NCBI GenBank assembly: GCA_965197425.1
Contig: CBDANC010000014.1
Location: 160,001 to 224,000 of the forward strand
Source: Bdellovibrionales bacterium
GTDB taxonomy: Bacteria; Bdellovibrionota; Bdellovibrionia; Bdellovibrionales; JAUICD01
Direction of reading: 5' to 3'
DNA: 64,000 bases
A program made the translations under genes and the position numbers. The notes under the pieces are model-generated. The model searched no databases, had not been told where the DNA came from, and saw only the letters and a program-made list of their open reading frames with translations. Shown here one piece after another: positions 1 to 64,000 of the stretch; positions within the stretch are counted from its first letter, which is position 1; every line of letters begins with the position of its first letter.

Positions 1-62
1 CCAGCTCGTTTGACTATCTTACACTTATTACACATTTTTTTTACAGATGGTCTAACCTTCAT
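1..62 (-). CDS. rpmJ: 50S ribosomal protein L36, 5' part only (runs off the window)
   Basis: Manual translation from ATG at 62: MKVRPSVKKMCNKCKIVKRA; position after secY-adk. Confidence 0.93.
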   Translation of the reverse strand, partial: MKVRPSVKKMCNKCKIVKRA

Positions 63-141
63 ATATCTACCTCTCTATGTCTCCACCTCAAACTCATACT
101 CCTATTAAAACAACCCATAAAATAACCAAAAATTTCCTGGC

Positions 142-816
142 TCATGCAAGTAAAATTTCATCAATTAAAGAATTTATCCTATTACTCACTTCTTTTGCAT
201 CACCCGCGGCACTTAAATCCCTGTATATACCCAGATCCTTATAGTATTTTTTTAAAGGCAAAGTCTCAGTTTCATACTTATCAAGCCTGGTTAGCACTAC
301 CTCTTTATCATCGTCAGGCCTCTTATAAAGCTCTCCTGAACAAATGTTGCAAATATCATCTACTACCACAATATTCACACGAAATACAGCCCCACAGTCA
401 ATACAACATCTTCTACCAGTGAGCCTCTCAAGCAACACTTTATGCTCTAATTTCAAAAAAATAGCAAGCCCAAGCTCCATTTGCCTTTTTTCCATAATTT
501 CACTCAAACCCTCAGCCTGAGCAAATGTTCTAGGAAAACCATCAAAAACTAAGCCATCACTATCTGATAAATAATCTAAATTTTCATCCAAAAATAAATC
601 TACCAATTCCAGTACAACCTTATCAGATACATAATCGCCACTCGCTAATCTATTTTTTACCCTAACACCAACACTTGTACTTTCTGCTATATGCTCCCTC
701 AAAATATTACCAGTCGACACGTGTAACATGCCTCTATTCTTTACCAAAAGCTCAGATTGTGTACCTTTACCAACACCAGGAGGGCCAAATAAAACAACAT
801 TCAGAGATGCCATCAA
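142..816 (-). CDS. adk: Adenylate kinase
   Basis: GPPGVGKGTQ P-loop, DGFPRT motif, Zn-lid CxxC...CxxC; follows secY. Confidence 0.97.
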   Translation of the reverse strand: MMASLNVVLFGPPGVGKGTQSELLVKNRGMLHVSTGNILREHIAESTSVGVRVKNRLASGDYVSDKVVLELVDLFLDENLDYLSDSDGLVFDGFPRTFAQAEGLSEIMEKRQMELGLAIFLKLEHKVLLERLTGRRCCIDCGAVFRVNIVVVDDICNICSGELYKRPDDDKEVVLTRLDKYETETLPLKKYYKDLGIYRDLSAAGDAKEVSNRINSLIDEILLA

Positions 817-2129
817 TATTGCACCCTTCTACTCTTAACCTTATAGCCCCTTACAAATCCATCATACTTGGCGTTTAGTAGATGAGATTGAACTTGTTGC
901 ATAAAATCAAGACCCACACCAACCAATATCAATAGACTGGTACCCCCAAAATAAAAAGGTACCTTAGCAGTTTCTATTAAAATACCCGGTAAAATACATA
1001 CCAAACTTAGATATATTGCCCCTGCAACATTTACCCTGTTTAAGACCCTATGAATATAATTAGAAGTACTCTTTCCAGCTCTGATCCCTGGAATAAAACC
1101 ACCCCATTTTTTTAAGTTCTCAGCGACATCATCTGGCTTAAACACAATCTCAGCATAGAAAAAACAAAAAAACACAATAAGTACGACAAACAAAATATTA
1201 TAGATTGCACCAGTGGGCTGAAATGAATCCCGCAAATTAGCTAACAGCTCATTATTAGTAAACTGAGCTAAAGTAGCAGGAAGCATCAACAAACTACTAG
1301 CAAAAATGGGAGGGATAACACCAGAAAAGTTGATCTTTAAAGGTAAGTGGGAAGATCTAGTACCCATATTACTAGCCCTTCTCGAATACTGAATTGGTAT
1401 CCTCCTCTGCGCAACCTCCATCCAAATAATGTAACCAATAACCACAAACATAAAGAATAACAAAATTAGTGAAATCAAAGCCGTCATCTCACCTTGCTTT
1501 ATCAAATTAATCATGCTCATAGAACCACTAGGGATACCAGCGGCTATACCTGCAAAGATAATTAAACTTGCACCATTACCAATACCACGCTCGGTAATTT
1601 GCTCCCCCAACCACATTATGAAACAAGTACCAGAGGTCAGAGTAATAACTGTCATAAGCTCAAATGGAATTACTCCAACCATAGGGGCATTAACCAACGA
1701 CATGCCAGTAGAAGTAGTTGAATTTTTTAGAAAGGTACTCATGCCATAACCTTGGATTATTGCCAACAAAACTGTACCGTATCTTGTATATTGATTTATC
1801 TTTTTCTGACCCTGCGGGCCTTCTTTTTTAAGCTGCTCTAAATAAGGAACAGCAGCACCTAAAAGTTGAAATATAATTGAACTCGAAATATAAGGCATGA
1901 TCCCTAGAGCAAAAACAGAAAACCTCTCCAAAGCTCCACCAGTAAAAGTGTTAAACAATCCAAAAATACCACCACTTTGTGCAGCAAAGAACTCCTGCAC
2001 AGCAGAGTTGTCCACACCAGGAGTAGGGACATGTACTCCTATACGATAAATCACCAAAATCCAAAGAGTAAAAAAAAGACGCTTTCTAAGACTTTCGTTT
2101 TTTAATATTCCCTCAATACCGGACATCAA
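813..2129 (-). CDS. secY: Preprotein translocase SecY
   Basis: FSVFALGIMPYISSSII, GEQITERGIGNGASLIIF and FGGTSLLILVGV motifs. Confidence 0.99.
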   Translation of the reverse strand: MMSGIEGILKNESLRKRLFFTLWILVIYRIGVHVPTPGVDNSAVQEFFAAQSGGIFGLFNTFTGGALERFSVFALGIMPYISSSIIFQLLGAAVPYLEQLKKEGPQGQKKINQYTRYGTVLLAIIQGYGMSTFLKNSTTSTGMSLVNAPMVGVIPFELMTVITLTSGTCFIMWLGEQITERGIGNGASLIIFAGIAAGIPSGSMSMINLIKQGEMTALISLILLFFMFVVIGYIIWMEVAQRRIPIQYSRRASNMGTRSSHLPLKINFSGVIPPIFASSLLMLPATLAQFTNNELLANLRDSFQPTGAIYNILFVVLIVFFCFFYAEIVFKPDDVAENLKKWGGFIPGIRAGKSTSNYIHRVLNRVNVAGAIYLSLVCILPGILIETAKVPFYFGGTSLLILVGVGLDFMQQVQSHLLNAKYDGFVRGYKVKSRRVQY

Positions 2130-2147
2130 AACTCCACATTAACCAAA

Positions 2148-2606
2148 CTAGCAAGCCCTAGATCTAACAAACTTTATGACCTCTGCCTTACCCCCAGCTT
2201 TTTCTATCAAAGCTATAGCAGGTTTACTAAACTTGTGTGCCTTAACATGCAAAGCCTTCTTAATACCACCATTAGAAAGGACTTTAATAGGGTTCTTACC
2301 ATCCACCAGCTTTGCCTTTAACAAAAGATCAGGAGTTACCTCTGAGTCAAAACTATCCAACGAAGAAAGATAAATTATATTGAACTCTTTTCTAAACACA
2401 TTGGTAAATCCAAACTTAGGTAGTCTCTGCCATATTGGCATCTGACCACCCTCAAATGTCGCAGGAACACCTCCTCCAGAACGAGCCTTCTGACCCTTAT
2501 ACCCCTTAGCCGCAGTAGTTCCCCAACCTGAACCACCACCCCTACCTATTCTTTTTTTTCTACTAAAAGAAGATTTAGGGCTACTCAAATTACTTAAAAT
2601 AGACAT
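2148..2606 (-). CDS. rplO: 50S ribosomal protein L15
   Basis: RIGRGGGSG...GQKARSG...FEGGQMP...RLPKFGF. Confidence 0.98.
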   Translation of the reverse strand: MSILSNLSSPKSSFSRKKRIGRGGGSGWGTTAAKGYKGQKARSGGGVPATFEGGQMPIWQRLPKFGFTNVFRKEFNIIYLSSLDSFDSEVTPDLLLKAKLVDGKNPIKVLSNGGIKKALHVKAHKFSKPAIALIEKAGGKAEVIKFVRSRAC

Positions 2607-2632
2607 ACGAACACCTAACTATTATTACTCAT

Positions 2633-2848
2633 CTAAGATGTCACCCTTTCAACTTGTAACCAATTTTGCATCATCATAATCTTTCCCCTCTCAGAAGGAA
2701 CATCATTAACCAAACGAGTATGTCCTATTTTTCTTAAACCCAAACACCTTATGGCCTCTTTCTGCTTTTTGGTAAGACCTATCGTACTTTTTTTTAAAGT
2801 AATCTTTAGCTTTGAACTTTTGATCTTTTTAGATTTAGCCTTACTCAT
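2633..2848 (-). CDS. rpmD: 50S ribosomal protein L30 with a basic N-terminal extension
   Basis: LKITLKKSTIG...LGLRKIGH; lies between rpsE and rplO. Confidence 0.93.
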   Translation of the reverse strand: MSKAKSKKIKSSKLKITLKKSTIGLTKKQKEAIRCLGLRKIGHTRLVNDVPSERGKIMMMQNWLQVERVTS

Positions 2849-3366
2849 TATTGTTTTCCTTGTTTAGTATCCTTTTCTTGATCATTAACCTTACCTTGTT
2901 CATCACCCCTTTCTTCTTTAATCGACTTTTGGTTTTTTAATTGCTTCAGACCCTCTAAAGTTGCCCTTACTACTGCATGCGGGTTTCTTGTACCTACACA
3001 CTTAGTTAAAATATTTTTAACTCCTACAACTTCCAATACAGCCCTAACTGCTCCACCGGCAATTACCCCTGTTCCAGGCATTGCAGGAAACATAACCACC
3101 TTAGCAGCTCCATATTTACCTATAACCTCATGGGGGATAGTACCCCCATCTATCAAAACCTTATGGAACTTATTTTTGGCAACTCTGCCAGCCTTGCTTA
3201 CAGCAACAGGTACCTCGCCTGCTTTGCCTAAACCAAGCCCAATTTCTCCATTACCATTACCAACTACAACCAAAGCAGAAAAAGAAAATCTTCTACCACC
3301 TTTTACAACCTTGGCTACCCTGTTAATACTAACAACCCTTTCTTCTAAATTAGAGGTGCTATCCAA
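2848..3366 (-). CDS. rpsE: 30S ribosomal protein S5
   Basis: [23 protein letters not shown] motif. Confidence 0.98.
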
Positions 3367-3378
3367 AAATATCTCCTA

Positions 3379-3747
3379 TCAAAAATTGAGTCCGCCCTCT
3401 CTTGCAGCATCAGCAAGAGCTTTAATTTTGCCATGATACAAATAACCACTTCTGTCGAAAACTACACTCTTTATTTTGTTGTCTAAAGCTCTTTTTGCTA
3501 TCAACTTACCAATCTCTTTAGCAACATCCTTATTACAACTTTTTGGTTTTAGTTTAAGTGAACTAGCAGAAACCAAAATCTTTCTGTCAACATCATTAAC
3601 TACCTGAGCGTATATGTTTTTATTGGACCTAAACACACACAGTCTAGGTCTATCACTAGTACCCTCAATACTCTTTCTTATTCTCACTTTCTTTTTTAAT
3701 CTAGATACAACTTTGTCAGATGTTCTAGTTTTAAATCTTAATCTCAT
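3379..3747 (-). CDS. rplR: 50S ribosomal protein L18
   Basis: [28 protein letters not shown]. Confidence 0.98.
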
Positions 3748-3788
3748 AACCTACCTACAAACCGTAATCCACTTAAAAGTTTCTACCC

Positions 3789-4340
3789 TTATTTTGCACC
3801 TGATTTTCCAGCCTTTCTTATAATAACTTCATCCACATATTTTATTCCTTTCCCTAAGTAAGGTTCAGGCGGTCTAAATGATCTTATTTTGGCAGAAAAC
3901 TCACCAACTACACCTTTATCAGGCCCTTTTACATGTAAAGTTGTCTGCTTTTCCACCGCAACCTCAACATCTTTTGGTAACTCCAAAACAACAGGATGAG
4001 AATAGCCTATACTTAACTCCAAGTTCCTACCTTTAACATTAGCTCTGTAACCTACTCCTTTTAACTCCAAACTCTTCTTCCAACCAACCTCTACACCTAC
4101 AACAGCGTTGTTAGCCAAGGATCTAATTAAACCATGCAAAGCTCTGGTTTTTTTCTCATCATTTTGCCTAGTAAAAACCAATTTATCCTGGGCAATATCA
4201 GCATCTATCAAAGAAGGTAGTTTCACCTTCTGCACATACTTACCGCCCTTTATGGTTAATACCCTACCCTCTTCAGTATTCTGAACTTCAACCTTAACTG
4301 AGCTTTTTATTAAGATAGGTTTTTTTCCAATCCTAGACAT
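3789..4340 (-). CDS. rplF: 50S ribosomal protein L6
   Basis: MSRIGKKPI...RPPEPYLGKGIKY. Confidence 0.98.
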   Translation of the reverse strand: MSRIGKKPILIKSSVKVEVQNTEEGRVLTIKGGKYVQKVKLPSLIDADIAQDKLVFTRQNDEKKTRALHGLIRSLANNAVVGVEVGWKKSLELKGVGYRANVKGRNLELSIGYSHPVVLELPKDVEVAVEKQTTLHVKGPDKGVVGEFSAKIRSFRPPEPYLGKGIKYVDEVIIRKAGKSGAK

Positions 4341-4341
4341 C

Positions 4342-4731
4342 TCACCAAACCTTTAGCATTACTTCGCCACCAACTTTATTATCTTTAGCTTCCCTGTCAG
4401 ACATAATGCCCTTATTAGTACTCAATATAGATATTCCATACCCAGATCTAACTTCTGGAATATTATCTACATCTACATATCTTCTAAGCCCAGGCCTACT
4501 TACCCTCCTAATCACATCAATCAAAGGCTTTCCTTCTTTAGTGTATTTTAAATAAATTCTTATAAAGCCCTGTTTGTTGTCCTTTGCAACCCTGAAGTCC
4601 CTTATAAAACCCTTTTGCTTTAAAACACGAGCTATACCTTCCCTCACTCTAGAGCCAGGGGTATCAACTTGGTGATGACCCGCCATCTGAGCATTTCTAA
4701 TTATTGTTATAAAGTTTCCAATTGTATCCAT
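4342..4731 (-). CDS. rpsH: 30S ribosomal protein S8 (start moved to ATG at 4731, MDTIGNF)
   Basis: RVSRPGLRRY, GISILSTNKG, GGEV motifs; the longer ORF start lies inside a repeat element. Confidence 0.97.
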   Translation of the reverse strand: MDTIGNFITIIRNAQMAGHHQVDTPGSRVREGIARVLKQKGFIRDFRVAKDNKQGFIRIYLKYTKEGKPLIDVIRRVSRPGLRRYVDVDNIPEVRSGYGISILSTNKGIMSDREAKDNKVGGEVMLKVW

Positions 4732-4890
4732 TAAGGTCTTCCTAATCCAACACTGATTGAGCATGACGAATAATCTGGCTTCGCCAGATTTTTGTCATAC
4801 AAGTTACGTTGCCCCACAGTAATTTTAAAACCAAAACTTTTCAAAGCCTGGTGGTTGCCCACCTTTATACATGTCATCAAACTCACCTCC
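4732..4890 (-). repeat. Modular palindromic element (left hairpin-B-stem-C-hairpin Y-D-A)
   Basis: Minus strand: GAGTTTGATGACATGTATAAAGGTGGGCAACC...AACGTAACTTGTATGAC...TCTGGCGAAGCCAGA...GTCATGCTCAATCAGTGTTGGATTAGGAAGACCTTA; matches 6663-6827. Confidence 0.88.
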
Positions 4891-4898
4891 ATACTAAA

Positions 4899-5084
4899 CT
4901 ACCAACTTGCCTTTATCACACCAGGAATAAGTCCATTAGATGCGTTCTTTCTGAAACAAATTCTACAAAGAGAAAACTTTCTTATAAAACTTCTAGCCCT
5001 TCCGCAAGAACTACATCTACTGTAACCTCTTACAGCAAATTTAGGCTTTCTCTTTGCCTTTGCTATCATAGATTTTTTAGCCAA
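4899..5084 (-). CDS. rpsZ: 30S ribosomal protein S14, Zn-binding type Z (TTG start)
   Basis: 61 aa, CSSCGR...LCRICFR; GGAGG upstream of TTG at 5084. Confidence 0.95.
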
Positions 5085-5112
5085 ACTATCTACCCTCCCA
5101 AAAGTTAAAACC

Positions 5113-5172
5113 AAGGCCTTCTATTTTTTTTGCAGGGTGGTTGCCCAGCTTTACATGTGTCATATAACTACC
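5113..5172 (-). repeat. Short, internally deleted modular element (left hairpin-B-A)
   Basis: Minus strand: TTATATGACACATGTAAAGCTGGGCAACCACCCTGCAAAAAAAATAGAAGGCCTT. Confidence 0.82.
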
Positions 5173-5185
5173 TTCCTTTCACTTA

Positions 5186-5725
5186 TCATTTTCTAAAAGG
5201 CATACCTAAAGCCTGCAATAACAAATGGGCCTCTTTGTCCGATTTGGCGGTTGTACAAACTGTAATGTTCATTCCTCTTATTTGATCCGCTTTATCGTAA
5301 TTAATTTCTGGAAACACAATTTGCTCTTTCAAACCCATGTTATAGTTACCTCTTCCATCAAAACCCTTTGGTGATATACCACGAAAATCCCTAACTCTAG
5401 GCAACACAATAGAAACCAGTCTATCCAAAAAAGCCCACATCTTTTCCCTTCTCAAAGTTACATAAGCCCCCATAGGCAAATGTTTTCTTAATTTAAAGTT
5501 GGCCACAGCTTTTTTAGATCTAGCAATCATTGCCCCTTGACCCGTTATATCAGTGAGCTCACCTGCAATAACACCAGCAACTTTGGCATTTTTAACAGCT
5601 TCTCTTCCAGCACAAACACTGATAACTATCTTCTCTAAACGAGGAGTTTGCATAATGGATTTATGACCTAAATCCTTAAAAAGCTTACCCCTAACCTCAG
5701 ATGTATATAAATCAAACAACCTCAT
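5186..5725 (-). CDS. rplE: 50S ribosomal protein L5
   Basis: LPRVRDFRG...FDGRGNYNMG..EQIVFPEI. Confidence 0.98.
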   Translation of the reverse strand: MRLFDLYTSEVRGKLFKDLGHKSIMQTPRLEKIVISVCAGREAVKNAKVAGVIAGELTDITGQGAMIARSKKAVANFKLRKHLPMGAYVTLRREKMWAFLDRLVSIVLPRVRDFRGISPKGFDGRGNYNMGLKEQIVFPEINYDKADQIRGMNITVCTTAKSDKEAHLLLQALGMPFRK

Positions 5726-5727
5726 CT

Positions 5728-6096
5728 CTAAACTACCTCAGGTGCGACAGAAATTATTCTCATAAATTTTTTAGCTCTCAACTCTCTGGCAACAGGGCCA
5801 AAAATTCTAGTACCTATAGGTTCCTTGTTGTTGTTTACAAGCACAACAGCATTTTCATCAAACCGAACATAGCTACCATCCTGTCTTCTGGTTTTGTTAA
5901 TAGTTCTCACCAGTACAGCCTTTGCCTTCTCACCTTTTTTGACTTTAGATCTAGGAGCAGCTTCCTTTATACTAACCACAATAATATCACCCACTCTAGC
6001 AACCCTTCTTCTAGTTCCACCAAGTACTTTTATGCACATGACTTCCTTTGCACCAGAGTTATCAGAAACTTTAATTCTAGACTGAACTTGTATCAT
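5728..6096 (-). CDS. rplN: 50S ribosomal protein L14
   Basis: [29 protein letters not shown]. Confidence 0.99.
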
Positions 6097-6356
6097 TAAG
6101 CCCTCGAACCTTTAGCTAAAATTTTGGCCATCTTCCAGCACTTTGTTTTGCTGATAGGCCTTGTTTCGTATATCAAAACTTTGTCTCCTAACTCTGCCTG
6201 ATTTTTTTCATCATGAGCTTTAAATTTACATTTCTTTTTTATAAACTTACCAAACCTAGGATGCTTAACACTCCTAACTACCTCAACAGTGACAGTCTTA
6301 TCCATCTTGGTGCTTATAACATGCCCTGTGACAGAATTAATTTTTTTCTTTTCCAA
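6096..6356 (-). CDS. rpsQ: 30S ribosomal protein S17
   Basis: KMDKTVTV...AHDE...[11 protein letters not shown]. Confidence 0.97.
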
Positions 6357-6564
6357 CAGATATCTCCTTTGAGCCTGTTTTACTCAAACTACTCAAAACT
6401 GTATTGATCCTAGCAATGTCCCTTCTCAAGATCCTAATCTCAAGTGGATTCCCAGCTTGTTTCATATGACTTTTCATCTTTATACCAAAAATTTTCTCAG
6501 CCAAAACATTACGCTTAGACAACAACTCCTTTCTAGGTAAATCTTTTATATCCTTAAATTTCAT
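6337..6564 (-). CDS. rpmC: 50S ribosomal protein L29
   Basis: NPLEIRILRRDIARINT; operon position. Confidence 0.93.
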   Translation of the reverse strand: MKFKDIKDLPRKELLSKRNVLAEKIFGIKMKSHMKQAGNPLEIRILRRDIARINTVLSSLSKTGSKEISVGKEKN

Positions 6565-6565
6565 A

Positions 6566-6827
6566 TAAAGGCCTTCCTAATGAGGCTAAAAACAAGTGGA
6601 CTTGTTCACTTTTTTTAGCCGAGTGGTTGTCCAGCTCTACACATGTCATCAAACTCATCCTCAAGGCCTTCCCCAACATTGATTGAATCTGGCAACAAGT
6701 TGGCTCTGCCGACTTTTGCCAGGTGAATTACGTTTTGACACAATCACTTTGAAACCAAAACATCTTTTGACCGAACGGTTGCCCAGCTCTACACATGTCA
6801 TCAAACTCATTTCCATCAAGGCCTTCC
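6566..6827 (-). repeat. Tandem composite of two modular elements filling the rplP-rpmC spacer
   Basis: Three copies of motif A (aaggccttcc on + at about 6568, 6663, 6818); two copies of GAGTTTGATGACATGTGTAGAGCTGGRCAACC; one C-hairpin-D module. Confidence 0.9.
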
Positions 6828-6836
6828 TCATACTTT

Positions 6837-7244
6837 CTAAGCTCTCATTAAAAACTTTGTCTTAATAGGTAGTTTGTTTCCGGCCAACCTAAAAGCTTCC
6901 TTAGCTTGATCAGCAGTCACACCAGCCATTTCAAAAATAACAGTTCCAGGTTTTACATTTGCAACATAATACTCAGGACTTCCTTTACCACTACCCATTC
7001 TTGTTTCAGCAGGTTTTTTAGTAGTTGGAGTGTGAGGAAAAATTCTAATCCAAACTTTTCCACCACGCTTCACAGACCTACTTATAGCAATTCTACTTGC
7101 CTCTATCTGACGAGATGTAAGCTTCCCACCTGACAGAGCTTGAAGGCCAAACTCACCAAAATCAATGTCATTGCAAGACCAGGCTTTGCCTTTCACATCA
7201 TACCTAAACTGCTTTCTACGTTTAAGACGTTTTGGGCTAAGCAT
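6837..7244 (-). CDS. rplP: 50S ribosomal protein L16
   Basis: MLSPKR...[12 protein letters not shown]. Confidence 0.98.
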
Positions 7245-7917
7245 TTGATACACCTCCACCTAAAACATCACTAGCTTTTGACTTTTGATTTATTATGTCA
7301 CCAGTATAAATCCAAACCTTAACTCCAATTACTCCGTAAGTAGTTTTAGCTTCCCTTGTTCCATAATCTATATCGGCCCTTAATGTGTGAAGCGGCACAC
7401 TCTTTTCTGTGTACCACTCTGTTCTAGCTATCTCTGCACCATCAAGTCTACCAGCAACCTGAACCTTGATACCTTTAACTCCACCCCTAATAGCAGACTG
7501 AAGCGCCTTTTTTAAAGCACGCCTCCAAGAAACTCGTTTCTCCAACTGTACTGCTATATTTTCTGCCACAAGCCTTGCATCAGTATCAGGTTTTCTTATT
7601 TCCTGTATGTTCACAAAAACTTCGTTCTTGGTCATTTTGTTTATTTCATCTCTTAGAGAATCAATCCCAACACCCTTTTTCCCAATCACAAATCCAGGTC
7701 TTGCTGAAGACACAATTATCTTGATCTTATTAGCTGCTCTCTCTATCTCCACCTTGGAAACCCCAGCATTCTTGAGTTTCTTAGAAACATATTCTCTTAA
7801 CTTAAAATCCTCATGTAAGTTTTTTGCAAAATGCTTTTTTTGCTTAACATACCAACGAGAATCCCAAGTCTTGTTTATTCCAACCCTAAACCCTATAGGG
7901 TTAACCTTTTGTCCCAC
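7237..7917 (-). CDS. rpsC: 30S ribosomal protein S3
   Basis: [34 protein letters not shown]. Confidence 0.99.
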
Positions 7918-8251
7918 TATGCCTCTCCTCTAATACAATTTTAATGTGACTGGTTTTTTTTCTTATAAGTGACGCCCTTCCTCTCGCTCTAGGCATTTGT
8001 CTCTTCAAGTGCGGTCCTTGATCTACATTTATCGCCTTCACATATAAACTACCTACATCAATAGACTGCTTATACTCTGCATTTGCTATTGCAGAATCCA
8101 ACAAAGTCCTAATCAACCTAGCAGGCTTTCTATCAATCATAGATAGCCTACTTATAGCCTCAGAAACAGGCCTACCTCTAACAGCATCAGCTACAAGCCT
8201 GGCTTTCATTGAGCCCATTCTAACAAATTTTAAACTAGCACTTACACGCAT
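7901..8251 (-). CDS. rplV: 50S ribosomal protein L22 (start moved to ATG at 8251)
   Basis: [11 protein letters not shown]...SAIANAE...PRARGRA...TSHI; the longer ORF start lies inside a repeat element. Confidence 0.96.
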
Positions 8252-8253
8252 CT

Positions 8254-8348
8254 TAAGGCCTTCCGAATGAGGCAAAAAATAAGGGGGCTTTGCCTACTTT
8301 TTTTGCCGAATGGTTGCCCAGCTCTATATGTGTCATATAATTCACTCT
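8254..8348 (-). repeat. Modular element (left hairpin-B-hairpin X1-A)
   Basis: Minus strand: TTATATGACACATATAGAGCTGGGCAACCATTCGGCAAAAAAAGTAGGCAAAGCCCCCTTATTTTTTGCCTCATTCGGAAGGCCTTA; matches 35869-35934 and 6566-6640. Confidence 0.9.
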
Positions 8349-8366
8349 CACTAACTCCTCATAAAC

Positions 8367-8645
8367 CTATTTTTTAGCAGCCTTCCTATCCCCAGAATGT
8401 CCCTTAAATATCCTAGTTGGAGAAAATTCACCAAACTTATGCCCTATCATGTTTTCTGTAACATAAACAGGAACAAACTTTTTTCCATTGTGTACCGCAA
8501 ATGTCAAACCAACAGCATCTGGTATAATTGTTGATCTTCTTGACCAGGTCTTAATCACCTTTCTGCTATTTGCCTTTTTTGCCTCATCAATCTTTTTTAA
8601 AAGATGATCATCAACAAATGGTCCTTTTTTAATAGAACGACCCAT
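8367..8645 (-). CDS. rpsS: 30S ribosomal protein S19
   Basis: [31 protein letters not shown]. Confidence 0.99.
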
Positions 8646-8667
8646 AAATTACCTCTATTATTCTCCC

Positions 8668-9501
8668 TTACCTCTTCTTTTTCTTCTTTCTTGAAACTAT
8701 ATACTTATCTGTAGATTTATTATTTCTGGTTTTATGACCCTTACAAGGTTTGCCCCAAGGAGTTCTAGGATGATTACCCTTACCCTTTCCTTCACCACCA
8801 CCCATAGGGTGATCAATTGGGTTTTGACACATCCCTCTTACATGAGGCCTCTTACCCAACCACCTTGTTCTACCAGCCTTACCGATACTTAAGTTTTCTC
8901 TTTCAACATTACCAACTTGCCCTACTGTAGCCCTGCAGCTAGCCAGAACTTTTCTAACTTCACCAGAAGGAAGTTTGATCAACACATAACCTTTTTCCTT
9001 AGCTACCAGATTTGCACAAACCCCAGCACTTCTAGCTAATTGACCGCCCTTACCAGGACGCATCTCTACATTGTGAATCATTGAACCAAGTGGAATTTTA
9101 TCCAACTTCATGCAATTGCCAGGTTTTATATCAACACCCTTGTCAGAAGAAACAATTGCATCCCCAACTTTTAGATTAACAGGAGATATAATATAACCCT
9201 TGCTACCATCCTGATACTGAATCAAAGATACGCGAGAAGAACGGTTTGGATCATACTCAACCGACTTAACAGTGGCAGGCACATCTGTTTTAGTTCTATA
9301 AAAATCAACGAGCCTATAGCGCCTTTTATGACCACCACCCCTAAACCTTACAGTGATGTTACCTCTATTATTTCTTCCAGCCTTGCTAAGTTTTCTAGAC
9401 AAAAGAGATTTCTCTGGATTTTTTGAAGTAATTTCAGAAAAATCAAATCCTGTCATAAACCTTCTAGAAGAAGTAATTGGTTTGTATTTTTTTAACGCCA
9501 T
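8668..9501 (-). CDS. rplB: 50S ribosomal protein L2
   Basis: [28 protein letters not shown]. Confidence 0.99.
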
Positions 9502-9508
9502 CTAAAAA

Positions 9509-9799
9509 CTAAACTCCCTCAAAAACCCCAATTTTTTCACCTTCTCTCAACTTAACTAATGCCTTTTTTAAATAGACAACCCTACTTCCGCTGCCTGCTC
9601 TTAGAGACTTCTTTTTAGATCTTCTAAAAATAGAAGTTCTCACATTTAAAACCTTCACAGAAAAAATCTGCTCTACAGCCTTTTTGATTTGAGGCTTTTT
9701 AGCCCGCCTATCAACCTCAAATGAATATACATTCATCGACTGATCAAGCGAACTTTTCTCAGTAATAATTGGCTTTTTTAAAATTTTATACACTAACAA
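9509..9799 (-). CDS. rplW: 50S ribosomal protein L23
   Basis: PIITEKS...IKKAVEQIFSVKV...KKALVKL. Confidence 0.96.
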   Translation of the reverse strand: MLVYKILKKPIITEKSSLDQSMNVYSFEVDRRAKKPQIKKAVEQIFSVKVLNVRTSIFRRSKKKSLRAGSGSRVVYLKKALVKLREGEKIGVFEGV

Positions 9800-9857
9800 C
9801 CTCTATATTCTCTATATTTAATAACTATATTTACCAGGCAAACTAAGCTTCAATCCG

Positions 9858-10535
9858 CTAAGAACATCTCTTTATGATGCTATCTACTGCATTTTTTGAA
9901 ACAATCACACGGTTATATTTTAGTAAGTCATACACATTAAGCCCATCTACAGAATAATACCTGATATTACGTATATTTTTAGAAGCTCTCTTAAATGTAT
10001 GGTCCACATCTTTATCTATTAAAACTGCCTTCTCACTACCCATATTCTTTAATTTAAGAGCAACCTCTTTGGTTTTTGGTTTATCTATTTTTATTTCATT
10101 CACAACATGTAATCTATCACTCTCAAGCAAGTGAGATAATGCAGATACAAGACCAAGCCTCTTTATTTTTTTAGGCAAAGTATAGGAATAATCTCTGGGA
10201 GTAGGACCAAATGTAACACCACCACCTTCCATAAGAGGAGATCTTATAGAACCCTGTCTTGCATTCCCTGTTCCCTTTTGTCTAAACGGTTTCTTACCCC
10301 CACCAGATACTTCACTTCTATCTTTTGTCTTGTGACATCCTCTGCGTCTTTTGGCTAACTGCCACTTAACCACTGAGTGCATAACAGGCTTATTAACCCT
10401 GGCTCCAAATATATCCACAGGTAACTTTACACTATCTACCTTTTTTTTATTCCAATCCAAAACATCCACTTGTATGGACTGCGCCTTATTATTTTTTTTG
10501 GTTGCCTTATCTTTTTTAGTTACCTTATCAGCCAT
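9858..10535 (-). CDS. rplD: 50S ribosomal protein L4
   Basis: RSEVSGGGKKPFRQKGTGNARQGS. Confidence 0.98.
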   Translation of the reverse strand: MADKVTKKDKATKKNNKAQSIQVDVLDWNKKKVDSVKLPVDIFGARVNKPVMHSVVKWQLAKRRRGCHKTKDRSEVSGGGKKPFRQKGTGNARQGSIRSPLMEGGGVTFGPTPRDYSYTLPKKIKRLGLVSALSHLLESDRLHVVNEIKIDKPKTKEVALKLKNMGSEKAVLIDKDVDHTFKRASKNIRNIRYYSVDGLNVYDLLKYNRVIVSKNAVDSIIKRCS

Positions 10536-10556
10536 ATAAATTCCCTAAATCAAGTC

Positions 10557-11357
10557 CTAAGCACTAGCCTGATTTGTCAAATTAACCTGTTTTTCTAATT
10601 TAACCAGAGTGTTTCTGGCTCCAGGGATTCCACCTTTTACTAACAAAACATTGTCATCCGGTAAAACTTCTGCAACTTTGACATTTCTTACTGTAACTGT
10701 CTTAAAACCAAACCTACCTGGCATGCTTTTTCCCGGCAATACCCTACCTGGTTCTTCACACATTCCAACGGATCCTGGTTTTCTGTGAAACCTAGATCCA
10801 TGAGAAGCAGGGCCCCCACTAAATCCATACCTTTTCACAGTACCAGTAAACCCTCTACCCTTGGATTTGGAGGTTATTTTTACAATATCCCCCTTCTTTA
10901 AACTATCTATTGATACCTTTGCTCCTGGCTCGATACCATCCAGGGAGCTACACCTTATCTCTTTTGCAAATTTAACTGCATTAGTAAGTTTAGATTTTTT
11001 TAAATGACCAGCTTCTGACTTTTTCAAATTGGATTTTTTACCAGATACAATTTGAACAGCACTATAACCATCTTTTTCGTCAGACTTAACCTGAGAGATC
11101 ACCCAGTCATCAAACTTTAAAACAGTAACCGGCACCATGGCACCTGCAGAATCATATACAACAGACATACCTAGCTTTACCGCATAAAGACCATTTAATT
11201 GCACGGTTTTAGGCCCTACCTTAGATTTTGGCTCTTCAGATTTTTCGGATTTTGATTTTGCAGAATCAGTATCTTCCGACTCAGATACTTGAGAACCTTC
11301 TGTGGGGTCTTGATAGCCCTCTTTATTATCTTCAGATGTTTTGCTCTCCAAATTCAT
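10557..11357 (-). CDS. rplC: 50S ribosomal protein L3 with a long charged N-terminal extension
   Basis: DGYSAVQ, SKGRGFTG..KRYGF..GPASHGS...HRKPGS. Confidence 0.97.
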   Translation of the reverse strand: MNLESKTSEDNKEGYQDPTEGSQVSESEDTDSAKSKSEKSEEPKSKVGPKTVQLNGLYAVKLGMSVVYDSAGAMVPVTVLKFDDWVISQVKSDEKDGYSAVQIVSGKKSNLKKSEAGHLKKSKLTNAVKFAKEIRCSSLDGIEPGAKVSIDSLKKGDIVKITSKSKGRGFTGTVKRYGFSGGPASHGSRFHRKPGSVGMCEEPGRVLPGKSMPGRFGFKTVTVRNVKVAEVLPDDNVLLVKGGIPGARNTLVKLEKQVNLTNQASA

Positions 11358-11367
11358 AAATACTCCA

Positions 11368-11688
11368 CTAAACCACAGATAATTTTATTTCAACATCTAT
11401 ACCAGCAGATAGATCCAGCTTCATCAGCTGATCCACAGTCTGTTGAGTAGGTTCTAAAATATCCAAAAGCCTCTTGTGCGTTCTGATTTCGAACTGTTCC
11501 CTAGATTTTTTGTCCACATGAGGAGATCTCAATACTGTGTATCTATTGATGTTTGTAGGTAAAGCAACAGGCCCTGATACACCAGCACCAGTCCTTTTAA
11601 CTATATCCACGATATCCCTAGTGGATCTGTCCAATAACCTATGATCAAAGGCTCTTAGACGTATTCTTATTTTCTGACTCTGTTGCAT
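11368..11688 (-). CDS. rpsJ: 30S ribosomal protein S10
   Basis: [30 protein letters not shown]. Confidence 0.99.
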
Positions 11689-11951
11689 ACCAAACCCAGA
11701 GGGGAAAACAAACCCCTACTATTCTTCCTAAAAACAATTTCCAAAGTTAAAACAAGCCCCAGACCAGAGGCAAGCCACCTATGGATACTAAGACCTTTAA
11801 AACACCAAAATCAATCTATATACCAAACAAACAACCTATTAAACCAAACCCATTTGCACAAAAATCACCCAAATGTACATCAAGTCCTATCAATACAACG
11901 CCGTAATAATCAAACCAATGCACAACATTAGCTCACATGGTGATGTGAGCT

Positions 11952-11988
11952 GGGGCGGAGTATAGGCTTAAGATTATAAATTGGTCAA
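11952..11988 (-). promoter_or_regulatory. Probable sigma70 promoter of the S10 operon with a GC-rich discriminator
   Basis: Minus strand TTGACC-N18-TATACT-CCGCCCC, followed by the palindrome AGCTCACAT-N4-ATGTGAGCT (about 11930-11951). Confidence 0.6.
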
Positions 11989-12002
11989 TAAAAAATTTCT
12001 GC

Positions 12003-14054
12003 TCAAGCTCCAAACAGTATTTGAGACTCTAATTTCTCCGGCAGTCTTTCGAAATGGCTTACTTTCATTGAAAAGCTTCCTCTACCAGATGTAAGCGATC
12101 TCAAGGTCGTAGCGTATCCAAACACCTCGCTTACTGGCACATAGGCATTTATTACCTGCATATTACCTACCTCCTCCACATTGTTGATTCTTCCTCTCTT
12201 GGAGTTGAGATCCCCCACCACAGATCCTAAAAAATTTTTCGGCACTGTTACTTCCATACTGGACACTGGTTCCAGTAAATGTGGGTTTCCAAGTTCCATG
12301 GCTTTTTTAGTAGCCCTAGAAGCTGCAACTTTCAGAGCAAGTTCTGTTGGCACAAAATCGCTATCCTCTCTTGAATCCAATAAAGTTACAGTGGTAGAAA
12401 TCACTTTATTTCCAGCCAATGATCCATTTTCTAAAGCCTCCTCTATACCTTGTACTGCAAATGAGGCTCCGTCTTTAGTAAACTTACTGTTGTTTACTAT
12501 TTTGTTTTTATCTTCATTATTTGCCTCTACCTTTACCTCAACTGTAGCCATGTGATTTTCTGTACCTATAAGACGCTCAAAATGATATTTAGAAGTAGCC
12601 TTAGTAGTAACACATTCTCTATATGAAACTTGCGGCTTACCTCTGTTGACCTTTACTCCAAACTCCCTATCCAATCTATCTAAGACAATTTCTATGTGAA
12701 GTTCTCCCATTCCAAAAACAAGCATTTGCCCTGTATCTTGATTTTCTTTAAAGGAAAAAGAAGGATCTTCATCTTGAATTTTTTTTAAGCATTCACCTAA
12801 TTTTTTTTCATCATTTGAGGTTTTAGGCTCTATAGCCTGAGAGATAACTGGCTCTGGAAAACCAATTGGCTCTAGCAATACATGAGTTTTTCGGTCACAC
12901 AGAGTGTCTCCAGTTTTTGTCCACTTCAACCCAACAACAGCCCCTATATCTCCAGCCTTTAGCACATCCGTCTCTGTCCTTGAGTTTGCATGCATTTTCA
13001 AAATTTTGGCTACTCGTTCTTTTCTATTGGAAGTTGTGTTTTCCAAAGCCTGCCCTACTTTTAAAATTCCGGAATATACTCTCAAATAAGTCAACATCCC
13101 AGCGAATGGATCAACTTGTAGTTTAAATGCCAAAGAAACCACTGGTTCACTGTATGAGGCTTTACACAAAACTTCTTTTCCATTTTTATTTAATCCCGAA
13201 ACACCTTTCACATCCAAGGGGCTTGGCAGATAATCTGTAACAGCATCTAATACAAGTTGAACTGACTTGTTTTTTAGTGCACTTCCACAAAATACAGGGA
13301 ACACCTTTTGTTTAATAGTTCCAGCTCTTATTGCGGCCTTAATTTGACAAGCTTTTATTGGAGATTCCGATAAATATGCCTCCATTAACTCATTATCAAA
13401 TTCAGAAACTTGCTCCAGCAGATCATTTTTCAACTGCTCTGCCTTTTTAACATACTGAGAAGGAATGTCTTTGTACTCTGGTTTTAAATCGACCCCATCT
13501 CCTTCCCATACCACTAATTTACCTGCTACCACATCCAAAACACCTTTGAAGTTATCTTCACTTCCAACAGGCCAGTGTAAGACGGCAGGAGTAACACACA
13601 ATTTTTCTTTTATTGATTCAAGGCACATTTCATAGTCAGCACCTAGTCTATCCATTTTATTTATAAAACACATCCTAGGTACATTGTACTTATCTGCCTG
13701 ATACCAAACGGTTTCAGATTGAGGTTCAACTCCATTTACAGCATCGAATACACACAATGCACCATCTAACACTCTAAGCGATCTCTCCACTTCTAGGGTA
13801 AAATCAACATGCCCCGGAGTATCTATTAGGTTGATATGGTGTGTTTTCCAAGCGCAAGTAGTTGCAGCAGAGGTAATAGTGATTCCTCTCTCTTGCTCCT
13901 GTTGCATCCAATCCATTACCGTGTTTCCGTAATGAACCTCCCCTACCTTATGACTTTTGCCGGTGTAATATAAAATTCTCTCTGTTAAAGTAGTCTTTCC
14001 GGCATCTATATGTGCCATTATTCCAAGATTTCTAATTTTACTTAAATCATCCAT
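12003..14054 (-). CDS. fusA: Elongation factor G paralogue (EF-G2-like, divergent domain IV)
   Basis: AHIDAGKTT, RGITI, DTPGH and NKMD motifs; start moved to MDDLSKIRN because the longer ORF starts inside a repeat. Confidence 0.92.
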   Translation of the reverse strand: MDDLSKIRNLGIMAHIDAGKTTLTERILYYTGKSHKVGEVHYGNTVMDWMQQEQERGITITSAATTCAWKTHHINLIDTPGHVDFTLEVERSLRVLDGALCVFDAVNGVEPQSETVWYQADKYNVPRMCFINKMDRLGADYEMCLESIKEKLCVTPAVLHWPVGSEDNFKGVLDVVAGKLVVWEGDGVDLKPEYKDIPSQYVKKAEQLKNDLLEQVSEFDNELMEAYLSESPIKACQIKAAIRAGTIKQKVFPVFCGSALKNKSVQLVLDAVTDYLPSPLDVKGVSGLNKNGKEVLCKASYSEPVVSLAFKLQVDPFAGMLTYLRVYSGILKVGQALENTTSNRKERVAKILKMHANSRTETDVLKAGDIGAVVGLKWTKTGDTLCDRKTHVLLEPIGFPEPVISQAIEPKTSNDEKKLGECLKKIQDEDPSFSFKENQDTGQMLVFGMGELHIEIVLDRLDREFGVKVNRGKPQVSYRECVTTKATSKYHFERLIGTENHMATVEVKVEANNEDKNKIVNNSKFTKDGASFAVQGIEEALENGSLAGNKVISTTVTLLDSREDSDFVPTELALKVAASRATKKAMELGNPHLLEPVSSMEVTVPKNFLGSVVGDLNSKRGRINNVEEVGNMQVINAYVPVSEVFGYATTLRSLTSGRGSFSMKVSHFERLPEKLESQILFGA

Positions 14055-14172
14055 AAAGGTCTCAGCAAGAACTGAAAGTACCTTGGCGAAATACAGCGCG
14101 AAGCACAAGTGTAGCCAAGATACTCTCAGTATCAGAGTTGCCCAGCTCTACACATGTCATCAAACTCATTCC
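14054..14172 (-). repeat. Modular element (left hairpin-B-hairpin X2-degenerate A)
   Basis: Reverse complement closely matches 45345-45441; left part matches the copy at 6779-6810. Confidence 0.9.
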
Positions 14173-14175
14173 CAT

Positions 14176-14790
14176 TCATGATCTACGAAAGATTGCATTG
14201 CTTAAAGAAACAGTGCCAGAGGCCAAAAGCACTTTTATCACCGCACCTGGAATAAAAGGAATAAGCCCCAAACTAAATGCCTTATCAAACCCAATCAAAT
14301 ACCCCAGCCACAAAAGACCTAACAAATAGACAGGAACTAAACCTAATAAAAACAAACAAACTGAACTAAAAAAGTTTTTGAACAGCCCTTTTTCAGACAA
14401 GTAACCCACAATCATAACAGACGGCACAAAGCCAATTAAATAACCCCCAGTAACCCCTTTCAAATACAAAAGGCCACTACCACCAGATGCAAAAAACGGC
14501 AACCCAAAGATTCCTAACAAAATATAGACACCAACGCTGTACAAACCAAGCCTAGCACCCAAAACATAACCCATCATCAAAACAGCAAATGTCTGCCCTG
14601 TTATGGGCACAGGAGTAAAAGGCAAAGTAATCTTAATTTGAGTTAAAGCAGCTATCGCAAAACTGGAAAACAACACTACTGCCAACTTATAGGCCAAAGC
14701 ATGAGATAAAAATTCACTACTGCCAATGTCACTATTACTACCAATGGGCATCTTACTGCTGGGGTGATTACCAATATACTTTCTCATCAT
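14176..14790 (-). CDS. bioY: Biotin transporter BioY (start uncertain)
   Basis: LPFTPVPITGQTFAV...GLPFFA.G...TGGYLIGF. Confidence 0.93.
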   Translation of the reverse strand: MMRKYIGNHPSSKMPIGSNSDIGSSEFLSHALAYKLAVVLFSSFAIAALTQIKITLPFTPVPITGQTFAVLMMGYVLGARLGLYSVGVYILLGIFGLPFFASGGSGLLYLKGVTGGYLIGFVPSVMIVGYLSEKGLFKNFFSSVCLFLLGLVPVYLLGLLWLGYLIGFDKAFSLGLIPFIPGAVIKVLLASGTVSLSNAIFRRS

Positions 14791-14910
14791 AGTTAAGGGG
14801 TTACTAAAAAACCTGGACTTGTGCAACTTTTTAGTATTACACAGGACCTTTAATCACCTTTGACCACAATGGACTTAAAAAAAGAGGGTTATCAGATTAC
14901 TATTATTACT

Positions 14911-15648
14911 ATGATACATAGGAAGATACATAGAAATTTAATTTCAGCAACTGTTGTAATATTTTTCGTCACAGTCACATCTTCTTATGTATCAAGCAGG
15001 GGGTTGTTGTTCAATTCAAACATTATTGAAGTTAAGGTTTCTTACGAAAAAGAACAGTATATAAAAAACCTATCAGCAAAACTTGAAGAAAAATTAGCCA
15101 ACAAGATAGACAAAAGTGTTTGGGAAGTTGATTTAAAAAATATCAAAGAAATACTGGATAATGAAAGTTGGATAAAGTCTTACAGCATACAAAAATACAT
15201 ACCAAATAAAATAGATATTTTACTCAACCCAAGAGATATAACAGCAGTTTATATAAAAAAAGATGGAACAACACTACCAGTAAGTAGCGATGGAGTAGTT
15301 CTTCCAAAAGGAACTTTTACAAAAACACCAGTTGCACCAATAATAAACCAAAAAAAACTTTTAGAGGAAAAAGAACTTTTAAATAAATTTTTGCAGATAA
15401 TGTCTGAGATACCGGAGCATGGAAATTTTAGCCTAGAAACAATAGAGCAAATTAGCTTAGATAAAAAACAAAACATATGGTTTCATGTCGATAAAATGAA
15501 AATTAAACTAAATGAACAAGACACCAAAAAGAAAGTCTCTAGAATTAACAGATCAATAAAATACCTAAAAACTAGAGGTATTGCAAACTGCGTCATTGAT
15601 GCTGACCTGTCACAGAAAGTCCTTGTAAGATTAAATACCCCCATTTAG
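14911..15648 (+). CDS. ftsQ: Cell division protein FtsQ/DivIB (start uncertain)
   Basis: One TM segment, POTRA-like WIKSYSIQKYIPNKIDI; directly upstream of ftsA. Confidence 0.8.
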   Translation: MIHRKIHRNLISATVVIFFVTVTSSYVSSRGLLFNSNIIEVKVSYEKEQYIKNLSAKLEEKLANKIDKSVWEVDLKNIKEILDNESWIKSYSIQKYIPNKIDILLNPRDITAVYIKKDGTTLPVSSDGVVLPKGTFTKTPVAPIINQKKLLEEKELLNKFLQIMSEIPEHGNFSLETIEQISLDKKQNIWFHVDKMKIKLNEQDTKKKVSRINRSIKYLKTRGIANCVIDADLSQKVLVRLNTPI

Positions 15649-15713
15649 CCTAATTATTAGTTCTAGGGTGTGTTGTTTTGCTCTCTGGGGCCGGGGGTTT
15701 ATACAGGGGTTAT

Positions 15714-16955
15714 ATGAGGGGCAATGAGAGTACACGGGAGCTTATAGCAGGTCTAGATATTGCGAGTACCAAGGTCAGTATGGTAGTTGCGAATGCCTTA
15801 TATTCTGGTGATGAGCAAAGGCTTGAAGTTTTAGCATCAAAGAGTGTTCCCAATTCTGGTTTAATCAAAGGCACCATAACCTCTATCAATGAAACTGTTG
15901 AGGCCATCTCTTCCTGCGTTCGCGGTATAGAGGAAGAGTGTGGAGCAAGAATATCTTCTGCTTTGGTTGGTATATCCGGTGATTACATAAGGTCTTTTGA
16001 TTCCAAGACAACTACTTTGGTTCATGATTCAGAAATTGATGGGGCTGACATAGAGAGGCTTAAAAAAGAGGCTAAGGTTATAAGCGTTCCTGGTAGGTAT
16101 GATGTTATTCATGTAGTTCCTAAAAGCTTTACGGTTGATGAGGAGGAGGGTGTAATCAATCCTGAGGGAATGTATGGCAGCAAGTTAGAGATGAGTGCTC
16201 ATATAATTACCTCCAGAAATACAGCAATAAAAAATGTTATCAAGTGCTGTAGCAAAGCAGGCTTACAAGTTGAATCTTTGATGTTATCCGGTCTTGCCTC
16301 CGGTATTTCTGTTTTAGGTGAAGATGAAAAGCAATTGGGTGTTGCTTTAGTTGATATAGGTGGCGGTACAGCTAAAATTTTAATCTATGTAAAGGGTATG
16401 TTAGTACATACTGCTGTCTTACCGGTAGGTGGAGTTAACTTAACTAATGATGTGGCTGTAGGTTTAAGAGTTAATCAAAAATATGCTGAGGAGCTGAAGT
16501 GTAGTTATGGTTATGCAATGCCCAGTCTTATAACTGACACAGAAGAAATAGAGATCCAAGATTCAAACATGAGAAAACCAAAAACCATTTCCAACATACA
16601 ACTAAGTGAAATAATAGAGCCCAGAGCAGAAGAGATTCTAAGTTTAATAAATAGGGCTTTAAATGAAAGTGGCTTTATCAACAATCTGGGTTCTGGTGTT
16701 GTGTTGACCGGTGGATCAAGTAACTTAAATGGCCTAGGTGAAATGATGGAATTTTTGTACAACATGAAAGTAAGGATTGGGATACCCTGTTATGTAGATG
16801 GAATGGATGATGAGTTAAGAAAACCTGAGTTTGCAACTGGTATGGGATTGGTGATGTATGGTTTTAAAAACAAAAAAAAGCACAAAAAGTTCTTTCTGCA
16901 CCATAAAATGTCTGGTGCTTGGAAGAAAATCAAGGGCCTTGTCAAACCCAATTAA
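15714..16955 (+). CDS. ftsA: Cell division protein FtsA
   Basis: [34 protein letters not shown]. Confidence 0.96.
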
Positions 16956-16978
16956 AAATAAATTTTAAGGGAGAGAGT

Positions 16979-18298
16979 ATGTTTGAGATTGAAGAAAATT
17001 TAGATTTAGGAGCAACTATCAAGGTTTTTGGCATTGGAGGTGGTGGCGGGAATGCTGTTACTACCATGGTTCAAAGCAACCTTAATGGTGTAGAGTTTAT
17101 TGTAGCTAATACAGATAAACAAGCACTATCTAAAAGCAATGTACCCCTAAAAATACAATTAGGAGGTGAGCTTACAAAAGGCCTGGGAGCTGGTGCAGAT
17201 CCTGAAGTAGGAAAAAGAGCATGCATTGAATCTTCTAGTGAAATAGAAAACAGACTAGAAGGTGCAGATATGGTTTTTATCACCTCTGGTATGGGTGGTG
17301 GCACTGGCACTGGCGGAGCTCCTGTGGTTGCGAAAATTGCAAGAGATCTTGGGGCATTAACAGTGGGTGTTGTTACAAGACCATTTCTATTTGAAGGAAA
17401 AAAGCGAAGTTTAAATGCAATAAGAGGTATTGAAGAACTAAGAAAGGCTGTGGACACACTTATTGTGATTCCCAATCAAAAACTTTTTAATATATCTAAC
17501 GACAAAACTCCTCTTATTGATTCATTCAAAAAAGCTGATGAAGTTTTATTAAATGCGGTAGAAGGTATTTCCAGTTTAATCAACATAAATGGTTTGATTA
17601 ACCTGGATTTTGCTGATGTCAAAACTGTAATGCACAATAAAGGCATTGCTCTTATGGGTGTGGGTATGGCGAATGGAGATAGAAGAGCTATACAAGCCAG
17701 TAACCAAGCCATATCTTCACCACTTTTGGAAAATATTTCTATTGAAGGAGCTACTGGCATAATAATTAACATAACAGGTGGAAAAAACCTAAGTCTTCAT
17801 GAGGTAAATGAGGCTAGTATGTTTATCACAGAAGCCGCTTCTGACAATGCAGAGATTATTTTTGGAGCTGTAATAGATGAAACCTTAAAAGATCATGTGA
17901 AGGTTACTGTAATTGCAACAGGATTTGAATTACAAAAATCTGAGAAAACAAATGATAGTATAGGACAAAAAACAAACATAAAAATCCCTACAACAAATTT
18001 GGATTTTACGTTAGGAGATACTGACTTTGAGGATGATGCTGATATGCCACCTCCCCCACCAAGCGAAGAATTGCTAGATGAGGAAGGTTTACTAAGTGAT
18101 AGAGAAAAGTTATTGAACAAAGCTAGGGCATATAGAAACTTTCAGCACAATTCAAGTACAGCTGCGAATACTAGTACCGTAGATCCAAAAACTGGTGCCG
18201 TAGGCACAAAAAACACAGCGTCTAAAAAGAGAGGATCGATTGATTCGTTAGACATACCTACCTATATAAGAAGGCAAAAAACACAGGTGGTGGACTGA
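16979..18298 (+). CDS. ftsZ: Cell division protein FtsZ
   Basis: [16 protein letters not shown] tubulin signature, C-terminal LDIPTYIR. Confidence 0.99.
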
Positions 18299-18708
18299 CA
18301 ATTTTTTGAGCTTATTGTAACTATTTCTTAGTTGACAATTTTGGGTAGAAAAAAAGTTGATTTTGAGGTATCTTTCAGACATCAAGCAGGCGATATATCT
18401 AAGATAATCCATAATGTTAGAGTTTCCACATCCTGACTGACATTTAAAAAATCAACTACATAGATTGAGTTTAGTTAAATAGATATTTGAATTTTATAAA
18501 TATATAAGCAATTTATGGGCAGATCTTTAGCCTCAATATGTTTTGCTTAAATTTTTTGCTTAGCAAAAAAGTATCGTTAAAAGCATGTGGTAGGGTGGGG
18601 TTGTGTATATCACTGTAATAGGTGGGAGGACTCTAAGAATTTAGAGTCTTTAGCGAAATTAAATTAAAAATTTAAGATTTTTTACTTACCTAACAAAAAG
18701 GAAGGTCC

Positions 18709-21516
18709 ATGAGATATTTTTTACTATTACTTTTTTTAAGCTTTTCTGTGGAAGCCCAACTTTGTTGGGAACCTAGCGATGTGAACCTAGATGGAAGACT
18801 TAGAAGTTCAGATCATAGAGTTGGTGATGTGGCTCAAATAGCAAATGAGTTAGCCGCAGTATCTGGCAGAGTAAACAGCCAGGTTACAGTAACAGATTTT
18901 TTTGTAGCAGCTTTAATTAGCAAATCACCTTCAGAAAGAAATGTACAAAATAATGTAATAGAAGCTTTATTAGATAGGATAAACATAACTGCTAAGTTTA
19001 AAAGAGAGCTAGTGAATGACTACAATCAGGGACAAAACATTCTCGCAATTGAAAATGGGCGGATAGTTTTAACCGAAAGATATGAAGTGGATAGTTGGTC
19101 TGCTGAAAATGTTCGAGTAAGTCCTCAGATAAGAGAGTTATTTAATAGGGCAGAAGAAGCAAGAGTAATGGAAAATGAGAAGATGGGATCTGGTGAGGGT
19201 GAGTCCTTTTATAATAACTTTAAAGGATTAGAACATTTTTTCTTGGGTGCAATGCGAATGAGAGGAAATCATGTAAGTGATTTTCTTACAAGTAATATCT
19301 CAGCCTCTGGCGTGGGCAGACTTTCCCTTGGAAACAGGAGACGAGAAGCCAGATTTAACACAGTGATTGATATGTTGCCTAACATAAGAGGTGAGAACGG
19401 CAGACATGGTGTTACATCCAGGACCGCTTATGAAAACTATGCTCACGGTAATGGAAAATCTTTTTACTCTGAAAAAACAGATGCTATAGACCCACCATCA
19501 TTTTTGAATGATATGGTCTCAAAGATGATTGATGGGGGGTATGGGCCTGTATATGTAAGAGTAGATTTAGTCTTGGACTTGGCCAATATATTATTAGGTA
19601 AAGGAAAAAACAGTGTAGAACTTCACTCAGAATTTGATGGTATTGGAAAAAAGCATGTGGTACTGGGCCTTGTTAAAATGTTAGCAGACATTAGGGTAAA
19701 TGGTCGTACAAGTGAATACTTCGAAATTTTACCAAGAGAACTTCACGATTTAAGATTATATGAAGCAGATCTAACCACATACTTAGGAAGTAAAGAAAAT
19801 GATACTCAGTTTAGAGGGGCTACAGAAAAAACTGTGAAAGATCTTATAGATTTTTCAGAAAGCCTAAATGGACAAGCTGTAGTTGTATTCAATGATATGG
19901 GTGGTGTCTATAAACTGGGACAAACACAAGGATCACAGGGTTTGGGACAACAACTGGTTTCCCCTATTAGCAAAGCTAAAAATGATCCTAAGCAAGGATT
20001 AAGAGTAATAGCCATAACTAATAAAATTACAGCAACAGAAGTTAGTACTACCGGTTGGACTTCCCATGTTGAGAGAATGACAATAAGTGAACCTAGTAAA
20101 GCACAAATAAGTGAAATAGCTCAAATACACTTCGACAGGATAAAGGAAGACAATCAGATAATTGAAAGAGAGTCTCTATCTGAAGTTTTTGATTATGCAT
20201 ATGAAGTAGCACAAAGATACCCTAACCTAGGTGATGGGCTTACGGCCGTGTTTAGACTTTATGATCACATAGCAACACAACTAAGAAAAAGTGGCGATAG
20301 CAAGGCCACAGAAAACCATGTTCTAAAAGCTGCTAGTAGGTTACTTGAAAACACTCCAGTGATGGGTGGACGTTTTGTTCCACCTAAAGTGGGAGAATCT
20401 ATTCAATTATTAGAAACTAACTTAAATAACTCTATAAGAGAAAGAGGGCAAATAATTGAAGCTGTGGTTAATAGAATTCAAGCAGGCTTATATGCTTCCA
20501 CTCCTGTAGTTGAAGGAGTTGTAAGGCCAAAGGCAAGATCTGTAACCGTACTTGTAGGTCCATCTGGTACACTTAAAACATCTATTTTGGAAATGTTGGC
20601 CAAAGAATTAGGTATGGAGTTTGATAAAATAGCTGGGGCACAAGCAGATAAAATTACTTTACTTGAGATTGCTAGAAAAGTAAGAGAGGAAAATCCATCT
20701 AGAATTGTGTATATAACAGAAGCCAATCTAGCCGGCCGTATTTTTCAAACACTAGAAAATATGATAGATGGAATTGGAATAACAGATTCAAACACAGGAA
20801 GAGTTACCACATTTGAAAATGTACACTTTGTTTTAGACGGCAATATACCAAAAGCGGAGCAGGCGGCAAGAGATCTTGGTTTTAGTGAAACCGTACCAGA
20901 TGCCCTGATAGAACATTTGAACAACAAAACTGCCAGAGAACAAGAAACGCTTATACCTAGAATAAAAGAAGCAGGCGAAGCAACTTATACAGATTCAAAT
21001 GGACAAACACGAACTGTATCTATAAGTACCCATCCTCATGGAGTGGTTAAATTTACCGATCGTGGTAGAACACTTTATAATGAAGCAGTTAGAGATGCCT
21101 TCGGAGGAAGAGAAGCTTTTATGGGTAGAGCAGGAGAACCAATTGCTGTTGGGTATCTATCTAAGGGAGCATACAAAGCTACGGTTGACTTTGTCGAAAG
21201 GCAAGTAAGCCGGGAAATAAAAGAGTCCAACAATGGCTCCTCATTCATTATTAGTGACAGTGCCAAAGAATACATTGCCGAGATAGCCATGCTAGATGTC
21301 AATATAGAACTTGGTGCTAGGTTTACAGAACAATATATAAGAAGACTTGTAAACGCTGAACTAAGACGGCAAGTGTGGTCACGCCCTGATCTCTACAGAG
21401 ATAGAGATGGTTTTTTTGTAGGTAGCTTTAGAGCTACAATGGATGTTCATCCAAACCGGACAGGAATAGTAGTAGACATAAGACCTATTGACCCAATATC
21501 AGAGACAATAAACTAA
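18709..21516 (+). CDS. Putative secreted ClpA/ClpB-like double AAA+ protein with degenerate Walker motifs
   Basis: Sec-type leader MRYFLLLLFLSFSVEA; QFRGATE pore loop; GPSGTLKTS; ITDSNTGRVTTFEN; LGAR sensor-2. Confidence 0.72.
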   Translation: MRYFLLLLFLSFSVEAQLCWEPSDVNLDGRLRSSDHRVGDVAQIANELAAVSGRVNSQVTVTDFFVAALISKSPSERNVQNNVIEALLDRINITAKFKRELVNDYNQGQNILAIENGRIVLTERYEVDSWSAENVRVSPQIRELFNRAEEARVMENEKMGSGEGESFYNNFKGLEHFFLGAMRMRGNHVSDFLTSNISASGVGRLSLGNRRREARFNTVIDMLPNIRGENGRHGVTSRTAYENYAHGNGKSFYSEKTDAIDPPSFLNDMVSKMIDGGYGPVYVRVDLVLDLANILLGKGKNSVELHSEFDGIGKKHVVLGLVKMLADIRVNGRTSEYFEILPRELHDLRLYEADLTTYLGSKENDTQFRGATEKTVKDLIDFSESLNGQAVVVFNDMGGVYKLGQTQGSQGLGQQLVSPISKAKNDPKQGLRVIAITNKITATEVSTTGWTSHVERMTISEPSKAQISEIAQIHFDRIKEDNQIIERESLSEVFDYAYEVAQRYPNLGDGLTAVFRLYDHIATQLRKSGDSKATENHVLKAASRLLENTPVMGGRFVPPKVGESIQLLETNLNNSIRERGQIIEAVVNRIQAGLYASTPVVEGVVRPKARSVTVLVGPSGTLKTSILEMLAKELGMEFDKIAGAQADKITLLEIARKVREENPSRIVYITEANLAGRIFQTLENMIDGIGITDSNTGRVTTFENVHFVLDGNIPKAEQAARDLGFSETVPDALIEHLNNKTAREQETLIPRIKEAGEATYTDSNGQTRTVSISTHPHGVVKFTDRGRTLYNEAVRDAFGGREAFMGRAGEPIAVGYLSKGAYKATVDFVERQVSREIKESNNGSSFIISDSAKEYIAEIAMLDVNIELGARFTEQYIRRLVNAELRRQVWSRPDLYRDRDGFFVGSFRATMDVHPNRTGIVVDIRPIDPISETIN

Positions 21517-21521
21517 TTCTA

Positions 21522-22574
21522 TTAAAGGCAAATAGTATTTAGTATTGCCTTTGATACAATGTATGGATCTGCATTTGCCCCAGGCCTTCTATCTTCTATA
21601 TAGCCACATCCTTTTTTGTCAGTGGAAATAGGTATTCTTATCGAAGCTCCTCTGTTAGAAACCCCCGATTTGAATTCACTGATATGACATGTTTCATGTA
21701 AACCCGTTAACCTTCCTTTTAATCCATGTCCGTATTGAACTATATGTTCTTCATGCTTTTCTTCTAATTTTTTTATAGCATCAGCAATGGCTGCTTTTCC
21801 ACTTTTTGGATCTCTCATCTTTTTTGTAGAAAAGTTGGTATGCATACCTGCACCATTCCAATCACCTTCTATAGGCTTATTTTCAAAGGAGACAGATATA
21901 CCATATTTTTCTGCAATTCTATTCATTAAGTACCTGGCAACCCAAATATGGTCAGACATAGTAAGCGGGTCAGCTGGCTCTCCTTCTCTTCTAAATCCAA
22001 TTTGAAACTCCCATTGGGCGGGCATAACTTCTGCATTGATTCCATAGATGTTTAGACCAGCGAATTCACAACACTTAGCATGCTCCTCTACAACTACCCT
22101 GCCGTAAACCTTGCCAGCTCCTACTCCACAATAAAAAGCTCCTTGTGGCGGAGGATAACCCCCTTGCGGCCATCCAAGCGGCCACCTTTCCGCCCCACTA
22201 CCTTTTAATAGAGTGTATTCTTGCTCAAAGCCTATGTAAGGTTCGTGCTTTGCCACTTTATCCATAAGTACCCTAAGCTCTGCTCTTCTGTTGGTAGAGT
22301 GAGGAGTTTCGTCGTGGTTGAACACCTCACATAAGACGATATAATTTCCAGCACCTCTTATAGGGTCTGGAGCAAAAAACACAGGCATTAGAATACAATC
22401 AGAATTTCTACCAAGTGCCTGCCAAGTAGATGAACCATCAAAACTCCACTCAGGAAACGAGGATAAGTCTCGATCATCCTGATGAAACAACATTCTGGTT
22501 TTTGATCTAAGCTCTTGGGTTGGGGAGGCGCCATCTAACCAGATATATTCTGCATAATCTAATTGTTTAACCAT
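21522..22574 (-). CDS. glnII: Glutamine synthetase type II
   Basis: 350 aa; AEYIWLDG, WSFDGSST, GINAEVMPAQWEFQ, DWNGAGMHTNFST, EDRRP. Confidence 0.92.
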   Translation of the reverse strand: MVKQLDYAEYIWLDGASPTQELRSKTRMLFHQDDRDLSSFPEWSFDGSSTWQALGRNSDCILMPVFFAPDPIRGAGNYIVLCEVFNHDETPHSTNRRAELRVLMDKVAKHEPYIGFEQEYTLLKGSGAERWPLGWPQGGYPPPQGAFYCGVGAGKVYGRVVVEEHAKCCEFAGLNIYGINAEVMPAQWEFQIGFRREGEPADPLTMSDHIWVARYLMNRIAEKYGISVSFENKPIEGDWNGAGMHTNFSTKKMRDPKSGKAAIADAIKKLEEKHEEHIVQYGHGLKGRLTGLHETCHISEFKSGVSNRGASIRIPISTDKKGCGYIEDRRPGANADPYIVSKAILNTICL

Positions 22575-22768
22575 AGCTTACCTCAACACTAACCCCGCTT
22601 GGCAACGAAGTGACCTTTTTTGCTTTTTTTATCCTGCATCCAGAGCCATCATGTCGACAAATTCCAAATACTATCTAAGATTAGTTTGACCGGATAGCAA
22701 CGATTAACAACTGGCATAAAGTTGTTTTGCTGTTGTGGTATTTTTTAGGTAGTTCAGCTTATTTAAAT

Positions 22769-23113
22769 TTATGCCTCTATTAATTTTAATGCTTCATCTA
22801 GATTCTCTGCCACTTTGAACAGCCTATAAAGTCCGCTTATTTCAAATATCTTTTTGATGTTATTGTTTAGAGAACATATAACCAGCTTTCCTGAGATCTT
22901 TTTTATATTTTTAGATACATATATTGCTATTCTTAGACCTGCACTGGATATATAGTCTACCTTTTCAAAGTTTAATATTAAATTGGTACAGTCTTCATTT
23001 TCTATCTCAGTCATAATCCTGTCATGTATGTGGGCCGATGAGGATGCATCAAATCTACCATTCAAATGCACTATAGACACATCTCCCTTTCTTTCTGTAA
23101 ATACAGCGTCCAT
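22769..23113 (-). CDS. STAS-domain anti-anti-sigma factor (RsbV/SpoIIAA-like)
   Basis: VDYISSAGLR phosphoacceptor motif, IFEISGL. Confidence 0.92.
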   Translation of the reverse strand: MDAVFTERKGDVSIVHLNGRFDASSSAHIHDRIMTEIENEDCTNLILNFEKVDYISSAGLRIAIYVSKNIKKISGKLVICSLNNNIKKIFEISGLYRLFKVAENLDEALKLIEA

Positions 23114-23427
23114 AAAATTACCTCTATTAATAATTAACAGTGTCTCAACAGGATACTACATTAGGTATTCGGAAGCAATTAAAAGGAATTCCATAAAAAC
23201 ATACATCTAGTTTTGCTCTTACCCAATCTCTTTTTGCCTAATTTTGTAATAATATGTCAAACCTAGACCAACTATCAAAGGCCAGTTTATTTACAGGAGT
23301 TAAGATCTAATTTCAGCTGTTAACCATCATTTTTTGGGATTAAATAACACCTTAATAGACCAAACTAGTACCTAGCTAATTAGAATAAATGCCTTGCATG
23401 TATGCCACTTTCTTTCTATATTTTTAG

Positions 23428-23862
23428 ATGATGGACTTGGACGATTCTGCAACTTATAAACTTAAGAATATAAAACAAGATCTTCCTAAATTTTCTAATC
23501 TATTTAGGACATTTTGTAAGGTTCACGACATTCCTGCAGACAAGGTATTTGATGTGGAGTTGTCTGTAGAAGAGTTGGTAATGAACTCTTTTGCCCACGG
23601 CAATGTTAGTGAGCATGGTATTCTGGTATCCATTGGATTAAACGACAACGAACTAAAAGTTACTGTGGAAGATAAGGCTCCTCCATTTAACCTGTTGAGA
23701 CACACAAAAGAACCTCCTACAGGTCCTCTGGAAGAAAGAGAAATTGGTGGGCTTGGAATACATTTAGTAAAAAACCTGAGCGATAGGATAGTTTATTCTG
23801 GTTCTAAGACAGGAAACAAAATTACAATATTTAAAGACCTAAGACCCACAAGCCCATCCTGA
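23428..23862 (+). CDS. RsbW/SpoIIAB-like anti-sigma serine kinase (HATPase_c_2)
   Basis: EELVMNSFAHG, EDKAPPFN, IGGLGIHLV. Confidence 0.9.
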   Translation: MMDLDDSATYKLKNIKQDLPKFSNLFRTFCKVHDIPADKVFDVELSVEELVMNSFAHGNVSEHGILVSIGLNDNELKVTVEDKAPPFNLLRHTKEPPTGPLEEREIGGLGIHLVKNLSDRIVYSGSKTGNKITIFKDLRPTSPS

Positions 23863-23871
23863 TAACCTATC

Positions 23872-26523
23872 TTATAACCTCGCTAGTGGACCTTTATATT
23901 CAAAAGACAGCAAAGTTATGTCATCGAATTGTGGAGCTTCTTTTATAAATCTTGCAACATCAAAATCCACAACCTTTATTATATTCTTTGGCCCATTAAA
24001 CTCTGCATCTTTTAACAGATTTGTTAGCCTATTTTCACCATAAAACTCTTGTTTATCATTTTGAGACTCGGTAACCCCGTCCGTGTAACAGATAATATTA
24101 TCCTCTTTACTAAGGGTTAAATTCTGATGCGTATATTTAACACCATCAAAAATTCCCAATACTGGTCCGTCTGTGTTGTTGAGAATCTTAAGTTTACCAT
24201 CTTTTTGTTTTATAATCGGAGGATTGTGACCTGCGTTTGTTAGTTCAACTTTTCCAGTCTTAAGATCAACCACACACAACACAAGAGTGACAAACACACA
24301 CCATGTATTATTGCTACATAATTCTTTATTAACCATTGTCACTATTTCATAGGAGGTACTAAATTGCTGGTCTATAACCTTATTTATCATGGCTTTGGTG
24401 GCGGACATAAACAAAGCAGCGGGTATGCCTTTTCCTGAAACATCCCCCACTGAAAAATAAAATCTCTCCTTATTTAATCCGACATAAGAAAAATCATAAA
24501 AATCACCAGAGACCATCTGTGCTGGCTTTAACATGGCATCTACTGAAAATTCATCTGTTTCCATACTATCAGGTAACATGCTCATTTGAACCTGTTGCCC
24601 AGTAACCAGGTCCCGTTTTATTCTATCTTGTTGCCTTTTTATTGTTTCATAAGTTTTGTTAATCTCATTATTGGCCCTTCTTAGTTTTGTACGATTCACC
24701 GCAAATATAGAAAACAACATAAGGATCAGTATTACAGTAATTGTAGCAGCATAAATTGTCTGAATTCGATAGGTGTTAAACGGATCCAGTATTTCATCCG
24801 TACCAATTTCACGAACAAGCCCAAAATTATGAATATTACTCCATTTCCAAGAGCCAATAACACTGCTTCCTGTATAACTTTTATAAGGTTTGGTCATGTC
24901 TTTATTTGTTTGTCCCTGGGTTACACTGGACACTGACTTTATCAAAGGAGCTTCTGAGTCTTTCGGATTGGTGCTAAGCTTCAACCCGACGGAAGATTCA
25001 TTAGACTCGTCTAAAACTTCCTGCTGAATGAGTTTTTCAACAAACCTACTCTCGGTTATCATAAAACCTTTTGAGTTGACCAAAAAAAGCTCTCCAGATG
25101 TACCTAAAAGAGATCTTTTTAAAATAGAATTTATTTCACTGATTGGTACAACGACTATTAAGTAGACTCCTTTCACCGGATCAACTGATTTACCAAACAC
25201 CATTTCTACCTTGTCATCTGTAAAGCCAGCCTCTGGGTTTTTTATGTTGTCATTTAAGTAGTACACATCATGTGGTGGAACTTTTAGTCTTTCAATTAAT
25301 TTATTTGTCAGTTCGTTTTCTGTATCCATCTTATTTTTGGTATTGCTCGCTACAACTGAACCATTTTCTGTTATTACCATAAACTTGCTAATGGAGTGTT
25401 TTTCGAAAGTCTCTGCTTTTTTTTCTATAGCTTTGCTTAACTCAGAAAATTGTTGTCTATCTATTTTGTGATCAAATTGTTCTTCAACCACATGCTCAAC
25501 ACTGTCTGCTAAAATGGCTGTTTCCAAATTTTTATAATCCATCCATTTTACTATGGAGTCATACGCTGATTGCAAATCTAACCTTAAATGTGAATTTATA
25601 TCCTTGCCTGTTTTTTCCTTTACCTCACCAATAAACCACCACGACATCATGATTGTGGCAAAAATTGCTGTAAGTGTGGCCGTGGCAAAAGGCCAAGATT
25701 CCAAGACATTAGATTTAAAAATATCTAGATAAAATTTATCAGAACCCATTCTGTTTTTATATCTTTTAAAAATTCGATATAGCGGAAATATAGAAAGTGC
25801 CAATACCAACAAGACACTCAAAACCATTGAAAAACTAAATAAAACTCTAAGTCTTTTTTGTTTTGTTCTAAGAACATTTTCGTCTTGATTAGTTCTTTCG
25901 TCCACAAGATCAAAGAACTCCAAGATAGGGTTCATAACACCACCCTTTGCTTTGTTATATTCTTGAGAATGAACGAGAGACATGGCCAACTTTTGATTTG
26001 GCTTGCCTTTAATTGTATATTTACCTTGTTTATCCTTAAACAAACCAACCATGGCATTCATGGACTCTTCTTCTAGTTTAACCAGTTGATCCGATTTTTT
26101 TTGGCTTGTTTTTAGTAGCTCTAACTCCACATCCTGCAAATTAGATTGCCTTAGCATATCTATGTAGGATATTGGGGTTTTTGAAACCCTAGGGAGTCTA
26201 CCTCCCTCTGATAATACTACATCCCAATAGACTTTGTGATAGTCTTTAGGTCTGGAGATCATTCCTCTTCTTATGTCTATTATCTCGTCAAAATGGTCTT
26301 TGTAGATTTCAACTCCTGTTACAGAGTACATTCTGGCCATTTTGGTTAAATCGTCAGATGTCTGTCTCAGGGTATCTGCCAGAAGATAGTATTCTCGTTT
26401 GTCTTCTGATATTTCTTTTAGATCACTTTCATAATTTACAATTTTGCGTGATATAAGAAGACTAACTGCAACCAACAAAAAAGCTGAAAGGCTTATCAAT
26501 AATTGTCCATTTTTAAAGGGCAT
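23872..26523 (-). CDS. Membrane sensor SpoIIE/RsbU-type PP2C phosphatase, copy 1
   Basis: TM segments, two periplasmic domains, VSGDFYD, GDVSGKG, NAGHNPP, YTDGVTE, DDITL. Confidence 0.92.
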   Translation of the reverse strand: MPFKNGQLLISLSAFLLVAVSLLISRKIVNYESDLKEISEDKREYYLLADTLRQTSDDLTKMARMYSVTGVEIYKDHFDEIIDIRRGMISRPKDYHKVYWDVVLSEGGRLPRVSKTPISYIDMLRQSNLQDVELELLKTSQKKSDQLVKLEEESMNAMVGLFKDKQGKYTIKGKPNQKLAMSLVHSQEYNKAKGGVMNPILEFFDLVDERTNQDENVLRTKQKRLRVLFSFSMVLSVLLVLALSIFPLYRIFKRYKNRMGSDKFYLDIFKSNVLESWPFATATLTAIFATIMMSWWFIGEVKEKTGKDINSHLRLDLQSAYDSIVKWMDYKNLETAILADSVEHVVEEQFDHKIDRQQFSELSKAIEKKAETFEKHSISKFMVITENGSVVASNTKNKMDTENELTNKLIERLKVPPHDVYYLNDNIKNPEAGFTDDKVEMVFGKSVDPVKGVYLIVVVPISEINSILKRSLLGTSGELFLVNSKGFMITESRFVEKLIQQEVLDESNESSVGLKLSTNPKDSEAPLIKSVSSVTQGQTNKDMTKPYKSYTGSSVIGSWKWSNIHNFGLVREIGTDEILDPFNTYRIQTIYAATITVILILMLFSIFAVNRTKLRRANNEINKTYETIKRQQDRIKRDLVTGQQVQMSMLPDSMETDEFSVDAMLKPAQMVSGDFYDFSYVGLNKERFYFSVGDVSGKGIPAALFMSATKAMINKVIDQQFSTSYEIVTMVNKELCSNNTWCVFVTLVLCVVDLKTGKVELTNAGHNPPIIKQKDGKLKILNNTDGPVLGIFDGVKYTHQNLTLSKEDNIICYTDGVTESQNDKQEFYGENRLTNLLKDAEFNGPKNIIKVVDFDVARFIKEAPQFDDITLLSFEYKGPLARL

Positions 26524-26720
26524 AAGCCTTTCCCCCTTTTCTCTTTAAGAATAGATTTTACGAGTAGCGATCTAAACTATCAAGATGTATTTATAGATCT
26601 AAGTGTGTGAGAGCGAAACACTAAGGTAGTTATAGACTTTAATAAGTATGGTTGACTTAAAACGGTCTTTGAGTACTTATTTGCGTAGGCAAACCACAAA
26701 CTATTGTGGCAAGTTTTCGT

Positions 26721-26780
26721 TGCAAGATGGAGTATCCGGTAGCTCGTTGAACTTATAACCCGAAGGTTGTCTGTTCAAAC
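26721..26780 (+). pseudogene. Degenerate, 3'-truncated tRNA-fMet copy
   Basis: TGCAAGATGGAGTATCCGGTAGCTCGTTGAACTTATAACCCGAAGGTTGTCTGTTCAAA aligns with the intact tRNA-fMet at 29679-29755, mostly by C>T and G>A changes. Confidence 0.85.
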
Positions 26781-26820
26781 AAAAGCTGGTTTCGTTAGCT
26801 TTTGACAGATGAATTATGTT
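26770..26820 (-). repeat. Decayed C-hairpin Y module of the repeat family
   Basis: Plus strand aaaagctggtttcgttagcttttgacagatgaattatgtt vs 6697-6734 aagttggctctgccgacttttgccaggtgaattacgtt. Confidence 0.6.
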
Positions 26821-26837
26821 ATAAACTTATTTTTTAA

Positions 26838-29486
26838 TTATTTAAAATTAGACCTGTATTCAAAAGACAGCAAAGTTATGTCATCGAATTGTGGAGCTTC
26901 TTTTATAAATCTTGTAACATCAAAAGCTACTGATTCTATAATTTCTTTTGGGTTGTTAAATTCTCCACTTTTTAATAGGGTTATTAGTCTATCTTCTCCA
27001 TAAAATTCTTGTTTGTTGTTTTGAGCTTCAGTAACTCCATCTGTGTAACAGATAATATTATCTCTTTTTTCAAGAGATATATCTTGGTGTGTATATTCAA
27101 CATCATCAAAAATACCCAATACTGGTCCGTCTGTATTGTTAAGAATCTTAAGTTTACCATCTTTTTGTTTTATCATTGGAGGGTTGTGACCTGCGTTTGT
27201 GAGTTCCACTTTTCCAGATTTAAGGTCAACCACGCATAGTACAAGAGTAATAAAAACACACCATGAATTATTCATACATAATTCTCTGTTTACTCTAGTT
27301 ACAATTTCATGTGAAGTGTAAACCTGTTGATCTATAACCTTATTTATCATAGCTTTGGTGGCAGACATAAAAAGTGCTGCTGGTATGCCTTTTCCCGAGA
27401 CATCTCCCACTGAAAAGTAGAACTTATCTTGATTTAATCCAATATAGGAAAAGTCATAAAAATCTCCAGACACCATTTGTGCTGGTTTTAGCATGGCATC
27501 TACAGAAAATTCTTTTGTCTCTATAATATCAGGTAGCATACTCATCTGAACCTGCTGCCCGGTGGTAAGATCTCTTTTCACCCTATCTTGTTGTCTTTTT
27601 ATTGTTTCATAAGTTTTCGCAAGCTCATCGTTGGTGCTTCTTAGCTTGGTACGATTTACTGCAAATATAGAAAACAACATAAGAATTAGTACGACTGTTA
27701 TTGTTGAAGCGTAGACAGTGTGCATGCGATATGTATCAAAAGCCCCAAGCGCTTCACCTGTGCTAATTTCTCTAATAAGTCCGAAATTGTGAATGTTGCT
27801 CCATTTCCAAGAGCCAATAACACTGCTTGCTAGGTAGCTTGTGTATGGAGCTGTTACATTTTCATTAACCTTGTTATCAATAACACTTGCAACTGATTTT
27901 ATCAGTGGGGATTCCGGGTCCTTGGGATTTGTGCTGATTCTCAGCCCTATTGCTGAACCACTGCTCTCTTTGATATCTTCTTGTTGCACAAACTTTTCAA
28001 AAGATACACTTTCTGTTATCAACAAACCATCTGAATTAACTAAATAAAGTTCACCTGAAGAATCTAAGAATGATCTTTTTAAGATTTTGCTTACCTCACT
28101 TATTGGTACAATTAGTACCGTCAAATATGTGTCATTTCCTATATCAGATGTGGTACCAAACATAAGCTCTATCTTGTCGCCAGTTAATTTAGGCGCGGCT
28201 TTATCATCATTTAGGTTATAGGCATTGATACGTAAAGTTGTAAGCCTTTCTGACATCTCTGCTGGCAGTTCAAATTCTTCATCTACCTGCAGTGCTGTAT
28301 TACTTGCAACTACCTTACCTTCTTTAGTTAGTACAACGAACTTACTGTTGGAAGGTCCTCCGAATGTGTTCATTCTTTTTTCTATAGCTAGGCTTAGTTC
28401 AGAAAATTGCTGTCTACTTATTAATCTGTTATTAAATCTTTCTTTTATTACGTATTTTACATTGTCAGCTAAAATAGACGTTTCGAGTGTTTTTAGTTCT
28501 GTCCAGTGAGTCAATGAATCATATGCAAACTGTAGATCTATTTTTAGCCTAGAGCTTAGATCTTTGTTTGTTTTTTCTTGTACTTCACCAATAAACCACC
28601 ATGAAACCATTACGGTGGCAAAAATAGCGGTAAAGGTAGCGGTAGCAATTGGCCACGATTCTATGAAATTAGCTTTTATAAAACTTAAAAGATCTTTTTT
28701 AGTGATTTCAGGTTTTTTTATTTTTTTATCCCGCATGAGATATATAGGGAATAGGGAGAGTACTAGTACCAAAAGCACAGACAGTCCCATTGACATATTG
28801 AACAAAACTCTAAGTCTATCTTGCTTTTTTCTATATAGACTCTCTTGCAGGCTTATTCTTTCTTCAACTAGATCAAAGAACTCCAAGATAGGACTCATGA
28901 CCGCACCCTTAGCCTTGTTGTATTCTTGACTGTAAAGTAGTGATAGAGCTTTGTTTTTGTTGGACTCACCTTTTACGGTATATTTACCTTTCCTATCTTT
29001 ATACAGACCTGCCATGGTATACATAGCTTCTTTTTCTAGCTCAGATAGCTCGTATGAATTTCTCTCACTTTCTTTTAATAGCTCCAATTCCATGTCTGTT
29101 AGGTTGGCTTCTCTTAATATGTCTAGGTAAGAAATGGGATTTTTTGAAATTCTGGGAAGATTTCCTCCTTCTGACAAAACGATGTCCCAATAGACCTTAT
29201 AGTATTCTTCAGGTCTGGATATCATTCCGTATCTTATATCTAGGATTTCTTCAAAATAATCTTTGTATGATTCATTGCCAGTTACAACATACATTCTGGC
29301 CATTTTGGTTAAATCGTCGGAGGTCTGCCTCATGGTATCTGCCAAAAGGTAGTACCCTCTCTCATCTTCTGCTATTTTTTCTAGTTGCCCTTCATAATGT
29401 ACAATTTTACGGGATATAAATAGACTTATTACAACCAACAAAAAAGCTGAGAGGCCTATTAATATTTGCCCGTTTCTGAGGGACAC
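26838..29486 (-). CDS. Membrane sensor SpoIIE/RsbU-type PP2C phosphatase, copy 2
   Basis: Full-length paralogue of 23872-26523 with near-identical phosphatase domain. Confidence 0.92.
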   Translation of the reverse strand: MSLRNGQILIGLSAFLLVVISLFISRKIVHYEGQLEKIAEDERGYYLLADTMRQTSDDLTKMARMYVVTGNESYKDYFEEILDIRYGMISRPEEYYKVYWDIVLSEGGNLPRISKNPISYLDILREANLTDMELELLKESERNSYELSELEKEAMYTMAGLYKDRKGKYTVKGESNKNKALSLLYSQEYNKAKGAVMSPILEFFDLVEERISLQESLYRKKQDRLRVLFNMSMGLSVLLVLVLSLFPIYLMRDKKIKKPEITKKDLLSFIKANFIESWPIATATFTAIFATVMVSWWFIGEVQEKTNKDLSSRLKIDLQFAYDSLTHWTELKTLETSILADNVKYVIKERFNNRLISRQQFSELSLAIEKRMNTFGGPSNSKFVVLTKEGKVVASNTALQVDEEFELPAEMSERLTTLRINAYNLNDDKAAPKLTGDKIELMFGTTSDIGNDTYLTVLIVPISEVSKILKRSFLDSSGELYLVNSDGLLITESVSFEKFVQQEDIKESSGSAIGLRISTNPKDPESPLIKSVASVIDNKVNENVTAPYTSYLASSVIGSWKWSNIHNFGLIREISTGEALGAFDTYRMHTVYASTITVVLILMLFSIFAVNRTKLRSTNDELAKTYETIKRQQDRVKRDLTTGQQVQMSMLPDIIETKEFSVDAMLKPAQMVSGDFYDFSYIGLNQDKFYFSVGDVSGKGIPAALFMSATKAMINKVIDQQVYTSHEIVTRVNRELCMNNSWCVFITLVLCVVDLKSGKVELTNAGHNPPMIKQKDGKLKILNNTDGPVLGIFDDVEYTHQDISLEKRDNIICYTDGVTEAQNNKQEFYGEDRLITLLKSGEFNNPKEIIESVAFDVTRFIKEAPQFDDITLLSFEYRSNFK

Positions 29487-29678
29487 TAACCTTTCCTCCT
29501 TTTTTATAAAATTTAATTTTACGAGTAGTGTTTAAAACTATCAAGATGTATTTTAAGAGGTGGTATTGGAGATTAATCAGGTGACTATATATGAGATAGC
29601 ACATTAGATAAGACATCAATGTATATTGTATATAGTGATACTTGTTGTAATCTCAAAGTAGAATGCTTGTGTGGTTGT

Positions 29679-29755
<77 letters not shown>

Positions 29756-29884
29756 ATGATATTATACCTTAAGTATGCTCTGTGATTTTTTAACGAGTTA
29801 ATACTCTGGCCCTATTTAAGTCAACATTTTAATAATTTTGTGAACTTTAAGCTTTTTATAGAGATGTTTTTACACTCTAGATTT

Positions 29885-30874
29885 TCATGGTGATCTTGTT
29901 TCTTGGCATATTTTATACATAGTTTTTGCTAAGTCTGGGCATTCGTTTAAACATGGAATATATACAAATTTTTCTCCTCCTAGCTCCAAAAATTTTTTTC
30001 TATAGGTTATATCTATTTCCTCCAGAGTTTCTAAGCAATCTACTAAAAAAGAGGGTGATACTACTGCTAGTTTTTTAATTCCTTTTTTGCTCAGTTGTTC
30101 TATTACATGATTGGTGCAGGGTCTAATCCACGGGGTTCGGCCTAGTCTTGATTGAAATCCTACAGAATATTTATCTTTCATACCTACACTGGCAGCAAGG
30201 TTTTGCGCAGTAAAAAAGCATTGGCTTCTGTAGCACTGTGAAATGACAGATATACATGGATTTTTGTCCAAACATGATTTACATTCTGGGAATTCTCCAA
30301 GAATATGTCTTTCTGGGATGGAGTGGAAGGTTATAAGCAGATGTTCGCAGTCAGACAAATATCCTTTTGTGTGATTCGATATTAGGTTCATGTAGCCTGG
30401 GTTATCATAAAAGCTTTTTACAATCCTATATTCGACATCTTCTGTAATTTGAGTCTTAAAGGCTTTGATAGCGGTTTCGGATGAGCTTAGGGTTCTATGG
30501 GGGTACAGCGGTAGTACCACAATGCTTTTTATACCCTCTTTGATAAAAGATTCTATAGTATTTTTTATTGAAGGTTCTCCATATCGCATTGCTAGCCTGA
30601 TTTTACGGCCCTCGAGGGATTGCATTTGGACTGCAAGTTTGTCGCTATATAATAGTAATGGGCTTTTGGTTTTCCAGATTTTTTTATATTTTAAAGCTCC
30701 TGACTTAGATCTGAATGGAGCTATTATTAGATTAACTAGCAAAAATCTAGTTATAAATGGTAGGTCCAGTACCATTGGATCCATAAGGAATTCTCTTAAG
30801 TATTTATATACTTCTAATCTGGTTGGAGCTTTTGGAGTACCTAGATTTATTAGTAAAATACCTGATTTTCCCAT
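29885..30874 (-). CDS. hemH: Ferrochelatase
   Basis: LLINLGTP, AMRYGEPS, LPLYP, FQSRLG..PW..P, DCLETLEEI. Confidence 0.96.
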   Translation of the reverse strand: MGKSGILLINLGTPKAPTRLEVYKYLREFLMDPMVLDLPFITRFLLVNLIIAPFRSKSGALKYKKIWKTKSPLLLYSDKLAVQMQSLEGRKIRLAMRYGEPSIKNTIESFIKEGIKSIVVLPLYPHRTLSSSETAIKAFKTQITEDVEYRIVKSFYDNPGYMNLISNHTKGYLSDCEHLLITFHSIPERHILGEFPECKSCLDKNPCISVISQCYRSQCFFTAQNLAASVGMKDKYSVGFQSRLGRTPWIRPCTNHVIEQLSKKGIKKLAVVSPSFLVDCLETLEEIDITYRKKFLELGGEKFVYIPCLNECPDLAKTMYKICQETRSP

Positions 30875-31074
30875 TCCTTAACCTGTTATTGGATTGATTG
30901 TTATGATATTTACTCTATATATTATCAAATATTCCTATTAAGTTAGCTTTTCTATTGTGCAACTGCACTAAAAATCATTTTTTTTAACAAAAAGTTTAAA
31001 AAAAAATAGACAAATATTTTTATTAGAATATTATTGTGTAGTGTAGTTGTTTTCTGTCCTTGGAGGGGAATTAA

Positions 31075-31587
31075 ATGGCAAAGAAAAAAAAGAAAAAAGC
31101 AGTAAAAAAAGCTGCGAAAAGAAGAGTTGTTAAAAAAGCCACTAGAAAGGCTAAAAAGAAGGTAACCAAGAGAAGAAAGGTTGCTAAGAGAAGAGTTACT
31201 AAGAAAAAGAAAGTAACTAAGAGGAAGGCTAAGAAAAGGGTAACCAAGAAGAAAAAGGTTACTAAGAAAAAGAAGGTAACCAAAAAAAGAAAGGTTGCTA
31301 AGAAAAAGCCTAAGAAGAAGAAAAGAAAGTCTTCTAGAAAGCCAAATGCGGCATTCATGAAGCCTTTGCAACCTGACGCTGTGTTGGCGGCTATTGTTGG
31401 ATCAAAGCCTCTTCCAAGAACAGAAGTTGTAAAGGGTTTGTGGAAGTACATTAAAAGACACAGTCTGCAAGATTCCAGAAATAGAAGGAACATCAATGCA
31501 GACAGTAAGCTTAAAGCCGTGTTTAATGGTAAAGGCACAGTAAGCATGTTCGAAATGAGCAAGCTTATCTCTAAGCACTTGAAGTAG
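31075..31587 (+). CDS. Histone H1/Hc2-like basic repeat protein fused to a SWIB/MDM2 domain
   Basis: About 85 aa of KKKKVT/KRKVA repeats, then NAAFMKPLQP...LPRTEVVKGLWKYIK...LQD...INADSKL...MFEM. Confidence 0.88.
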   Translation: MAKKKKKKAVKKAAKRRVVKKATRKAKKKVTKRRKVAKRRVTKKKKVTKRKAKKRVTKKKKVTKKKKVTKKRKVAKKKPKKKKRKSSRKPNAAFMKPLQPDAVLAAIVGSKPLPRTEVVKGLWKYIKRHSLQDSRNRRNINADSKLKAVFNGKGTVSMFEMSKLISKHLK

Positions 31588-31600
31588 TGTTAGAGTGAAT

Positions 31601-31630
31601 AAGGGGGGGTTATTTAAACCCTCCTTCCTT
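31601..31630 (+). terminator. Probable intrinsic terminator hairpin
   Basis: AAGGGGGGGTT-ATTT-AAACCCTCCTT followed by T-rich sequence after the stop codon. Confidence 0.55.
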
Positions 31631-31688
31631 TATTATTTTTGTCTTTGGTGATAGTATAGCCTGGTGGTATCTAAGGTAGGTATTTAGG

Positions 31689-32444
31689 GTGACTGTCTTA
31701 TCTGGTGAAGAAATTCAAAAAATGAGGTTGTCTTCCAGACTTGCCGCTCGGGTTTTGGAGCATGTATCTGGTTTTATAAAGCCTGGAGTTAAGACTTTGG
31801 AGATTGATCAGATCTGCCATGACTTTATGTTATCTCACAACGCAACCCCTGCTACTTTAAATTATAGGGGTTATCCTAAATCCACATGTACTTCGGTAAA
31901 CTCAATTATTTGTCATGGTGTTCCTGATGAAACGATTTTAGTTGATGGTGATATTGTGAATGTTGATGTTACCTGTATCTTGGATAGTTTTTATGGAGAT
32001 ACTTCTAGGACATTTTTGGTTGGTGATGTTGAGCCGGAGACTAGGAGATTAGTTGATGCAGCTCAGACAGCTATGTTTAAGGGTATAGAAGCTATTACTC
32101 CTTATGGTACTGTAGAGGATATAGGTTTTGCCGTAAACAGACATGTTACAAGGCAGGGTTTTTATGTGGTAAAGGAGATTGGTGGTCATGGTATTGGTAA
32201 AAACTTTCACGAGGAGCCTTTTGTGCCTTCATTTGGTAAGAAGAATAAGGGTAGTAAGCTAATGCCATTTCATTGTATTACTGTGGAGCCCATGATTAAC
32301 ATGACTGATGCAAAGATATCTGAATTTCCAATTCCTGGTTCAGATCATAAGATATACAAGACTTCTGATGATACTCCATCTGCTCAGTTCGAACATACAG
32401 TAATGGTCACTGACACTGGTTATGAAATTTTAACTATTTTATAG
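31689..32444 (+). CDS. map: Methionine aminopeptidase type I
   Basis: ICHGVP, DIVNVDVT, GDTSRTF, GHGIG..FHEEP, SAQFEHT. Confidence 0.97.
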   Translation: MTVLSGEEIQKMRLSSRLAARVLEHVSGFIKPGVKTLEIDQICHDFMLSHNATPATLNYRGYPKSTCTSVNSIICHGVPDETILVDGDIVNVDVTCILDSFYGDTSRTFLVGDVEPETRRLVDAAQTAMFKGIEAITPYGTVEDIGFAVNRHVTRQGFYVVKEIGGHGIGKNFHEEPFVPSFGKKNKGSKLMPFHCITVEPMINMTDAKISEFPIPGSDHKIYKTSDDTPSAQFEHTVMVTDTGYEILTIL

Positions 32445-32482
32445 AAAGGTTTATTGAATAGATTTTTTTACGAGGATTAAAT

Positions 32483-33835
32483 ATGTCGAATGTACAAGTT
32501 TTGAATTTAGAAAAGTTGGATTTTAGGATTTCTCAAAATGCAATGGCTAATAGAGAAGAGTTCGAGAGATTGAGTAGTTGGGGTAGAAAGGAAATTACCA
32601 TAGCTGAAACTGAGATGCCAGGTCTTATGACTATAAGACAGCAGTATGCTCCAAAGCAAATTTTAAAAGGTGCTAGGATCACTGGTTGTCTTCATATGAC
32701 GGTTCAAACTGCTGTTTTGATAGAGACTCTTACTTTGCTTGGTGCCAAGGTTAGGTGGTCTTCTTGCAATATATATTCTACTCAAGATCATGCTGCCGCA
32801 ACCATGGTTAAAGCTGGTGTGCCTGTGTTTGCTTGGAAGGGTGAGACGGAAGAGGAGTATAATTGGTGTATAGAGCGTACAATTGAGGGCTGGGGTGATG
32901 ATGGTTTTGATTTAATTTTGGATGATGGTGGAGATCTTACCTCGCTTATGCATCAAAAAAAGTATGAGCATATCTTGAAAAATGTAATTGGCGTATCGGA
33001 AGAGACTACTACAGGAGTGCATAATCTAGAGAAGATGTTAAATGAGGGCAGGCTAAAGGTACCTGCTATAAATGTAAATGATTCTGTTACGAAGTCTAAA
33101 TTTGATAATTTATACGGTTGTAGGGAGTCTTTAGCTGATGGAATTAAGAGAGCTACAGATGTCATGATTGCTGGGAAGATTGTGGCGGTGGCCGGTTATG
33201 GGGATGTAGGAAAGGGTTGTTGTCATAGCATGAGAGGTTTTGGTGCCAGGGTGTTAGTGACTGAAATAGACCCTATATGTGCCTTGCAGGCTTCGATGGA
33301 TGGTTATCAGGTTATAACTATGGAAGAAGCTTCTTCTGAAGCAGATATTTTTGTAACGGCTACTGGTTGCTGTAATATTATTACAAAAGAGCATTTTGAG
33401 AAAATGAAACACAATGCAATTGTATGCAACATTGGTCACTTTGACACAGAAATTGACATGGATTGGTTGGAAAGTAATTCGGAGATTGATTCTATTAAGC
33501 CTCAGGTTGACCATCACACTTTATCAAATGGTAACAAGATAATTGTATTGGCTAAGGGTAGACTTGTTAATCTTGGATGTGCAACTGGACATTCTTCCTT
33601 TGTGATGAGTAATTCATTCACTAATCAGGTTTTAGCTCAGATAGAATTATTTCAAAATAGAGATAAGTATAAGAAAGTGGGTGTATATATGTTGCCGAAG
33701 TCATTGGATGAAATGGTAGCTAAGATGCATTTGGAAAAATTGGGTGTGAAACTTACTAGACTTACAAAAGAACAATCTGATTATTTGGGCATAGATCAGG
33801 ATGGCCCTTTTAAGCCTGAACATTATAGATACTAA
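32483..33835 (+). CDS. ahcY: Adenosylhomocysteinase
   Basis: [45 protein letters not shown]. Confidence 0.98.
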
Positions 33836-33869
33836 GAAAAGGTATTGACGCATATATCGATGTTGGGAC

Positions 33870-33956
33870 TATTTTGTCAGATTCAATCAGTGTTGAGGGA
33901 GATGGCATCGTGATAGAAAGCTGGGCAACCATTCGGCCAAAAGATGTTTTGGCTTT
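33870..33956 (+). repeat. Modular element (D-linker-B-stem)
   Basis: ATTCAATCAGTGTTGAGGGAGATGGCATCGTGATAGAAAGCTGGGCAACCATTCGGCCAAAAGATGTTTTGG; matches reverse complements at 6754-6790 and 45043-45082. Confidence 0.85.
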
Positions 33957-34068
33957 ACTTGTGCTTTGCACTAATGCTAGTGCATAACCCATGAGTAAGA
34001 CGCAGAGAACATGATATTATTTCTACCTCTGATTTATAGACAAAACAAAGAGTTTGCGGGGACCTTCC

Positions 34069-34132
34069 GGAACGTAATTCGTCCGACAAAAAGCAAGCAA
34101 GCTCACTTTGTTGTCGGACTCAATCAGTGTTG
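34069..34132 (+). repeat. C-hairpin Y-D module abutting the tRNA-Ser 5' end
   Basis: AACGTAATTCGTCCGACAAAAAGCAAGCAAGCTCACTTTGTTGTCGGACTCAATCAGTGTTG. Confidence 0.85.
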
Positions 34133-34134
34133 TT

Positions 34135-34224
34135 GGAGAGATGGGAGAGTGGTTTAATCCGCACGCTTGGAAAGCGTGTGTACCCTAAAAGGTACCGTGA
34201 GTTCGAATCTCACTCTCTCCGCCA
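34135..34224 (+). tRNA. tRNA-Ser (GGA)
   Basis: GGAGAGA acceptor stem, CACGC-TTGGAAA-GCGTG anticodon arm, long variable arm, CCA end. Confidence 0.96.
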
Positions 34225-34446
34225 TTCATTAAACTTTAACTTACAATACACTCTATTGTGATAAGTTAAGCCTAAAATGGAATACACAACGAAGATATAG
34301 CCAACTAAAATTGTAAAGCATTACAACAAAACCTAATGCTAACATCACTAATTACAAAGTCTTAGAGAGTACAACTACTATACTTTTTTAAAGAAATTTT
34401 GATAAGAAAAACAATTCTATTATTTTAGAATTTGTATAAAGTTGAA

Positions 34447-34536
34447 GTTTTAAAGTGACTGTGCCAGAACGTAAGGTCTACGACAAAAACCAAGCAAGCT
34501 TGGTTTGTTTTCGGGTTCAGTCAGTGTTGATGGAAA
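34447..34536 (+). repeat. Linker-C-hairpin Y-D module
   Basis: TTTTAAAGTGACTGTGCCAGAACGTAAGG...AAACCAAGCAAGCTTGGTTT...TTCAGTCAGTGTTGATGGAAA. Confidence 0.82.
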
Positions 34537-34547
34537 CATGCCTCGCC

Positions 34548-35252
34548 TTAACAAGAAGGCGTAGCATCTCCAAGTAATTCTTCGCTCAATTTACTGTGTG
34601 GTGGGTTGTTTAACAGATAAACTCTTAATAACGCTGTAGCAAAATTTGAACTATACACCGTATATAGTGGTTCATTGTCTAAGAAGAAAGTTACTTCATT
34701 ATCAGATACCAAAATTGTCATTTTCTGACCTTCTTTAACATCCGATAGGACTGCATCATAAAGAGCATTAATATCAAAATTCTCTTCTACATCAAATAAA
34801 CCTTGTTCTTTCAAACCATCTTTCCATTCGTAAGAATCTTTTATTTGATCTTTACTAAGGTCTCTTGAAAAATATATGTCTATTTGTTTATCAGATTCAG
34901 AGTCTATTATTTCATAAGGGTTACCATATATATCATCTGTGTAAAGAGCTGCTACATATACAGTAGCTGTCATACCCCACTTTTTAGCTTTTCTTTGACC
35001 TACACCACTAAGGCTAAGAAAGCCGTTATTTGTTTCGACTCCATCTGGAATTAACTCGTCACAAACCTCTTCATACCTAATAGTCTCTTCAACTATTGTA
35101 ACTTTTCGAATAGTATTAATAATTCCAACCGTGTTCGTTACCCTCACTACACTGTTTCTATAGTCTTCCACACCATCTGCTAATTTTTCTTGACCATGGG
35201 CAACTTGAAAAGATACAGCGAACAGCAAAGATAAAAATAAATGCCTAATCAT
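34548..35252 (-). CDS. Secreted chalcone-isomerase-like protein
   Basis: Signal peptide; LSLSGVGQRK...VYVAALY...FATALLRVYL..NPP..LSEELLG pattern. Confidence 0.7.
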   Translation of the reverse strand: MIRHLFLSLLFAVSFQVAHGQEKLADGVEDYRNSVVRVTNTVGIINTIRKVTIVEETIRYEEVCDELIPDGVETNNGFLSLSGVGQRKAKKWGMTATVYVAALYTDDIYGNPYEIIDSESDKQIDIYFSRDLSKDQIKDSYEWKDGLKEQGLFDVEENFDINALYDAVLSDVKEGQKMTILVSDNEVTFFLDNEPLYTVYSSNFATALLRVYLLNNPPHSKLSEELLGDATPSC

Positions 35253-35698
35253 TTTACACCCCCGTTTAAACCCTACAAACACCTATCAAATCATCTATAA
35301 CTGCAAACTTCGTTCCATAACCAAAGAATCAAGATAAAACAAGTAATTCTAGTAAATTAAGCGATCTAATTATGAATTATAAGTATGTACAAAGATTAAA
35401 CGGCTTTTACTACTTCTCTCGAAAACATCAATATAACTTATTCAAATTATTAGTCTTTTAGAAAGCCGTATTTATAGTTTACAACTGATAATAAACTATA
35501 CATGGAAAATTGATGTTTCATGTTTTTTTAATGAGGTTTAGAACAATATCACCACAATTTCCTCTTATTACCACGAGAGAAACGCGGGTACAGCACACCC
35601 AAATTGAGTTGCACCAACTATACCACAAGCATCCTCAAAGTAGGCAGAGTAACTAAAATAATAGAAATTTTCATTAGCAAAAGTAGCATTTATTGTGG

Positions 35699-35775
35699 TG
35701 GTGGCGGGGGAGGGACTTGAACCCCCGACCGACGGATTATGATTCCGCTGCTCTAACCAGCTGAGCTACCCTGCC
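35699..35775 (-). tRNA. tRNA-Met (CAT), probably elongator
   Basis: GGCAGGGTAGCTCAGCTGGTTAGAGCAGCGGAATCATAATCCGTC...CCGCCACCA; Ile2 not fully excluded. Confidence 0.9.
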
Positions 35776-35844
35776 AAATATCCATAAACCACTACCATAA
35801 TTTCACGACATAGAAAATAACTTATTTCTGTGGGAGCCTCCGGT

Positions 35845-35934
35845 GTTAAGTAACTGTGCAGGAACGTAGGGCAACCACTCGGAAAAAAAAGTAGGCGGAG
35901 CCTCCTTATTTTTTACCTCGTTGGAAGACCTTTA
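35845..35934 (+). repeat. Modular element (C fused directly to B-hairpin X1-A)
   Basis: TAACTGTGCAGGAACGTAGGGCAACCACTCGGAAAAAAAAGTAGGCGGAGCCTCCTTATTTTTTACCTCGTTGGAAGACCTTTA. Confidence 0.88.
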
Positions 35935-35950
35935 TGATAGAATATTACCC

Positions 35951-36454
35951 ATGAGATCATTTGTATTATTTGTATTATTTGTACTAATACAAGCTACATC
36001 TGTTTCTGGTTATTCAGCCCAGAAGATTTTTACGGAAAAACTCGACGATCTATGGCCACTAATAGAAGTTGTTATGTCTAATTATCAAGTTAAGTTAAAT
36101 GATATGGACAAAAGAGTTTTTGAAACTGCTTTTGCCTCCGGAAAAGCAATGTGGAAAGAACCCCAAAGCGAAAAATCATATGTAGGATACAACACAAAAA
36201 TTATTGTTAGACTACTCAAGAGCAAAAAAAGAGAAGCTTACAAAATGATAGTAAAAAAAATTATAAGACATAGACCTAATTTTTTTGATGGCTATAAATA
36301 TCTCGAATCAGATGGAATAGAAGAAAAAGTTATTCTATACAGGATGAATAGAGAACTTAAAATTAAAAAGAAACAAGACAAAGCCAACGAGGAACAAAAC
36401 AAAGCGTCCAACGATGATACATCAGAAGACTCTGGGTTTGGCTCAGACATCTAG
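35951..36454 (+). CDS. Hypothetical exported protein
   Basis: Signal-peptide-like MRSFVLFVLFVLIQA; open frame of 167 aa. Confidence 0.6.
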   Translation: MRSFVLFVLFVLIQATSVSGYSAQKIFTEKLDDLWPLIEVVMSNYQVKLNDMDKRVFETAFASGKAMWKEPQSEKSYVGYNTKIIVRLLKSKKREAYKMIVKKIIRHRPNFFDGYKYLESDGIEEKVILYRMNRELKIKKKQDKANEEQNKASNDDTSEDSGFGSDI

Positions 36455-36839
36455 ACGTAAAATTGGTATTCTACCTGGGCAAAATTTTTAAACGTTGGTA
36501 AAAAATAATAAAATTTACATTAGTATATTGAAATTACCTACCAATTTGATAAAAAAGAATACAGTTATGCTGGTAGTGGATATATATCACCACCAGATAG
36601 AAAGTTGCCAAAGTACAAATATTGCTGAAATATAAAAGTAGTCATATATAAAAATCTCAACGGTTTGTTTGCATTCATTTGTCAGAAAAATTACTCTCTA
36701 GATCTGATATTGAAATTAACACAAGAGTCTGTAGATGAGTGGTTAGAAAGCATGCAAACACAGTTAGAAGTTATAAAGAGTGTTGATTAGTTGGATAGCC
36801 TAAATTTGAGTATATAAGAACTTAAAGGTTTGGTGTTTG

Positions 36840-37457
36840 TTATTTACATTTTTTGCATTCTTCTGGGTTAAATTTAGAACATTTCATACAGTTTAATTGG
36901 ACGAATGTATCTGTTGCAAAACTATAGCGTCCATTGCCCCAAAATTCTATTTTATCTTTCAAACTATAAATTCTGGCCGTACCCCAAACAGCAGTACCAG
37001 GGTTGAAAGGAAAGACCGCAAACTCCAAATGCCCATCGTTATCCAAATCTGCCAAAAATTTTTGCTTTCTAACACGAACAAATGGTACTTCAACCCAATG
37101 TACTACATCACTACTTCTGCGCAAACTAATTCTCTCAACTGCTCTGTTATTTTTATACCTGATAAGTTCTTGATAGCCATATTCATATGGATCTTGTGCA
37201 TTTCTATTGGCAACCTTGAAATGTATTCTTAAACGCTCATTTGCACTGACTCTAATAACATCTCTTGTACAAGGCAAGTCCCCTGCTGCATAGTATGTGG
37301 TTTCGTCTTCAGGGGTACACTTTACAGATACTGTGTCACTTCTGCTACTAACATTTCTTTCTTGAGCATAGGAGTATGTGGAATGAACAAAACTCAAAAT
37401 AATGACTAAATAAAGCATATTTAATTTTATTATACACTTTCTAAACTTTGTAAACAT
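36840..37457 (-). CDS. Hypothetical exported protein with an FG-GAP/Ca-binding-like loop
   Basis: GGAGGG RBS before ATG 37457; hydrophobic leader; ADLDNDGHLE; C-terminal Cys cluster. Confidence 0.6.
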   Translation of the reverse strand: MFTKFRKCIIKLNMLYLVIILSFVHSTYSYAQERNVSSRSDTVSVKCTPEDETTYYAAGDLPCTRDVIRVSANERLRIHFKVANRNAQDPYEYGYQELIRYKNNRAVERISLRRSSDVVHWVEVPFVRVRKQKFLADLDNDGHLEFAVFPFNPGTAVWGTARIYSLKDKIEFWGNGRYSFATDTFVQLNCMKCSKFNPEECKKCK

Positions 37458-37507
37458 ACTCCCTCCTATAATACAATAAGTTTTGCTTGTTTGGTATATA
37501 AAATCAT

Positions 37508-38578
37508 CTACTGATCTCCAGCTGTACCAAGACTTTCCTGGTACTTGCCATAAATGCCATTTGCGTAGTGCTCTCCACCTCCCACAGCAGGATCCCAACC
37601 ATAATATGAAATAATACCCCCACGAATTTGTTTATCTCTATGGGTCTCACCTACACACCATTCCTCTTGTTTTGATCCTGTTCTGTAGTCTTCTGGCGCA
37701 AACCTGCATGGAGATATGTCGTTTATCTTATATAAGAGCCATCTTATCCCCGCTGCAATATTTGCATTAGGACTTTTAGCATCACATTCCTCCAAATTAC
37801 ACTGTGGATCTATATCAATTTTAACCTCTCTGACTTCTTGCCATCCATCATTGTTAAGCTCACCAGCTAGGTATTTCCTTGTTAAATCCGTAAGTTGCAT
37901 CAGTCCCGTAGCTTTAGTTTTAGGGTGCTCTCTTGCTTTGGGATTAAAACTGGATTCTTGAGCGATAAGAGCCTTGATCAGTAATGGATCAACACCTTCC
38001 GCATTGAATCCTTGATCTTGAAAGTAAGCAAGCCAAAACTGAATCATTTCATCGTATTGGTTCCCATCCTGAGAATAACCCTTTATTCTATTAAGCTTCT
38101 TATATGGAGCATATTTATCCCTATTATTTTGGTATATGTGGTCTAAATTCGATTTATACAATGTGTCTCCAGTTGATTCAGGATTTTTACAGCATTTTTG
38201 TTCATTAAAGTTGGCTTCATGTGATTGAACTGTGTACTCTACTCTTATCTTAGTTGTACGAATGTTATTCTCGTCTGAAACCTCTTCCCTAAGTACACGA
38301 CCATGGTTTTGATCTACTACTTCGCGTATACCATTTACTTCTCTAATATGCTCTGCCCTTATTCTATTTAGGTTGGGAGGACCTGGAAATGGCATGGAGT
38401 GGTCTTCCTTAACTTCATATACTCGAATAACTTTTTTTCCATAATTAAGTCTCTCTTCTAATATACGATCATGCTCTGCTTGATTGTGGGTACCCGGAGC
38501 ACAAACCATACCCAACTCTGCCATTGTCTGGGCCACAAAGCCCAATAACTTTCCTGTCTGTGTGGGAGTACAAAACAT
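37508..38578 (-). CDS. Lytic transglycosylase (SLT domain) protein
   Basis: IKALIAQESSFNPKA, ATGLMQL, NIAAGIRWL motifs. Confidence 0.82.
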   Translation of the reverse strand: MFCTPTQTGKLLGFVAQTMAELGMVCAPGTHNQAEHDRILEERLNYGKKVIRVYEVKEDHSMPFPGPPNLNRIRAEHIREVNGIREVVDQNHGRVLREEVSDENNIRTTKIRVEYTVQSHEANFNEQKCCKNPESTGDTLYKSNLDHIYQNNRDKYAPYKKLNRIKGYSQDGNQYDEMIQFWLAYFQDQGFNAEGVDPLLIKALIAQESSFNPKAREHPKTKATGLMQLTDLTRKYLAGELNNDGWQEVREVKIDIDPQCNLEECDAKSPNANIAAGIRWLLYKINDISPCRFAPEDYRTGSKQEEWCVGETHRDKQIRGGIISYYGWDPAVGGGEHYANGIYGKYQESLGTAGDQ

Positions 38579-38712
38579 CTTTTAAAAACCACCATGTCGT
38601 TTGGAGTTACACACCAATCGTGCTGTTCGGTTAAAAAAACACATTTCTTAAGAGGGGAAATCTTCATTTTGACACAACATTATGCAAACAAAATTTTATT
38701 ATCTTTTAAAAG

Positions 38713-38788
38713 TGGTGGAGGCTACAGGGATCGAACCTGCGACCTTCTGAATGCAAATCAGATGCTCTACCAACTGAGCTAAGCCCCC
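38713..38788 (-). tRNA. tRNA-Ala (TGC)
   Basis: GGGGGCTTAGCTCAG...TCTGATTTGCATTCAGA...CCTCCACCA; G3:U70 pair. Confidence 0.96.
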
Positions 38789-38923
38789 AGAGAAAATAAT
38801 TAAATAACAAATTTATTCGAAAACTTACAACACAAAATTATACTGTAACAAATCTAATATAAACAAGCCTACTTATAAAACAAAATTGTAGGACAAGACA
38901 TAAGTTTAAAACACACAACACAG

Positions 38924-39199
38924 TTACTCTCCACGCAATTGCAATTTAATTGATTTTACCCAATTACTTTCAAACTTATTCACCATATCCTTAATGTCCT
39001 CTTTTAAAAACTCTAACTGTTGTAGATAAGCAGCATGTTCAACACTAATAACCAAAACCCCTCTATAATAGCCTACAGGTACAGAATATCTCGACATATC
39101 ACCCACAACATCCTTCCAATTCAGGTAAAGATTCCACCTCTTGTAGGAGTCAGAAAACCCTTTTTCTTCTACCATCATCTTTTCCAGGGTATCAGACAA
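38924..39199 (-). CDS. DUF721/DciA family protein (start uncertain)
   Basis: WKDVVG...SVPV...GVLVISVEHAAYLQQLEF.K..I. Confidence 0.75.
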   Translation of the reverse strand: MSDTLEKMMVEEKGFSDSYKRWNLYLNWKDVVGDMSRYSVPVGYYRGVLVISVEHAAYLQQLEFLKEDIKDMVNKFESNWVKSIKLQLRGE

Positions 39200-39253
39200 T
39201 GATATTAGTTTTCCTTTTCTTTTTGCCTCTAATTTTCTAATAAAACACCACCA

Positions 39254-40447
39254 CTATCTATTCATTAATGTGTGTGCCTTTAAATAACTAAAGGCAGTTT
39301 TTACTTCATTATCATCCAAAATAGAACTGGCAACGCCAGTGGTACCGGCAACACCAGCGGTGTTGGATTTTTTTAATTTTGTTTTGTCATCCTCTGATTT
39401 TTCTAAAGCTTGTTTTGTTACAACAATGTCAGGTTTTACACCAACCTCATGTATTGGTTTATCACTAGGGGTATGGTATTTTGCAACCGTTATTTTTAGT
39501 GCCCCTCCATCTGCCAAAGGCATCAAGGACTGAACAGACGCCTTACCAAAACTCCTTCTACCCATAATCAAAGCTCTTTTATTATCTCTCAATGCAGATG
39601 CCAATATTTCGCTTGCACTAGCAGAGTGTTCATCTATTAAAACAATGATAGGAAAGTTGCCTTCAAAAGCTCTATCACTTTTTGCATTCATAACTTCTGC
39701 TGTACCATTTCTGTCCTTAGTAGTAACAATTATTCCACCAGATAAAAACATATCTGCTATTTCGACCGCCTGCTCTAGTAAACCACCAGGGTTGTTTCTT
39801 AAATCTATAATAACCCCTTTTAATTGCTCCTTTTCTTTGTGTTTTTTCATCTGAGAAATTAGTTCGTTGGATGTGTCTTTGCTAAAGGTAGAAATTCTAT
39901 AGTAAGAAAACCCTTCTCCTAAATTATGATACTTAACAGATTTTGATTTTATGATTTTTCTTTTAAGCGTAACCTCTCTTGTACCATTTTCATTTTCTAT
40001 TGTTATTTTAATTTTACTACCAAGTTTTCCTTTTACTAGCATAGAAATCTCTGACAAGCTCAGCTTTTTTGCAGGTGTTTTTTCGATAAAAATAATTTTA
40101 TCACCTGATTTTATTCCCGCTTTCTCGGCAGGCGAATCTTCAATAGCAGAAATGACTGTAGGGTAATCTTCAACTATTGTAAGCTCTATTCCTACTCCAC
40201 CAAATCTACCAGTAGTCTCTGTCACAAATTCAGAATACATCTCTGGTGTAAGATAATCAGTGTAAGGATCGAGTTCCCTTACCATTCCTTTGATCGCACC
40301 ATAAATAATTTTCTTAGAATCAACTGGTTCTACATAATGAGTTTTTAAAATATTAAAGACACTACTGAAGGTCATCAGATCGTCATATTTATTTGCTTTT
40401 GCGCTTATGAATATGCAGAGTACAAATGGTATAATAAATTTGTTCAT
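39254..40447 (-). CDS. ctpA: Carboxyl-terminal processing protease (S41)
   Basis: LDPYT, FGGVGI PDZ, IDLRNNPGGLL, SASASEI, SFGKASVQ. Confidence 0.92.
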   Translation of the reverse strand: MNKFIIPFVLCIFISAKANKYDDLMTFSSVFNILKTHYVEPVDSKKIIYGAIKGMVRELDPYTDYLTPEMYSEFVTETTGRFGGVGIELTIVEDYPTVISAIEDSPAEKAGIKSGDKIIFIEKTPAKKLSLSEISMLVKGKLGSKIKITIENENGTREVTLKRKIIKSKSVKYHNLGEGFSYYRISTFSKDTSNELISQMKKHKEKEQLKGVIIDLRNNPGGLLEQAVEIADMFLSGGIIVTTKDRNGTAEVMNAKSDRAFEGNFPIIVLIDEHSASASEILASALRDNKRALIMGRRSFGKASVQSLMPLADGGALKITVAKYHTPSDKPIHEVGVKPDIVVTKQALEKSEDDKTKLKKSNTAGVAGTTGVASSILDDNEVKTAFSYLKAHTLMNR

Positions 40448-40698
40448 TTTAAACTACCTGATTTTATGCTAGACAGAGTGTTTTCGTGCTGCGTTTTCAT
40501 GGCAGTTATCAACAAGTCTGGTTTTATTATACTACCACTTGCAATTTCTCTATAGTCCTGTATTATGCTCTTTATAACAGCACCATCCTTGAATACTTTG
40601 GTGGCTATAGAGCATTTGGCACTGCCCCAATCCTCTGTTTGAACATGATAACAATTACCATTATGGACAATTTCAGAATTAAACCCTTTTAACACCAT
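40444..40698 (-). CDS. Small hypothetical protein (GFNS...YHVQTEDWG motif)
   Basis: 84 aa, coupled to ctpA by an ATGA overlap. Confidence 0.6.
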   Translation of the reverse strand: MVLKGFNSEIVHNGNCYHVQTEDWGSAKCSIATKVFKDGAVIKSIIQDYREIASGSIIKPDLLITAMKTQHENTLSSIKSGSLK

Positions 40699-40745
40699 TA
40701 CAAACTTCTAACAAAACTATTCACTTATTTCAAATTATAGATAAA

Positions 40746-42470
40746 ATGAATCTCAGCATGACAAAGGCACAACACATTCTAATCATAATCACGGCTATGC
40801 AGCTTACAGGGTGTGCCAGAACCATTCTATTTAACTCAGGCCATAAATCCAATTGTATAGGCATAAATCTACCTAAAATATCAAACCCTATACGGATTGA
40901 AGGTAAAGCTGAATATAAAAGAAGAGTAATACCTGAAGACGGTGAGTCAGGTTTGGGGGAAATAGATGATAAAAGTTATCCAATAAAATTTGCAGAAGTG
41001 GAGGTACTTTCTAACAACGAAACCACATACTGCACCAGCACGGATGAGTTTGGTGAATTTGTAGTAGAAATTCCAAATGCCGGGTCTAATCATACTGTAA
41101 AAGTAAATTCCCTATCCCCAAAATCTGCCAACCAGATTGGAAATGTCTTCGTACAAAATAACCCTCTTGAAGATAACCACTACTCCATATCAAAGAGTAT
41201 ATCCAGAAGTAATTCTGAACCTGTACATCTTATAGCAAGTGCGAATGGAGCAGGTGTTTTAGGAGGTGCATTCAATATATTGGATAAAGTAATTAAAGCA
41301 AACTTATTTTTAAATGTTATGACCACAGATTGCGGAAATGAATGCGACCCTTTTGACTCCTCCCCTCCAGCACACTTATATTGGGAGGCAGGAGTTGATC
41401 CATTAGCAAACTTTCTTTGTAAATACAAAAGATGTAATCCTGCTACAGACAAAGAACTAAGTTTTTTTGATAGAGATAGTTCACAGATTTATATACTGGG
41501 CGGTACAAACGGTGATATCAGATTCTCAGATACAGATCACTTTGATGATGCAGTAATTATCCATGAATATTTTCACTTTGTCTTAACAAACACCATAAAT
41601 TTGTTTTCACCTGGGGGAGAGCATGAGTCTAACACGGTGCTTGATCCTAGGCTTGCTCTTAGCGAAGGCTTAGCAAATGGTTTAGCTATTTTAGTCTTAG
41701 AGAACCCGAGCTATGTTGATACAGTAGGTATTGGAAGCGATGGCGCAATAAAAGTCAGATTTAGTGCTGAAGGTAATGCAACGATTGCGGTAGATGAAGG
41801 AGGAGGAAATTTTATAGAGTCAGCAATAACAAGAGCAATCTGGGACATGCTGGATCCCGTGCTATATAATGATCGCATGATAGGTAGCAATGATAATGAC
41901 AATGTAACTATAGGATTTGCAGAGTTTTGGGGAGTATTAACCGGAGAGTTTGCCTCTGAGGAATATCACTTTAAAGACTATGGTTTATTGATGGGTTTAT
42001 TCAATGAAAGGCCTAATGCAACACCTATTGATGAAATCCTCGATCGTGAGATGCAAAAAAGCAATAGAGAGGACTATGCATCAGAATATAACCCTTGTAT
42101 AATTTATGAATTACAAACTCCACCAAATCACAACAACAATAAAGAGAATACCTATGTGAATACAAATCAATTTTACTCCAATGATTTTTATATATATAAA
42201 CACGAAGGAGGAGCTTTTTCTGCAAACCTAGGTTATAGTGATAGTCAAGAGGCAAATTTGGATATGTATGTGTACAGAGAATTCTATACATTTGGAAAGG
42301 CAGATGATCTAGCAGGATTTAGCAATAGAGAAAATGATGGTGGTGAAGAAATAACACGAATTTCTGATCTGCCGAGTGGTGTGTATATGATAAATATTGT
42401 ATCTATTGATCCAGCACAACGTGCCGAATATCGCTTATCTTTAAATGGTGAACAATGTCTCGATTCTTAA
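40746..42470 (+). CDS. Lipoprotein with an HEXXH zinc-metallopeptidase motif and a C-terminal PPC-like domain
   Basis: Lipobox LTGC; IIHEYFH...SEGLAN; ANLDMYVY...GVYMINI. Confidence 0.7.
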   Translation: MNLSMTKAQHILIIITAMQLTGCARTILFNSGHKSNCIGINLPKISNPIRIEGKAEYKRRVIPEDGESGLGEIDDKSYPIKFAEVEVLSNNETTYCTSTDEFGEFVVEIPNAGSNHTVKVNSLSPKSANQIGNVFVQNNPLEDNHYSISKSISRSNSEPVHLIASANGAGVLGGAFNILDKVIKANLFLNVMTTDCGNECDPFDSSPPAHLYWEAGVDPLANFLCKYKRCNPATDKELSFFDRDSSQIYILGGTNGDIRFSDTDHFDDAVIIHEYFHFVLTNTINLFSPGGEHESNTVLDPRLALSEGLANGLAILVLENPSYVDTVGIGSDGAIKVRFSAEGNATIAVDEGGGNFIESAITRAIWDMLDPVLYNDRMIGSNDNDNVTIGFAEFWGVLTGEFASEEYHFKDYGLLMGLFNERPNATPIDEILDREMQKSNREDYASEYNPCIIYELQTPPNHNNNKENTYVNTNQFYSNDFYIYKHEGGAFSANLGYSDSQEANLDMYVYREFYTFGKADDLAGFSNRENDGGEEITRISDLPSGVYMINIVSIDPAQRAEYRLSLNGEQCLDS

Positions 42471-42916
42471 TTGCTGTTAGTTTGGTATCTGGCTTTTACT
42501 TTGCGTTTAAAAGTCAGGTGTCATTTTCAAATGACAATATAAGTACACAAATTGTATCGGCTTCTGTTAGTAAACCAGGTCGTGTTTTGAACATGTGGTT
42601 TGAAAAAAAAGTAGGATGGAGAGAGAGACTAGGGTTTAAGGGTACGGTAGAAAAATTGATTTTAAACCTGGATGCTAAGGTTGCTATGGAAAATGTTAAG
42701 CTTAATTTTGTTTTAGTAAAAAACACAGAAATTATTAGCACTAACATTCCGGATCAAGTTACTTTGATTCCAGATAAGATCTTGGAATTTGAAATATCAA
42801 TTGAAAGAAGCGAAGATCTTCACCTGATATTAAGAGCACGTGGCTTATTGCCGGATAAACCAGATAAGATGGTCTATTTAGGTACAGCTCATTTCTACCA
42901 TAACACTGACGGTTAA
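42455..42916 (+). CDS. Hypothetical exported protein
   Basis: Hydrophobic N-terminus; overlaps the upstream gene. Confidence 0.55.
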   Translation: MSRFLIAVSLVSGFYFAFKSQVSFSNDNISTQIVSASVSKPGRVLNMWFEKKVGWRERLGFKGTVEKLILNLDAKVAMENVKLNFVLVKNTEIISTNIPDQVTLIPDKILEFEISIERSEDLHLILRARGLLPDKPDKMVYLGTAHFYHNTDG

Positions 42917-43064
42917 TAGATTTAAAAACCTGACTTTCTTTAAAGGAATTACTTTAAAAAATTGATGCTATATGCAAAAAATTAAAAATACTAAACTAGG
43001 TTTAAAAAATCTTGTACTTACTTGCAGGTAGGCCATACAAAATGAAAATCGAACAGTAGGTGTA

Positions 43065-44921
43065 TTGAGTAGGTGTGTTGTGAGTAACCAAAATGGAAAT
43101 TCAAATAGTCATGGCCTAAGTTGGATTATAGGCGCAGGTATTGTTGGTGCTGACATTGGCACGTCTGTGTTCTATAGCACTGGATTGATGTTCCCCTATG
43201 TTGGGTATTTATCCCCATTATTTATTTTATTTGTATGTCTAATGATGTGGGCATTTAAAAGAACTTATGAAGAAGGCATGGCCTTAAGTCCTCACAATGG
43301 CGGTGCTTATAGCATGATTTTAAGAAGTGTGGGCAGAAGGACTAGTGTACTTCCTGGAGCATTAACTGTTTTGACTTATCTAGCAACTGCTGCCGTGAGT
43401 GCTTTGTCTGGGGCATTTTATCTTTCTTCTTTGGGATCATTTGTTCCAATACAGCAGGTTGTGCTAATTGCCGCTATCCCAATTATATTATTTGGCATTT
43501 TAAACACGAAGGGAATCAAAGAACCTGCAAAACTTGTTACTGTGATAACAGGATTACACTTTTCTTTGCTGGCGCTTATTATTTTGCTTGGTTTAGGTTT
43601 TATTGTGTTTAGGTGGAGTGATGTAGATTTTGGAAAAATGAGCAAAATAACAGTGGATACTAATCTAACCTTTGCGATGTTGATGCATGGTTTTGCTGGA
43701 GCGTTCTTAGGTATTACTGGTTTTGAGTCAGCAGCACAAATTTTTGAAGAACTAAAAGCCCCTGCTCTTAAAACATTACGGTACTTATATAAGGCAGTAA
43801 TTATTTTAGTTTCCATTACCGCACCTTTAATTTCGTTTATGTGTCTTAGTATTTTATCAGAGCAAGAAATAATCGATAACAGAGAATATCTCGTAGCATC
43901 TTTGGGTTATAAAATTGGTGGGAACTTTCTAAAGCATGTAGTGGTATTCGATGCAGCACTTACTTTGTTTGCTGCTGTTAACACAGCGTTTGTTGGTTTT
44001 ATAGGTTTGGCTGCCACCATGGCAAAGCAAGGTAATCTGCCACAAAAGCTACTGACTAGATGGGATAATAAGTATCCTTGGATAGAAGGATACCCTCATA
44101 TCGCTTTGTCTTTTATGTGTTTGGCTCTTTTTATGATTTCAGTTGTACCTGGAAATGTTGACACTTTAGCAAAAGTTTATGAGATGGCTTTTTTATGCGT
44201 AATGTGTAGCTTTTGTGTTGGCGTCATTTTAATGCGAAACAAAAAGCAGGGGAAGAGAGTTCCAAAGCCCTTTTTAAGTGATGTATTTATTGTGTTTAAC
44301 AAAAAAATTCCTATTATTCCTGTGATCTCATGCGTGGTTTTAACAATAGCATTTTTAACATTAGTGGTATTTGCTAACACTGAATCTAGAATTATGGGAA
44401 TAGAGATGTTTCTAGGTATAGTTTTAATAATGGCCTTCTACAGGTGGGGTGTCTTAGAAAGCCGGCTAGAAAATAAGTCTGATTTTGGCTTAGGCCTGGG
44501 TATTTATTCTAACCACTCTAAAATAGAGGAAGTATCAAAGGATTTACCAAAGTATGTAACTTGTGTTGGGGCAACTAGACCCAGACATCTTATAACAAAA
44601 TCCATAAACTATGTTATTAAACAGAATAAATTAAAACCCTTTGAGATGATCTTGTTCCATGTGGATGAGAGAGGAGAGGGTTTTGTTTATTCCGCTTTAC
44701 AGAGAGTGATTTTGCAACAAATTGTACCGGTTTACAGAAATAGGGATATTTTAATTACCCTAAAAACACTACCTGATGAATTAATTGAGGGTCTCCAGAC
44801 TCTTAAAAGAAAAAACAAAATAAACAAGATAATGATAGGAAGAAGTGGCACACTAGAAGGCTCAGAGAAATTAGCAAAAGAAATTTATAAAGAACTTCAA
44901 ATAGAAGTTGTACGTATTTAA
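43065..44921 (+). CDS. APC-family amino acid permease
   Basis: VGADIGTSVFY, NGGAY, GITGFESAAQ; about 12 TM segments plus a soluble tail. Confidence 0.85.
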   Translation: MSRCVVSNQNGNSNSHGLSWIIGAGIVGADIGTSVFYSTGLMFPYVGYLSPLFILFVCLMMWAFKRTYEEGMALSPHNGGAYSMILRSVGRRTSVLPGALTVLTYLATAAVSALSGAFYLSSLGSFVPIQQVVLIAAIPIILFGILNTKGIKEPAKLVTVITGLHFSLLALIILLGLGFIVFRWSDVDFGKMSKITVDTNLTFAMLMHGFAGAFLGITGFESAAQIFEELKAPALKTLRYLYKAVIILVSITAPLISFMCLSILSEQEIIDNREYLVASLGYKIGGNFLKHVVVFDAALTLFAAVNTAFVGFIGLAATMAKQGNLPQKLLTRWDNKYPWIEGYPHIALSFMCLALFMISVVPGNVDTLAKVYEMAFLCVMCSFCVGVILMRNKKQGKRVPKPFLSDVFIVFNKKIPIIPVISCVVLTIAFLTLVVFANTESRIMGIEMFLGIVLIMAFYRWGVLESRLENKSDFGLGLGIYSNHSKIEEVSKDLPKYVTCVGATRPRHLITKSINYVIKQNKLKPFEMILFHVDERGEGFVYSALQRVILQQIVPVYRNRDILITLKTLPDELIEGLQTLKRKNKINKIMIGRSGTLEGSEKLAKEIYKELQIEVVRI

Positions 44922-45085
44922 AAGTCTTACTAACGAGGCGAAAAACAAGGAGGCTATGCCTACTCTGGTTCAATTGGCTTACGGGATAAACCTTTATATT
45001 TTCCAATTGAATGAACCTCCTTGCGGTCGGTTCTTTTGCTGAGTGGTTGCCCAGCTTCTCACCACGATGCAGATCTCATCACACT
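44919..45085 (-). repeat. Long version of the modular element (B-extended nested hairpin X1-A)
   Basis: Minus strand: AGCTGGGCAACCACTCAGCAAAAG...GCAAGGAGG..TTCAATTGG...CCAATTGAA..GAGTAGGCATAGCCTCCTTGTTTTTCGCCTCGTTAGTAAGACTTTTA. Confidence 0.82.
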
Positions 45086-45138
45086 CGTTGATACTACTTG
45101 TGCAGGGCCCAAAATGGTGGCATACCAATGTGTTATAT

Positions 45139-45215
45139 GGTGGCTGTAGCTCAGTTGGTAGAGCGCAGGATTGTGGTTCCTGTGGCCGCGGGTTCGATCC
45201 CCGTCAGCCACCCCA
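45139..45215 (+). tRNA. tRNA-His (GTG)
   Basis: G-1 GTGGCTG acceptor stem, CAGGA-TTGTGGT-TCCTG, C73 discriminator, CCA end. Confidence 0.96.
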
Positions 45216-45228
45216 ATTGAAAAAAATC

Positions 45229-45441
45229 CGAAGACTTTTAGTACCTTGGGTTGTATATTATGAAACTGTGTCAAAACGTATTTAGACTGGGCAATTTTCA
45301 GTTTCAGTGAAGACCTTAGTCACTCCTGTCGTATTACACCTTACAGAGCTGGGCAACCCTGATACTGAAAGTACCTTGGCTACACTTGTACTCTGTACTG
45401 CATTTCGCCAAGGCAACTTTCAGTTTCAGTGAAGACCTTTA
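45229..45441 (+). repeat. Tandem composite of modular elements (C-deleted B/X2-A, spacer, B-hairpin X2-A)
   Basis: Direct repeat GGCAAYTTTCAGTTTCAGTGAAGACCTT at about 45290 and 45412; AGAGCTGGGCAACC at 45345. Confidence 0.87.
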
Positions 45442-45542
45442 TTGTAAATTTGTTAAACAAAAATTTTACTATTTAAAAAATAAAAAAGTATGTTATTTTT
45501 CTGGATCGAATTCTTTTTAATCTATAAGGAAAATAATTCAAC

Positions 45543-46289
45543 ATGTATTTAAATTTAATTGGCAATAGATTCATTTGTGTTAAATTTTGGACGAAGTTGA
45601 TAATAACAGCTGTTTTTATATCAAATACAACTGCTGTAGCTAGCAACTGGTTACTACAAACCATAGATCAGGATGAGTTATCAGATTGTAAGGATGCCCT
45701 TAGAAATAACCTAACACATACAAATCAGAATGATGCCAGTGCTGATTTATCTGATGTATCTAGAGAAGATCTCAATCCAGAGGGGACTGGGCCAGAACTC
45801 AATAAATACCTAGAGTTACTCAATGAATCTTATTCTATTACAAGTGGTAATGAATTGTTATTCTATGCAATTGAAGAGGAAAATGTACGTTTAGTGAAAT
45901 TGGTAGTAGGTGCTCCAAAAACAAACCCTAACGAAAAAGACGAACAAAAAAATACACCTCTTATTTTGGCTGCTAAGTCAGGCAACGAAGAAGTAGTGAG
46001 AGCTTTGCTAAATAGCAATAAAAAGATCAAAGTAAATAAAGTAGACAATAATGGGTACTCAGCAATTATGTGGGCTGCTAGTTTAGGGCATCGCAAGATA
46101 ATTGAATTACTGTTGGAAGAAACAACGATACTATTGTTTACACAAACGGCAAATGAATCAGCCTACTATTTATATTTCAACTTTTTTAATTCATTACCAA
46201 AAAGTAGTAAGACAATAGAGCAACTATCTATGCTCAAAAGACTAAATAGGCTTCATTATAGTCAGTTAAGAAATGGTCAAGGTATTTAG
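45543..46289 (+). CDS. Exported ankyrin-repeat protein
   Basis: NTPLILAAKSGNEEVVRALL, GYSAIMWAASLGHRKIIELLL; hydrophobic leader. Confidence 0.85.
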   Translation: MYLNLIGNRFICVKFWTKLIITAVFISNTTAVASNWLLQTIDQDELSDCKDALRNNLTHTNQNDASADLSDVSREDLNPEGTGPELNKYLELLNESYSITSGNELLFYAIEEENVRLVKLVVGAPKTNPNEKDEQKNTPLILAAKSGNEEVVRALLNSNKKIKVNKVDNNGYSAIMWAASLGHRKIIELLLEETTILLFTQTANESAYYLYFNFFNSLPKSSKTIEQLSMLKRLNRLHYSQLRNGQGI

Positions 46290-46310
46290 TTACAAAATTG
46301 TCTATGCTTT

Positions 46311-46625
46311 TCATATGTTTTTTTCTGTACACGTATCACAGTTTTCTGTTTCTGAATTACATATATTAGTAAGGTCGAAAGCTGTTTCACCAATATTTTC
46401 TTTTAAGACATCGGCTGTACATTTAGCTTGTTTTAAAAACTTCTCACTTCTAAGATAGTCTAAACTTTCCTTAGAAAATTGTGTGGCTTCTTTAGTTATG
46501 TCTCTTTTTCCTATGTAGTGTAAAAGATGATCCTCTACAGTTTCGCCTTTGACATGCAGTTGTGAAAGTGCCGTTAGTACACATGCCAGAACAAAACATT
46601 TAGCTACAAAAAATAATTCTCTCAC
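46311..46625 (-). CDS. Hypothetical protein
   Basis: N-terminal hydrophobic segment, Cys-containing tail. Confidence 0.5.
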   Translation of the reverse strand: MRELFFVAKCFVLACVLTALSQLHVKGETVEDHLLHYIGKRDITKEATQFSKESLDYLRSEKFLKQAKCTADVLKENIGETAFDLTNICNSETENCDTCTEKNI

Positions 46626-46754
46626 CTAAAATACATTCCTTTTTAAACTAAGGTAACATGTAGTTGATCGACATAAATGATAAGAATATAAAATATATTA
46701 GTAGTGGCTTTCTTTATTTGCACAAGTTAGTATCTGGACACTTTAGTTTTTGGC

Positions 46755-47396
46755 ATGGAAAAAGAAACATACAGCTTTAAAATATTTTCGTTTTTAGTAG
46801 GTGCTACCAGCGGATTAAATGCATATTTCATAATATTAGGCGTTCTATTATTATGTGGTCTGGGTTTACCCATACCAGAAGATATAACTTTGGTGTCTGC
46901 AGGATATTTGGCAGGCATTGGGAAAATATCATTTGTTGGAGCAAATATAGTATGTTTCGTAGGTGTGTTAATCGGAGATGTTATATTGTTTAGTATTGGA
47001 CGAAAATGTGGTTATTCTGTGTTAAGTTGGCCCGTTTTTAAGAGGGTGTTTTCCCAAAAACGTATAGATAAAGCATTTGACAGAGCTAGGAAAAGGGCAA
47101 GGATAATATGTTTTGCCGCCAGGTTCATGCCTGGACTAAGAGCTTGTATATATCTCTCCTGTGGCATAGTTGGGGTACCTTTTAGAGTATTCATTCTGCA
47201 AGATAGTTTGGCAGCCCTCTTGAGCGTTCCTTTTTTTGTGTGGGTTGGATTTAAATTTCACAACAAGATAGATAACATGTTTGATTTGTTAAAAAACACA
47301 CAACATTACATAATAATTCTGGCTGTCTTGGTGTTGGGGTTCGTAGTATTTAAAATATTAAAGAGTAGGTCTACTCCTCAAGATCAGAGCCAGTAA
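46755..47396 (+). CDS. DedA family membrane protein
   Basis: GLGLPIPEDITLV, GDVILF.IGR, ARFMPGLR. Confidence 0.92.
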   Translation: MEKETYSFKIFSFLVGATSGLNAYFIILGVLLLCGLGLPIPEDITLVSAGYLAGIGKISFVGANIVCFVGVLIGDVILFSIGRKCGYSVLSWPVFKRVFSQKRIDKAFDRARKRARIICFAARFMPGLRACIYLSCGIVGVPFRVFILQDSLAALLSVPFFVWVGFKFHNKIDNMFDLLKNTQHYIIILAVLVLGFVVFKILKSRSTPQDQSQ

Positions 47397-47790
47397 CAAT
47401 CAACTCTTTTAAGTAGCTGATAGATTCCTCTGAAATGTTAACCTCACCCATTTGCCAGTACTCTGATTCCTCATCCATCTTTTTTTCTAATGTAGTAGAA
47501 CCTTTTAACCTCAAAGAGGTGTCTTCAAATGTATCATCAATTTCTATAGGATGATTAAATTTGTACTCAAAAAATACTCTGATTTTGGACTCATCTATAC
47601 TTTCGGACCTAAAGTCATAAAACTGAATATCAGAGGCATTAGGCGAATTCTCTCTTATGTATCCATCAATGAAATCCTCTAAACCACGTTCCACATCGTT
47701 ATAGTCCTGCCAATCTAAATTGGAGAAATTCTGCCATTCCCAAGAAAATGCCATAAGTGCTAGTAATAAAGCAGGGCCTATTGTGTTCAT
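47371..47790 (-). CDS. Hypothetical exported acidic protein
   Basis: AGGAGA RBS, signal-like leader, 139 aa. Confidence 0.6.
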   Translation of the reverse strand: MNTIGPALLLALMAFSWEWQNFSNLDWQDYNDVERGLEDFIDGYIRENSPNASDIQFYDFRSESIDESKIRVFFEYKFNHPIEIDDTFEDTSLRLKGSTTLEKKMDEESEYWQMGEVNISEESISYLKELIVTGSDLEE

Positions 47791-47799
47791 AAATCTCCT

Positions 47800-48129
47800 T
47801 TAATGCAGGTACCTTTTTTTAATTATTGAATCTACAAAATTTTCTCTCAATTCCGAAGAATGCAAATGCTCATACTCTGACCAAAGCTTTAGCTTAGATT
47901 CTAACTCCTCTCTAGCATTAACAATAGACTCATACTTATGGGGGCTAAAAGATATTGAGAACATCACTCCTTTGGAGCTACTTATTTTAACCCTAGCAAC
48001 ACAATCCGGGCTTTTTCTCTTACTACTTTTATCATCATCTATGTCTATCTCAAGATTACTGCCCAGGGGCAGATCTAGACCAACAAACTGTTGGTATAGG
48101 CTTGCTCTAATGTCTTTTTCTTCTTTCAC
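47800..48129 (-). CDS. Hypothetical protein
   Basis: 109 aa ORF, co-oriented with the downstream gene. Confidence 0.45.
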   Translation of the reverse strand: MKEEKDIRASLYQQFVGLDLPLGSNLEIDIDDDKSSKRKSPDCVARVKISSSKGVMFSISFSPHKYESIVNAREELESKLKLWSEYEHLHSSELRENFVDSIIKKRYLH

Positions 48130-48480
48130 AAAACCCTCTATATTAATCCGTAAACCCTATCAACAAAACATCATGACCAAAAATAGTGGCTCACAGAAAT
48201 ACTCGTAATTAAATCAGTATAAGTCAAGACCTACCAACGCTTAGAAACATAGAATAAAACCAATAAAGTTACAAGCAAAACAAAGCTAGTAGGATTTAAA
48301 CATTTTGCTTCGCCCATTGATTATACACCACAAACACTATGGTATAACTTTTTTTGTTTTAAACTATAGGTCCAGCACTAATGTTTAAAAAAAATACGCT
48401 TTACAAGCGCTGTATATGTAGTTAATTCACGTCTAGAAGTCTTTCTTGTGAACAAAAACCAAATCATCTATGGTTGGTTT

Positions 48481-49317
48481 ATGAAATTTGTTTTAAACCC
48501 AATACGATTGCTCCCTTTGGTTGTACTTTGTATTTCCATTTATGGCTCTGTTTTTGCCAATACATTCGAAAAATCACATTTTGTTTCAAATGATAGTGGT
48601 TCTGAAGAGCTTTTTTTGGCAACCTTAAAAGGTGACACAGAGAAAGTCGAAAGGCTTTTGAAAAGACCTTTTATAACTGTGGATGTAAATTATAAAGTTG
48701 GACCAGGAACTACTCCTATGATGGTAGCCAGTGCGAAGGGTTTTACAGACATAGTGGAACTCCTGCTCGATAGATATTACAAATTTCTAGTGCTAAGAAC
48801 AAGAAAAGCTGATGTAAACCTGCAAGATGATATGGGCAGAACAGCACTAATGTACGCAAGTATGTACGGTTACTCAGATATTGTGTCCCTACTCCTAGAT
48901 CAAGATGAAATAAATGTTAATGTTAGAGATGACGAGGGCAGAACCGCATTAATCTATGCAAGCACACTTGGTGCACGTTTTACAACACCTAACTTCGCTT
49001 CTACTGTTTTGAAAGCGGAAAAAATTAGAATTATAAACGAGCTCATAAGCCATGATGGTGAGGTCAAGATTGATGTAAACATACAAGACAACCTGGAGTT
49101 AACAGCACTTATGTATGTAGTCTTAGAAGGCGAATTAAAAGAAGCGGTAGAAATGCTACTCAATCACAAAGATACCAACACCCAACTTAAAAATACTGAT
49201 GAGAACACAATCTTTGATTTTGACATGGATTACAATCCTGAAGTACTCGAACTACTAAATAAACACCTGAGGAAACAAGTGTCCCGCCGGAGCCTAATAA
49301 CAAGACTTGTAGAATAA
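48481..49317 (+). CDS. Exported ankyrin-repeat protein
   Basis: Signal peptide; repeated D..GRTALMYA...G...IV.LLL units. Confidence 0.88.
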   Translation: MKFVLNPIRLLPLVVLCISIYGSVFANTFEKSHFVSNDSGSEELFLATLKGDTEKVERLLKRPFITVDVNYKVGPGTTPMMVASAKGFTDIVELLLDRYYKFLVLRTRKADVNLQDDMGRTALMYASMYGYSDIVSLLLDQDEINVNVRDDEGRTALIYASTLGARFTTPNFASTVLKAEKIRIINELISHDGEVKIDVNIQDNLELTALMYVVLEGELKEAVEMLLNHKDTNTQLKNTDENTIFDFDMDYNPEVLELLNKHLRKQVSRRSLITRLVE

Positions 49318-49390
49318 CAAGTTTTTTTCACCCTATTCCAATCACCACGAATCTCTAACACCGAAAACTAGTTGAAAAAATTACCATGTA

Positions 49391-49522
49391 AAAATGTCTC
49401 ATTTTGAGTCATTTTTAGGAAATTTTTTCACAAAATGAGACACTTTTACTACCCTTAATATCATATAACTATCTGAATTTATTATATATTTTTGATTTAC
49501 AAACTTTGGCCCTGTTTTTTCA
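49391..49522 (+). promoter_or_regulatory. Tandem palindromic operator, IHF-like site and sigma54-like promoter
   Basis: AAAATGTCTCA-TTT-TGAGTCATTTT and TCACAAAATGAGACA; ATAACTATCTGAATTTA; TGGCCC-N5-TTTCA before ATG 49535. Confidence 0.5.
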
Positions 49523-49534
49523 TACCAATGGGGT

Positions 49535-51121
49535 ATGAGGTTTCCCCTACTTATTTGTATGCTTTTGCTTTTAGGCCCTATGCCCTTTGCTTCTAATGAG
49601 CAAAATTCTATGTCAAAACACTGGCAGGCTACTTCTTTTAATTTAGAGAGTTTGTACGAGATAGTAAATACTGAGGTTTGTTATAGCGACAGAGTTAGTT
49701 TTTTCGGCTGTTTAGCTGCCTTAGAGCAGGTTGTAATGCAGAGGAGGGATTCTAGCAACATAAGGCTTGTATTTGATACACCCGTTGATAGCTTGGATCA
49801 AATACAGGTAAAGAGACTAGCGGTAGAAAGACATAAGAGTATGGCTAGTATTCTTGCTAGTCACACGAAACAACACAAAAAGAAGATTTCTTATTGGAAT
49901 AAGTTATACAAGCATAAGTACGGAATAAATTTTGATCTCGTATTGATTGATATTATTAATTCTGCAAATCAAAACGAGAATGAACAAGAGTTAATAGCAG
50001 ACTTAATTAATGGGTTTTTATCATCTGCGTATTCACCTCATGATCACATATTACCTGAAACCATGGCTTTGGAAGAGGATCAAAATTTTATAGGCATTGG
50101 TGTAATACTAAAGGCAATAAACAACAATTTGTTTGTACTTAAAACTCTTAAAGATTCTCCAGCAGATATTGCTGGGCTGAGAGGCGGAGATGTAATAGAC
50201 AAAATCCAGGGAAAGCATGTACGCAGTATGAAACTTAGAGAATTAAATAACGCAATTACTGAGTTAAATAGTAATATGGTAGAAATTGAGTTTTATAGAG
50301 ATAATAAATTGCATTCCACCGTCATACAAAAGACCTTGATCTCACCTTCAAATGTAACCAGTAAAGTTATAAATGATGAGTATGGAACTTGGGGGCTTAT
50401 TAAGATAAATGACTTTATGACCAGCGATACCTGTAATGCTGCCGAGTCATTAATGTACAACTTGTTTGCAAAACACAGTGATCTTTCTGGGTTTATACTG
50501 GATCTAAGAGATAATCAAGGTGGTCTTGTTATGCAAGCAATTTGTGTTGCAGATCTTTTTGTTCCAAAAGATCTAATGCTTTTAGAGATAAGGCCAAATG
50601 ATCCTTTGGATGATTCAATATACTATGAATCTAAATTAGACCCTATTGTGGATACACCGCTTGTAACGCTGGTAAATTCTGGCTCCGCAAGTGCTGCTGA
50701 AATTTTAGCAGGCACATTAAAAGACCATGGCAGATCGATTTTAATTGGAGAACAAACTTTTGGTAAAGGTAGTGTAATGCGTGGTGTGAATTTATTAACT
50801 AACGAAGATATATTATACTACCAAACATTTGCTTTGATGTACTTTCCGTCTGGTGCAACAAACCATATAAAGGGAATTATGCCAGATTATATACTGGACA
50901 ATTATACAAACAAGTATTCTTTTAGAGAAAGAGATTTGTTTTTCTATAAATATACTGACTTAAACCATGACATTAACTACAACCACAATAGTATAAGTTC
51001 ATATAGAGGAGTATTAGGTAATTACTACTCAGATTGTTTGACGAAGCTCAAGCATGAGAATATAAACTCCTCTGAGAACGCTTCAAGCTATATGTTGGGT
51101 TGTATGAATGAACCAAGATAA
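49535..51121 (+). CDS. Secreted S41 family protease with PDZ domain and N-terminal extension
   Basis: FIGIGV, ILDLRDNQGG, SASAAEI, TFGKGSV. Confidence 0.88.
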   Translation: MRFPLLICMLLLLGPMPFASNEQNSMSKHWQATSFNLESLYEIVNTEVCYSDRVSFFGCLAALEQVVMQRRDSSNIRLVFDTPVDSLDQIQVKRLAVERHKSMASILASHTKQHKKKISYWNKLYKHKYGINFDLVLIDIINSANQNENEQELIADLINGFLSSAYSPHDHILPETMALEEDQNFIGIGVILKAINNNLFVLKTLKDSPADIAGLRGGDVIDKIQGKHVRSMKLRELNNAITELNSNMVEIEFYRDNKLHSTVIQKTLISPSNVTSKVINDEYGTWGLIKINDFMTSDTCNAAESLMYNLFAKHSDLSGFILDLRDNQGGLVMQAICVADLFVPKDLMLLEIRPNDPLDDSIYYESKLDPIVDTPLVTLVNSGSASAAEILAGTLKDHGRSILIGEQTFGKGSVMRGVNLLTNEDILYYQTFALMYFPSGATNHIKGIMPDYILDNYTNKYSFRERDLFFYKYTDLNHDINYNHNSISSYRGVLGNYYSDCLTKLKHENINSSENASSYMLGCMNEPR

Positions 51122-51722
51122 TAATAGCAATAAAGAATTAGAGTTTGTTTTAAACAACTCCTGTCCCATAAAAGTTTTGTGTTCTTGGAAAGAAGACATA
51201 GAGCTCCTTAATTTAAATGAGCCGGATGCGGCTTGTTTAGTCACCTCAAGTATCAAACCTTCCGCACGAATAGTCTTAATAAAAGACATTTTGGAAAAGG
51301 GGCTTGTGTTTTTTACTAACTACAATAGTAAAAAAGCAAAAGACATAGATCAAAATCCTAATGTGGCTGTTCTATTTTATTTTGACAGCCTTCAAAGGCA
51401 GGTAAGGGTAGAAGGAATTTGTGAAAAAACCAGTAGTAAGTTATCAGATACTTACTTTGCGTCCCGTCCTTATGAAAGTCAAATTTCAGCATTGGCATCC
51501 ATGCAGAGTTCTGTTTTAAACAGAAAAAAAGATTTAGAAGATACTATCTTAAGATTAAAACTGAAATATCCCAAATCTGTTCCAAGACCAGATATCTGGG
51601 GTGGGTTTGTTATAAAACCAGAATATTTTGAATTCTGGATCAGAGGCAAGAACAGAACCCATGACAGAGTATGTTTTCAAAAAAACAACTCGGGGTGGGA
51701 AAAATTTTTGTTACAGCCATAA
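51108..51722 (+). CDS. pdxH: Pyridoxamine 5'-phosphate oxidase
   Basis: PSARIVLIK, FFTNYNSKK, RQVRVEG, EFW...R.HDR. Confidence 0.95.
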   Translation: MNQDNNSNKELEFVLNNSCPIKVLCSWKEDIELLNLNEPDAACLVTSSIKPSARIVLIKDILEKGLVFFTNYNSKKAKDIDQNPNVAVLFYFDSLQRQVRVEGICEKTSSKLSDTYFASRPYESQISALASMQSSVLNRKKDLEDTILRLKLKYPKSVPRPDIWGGFVIKPEYFEFWIRGKNRTHDRVCFQKNNSGWEKFLLQP

Positions 51723-51768
51723 AAAATAGTACTTGTCTATTGAACATAAACTGTGGTTTTCATTTTCT

Positions 51769-52197
51769 ATGAAGATTAGAGTAATAACATTATCAGAAAA
51801 AGAAGAAATCACAAACTTTGAAAAAAACAAACAAAACCTAACTCCAACAGAACAAATTTTTGCAAACTGGAATAGCAGTACAAGATCAGAGTTTTTAGAT
51901 CATTATCTACCACTTGGATGGAGTATGGGGATATGGGATGAAAATGGAGATTTAAAGGGTTTTTTCCTAGCACAAGTTATATTATTTTATAGGGGCAAAA
52001 TGCAATGCCTGCATATAGAGCATATATCTTATACTGATGAAAAGATTTTTGATATACTACTAGATACAGCATACAAATGTGCAAAGGAGAAGCATCTTCA
52101 AAATTTGATCCTCGCGGGAACTAACCATGACAAAATAAAATATAAACACACTAGGGATGAGTATATAACCATACCATTACGAAACAGTAAAATTTAA
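51769..52197 (+). CDS. Hypothetical protein, possibly GNAT-like fold
   Basis: LKGFFLAQ...LHIEHI...LLDTAYKCAKE pattern. Confidence 0.5.
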   Translation: MKIRVITLSEKEEITNFEKNKQNLTPTEQIFANWNSSTRSEFLDHYLPLGWSMGIWDENGDLKGFFLAQVILFYRGKMQCLHIEHISYTDEKIFDILLDTAYKCAKEKHLQNLILAGTNHDKIKYKHTRDEYITIPLRNSKI

Positions 52198-52235
52198 CAA
52201 CACATTAAACTTAGTAAGCACACTAGAGATAAATT

Positions 52236-53837
52236 ATGAACCAAAGTTTTGCAGAGTTACCCAGAAAGCACTTCGACTTAGTTATTATAGGTGGTGGTAT
52301 CATGGGTGCTGGCATTGCCAGAGAGGCACAGTTGAGAGGAATGAATGTGCTTCTGTTAGAAAAAGGAGATTTTGCACAAGGCACCAGCTCTAGATCAAGC
52401 AAGCTTATTCATGGTGGGATAAGATATTTAGCAAATTTAGAGTTTGATCTAGTATTTGAGTCTCTACAAGAAAGAACAAACTTATTTGATATGGCACCTA
52501 ACCTGGTTTGGCCTGCTAGATTTGTATTGCCTGTATATAAAAACTCCGAGTTCAGTATGGGTAAAATGAAGCTTGGTATGATGTTATACGACTTATTGGT
52601 TGGTATAAATCAGCTTAAGCCCCATAGAAAACTAAGTGTAACAGAAACCTTAGATCGTATACCTTTTATTAATGCAGACAATATGGAAGGGTCTTTTATA
52701 TATTCTGATGCCTATACAGATGACTCAAGACTTGTAATAGAAACGATTAGATCTGCTACAAACCATGGTGCTACTTGTATTCCTTATGCCAAAGTCACTG
52801 GTGCCACCATGAACAAACAGAAAATCATTGGCTTAAATGTAAAGTGTAACAGTAGCAATTTTATGGTGAAGGGTACTCATTTTGTAAGCGCTGTAGGCCC
52901 TTGGACAGATAAATTTGCTAAGAATATTTTTGGCAAGTGGAATAATACCTTAAGACCTTCTAAGGGAGTTCATATTACTTTGGAAAAGCAAAGGCTACCT
53001 ACAGAAGATTCTGTTGTGATGGTAGATCATCCAAACTCTAGAATAGTATTCTGTATAGTGAGGGATGACATGATAATAGTGGGTACAACTGACACTGAAT
53101 TTGATAAGGATCCAGAAGAAGTATCCACCAGCAAAGCTGATGTGGATTATCTTATTAAGATGTGTGGTCAGTATTTTCCCAAGGCAAAAATTAAAAAAGA
53201 TGACATAGTGGCGTCTTATGCAGGTGTTCGTCCACTTGTAGGAGATGAAGCAGATTCTGTAAACAAAACCAGTAGAGAATCTAAGATAATATTCGACCCC
53301 AGAAATATTACCTTTATAGCTGGCGGAAAATATACAAATTATAGAAAGACTTCCCAGAAAGTTGTAGACACGATCTTAAAAAAGATACCATTTAAAAATT
53401 TGCTAAAGTTTCATAAAGATTCTAATAGTACGAGGCCACTTAATCCGAAAGCTACCGTGGGATGTTTCTCCAAATCTCAGAGTATGATCCCATATTGGTC
53501 AAAACAAACCGGTCTGAGTTTAGACGAGGTTGGTTATTTACAAAAAAGATACTACATGGAAACAGAGGATATATTAGAATACAAAATAAAGCCCTATAAT
53601 ATTCTGGGGTTAGAGGTTGAACATGCAATGAAACATACTATGTGTGTAAGCTTAATCGATTTTTTCTTAAGAAGAACAAATATGTTTTTTAGCTTGCCTG
53701 ATAATGCTATGAGATTTTACAGACAAGTCGCTACTCAGATGGCAGATCGCTTAAACTGGAGTGACAGTAAAATGCAAGATGAAATGGCAAAGCTAGAAGC
53801 TCATATTCAATTAGAGCTTGGGTGGAAAAACAATTGA
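52236..53837 (+). CDS. glpD: FAD-dependent glycerol-3-phosphate dehydrogenase
   Basis: IIGGGIMGAG, GTSSRSSKLIHGGIRYL, PSKGVHI, YAGVRPL, GGKYT.YR. Confidence 0.94.
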   Translation: MNQSFAELPRKHFDLVIIGGGIMGAGIAREAQLRGMNVLLLEKGDFAQGTSSRSSKLIHGGIRYLANLEFDLVFESLQERTNLFDMAPNLVWPARFVLPVYKNSEFSMGKMKLGMMLYDLLVGINQLKPHRKLSVTETLDRIPFINADNMEGSFIYSDAYTDDSRLVIETIRSATNHGATCIPYAKVTGATMNKQKIIGLNVKCNSSNFMVKGTHFVSAVGPWTDKFAKNIFGKWNNTLRPSKGVHITLEKQRLPTEDSVVMVDHPNSRIVFCIVRDDMIIVGTTDTEFDKDPEEVSTSKADVDYLIKMCGQYFPKAKIKKDDIVASYAGVRPLVGDEADSVNKTSRESKIIFDPRNITFIAGGKYTNYRKTSQKVVDTILKKIPFKNLLKFHKDSNSTRPLNPKATVGCFSKSQSMIPYWSKQTGLSLDEVGYLQKRYYMETEDILEYKIKPYNILGLEVEHAMKHTMCVSLIDFFLRRTNMFFSLPDNAMRFYRQVATQMADRLNWSDSKMQDEMAKLEAHIQLELGWKNN

Positions 53838-53888
53838 CTGCACTTCTGGTAGAATTTAGGATTTACGAGCTGGTGTTGCCAGATCTGA

Positions 53889-54941
<1,053 letters not shown>

Positions 54942-54987
54942 ATTGAACACTGACAAAATCATCATTTTATTTTTCTATTTTTCTTGC

Positions 54988-55371
54988 ATGGATGAAAAGT
55001 TAATCAAGTCGTTTACTAAAAAAACATTAAACTTATTAAAAAAAGAGCAAAGTCAAAAAGATTTGATTCCTAGAATTGTGTTTCATTGCCACAAAATTTG
55101 GACCAGCAAGAAAAGAAATGAAAAATATCTATTACTAGGCACTAACCCTTATATAAAAGTAGATAAATCTGTGCAGTTGACTCCTTGGTTTGATTTTTTA
55201 AAAGAAAGTGACTCTGATATTATCACACCTGTTATTTTTCATAAGATTTTAAATATCTCTGATGCTGATATTGCAAAAGGGTTAAACATATCCCACGGTA
55301 CATTAAGATATAGGTTAGGTAAGGGACTAGGACAATTAGGTGAAATATTAAATCCTGGAGTTATGGATTGA
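54988..55371 (+). CDS. Protein with a C-terminal sigma70-region-4-like HTH
   Basis: SDADIAKGLNISHGTLRYRLGKGL. Confidence 0.55.
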   Translation: MDEKLIKSFTKKTLNLLKKEQSQKDLIPRIVFHCHKIWTSKKRNEKYLLLGTNPYIKVDKSVQLTPWFDFLKESDSDIITPVIFHKILNISDADIAKGLNISHGTLRYRLGKGLGQLGEILNPGVMD

Positions 55372-56054
55372 TAGGAAGTAAAAAACAAGCTTTAAGTTAC
55401 TTTATGTGCAAGGAGATGTTATATGACTATGTAACAAATAACTTGGGCGATAGAAAAAGTTCCTTTCTGGCAAGTTTATCAGAGCATCCTGAGCTTGACT
55501 CTGACATAAAAAAATTAAAATCTGCTATCGAATTTACCTCAGAGCTGTCTTGTTTTTCTGTGCAATCCAGATTAATAGACGAAATTAAAAATCCTTCCGG
55601 AATTAGAAAGTTTTTAGACTTTTTATTTAACACTCCTATATGGGTAAAGGCAGTTTTTGTGCTTGTGGTTTTATCTTTAGTAGGTTTTTTCTACATGCAA
55701 ACAAGGCCTGTTGATAGTCTGGCTAAAGTTGTAGCAAAGAACACTACATATAGTGGTTCATTTGTACAAAGGCAAACATTAAGATATTCGTTAGAACCTA
55801 AAACCGGAGATAATTTGACAGGCTTAGTAGAACAAAAGTTATTAAGCCTAAATGCAAGACCAACACCAGAGGCTCCATTATGGAAAAAAGAGCAAAACGA
55901 TGTGTTATTCACATTTACCATAGACAGAGTAGATTTTAGTGTGTTTGAAGAATATATTAAGCAGTATGGTCTTTTAACAAATTTAGATAGTATAGAGCCT
56001 CAGTATATTGATCAGGCATTTTATAATATTGAGCTCTTACTTAAAATTAGATGA
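55368..56054 (+). CDS. Single-pass membrane protein, anti-sigma-like
   Basis: N-terminal CKEMLYDYV motif, central TM segment; overlaps the upstream HTH gene. Confidence 0.5.
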   Translation: MIGSKKQALSYFMCKEMLYDYVTNNLGDRKSSFLASLSEHPELDSDIKKLKSAIEFTSELSCFSVQSRLIDEIKNPSGIRKFLDFLFNTPIWVKAVFVLVVLSLVGFFYMQTRPVDSLAKVVAKNTTYSGSFVQRQTLRYSLEPKTGDNLTGLVEQKLLSLNARPTPEAPLWKKEQNDVLFTFTIDRVDFSVFEEYIKQYGLLTNLDSIEPQYIDQAFYNIELLLKIR

Positions 56055-56069
56055 TTGAATGGTGGTAAT

Positions 56070-56822
56070 ATGGATCTTAAAGGTAAAAAAGCGATAATTT
56101 TAGGTGTAGCAAATGATCGTTCTTTGGCTTGGGGAATAGCACAAAAGTTACATCAATTTGGTTGTGAGCTTGGTTTTAGTTATCTAAATGAAAAATTAGA
56201 AAGAAGGGTCCGTCCTTTAGCTGAAAGTTTAGATGCAAAATTAATAGAACCACTGGATGTTAACTGCGACGATCAGGCCGAAAGTTTTTTCAAAAAAGTT
56301 TATTTGAAGTTTGCTAATGTGGACATTTTGATTCACTCGGTAGCATTTGCAGAAAGAAGTGATTTAGAGGGCAAATTTCTAGACACTTCTAGGAATGGAT
56401 TTGAGCTTGCCATGAACACCAGTGTATATTCTTTTATTATGACCTCCAGACTTATTAAGCCTTTGATGAAAGATGGTGGTAGTATAATCACTCTGAGTTA
56501 TTTGGGATCAAAAAAAGTTATACCCAACTATAATATAATGGGTGTTTGCAAAGCAGCTTTAGAATCTAGTGTAAGATACTTAGCCTATGACATGGGACCA
56601 TCTGGTATTAGAGTAAATGCAGTTTCAGCAGGTCCGGTTAAAACTCTATCAGCATCTGGGGTTAAAAATTTTAAAACGATGTTAAATAGCAACCCTGACA
56701 ATGTCCCTCTTAGATCAAATATTGATGCTTCTGATGTTGGGATGGCATGTGTTTATCTGTCTTGTGCACCAAAGGTTACAGGTGAAGTGTTGTATGTAGA
56801 TAGTGGCGCTCATATTATGTAG
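56070..56822 (+). CDS. fabI: Enoyl-ACP reductase
   Basis: GVANDRSLAWGIA, YNIMGVCKAALE, RVNAVSAGPVKTL. Confidence 0.97.
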   Translation: MDLKGKKAIILGVANDRSLAWGIAQKLHQFGCELGFSYLNEKLERRVRPLAESLDAKLIEPLDVNCDDQAESFFKKVYLKFANVDILIHSVAFAERSDLEGKFLDTSRNGFELAMNTSVYSFIMTSRLIKPLMKDGGSIITLSYLGSKKVIPNYNIMGVCKAALESSVRYLAYDMGPSGIRVNAVSAGPVKTLSASGVKNFKTMLNSNPDNVPLRSNIDASDVGMACVYLSCAPKVTGEVLYVDSGAHIM

Positions 56823-56843
56823 CTAATCTAGTTAATAAATAAT

Positions 56844-57692
56844 TTACGCCTTTACGATCACGGCCCAGATTATGTGAGCAATTGTGAGATGAATTAGTTT
56901 CATATAGGTGGGTGATAGTGTAATTAGCGTTATTAATCCAATTACCACTCCTATAGATATAAAAATTGAGAGTTTTATCGCATACTTTGGATCATCTTTG
57001 TATAACTTGATTATTATAAATAACATTGCAAAAGTTAGTGTCATTGCCAGTATTGGATGTATTATTCTAAGCTTAAGTAGTATATGTGAATTTGGATCAA
57101 GATCACTCATTAGTCCTTCAATTATAGAATTAGAAGGAAACACAGTATTGGACAAAGCTGCTATTCCCCCAGTTGCTACAATCAACAAAAACATTATTTT
57201 TAATGTCGCTATTAAATAGGAGGGGTTAATTTTATTTGTAAATGTTAGATAGTAGGCTTTTGCCACTGAACCTGTAAGTAGAACGCTCGTTACTTGATGA
57301 AGAGACATCACTATTATGCGATCTACGCCGGTATTTCCTCCAACTAGTCCAAAGAGAACCAATTTAGCGCCTATTAGCGCTTCTAGTATTGTTAATGAAA
57401 GAATAAATAATGAAATTTTTCTTATGTTGTGTTGTTTGGAGTAAAGTTTGAATGTCCAAATCACCAGGAGTATAGCGAGTATCCCATATATTCCTGTAGA
57501 AAGTCTGTGAGTTAGCTCTATTAGTGTGTGGGTATTTTCAGTGTCAGGTATAATGGTATTATTACATAGTGGCCAACTTGTGCCACATCCATCACCTGAT
57601 TTAGAAATTCTTACCCATGCACCCCAGACTATTACCAAAATGGAATATATCCATAGGAATACTAGATAGGATCTATATCTCTTAAGGCTCAA
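56844..57692 (-). CDS. ctaA: Heme A synthase (COX15/CtaA family)
   Basis: GAWVR...SGDGCG.SWPLC...IELTHR. Confidence 0.85.
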   Translation of the reverse strand: MSLKRYRSYLVFLWIYSILVIVWGAWVRISKSGDGCGTSWPLCNNTIIPDTENTHTLIELTHRLSTGIYGILAILLVIWTFKLYSKQHNIRKISLFILSLTILEALIGAKLVLFGLVGGNTGVDRIIVMSLHQVTSVLLTGSVAKAYYLTFTNKINPSYLIATLKIMFLLIVATGGIAALSNTVFPSNSIIEGLMSDLDPNSHILLKLRIIHPILAMTLTFAMLFIIIKLYKDDPKYAIKLSIFISIGVVIGLITLITLSPTYMKLIHLTIAHIIWAVIVKA

Positions 57693-57866
57693 TTTAATAC
57701 TCCCGCTTATCTGGTTTAGTCTTTTACAAAATTTTATAAAGTTGCGCTAGATTTTAATAAAAATAAAGTGTATTGTTACTATGTCAGGTTCAGACAGTCA
57801 GTTATTGGTTTAAATAGTATAGCAACAGGACAACACATAAGATAACAAACAATAATTTGGAATTGT

Positions 57867-59294
57867 ATGATTAGAGGAATCAGTATGGATATTAAAAGTT
57901 TAAAGATAATGAATACAAAAGCCATAACATTGCTGAGTTTTTTTTGTCTATTGTCTGTATCTAATGCTCAAAACCAACCCCCGGCACAAAACAATAATGT
58001 TATATTATTGGAGTATTCCATATTTCAAATGCTGGCAGAAAATGCCAATTATGTTGTAGGTATTGGAACATCTCAGGCTCATCTTACAGAAAGACTAATG
58101 GTTCCTCCTGGAAATTACACTTTTTTATGCACTGGATTTATGGTTTCAGATCCTACACTAAAAAGCCTAAACATGTCTTTACTTGTAACTGCGACTTCGT
58201 GCAATGGTGAATTAGAAGATAACAGCTCGAGCGGTGAACCATATTATATCCTAGGTGGACCCATGTTGTTTGATTCGGATTTTTCGATTAAAAGACACGC
58301 CCATTTTAGTTCATTTAGAGTTGGTTATGATGGGTTTACAAGAGATGCTACTAATGACCTGATGTATTTAATTTTACCTAATACCATTACGACACCAGAT
58401 AATGCCGAAGTGGATAATTCAGAAATGAATCAGGTTAACTGGAGACTTCCTTCAACTTCTGTTGATATATCCAATGAGCTTGAATTGGGCGAAAAGGTTG
58501 TTTTGATTGGTTATAATAACTTAAGTGGCCCAAATTCTTATGAGTGTATCTACTTAGGAAATAGTGTGATTTATGCTGAGCCTCACTCTAGACCACATAA
58601 ATACACTATTGGAGGCAAGATATTTTGTGATGGTTTAGTTGGAACTGATACTAGATTACATGGTTTAGGTGGTAGCCCTATATTTAAACATGATCTATCT
58701 GGAGTATTAGGTTTTATGACAACTTATTCATTGGAGGATGCTTTTTATGAACTGTCAACTGGTGCAATGATTTCAACTGAAGCAACAAATGGTTTAGTTA
58801 ACTTCGTACCATTGATTGGGTCAAAGATTATAACTGATGGTAATAAGTTTACCAAGCTAGAGACTGTACAGTATGAAGATGGAGTTTTCGAGACCACTAC
58901 CCTTAATCCTAAAACAGGTTATTTTGAAAATTTAAGTATTCCAATTAAAGATAATTATGTCCATGGGGAAATCTTTTTTAGAGATGTTGATGGAAGAATT
59001 ATAGAATATGAAATATATCATCAGGGCAAATTGGTAGATTGGAATGATCTTGATCCTGCCATGTATGATATTTTTGAAAATCAAAACATATATTTAGTAC
59101 AATCTGTAGTTGATGAAACCGCAAAACTTGTCCTGCTCAATAAGCCTAGTGAGGATGTGATTGTGCCATTGACACATTTAGATGATAATGTTGAAAAACA
59201 TGATATAATAAGAGTGTTTTTTGACGATAAAGGCGATATGGACTGGGAGTCTTCTATTATAGATAAAGAGCTTAAAAAGTTTTGGTTTAATTGA
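57867..59294 (+). CDS. Secreted trypsin-like-fold protein lacking the catalytic His and Ser
   Basis: CTGFMV...LVTATSC...NDLMYL...VVLIGY...GLGGSPIF; signal peptide ending ...SNA. Confidence 0.6.
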   Translation: MIRGISMDIKSLKIMNTKAITLLSFFCLLSVSNAQNQPPAQNNNVILLEYSIFQMLAENANYVVGIGTSQAHLTERLMVPPGNYTFLCTGFMVSDPTLKSLNMSLLVTATSCNGELEDNSSSGEPYYILGGPMLFDSDFSIKRHAHFSSFRVGYDGFTRDATNDLMYLILPNTITTPDNAEVDNSEMNQVNWRLPSTSVDISNELELGEKVVLIGYNNLSGPNSYECIYLGNSVIYAEPHSRPHKYTIGGKIFCDGLVGTDTRLHGLGGSPIFKHDLSGVLGFMTTYSLEDAFYELSTGAMISTEATNGLVNFVPLIGSKIITDGNKFTKLETVQYEDGVFETTTLNPKTGYFENLSIPIKDNYVHGEIFFRDVDGRIIEYEIYHQGKLVDWNDLDPAMYDIFENQNIYLVQSVVDETAKLVLLNKPSEDVIVPLTHLDDNVEKHDIIRVFFDDKGDMDWESSIIDKELKKFWFN

Positions 59295-59341
59295 TTGTGA
59301 TTTATAGTTGATACAATGTCCTTTTATTTTTTGGGTGGTCT

Positions 59342-59854
59342 TTGAATTTACAGAGTTTACAGGGTGTGTTTGCCAAAGGCTTGGAGGATAGTCCAATCGA
59401 CATGAGTTTGATGGACATAATCTTTTTATTTGGTAATTCCATATTAGCTGGTTTATTGTTAGCAGCCTCTACTCATTATATAACTCGAAAACTTACCTCT
59501 GATATATCTCAAACTGATAGTGATACATTGCTTGGAACTTTCAATATATTATTTTTATGTGTTGGTATGACGGGTGTTATGATCTTGGTTAACGATAATT
59601 TTATAAGAGTGTTTGCCATTGTGGCAGCTTTTGCACTTTTCCGTTTTAGAGTTAGTTTAGGTGAAAAAGGTATAAGAGCAAGTTTGTTGTTTGGTGTGAT
59701 GGCCGGCATGGCAATGGGTTTAAACGAAAAGATGTTGGGTTGGATTCTTGTATTTGTATATCATGTGTTATTAATGATTATGTTTGTTGTACATGGGATG
59801 TTTGAATCTGACACCAACATTTCAGACAAAAAAGATTTACAACAAAACAAGTAA
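59342..59854 (+). CDS. Membrane protein, DUF4956-like
   Basis: VMILVNDNFIRVFAIVAAFALFRFR...GMAMG. Confidence 0.65.
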   Translation: MNLQSLQGVFAKGLEDSPIDMSLMDIIFLFGNSILAGLLLAASTHYITRKLTSDISQTDSDTLLGTFNILFLCVGMTGVMILVNDNFIRVFAIVAAFALFRFRVSLGEKGIRASLLFGVMAGMAMGLNEKMLGWILVFVYHVLLMIMFVVHGMFESDTNISDKKDLQQNK

Positions 59855-59946
59855 TTTATTCTGCCAGTTTTATAGCCAGTACTTTTGTCTAACGTGCTTA
59901 TGTGCAACTTGACTATGAAACTGTCTGCAATGAAACTTGACTCACA

Positions 59947-60552
59947 ATGAAATTGTTCCTTTTACTGTTAGTTTCTCTTCATGCAAAACAGTTTGATCTT
60001 GTGGATGTTGCCTTTGACAAAGAGCGGGATGACTCTCAGAGGTGGCGCTCTTTGATTGCACTTTCTGTACAAGATGGAGATCAGTCCGTACAGCACTTGA
60101 GCTCTGCGGTTCTCAGTGATGAGTGGTTTATGCGGGATGCCGCTTTACTTGCTATGGGTGCTGTTGATACGGATCTAGCTTTGGAGTGGGCGAGAAAACT
60201 CATTATCACCGATCCATCCATGCTTGTGAGAACAACTGCTGTAAAGATCATTAAGCAAAATGGTAGTAAAGCTGACATTCCTGTTTTATCTAAGGCAATT
60301 CACAACAAACAGAATTTTAGACATGGAAGAAGTCTTTGGATCAGGCGACATATAGCCGAGGCAATATCATATTTGGATAAGTCATCTTACACTGAGATGC
60401 TAAAGCTTCTAGATGATGATGATACAAGGGTTAACCAGGTTGCACTTAAAGCGCTAGAGGAAATAACAGGCCACAAACCAGATTATAAAGATCATGCCCT
60501 TGAGGGAAAAATATCCGTTTGGAAAGATATATTAATCAGCAAAGCCAAATAG
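59947..60552 (+). CDS. HEAT-repeat protein
   Basis: EWFMRDAALLAM, DPSMLVRTTAV, LLDDDDTRVNQVALKAL. Confidence 0.75.
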   Translation: MKLFLLLLVSLHAKQFDLVDVAFDKERDDSQRWRSLIALSVQDGDQSVQHLSSAVLSDEWFMRDAALLAMGAVDTDLALEWARKLIITDPSMLVRTTAVKIIKQNGSKADIPVLSKAIHNKQNFRHGRSLWIRRHIAEAISYLDKSSYTEMLKLLDDDDTRVNQVALKALEEITGHKPDYKDHALEGKISVWKDILISKAK

Positions 60553-60583
60553 AACACTAGGTAGTGTAACTTAATTTTTTGTT

Positions 60584-61069
60584 TTACTCTTTGCTTTGTT
60601 TTGTAAATAGAGTCATGTAGTATTTAGATAGAAAGTCAATTTTTACAAATTGTTCCTTATGTGTCCAAATGATTTCTCCAAATGCTCCATATCTAGCAGA
60701 CAATGTGGCATCTGAAAGATCTTGGTCTACACCAGAGATTGAACTTACATTATTGTTATAATGGGTGAATTTAATTCTAATTTCTCCCGGTATAGTAGAT
60801 GAAAATATAAGTTTATATCCGTTTCTAAATAGCATAAAGTCAGCAGTGGTGTTTGCTATTCCGTATATTTTTACTCCACCAGCGCTTAAGCCCCTTAGTT
60901 GATTGAAGGCAGAAACATAATCTATAAAGCTTTCTTTGATTTGTCTTAAAAAAGAAGTTGTGGCGTTTTGAAGTTCTAATTGTATATCATCTGATTCCCA
61001 AAGAGTTTCTTTTATACCTTGAGTTTCCGTATAAACCAGATCCTTTATCCAATCTATTTTACTCATCAA
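60584..61069 (-). CDS. Hypothetical protein
   Basis: GGAGG RBS; 161 aa ORF with ADFMLFRNGYKL motif. Confidence 0.65.
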   Translation of the reverse strand: MMSKIDWIKDLVYTETQGIKETLWESDDIQLELQNATTSFLRQIKESFIDYVSAFNQLRGLSAGGVKIYGIANTTADFMLFRNGYKLIFSSTIPGEIRIKFTHYNNNVSSISGVDQDLSDATLSARYGAFGEIIWTHKEQFVKIDFLSKYYMTLFTKQSKE

Positions 61070-61081
61070 AAACCTCCATTT

Positions 61082-64000
61082 TTAGAATCCTGCTGCATTT
61101 AATGATATTCCAAAGCTTCTATGATGTTTATCATTAATTGTCCTAAGCCCATGATAAAATCCAAGTTTTACTGTAAAGGGAAAATGATAAAACGCAGTAA
61201 AGTTTAGACTAGCTTCTATACCAATAGATGAAAACAAAGTGTTTTCTATTATATCATATTGAAGTTCTTCCACATCATTTGAATTTGGGACTACACCATC
61301 CATTGGGACTACACCATCCATAATGTATAAATTATCAGCTACAAATCCAGCATACAAGTCTTTCAAAAAAAATGGCCATGATGATAGGTTTTTATATAGC
61401 TTCAAGGCAGGAAACTTGTACTCCAAATTGAAGCTATGCAGGTTAACACCCGCAAAAAAACCACAATCATAACCCCTTAGAAGATGTGGAGATGCCACAC
61501 TAGACGGTATCCCTAAGATTGATCTTGCCGCACAGGCGACAGCACGTCCACCATTTAAATTGTCACCACTTAAGCTGGTTGATACATAGGTGTGTGCAGT
61601 ATTTAATTTAAGCTCATGACCGCTATCAAATACAGGTAGATAGAATTGGTTATCCAATGTTGTCTGATTGCTAATATCGGGATTAGAAAGGTTATACCAC
61701 TGTGTTAGCCCAATTCTAGGTCCGCTTTTTACTATAAAACCATTTGCTCTTCTAGTCTCTATATCTTCATACGATAGCCCTACGGTTGGTCCAAAATCCT
61801 CACCCTTACCATTTTGTGCATATATAAGTCCCAACTCAGCTTTTAGCTCGTTTCCTTCTGTCAAATTTTTATCGATGTCCAAACTTACGATGTTTTCTCT
61901 TGCAAACACAGTGCCTTCTTTTTCATGAAAGAAACGATAATAGCTACCCACTGACAAACTAGTCTGTACAGGTAGCATATAGTTGTTATAGCTGAATAAT
62001 CCAACCAAGTGAGGAGTTTTATCTTCCCGTGAATATATGGATACACCAGCTGACACAGTATAATTATGACTCTCTGTTGGGTCCTCACCTTCTGTTTTTG
62101 CTAATAGTGACCAGTAATCACCAACATATTGTATTGCAGGATACCATGCCTTAGGTATAAGATGCTGCAGGTGATTGTAGTTAGTTATCTTGTAGTTTTC
62201 TTCTGGTAGAAGTTGTTTGCTTAAGACAGGTTCTACATGTGGAATATTTATTTCCGGAGTTTTAACCGCTTCTAAGCCACTTTTTTCTCCTACCAAATGG
62301 TAACCATCACTTTTTAGCTCTGCATATATTATTTCTTTTGATCTCTCATCCCATGTTCCGTTTAGGACATCCGTACTGGAGTTGGTTATTGGCCATGAAT
62401 TTTGTTTTGTGTGAGACCAAAAATACAAATTGGAAACTCCAGACACCTTAGAACTATAGAAAAATCCATCATTAATCTTGGATAGAAAAGAGGAGTTTTG
62501 CTTCGCACCTTTAAGTAGGCTTACCATATTGGAAGTTGGATCAAAAACTTTTATTAAATCAACTCCAGATGCTCTTTCACTAAACAAGATCTTGGCAGCA
62601 TCAAGACTGATTGGATACGACAATCTGATACCAGGCTCTGCTTTATAGATAACCTCTATTTCTTTGGAGTTTAGATCTACTGTAACAATATGATTTACAT
62701 CCGCATCAGTTTGAACTGCAATTAATTTGTTTTGATCCAATGAACTTGCAAATTGTAATCTACCTCCTCGGGTTAATTGTCTTTTTGATCCATCAACATT
62801 TCCAATAAAGAGGTCAGAGTAGTTATAGTAGTTTTTATATCTCTCTATAGCATTGTATACAAATTCTGTACTGCTTATCCAAGAAACCTGGTCTATGGAT
62901 TTTTCATCTAAAAGTTTTTTTTGTTCTCCGTTAATAAATGAATTTTTGTCATCTCTTTTCACTAATATTATTTGTGAGTTTACAGAATCAGTTTGCCTTA
63001 CAAACAACATTTTTTCACCATCGCTACTGATAACTGGTGAGTGATGCATTATTCCATCTTTTGCAAAGAGGCTTTCTGTATTGGATTTGTTTTCTTGTTG
63101 TCTGGGATTGTTATTGGTTATATTTAAATTATCTTCTTTATTCTCTTCTAGCTTTTGTTGGGTATCTACAGAAGTTTTATTGTTGCCACTTTGAGGGTTT
63201 ATTGATTGGATTGTTTTTATTTGTTCTGATGCAACTAGGCCTATCTGTTGGTAAGCCTTGTCTAGATATTTTTGGTAACTATCTTTTATTGATGTATACA
63301 TTTGTAATATCCAATCTGCATGGCTTTGGTTTATTGTCCCTAAGGGAGTATCTTGTTTTGCCTGATTAATTATCATGCCTCCATACATGTATGGCCTATG
63401 ACCTAGGGGCCATGTGGGTATTGAAGTTTCATTTATTGTGTAAATATCATCCATGCCCCATTTGTTATCTTGAAGCATGGCTCTGGCATTGGCGTATAGT
63501 TTTATGTCGTTTAGTCTTCCGGAGGATCTGGAGTAGCTAGATTCTACATCTACAGCCATTCCCTCCGTATACCATCTAGGCATTAAACCAATGGGAAGCA
63601 TTTTATTCCCAAAAATCGATCTAAATAATTTCCACATACCCCTTTGCTGATACAGTGTTACAGTATGGACATATTCATGTAGCATGAGGTTAAATACCCA
63701 GTCTTCAAAGTTGTAGATTGTGGTTAGAGGAGTTGGTAGTACAGACCCTATTCTGATTATTGGGTATGGCCAATTGGTAGCAGAGCCGTGGGCTCTATCA
63801 TCGTAGTCAGTTATTACAACCACTGTTTTTTTAGGGAACTCAGTAAATACTTGTTCTAGAGTTTTCTTTACACTTTCTGACTTATTGGCAACCTCTAAGG
63901 CCAATCTTTCATGCCGTAAGTCAAAGATAATCTGAAAACTTGGAGTCTCTATGCTTTTCCACTCAATATCATGTGGAGCGTTTGGGTATGTTTTTGATGC
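61082..64000 (-). CDS. Large outer-membrane protein (HEXXH zincin-like domain, beta-propeller/PD40 repeats, probable beta-barrel); 5' end lies beyond the window
   Basis: Frame stays open to base 64000 (ASKTYPNAPHDIEWKSIETPSF...); LHEYVH...PRWYTEGMAV; SPVISSDGEK; C-terminal Phe. Confidence 0.7.
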   Translation of the reverse strand, partial: ASKTYPNAPHDIEWKSIETPSFQIIFDLRHERLALEVANKSESVKKTLEQVFTEFPKKTVVVITDYDDRAHGSATNWPYPIIRIGSVLPTPLTTIYNFEDWVFNLMLHEYVHTVTLYQQRGMWKLFRSIFGNKMLPIGLMPRWYTEGMAVDVESSYSRSSGRLNDIKLYANARAMLQDNKWGMDDIYTINETSIPTWPLGHRPYMYGGMIINQAKQDTPLGTINQSHADWILQMYTSIKDSYQKYLDKAYQQIGLVASEQIKTIQSINPQSGNNKTSVDTQQKLEENKEDNLNITNNNPRQQENKSNTESLFAKDGIMHHSPVISSDGEKMLFVRQTDSVNSQIILVKRDDKNSFINGEQKKLLDEKSIDQVSWISSTEFVYNAIERYKNYYNYSDLFIGNVDGSKRQLTRGGRLQFASSLDQNKLIAVQTDADVNHIVTVDLNSKEIEVIYKAEPGIRLSYPISLDAAKILFSERASGVDLIKVFDPTSNMVSLLKGAKQNSSFLSKINDGFFYSSKVSGVSNLYFWSHTKQNSWPITNSSTDVLNGTWDERSKEIIYAELKSDGYHLVGEKSGLEAVKTPEINIPHVEPVLSKQLLPEENYKITNYNHLQHLIPKAWYPAIQYVGDYWSLLAKTEGEDPTESHNYTVSAGVSIYSREDKTPHLVGLFSYNNYMLPVQTSLSVGSYYRFFHEKEGTVFARENIVSLDIDKNLTEGNELKAELGLIYAQNGKGEDFGPTVGLSYEDIETRRANGFIVKSGPRIGLTQWYNLSNPDISNQTTLDNQFYLPVFDSGHELKLNTAHTYVSTSLSGDNLNGGRAVACAARSILGIPSSVASPHLLRGYDCGFFAGVNLHSFNLEYKFPALKLYKNLSSWPFFLKDLYAGFVADNLYIMDGVVPMDGVVPNSNDVEELQYDIIENTLFSSIGIEASLNFTAFYHFPFTVKLGFYHGLRTINDKHHRSFGISLNAAGF

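Follow-up and report, generated by a model that had tools for sequence, protein, structure and literature searches.

About a dozen intergenic loci in the 64-kb window, by which we mean the whole stretch of Bdellovibrionales DNA analysed here, share short sequence motifs. What kind of repeat are they, how did it spread, and how are its copies borne inside operons? A sequence-only reading had described four conserved motifs, A to D, that combine in differing orders with interchangeable hairpins. We followed the repeats through the source genome (G000, a 15-contig assembly), its single congener (G001) and other genomes of the order. They are probably a genus-restricted family of hairpin repeats, a non-autonomous mobile element copied into sites like its own left end, whose copies in operons carry predicted ribosome-relay frames.

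Extent and plan of the repeat units

The repeat family is genuine and spread over the entire genome, where it occupies about 182 loci and 31 kb in total. In the window, motifs A, B and D lie at the places first given for them and exceed chance, with 9 copies of B, 6 of A and 5 of D against 0.16, 0.23 and 0.12 expected from 100 shuffles of the window. Motif C by itself does not (5 versus 4.7 expected), and gains meaning only where it forms the left end of a C-D unit. Of the 12 loci listed by the sequence-only reading, 11 are clear members. The twelfth, at 26770 (26720..26825), is marginal: it is mainly a degenerate tRNA-Met copy (plus strand, ~26720-26779), for which ARAGORN made no call, abutting a decayed C-type hairpin remnant (minus strand, ~26779-26825) whose match is weak (84% over 43 nt, E 3e-5).

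A scan of the genome and its relatives, one of the checks that had been proposed, found the repeats in the source genome and its congener only, among 61 genomes of the order. Exact motif A occurs 145 times in the source genome versus 6 for the control, and a comparable excess is seen in 0 of 60 relatives. A covariance model, which had sequences of both species in its build, gave 66 matches in the source genome and at least 68 in the congener, and matched 0 of the 59 others. The congener carries a homologous sister family of 123 loci. A strict B-gap-A pattern, too narrow to pick up that sister family, returned only single matches judged to be chance in wider collections (15 in GTDB, 9 in metagenomes, 0 in viral sequences). 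All 24 of these matches were inspected, and the sole hairpin-like one, from Shewanella, sits within a type I restriction gene. The one array compared with phage and plasmid collections, of 281 nt, had no match there. The Rfam check likewise returned no family model that matches the units, and resemblances to HDV-like ribozymes, cobalamin riboswitches and attC sites had no support from Rfam.

Each unit consists of a head, a left box, a covarying hairpin and a fixed right end finishing in CCTT. There are three unit types by end pair (B-A, B2-A2 and C-D) and three head types (H1, H2 and H3), of which H2 opens with an SD-like run and an ATG. The motif set first described lacked the heads, the B2-A2 type and module E. 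This module, 66 nt long as inserted, is a nested hairpin with 44 copies genome-wide, nearly all after an A-tract and five of them in frame inside genes for four-helix-bundle proteins (IVP), discussed below. Units are arranged in tandem and nested, and the differing motif orders are mostly an artefact of reading such units across their borders. Of 176 innermost pairs, 153 join a left end to its matching right end (B-A 115, B2-A2 17, C-D 21), whereas random pairing would give about 95 by arithmetic from the observed end counts. Modules are not freely interchangeable; because unit ends come in matched pairs, free interchange of the four motifs is unsupported.

The asymmetry of the ends held up: heads and right ends are unrelated in sequence, and there are no terminal inverted repeats. 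The right end is fixed, with flank bias limited to ~4 nt. Orphan right ends outnumber orphan left ends (57 versus 19), many orphan ends being decayed or target-like matches. The combination of one fixed end, one variable end and tandem arrays is a feature of IS91/rolling-circle elements. The hairpins covary, with two-sided changes in 15 of 18 base pairs and 89.7% of cells paired versus 72.7% when shuffled. The bottom strand is the better fold in 123 of 148 units of the source genome and 82 of 87 of the congener, and top-strand mismatches are A-C rather than G-T in ratios of 24:10 and 35:6, respectively. This strand argument is blurred by the short-hairpin units, in which the stable GNA-type loop is often that of the top strand.

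Copies in the window and their open frames

Five operon junctions in the window hold inserts, all on the minus strand, and each of the five has an open frame reaching from close to the stop of one gene to the start of the following one. Between rpsN and rpsH lies a composite unit (4731..4892) made of head H2, B, C-hairpin-D and A; its frame of 53 codons overlaps the rpsH start at its end (TAATG), and the junction is empty in the congener. A truncated H2-B-A unit (5113-5170, within 5086..5170) separates rplE and rpsN. It has a frame of 25 codons (5163-5086) with an SD-like sequence upstream and a stop 1 nt before the rpsN TTG. The insert between rplP and rpmC (6554..6831) is a tandem array, A / H2-B-C-D-A / H2-B-short hairpin-A, with two chained frames, a first of 56 codons and a second of 34 that overlaps the rpmC start; the same gap is ~8 nt in the congener. 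Between rpsS and rplV, an H2-B-short hairpin-A unit (8253..8351) carries a frame of 32 codons whose stop lies 1 nt ahead of the rplV ATG. Upstream of fusA, where related strains differ, an H2-B-long hairpin-A(variant) unit (14056..14175) has a frame of 37 codons that begins directly past the stop of the upstream gene and leaves 7 nt to the fusA ATG. The statement that no element encodes a protein is accordingly qualified by these five inserts, with open frames of 25-56 codons, and by one copy outside the window that is fused in frame to hemB.

The remaining copies in the window are more varied. Downstream of ahcY, the right half of a C-D unit is followed by H1, B and a truncated long hairpin (33868..33990, plus strand). 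Two C-hairpin-D units, also on the plus strand, lie at 34060..34132, ending 2 nt before tRNA-Ser (34135), and at 34447..34529. At 35845..35932 (plus strand), a hybrid left end in which C is fused to the B core precedes a short hairpin and A. An H1-B unit (44921..45075, minus strand) holds module E (44969..45030, minus strand) in its left A-tract, followed by a short hairpin and a decayed A. After tRNA-His there is a tandem array (45229..45439, plus strand) of decayed A, a chimeric short unit, A, H3, B, long hairpin and A.

Judged from sequence, the internal frames are predicted to hand ribosomes to the next gene. Of 18 tight sense junctions, 12 pass a relay test, where 3.9 would be expected from shuffling and 4.6 from swapping (p ~2e-4), with thresholds fixed after a looser test had shown a null near 0.5 and with a swap pool that may miss some head starts. 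All seven core translation/transcription junctions pass, and these gave rise to the relay hypothesis; the remaining 11 contribute 5 passes versus ~2.5 expected. The H2 copies are not independent, because they are related to one another, and the reverse complement also passes at 7 of the 18 junctions. Stop-to-start spacing takes the form of ATGA, TAATG, gaps of 1-7 nt, longer overlaps or in-frame fusions. At rpsQ-rplN in a genome of another genus (G004), all but 137 of the 795 nt of an unrelated hairpin array are translatable (p=0.003).

The frames may instead be a by-product: were the ancestral unit stop-free in one frame, landing at TATG would automatically make ATGA and TAATG overlaps, with no selection for coupling. 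Openness does span the whole family, the same frame being open in 100 of 151 units, with no excess near starts (22/31 versus 62/94 elsewhere, p=0.66). An ATGA-type start itself provides a stop in one upstream frame, and the encoded peptide sequences vary freely. This account is nonetheless somewhat unlikely, in view of three observations. The long composites at rpmC (272 nt) and rpsD (277 nt) are open end to end, with shuffle probabilities of 0.08 and 0.02. Unit length is divisible by 3 in 8/8 H2 units at starts, versus 3/10 H2 units elsewhere and 53/120 in a wider comparison. In the congener, whose units were seldom found at tight junctions, no more than 21 of 82 units are open. By analogy with what has been proposed for mycobacterial interspersed repetitive units (MIRUs), the relay would act as a filter, and in tightly coupled essential operons the inserts that last are, quite probably, mainly those whose hairpin ribosomes can read through and then re-initiate.

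Insertion sites and mode of movement

Most insertion sites are lineage-specific and empty in the congener. Among 690 junctions conserved between the two species, 78 are filled in the source genome only, 9 in the congener only and 12 in both. The earlier idea of a non-autonomous, modular, hairpin-forming family, with asymmetric ends and with orthologous sites empty in relatives, is supported. Among the matches listed from related-strain contigs, none shows a clean element-skipping joint. Of 99 terminal units, 19 have their end 0-5 nt ahead of a start, versus 3.6% by chance. Head H2 lands just before start codons: 10 of 20 H2 units lie within 5 nt of one, versus 9 of 79 with other heads (p=4e-4). 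Junctions show microhomology rather than a fixed-length target duplication. The best matches are 2-11 nt and barely exceed permutation; overall the mean is 3.85 versus 3.37 nt (p ~0.01), with 6 nt or more in 7 of 48 versus 4.2 expected (p=0.09). One filled/empty site has an 11-nt duplication, and hemB one of 7 nt.

The mobilisers that the sequence-only reading had suggested were not found. The profile searches were targeted at families, and a divergent single-copy nuclease could escape them. Y1 HUH transposase/RAYT (PF01797), tyrosine integrase (PF00589, XerC/D-type included) and reverse transcriptase (PF00078) are absent from both species, as is IS110 DEDD recombinase (PF01548) from the source genome. 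Y2 transposase (PF04986) was matched in 0 of 5 genomes, the control set being equally without a match over the cut-off. The small, single-domain GIY-YIG protein of the Ssn type was not seen in the five genomes, each of which has one GIY-YIG match over the cut-off, in a UvrC-sized frame of ~610-650 aa. Searches with enzyme motif patterns found no mobiliser, and no gene flanked on both sides by repeats resembles a nuclease. With no detectable transposases, integrases or reverse transcriptase in the genome, few proteins are therefore left as possible mobilisers. Rpn/YhgA nucleases are expanded in G001 (16), G002 (16) and G004 (19); the source genome has one Pfam match, on a contig resembling contamination, and one weak relative. 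In the congener they lie near repeats in 4 of 17 cases, versus 129 of 1336 ORFs.

A tentative and possible model is that the bottom strand of a unit forms a single-stranded DNA hairpin, which a trans-acting nuclease, possibly lost since, would cut at the fixed right end. Pasting of the copy would rely on a 4-11 nt stretch of homology shared by head and target, and mosaics would arise through recombination between copies at shared boxes and A-tracts. The cutting step is unsupported, since the searches found no mobilising enzyme. A dedicated enzyme would be dispensable if host processes spread the repeats, with hairpins and A-tracts stalling replication or repair, a nascent or transforming strand switching template via short homology, and copies recombining at shared boxes. 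This agrees with the missing transposase, integrase and reverse transcriptase in both species, with the presence of ComEC, with SbcD not being found and with the microhomology at junctions. We consider it unlikely, however. The right end is precise and kept in two species whose orthologues are ~69% identical, which suggests a protein that recognises it, and SbcD was not found in G003 either, where 222 kb hold no such repeats. More improbable is a transposase-free element in which an interchangeable head programs the target by short homology, one head steering to start codons and supplying SD, start and open frame, so that the insert is harmless in ribosomal-protein operons, and in which the mover is an unrecognised protein class, with IVP as candidate.

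The IVP genes (PF05635/TIGR02436), 19 of them dispersed, are the sole multi-copy mobile-looking genes seen in the source genome. They could be the autonomous elements, with the hairpin repeats as non-coding passengers as in RAYT/REP or Ssn/NTS. Six of the 19 carry repeat pieces, head H1 resembles microsatellites that flank them (score 12.4 versus 11.5, p ~1e-5), and G002 and G004 have IVP expansions (14 and 19) alongside hairpin repeats, G003 having neither. Yet the congener, with its 123 loci, has no IVP gene; IVP genes have no excess of repeats beside them (5/19 versus 257/1281 ORFs, p=0.56), only 1 of 12 motif-by-strand tests exceeded the intergenic control, and the likeness of module E to IVP coding DNA is not significant. 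In G021, with 21 IVP matches, the sampled repeats looked by eye like pieces of IVP genes. The passenger account is thus a long shot. Units that the host selected as regulatory RNAs, whether as leaders, as riboswitches or as processing signals, and recruited to its ribosomal-protein and tRNA genes would explain the covarying structure, the sense bias between co-directional genes (70 versus 32) and the copies that adjoin tRNAs. They are very improbable, given that sites are mostly lineage-specific, the antisense strand folds better, Rfam has no match, tRNA adjacency is not enriched (9/34 versus 263/1300) and some copies interrupt genes. As a guide to the orientation of copies relative to replication, GC skew is uninformative, since it follows the local gene strand. 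A classical MITE mobilised by a DDE transposase is hardly credible. Its one lead is a 120-aa ORF (C13:132116-132478), which we take to resemble a fragment of an IS1595-type transposase; against it stand the lack of terminal inverted repeats and of a fixed-length target duplication, the head-to-tail arrays, and the fact that no multi-copy transposase was seen in either species.

Relation to known repeat families

The family appears to be of the MIRU/BOX-like kind and is likely mobile, the likeness being one of behaviour and design. To call it an undescribed system was too strong, since the available parts of the literature describe start-codon insertion with a coupled mini-ORF for MIRUs (PMC12548453) and modular tandem repeats with ORFs for BOX (PMC3049150). 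MIRUs are short, apparently mobile repeats that insert at start codons and whose ORF is coupled to the downstream gene, often by a -4 overlap, according to the portion available (PMC12548453). The H2 copies resemble that description (PMC12548453) in start-codon insertion and in an internal ORF putatively coupled, at the sequence level, to the downstream gene. Unlike MIRUs, H2 alone among the heads inserts in this way, most copies lie outside tight junctions, stop-to-start spacing is variable, the host is unrelated and non-mycobacterial, and the units have long covarying hairpins, three matched end pairs and nested modules. Relay insertion has so far been proposed from mycobacteria, and the present family, with its ~180 loci, its three head types of differing landing preference and sites that are empty in a congener, is a compact test case for it. 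If the relay is real, a selfish hairpin is shown able to enter a cell's most tightly coupled operons.

BOX elements of Streptococcus pneumoniae and S. suis are described, in the part of the account at hand, as modular, structured, nested and lineage-expanded, with a probable parasitic origin (PMC3049150). The likeness is of design only, in matched end modules (BOX A/C, E/F), nesting and ORFs in large copies (PMC3049150). The same partial account gives BOX terminal inverted repeats likened to ISSpn2, and variation by the number of internal boxB modules (PMC3049150); here, by contrast, there are asymmetric ends, tandems of whole units and head-dependent target choice. With REP/BIME/REPIN-RAYT and NTS/SRM-Ssn, as far as the available text describes them, the family shares oriented hairpins, conserved non-palindromic feet, mosaic arrays and a likely single-stranded DNA substrate (PMC11893778). 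Its units are 65-135 nt rather than the 20-50 nt stated there for those systems (PMC11893778). Unlike them, the source genome and its congener lack a Y1 or small GIY-YIG gene.

Rickettsia palindromic elements (RPE) are hairpin repeats that may lie in frame inside genes. Enterobacterial ERIC/RU units, in the portion of the source available, are likewise hairpin repeats able to sit in frame within genes (PMC2759123). The copies in hemB and in five IVP genes resemble both; in-frame insertion is, however, rare here, and the main pattern is insertion at junctions with relay frames.

The repeat family and its relatives

The window covers positions 160001-224000 of contig C14 in the genome under study, G000 (1.60 Mb, 35% GC, 15 contigs). 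The S10-spc operon of ribosomal-protein genes and fusA lie within its left 14 kb, in minus-strand orientation. The modular repeats proposed in the sequence-only reading form a real family that is apparently uncatalogued and genus-restricted. In the window, motifs A, B and D occur far over chance; C by itself is at no excess. Eleven of the twelve loci listed in that reading are clear members; at 26770 lies a degenerate copy of tRNA-Met, next to which is a weak remnant. This oppositely oriented tRNA copy (~26720-26779) lies within a tandem duplication of SpoIIE/PP2C-type genes (23872-29755). Exact matches across G000 number 154 for A, 84 for B and 17 for D, and self-comparison of the genome yields 182 motif-bearing loci, 30.6 kb in total. 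Contigs of a public run, probably from the source sample, cross four operon loci without differences, so these loci are not assembly artefacts. Contigs C11, C1 and C4 appear to be contaminants from a related genus, since C11 carries a second S10 operon closely similar to that of the relative G004, and single-copy genes are duplicated on C1 and C4.

Read on the strand with A last, a unit consists of a head of ~28 nt, a left box, a long imperfect hairpin and a right box ending in CCTT. Matched ends account for 153 of the 176 innermost pairs in G000: the B-A (115) and C-D (21) pairs built from the motifs originally noticed, and a B2-A2 type (17) that had been overlooked. The units are without terminal inverted repeats, as had been noted. 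Among 151 units, the head before B is H1 in 80, H2 in 23 and H3 in 19, with none recognised in 29. Units are arranged head-to-tail in arrays and are also nested in the A-tracts of one another; a 66-nt hairpin, module E, is present in 44 copies, almost always behind an A-tract.

A strict pattern matched none of 40 relatives, and exact A is over-represented in G000 only. The one congener, G001, whose orthologues are ~69% identical to those of G000, holds a sister family comprising 123 loci, whose own head motif is present in 91 exact copies and whose units align collinearly with the long units of G000. A covariance model built from 15 G000 and 16 G001 units had no match, under strict filters, in the remaining 59 genomes searched from the order. 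Two relatives, G002 and G004, carry different hairpin families, and 222 kb sampled from G003 contain none. We found no description of the G000 family in the open-licence PMC and bioRxiv literature, supplements aside, where such repeats could be listed. Its modular design recalls BOX (PMC3049150), and its H2 subset resembles mycobacterial interspersed repetitive units (MIRU) in working (PMC12548453). The enzymes that go with REP/RAYT and Ssn/NTS repeats (PMC11893778) were looked for and not found. ORF-bearing repeats occur in enterobacteria (PMC2759123). We class the family with MIRU and BOX, as a further variant.

Folding strand and insertion sites

Compensatory changes are present at 15 of the 18 pairs in a two-species alignment; the covariation score was reached by none of 500 shuffles, a result inflated by the relatedness of the sequences. 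With RNA parameters, folding favours the bottom strand in 123 of 148 G000 units and 82 of 87 G001 units; with DNA parameters the numbers are 114 and 69, respectively. Mismatches on the top strand are of the kinds whose bottom-strand counterparts are G-T or G-A. In the operon copies the better-folding strand is the antisense one, which suggests that selection has acted on single-stranded DNA and not on mRNA.

Comparison of filled with empty orthologous sites, envisaged in the sequence-only reading, showed that the ribosomal-protein junctions filled in G000 have no insert in G001 and G003, where they are tight. A survey of 690 conserved junctions gave 78 filled in G000 only, 9 in G001 only and 12 in both, an overlap above chance. 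One site has an 11-nt duplication matching the first bases of the head. At C13:253091-254191, a unit with module E is joined in frame to the start of a gene that we take, from its sequence features, to be hemB, adding ~47 residues; the 7-nt duplication there matches the right end. Such duplications give a weak signal when 48 arrays are considered together. H2 opens with an SD-like run and ATG. Head type predicts the target: a start codon lies no more than 5 nt from the unit's end for 10 of 20 H2 units, versus 9 of 79 with other heads. Three related strains diverge from G000 exactly at the fusA start, where their contigs break, which fits a variant unit or an empty site alike.

Predicted relay frames in operon inserts

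Each of the window's five operon junctions has an insert traversed by a 25-56-codon open frame that terminates at or close to the following start, a predicted relay that would pass ribosomes on to the next gene. Fifteen sense-oriented tight junctions and three small-gene junctions were scored (six antisense ones were excluded); a pass allowed up to two ORFs and up to 30 untranslated nt. Twelve of the 18 passed, versus 3.9 expected from shuffles or 4.6 with other family members swapped in, including all seven core junctions (rpsD, rpsH, rpsN, rpmC, rplV, fusA and rpoC). These seven, however, gave rise to the idea; the remaining 11 gave five passes against ~2.5 expected. Also counting against a relay, the reverse complement passes at 7 of 18 junctions and 100 of 151 units keep the frame open whatever the context. 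In its favour, H2 units at starts have a length divisible by 3 in 8 of 8 cases. Under a looser rule, chained ORFs can cover 83% of an unrelated array at rpsQ-rplN of G004 (p = 0.003), and the same measure for its related counterpart on contaminant contig C11 gives p = 0.047. The relay is supported at the sequence level only. These two arrays (L019:10743-11523 and L017) consist of four units of a different, ~200-nt hairpin repeat within the spc operon, and their chained ORFs end at the rplN start.

Spread of the repeats and accompanying genes

A search targeted at named families found none of the proposed mobilisers (Y1 HUH, IS110 recombinase, reverse transcriptase), nor a Y2, tyrosine integrase or small GIY-YIG mobiliser. 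Tyrosine recombinase PF00589 was not detected in the whole genomes of G000 or G001, so XerC/XerD are apparently missing. A short ORF at C13:132116-132478 looks like a putative IS1595-type transposase fragment.

We tentatively favour a route in which a single-stranded hairpin, cut at its fixed end by a putative nuclease, would be copied in under the guidance of homology. Purely host-driven spread ranks below this and seems rather unlikely. Improbable, and lower still, is a partnership with IVP, a four-helix-bundle protein family: H1 is modestly similar to the microsatellite flanks of IVP genes, but G001 carries repeats without any IVP gene and repeats are not enriched close to IVP genes, for which reasons homology-guided copying is preferred.

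G000 has 19 dispersed 97-aa IVP genes (PF05635, TIGR02436), for example C12:183944-184234 and C15:391954-392244; the family is mentioned in PMC3936711. Thirteen are uninterrupted, five contain module E in frame and one is cut off at an A motif. The copies are bordered by 7-8-mer microsatellites, often have a leader hairpin over the SD, and for the most part share 68-85% identity with the query copy. IVP is also expanded in G002, G004, G021 and G025.

G001 encodes a 23-member family of secreted ~260-aa proteins (e.g. L101:13229-14032), two with repeats on both flanks, which are possibly passengers. Rpn/YhgA-like nuclease genes number 16-19 each in G001, G002 and G004, and on visual inspection short tandem repeats lie upstream of some of the G001 copies. 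G000 encodes three very Lys/Arg-rich histone H1-like proteins (window 31075-31587, C12:102364-103110, C14:271990-272349). The glutamine synthetase at window 21522-22574 best matches type II (GlnII), at 454 bits against a cut-off of 500.
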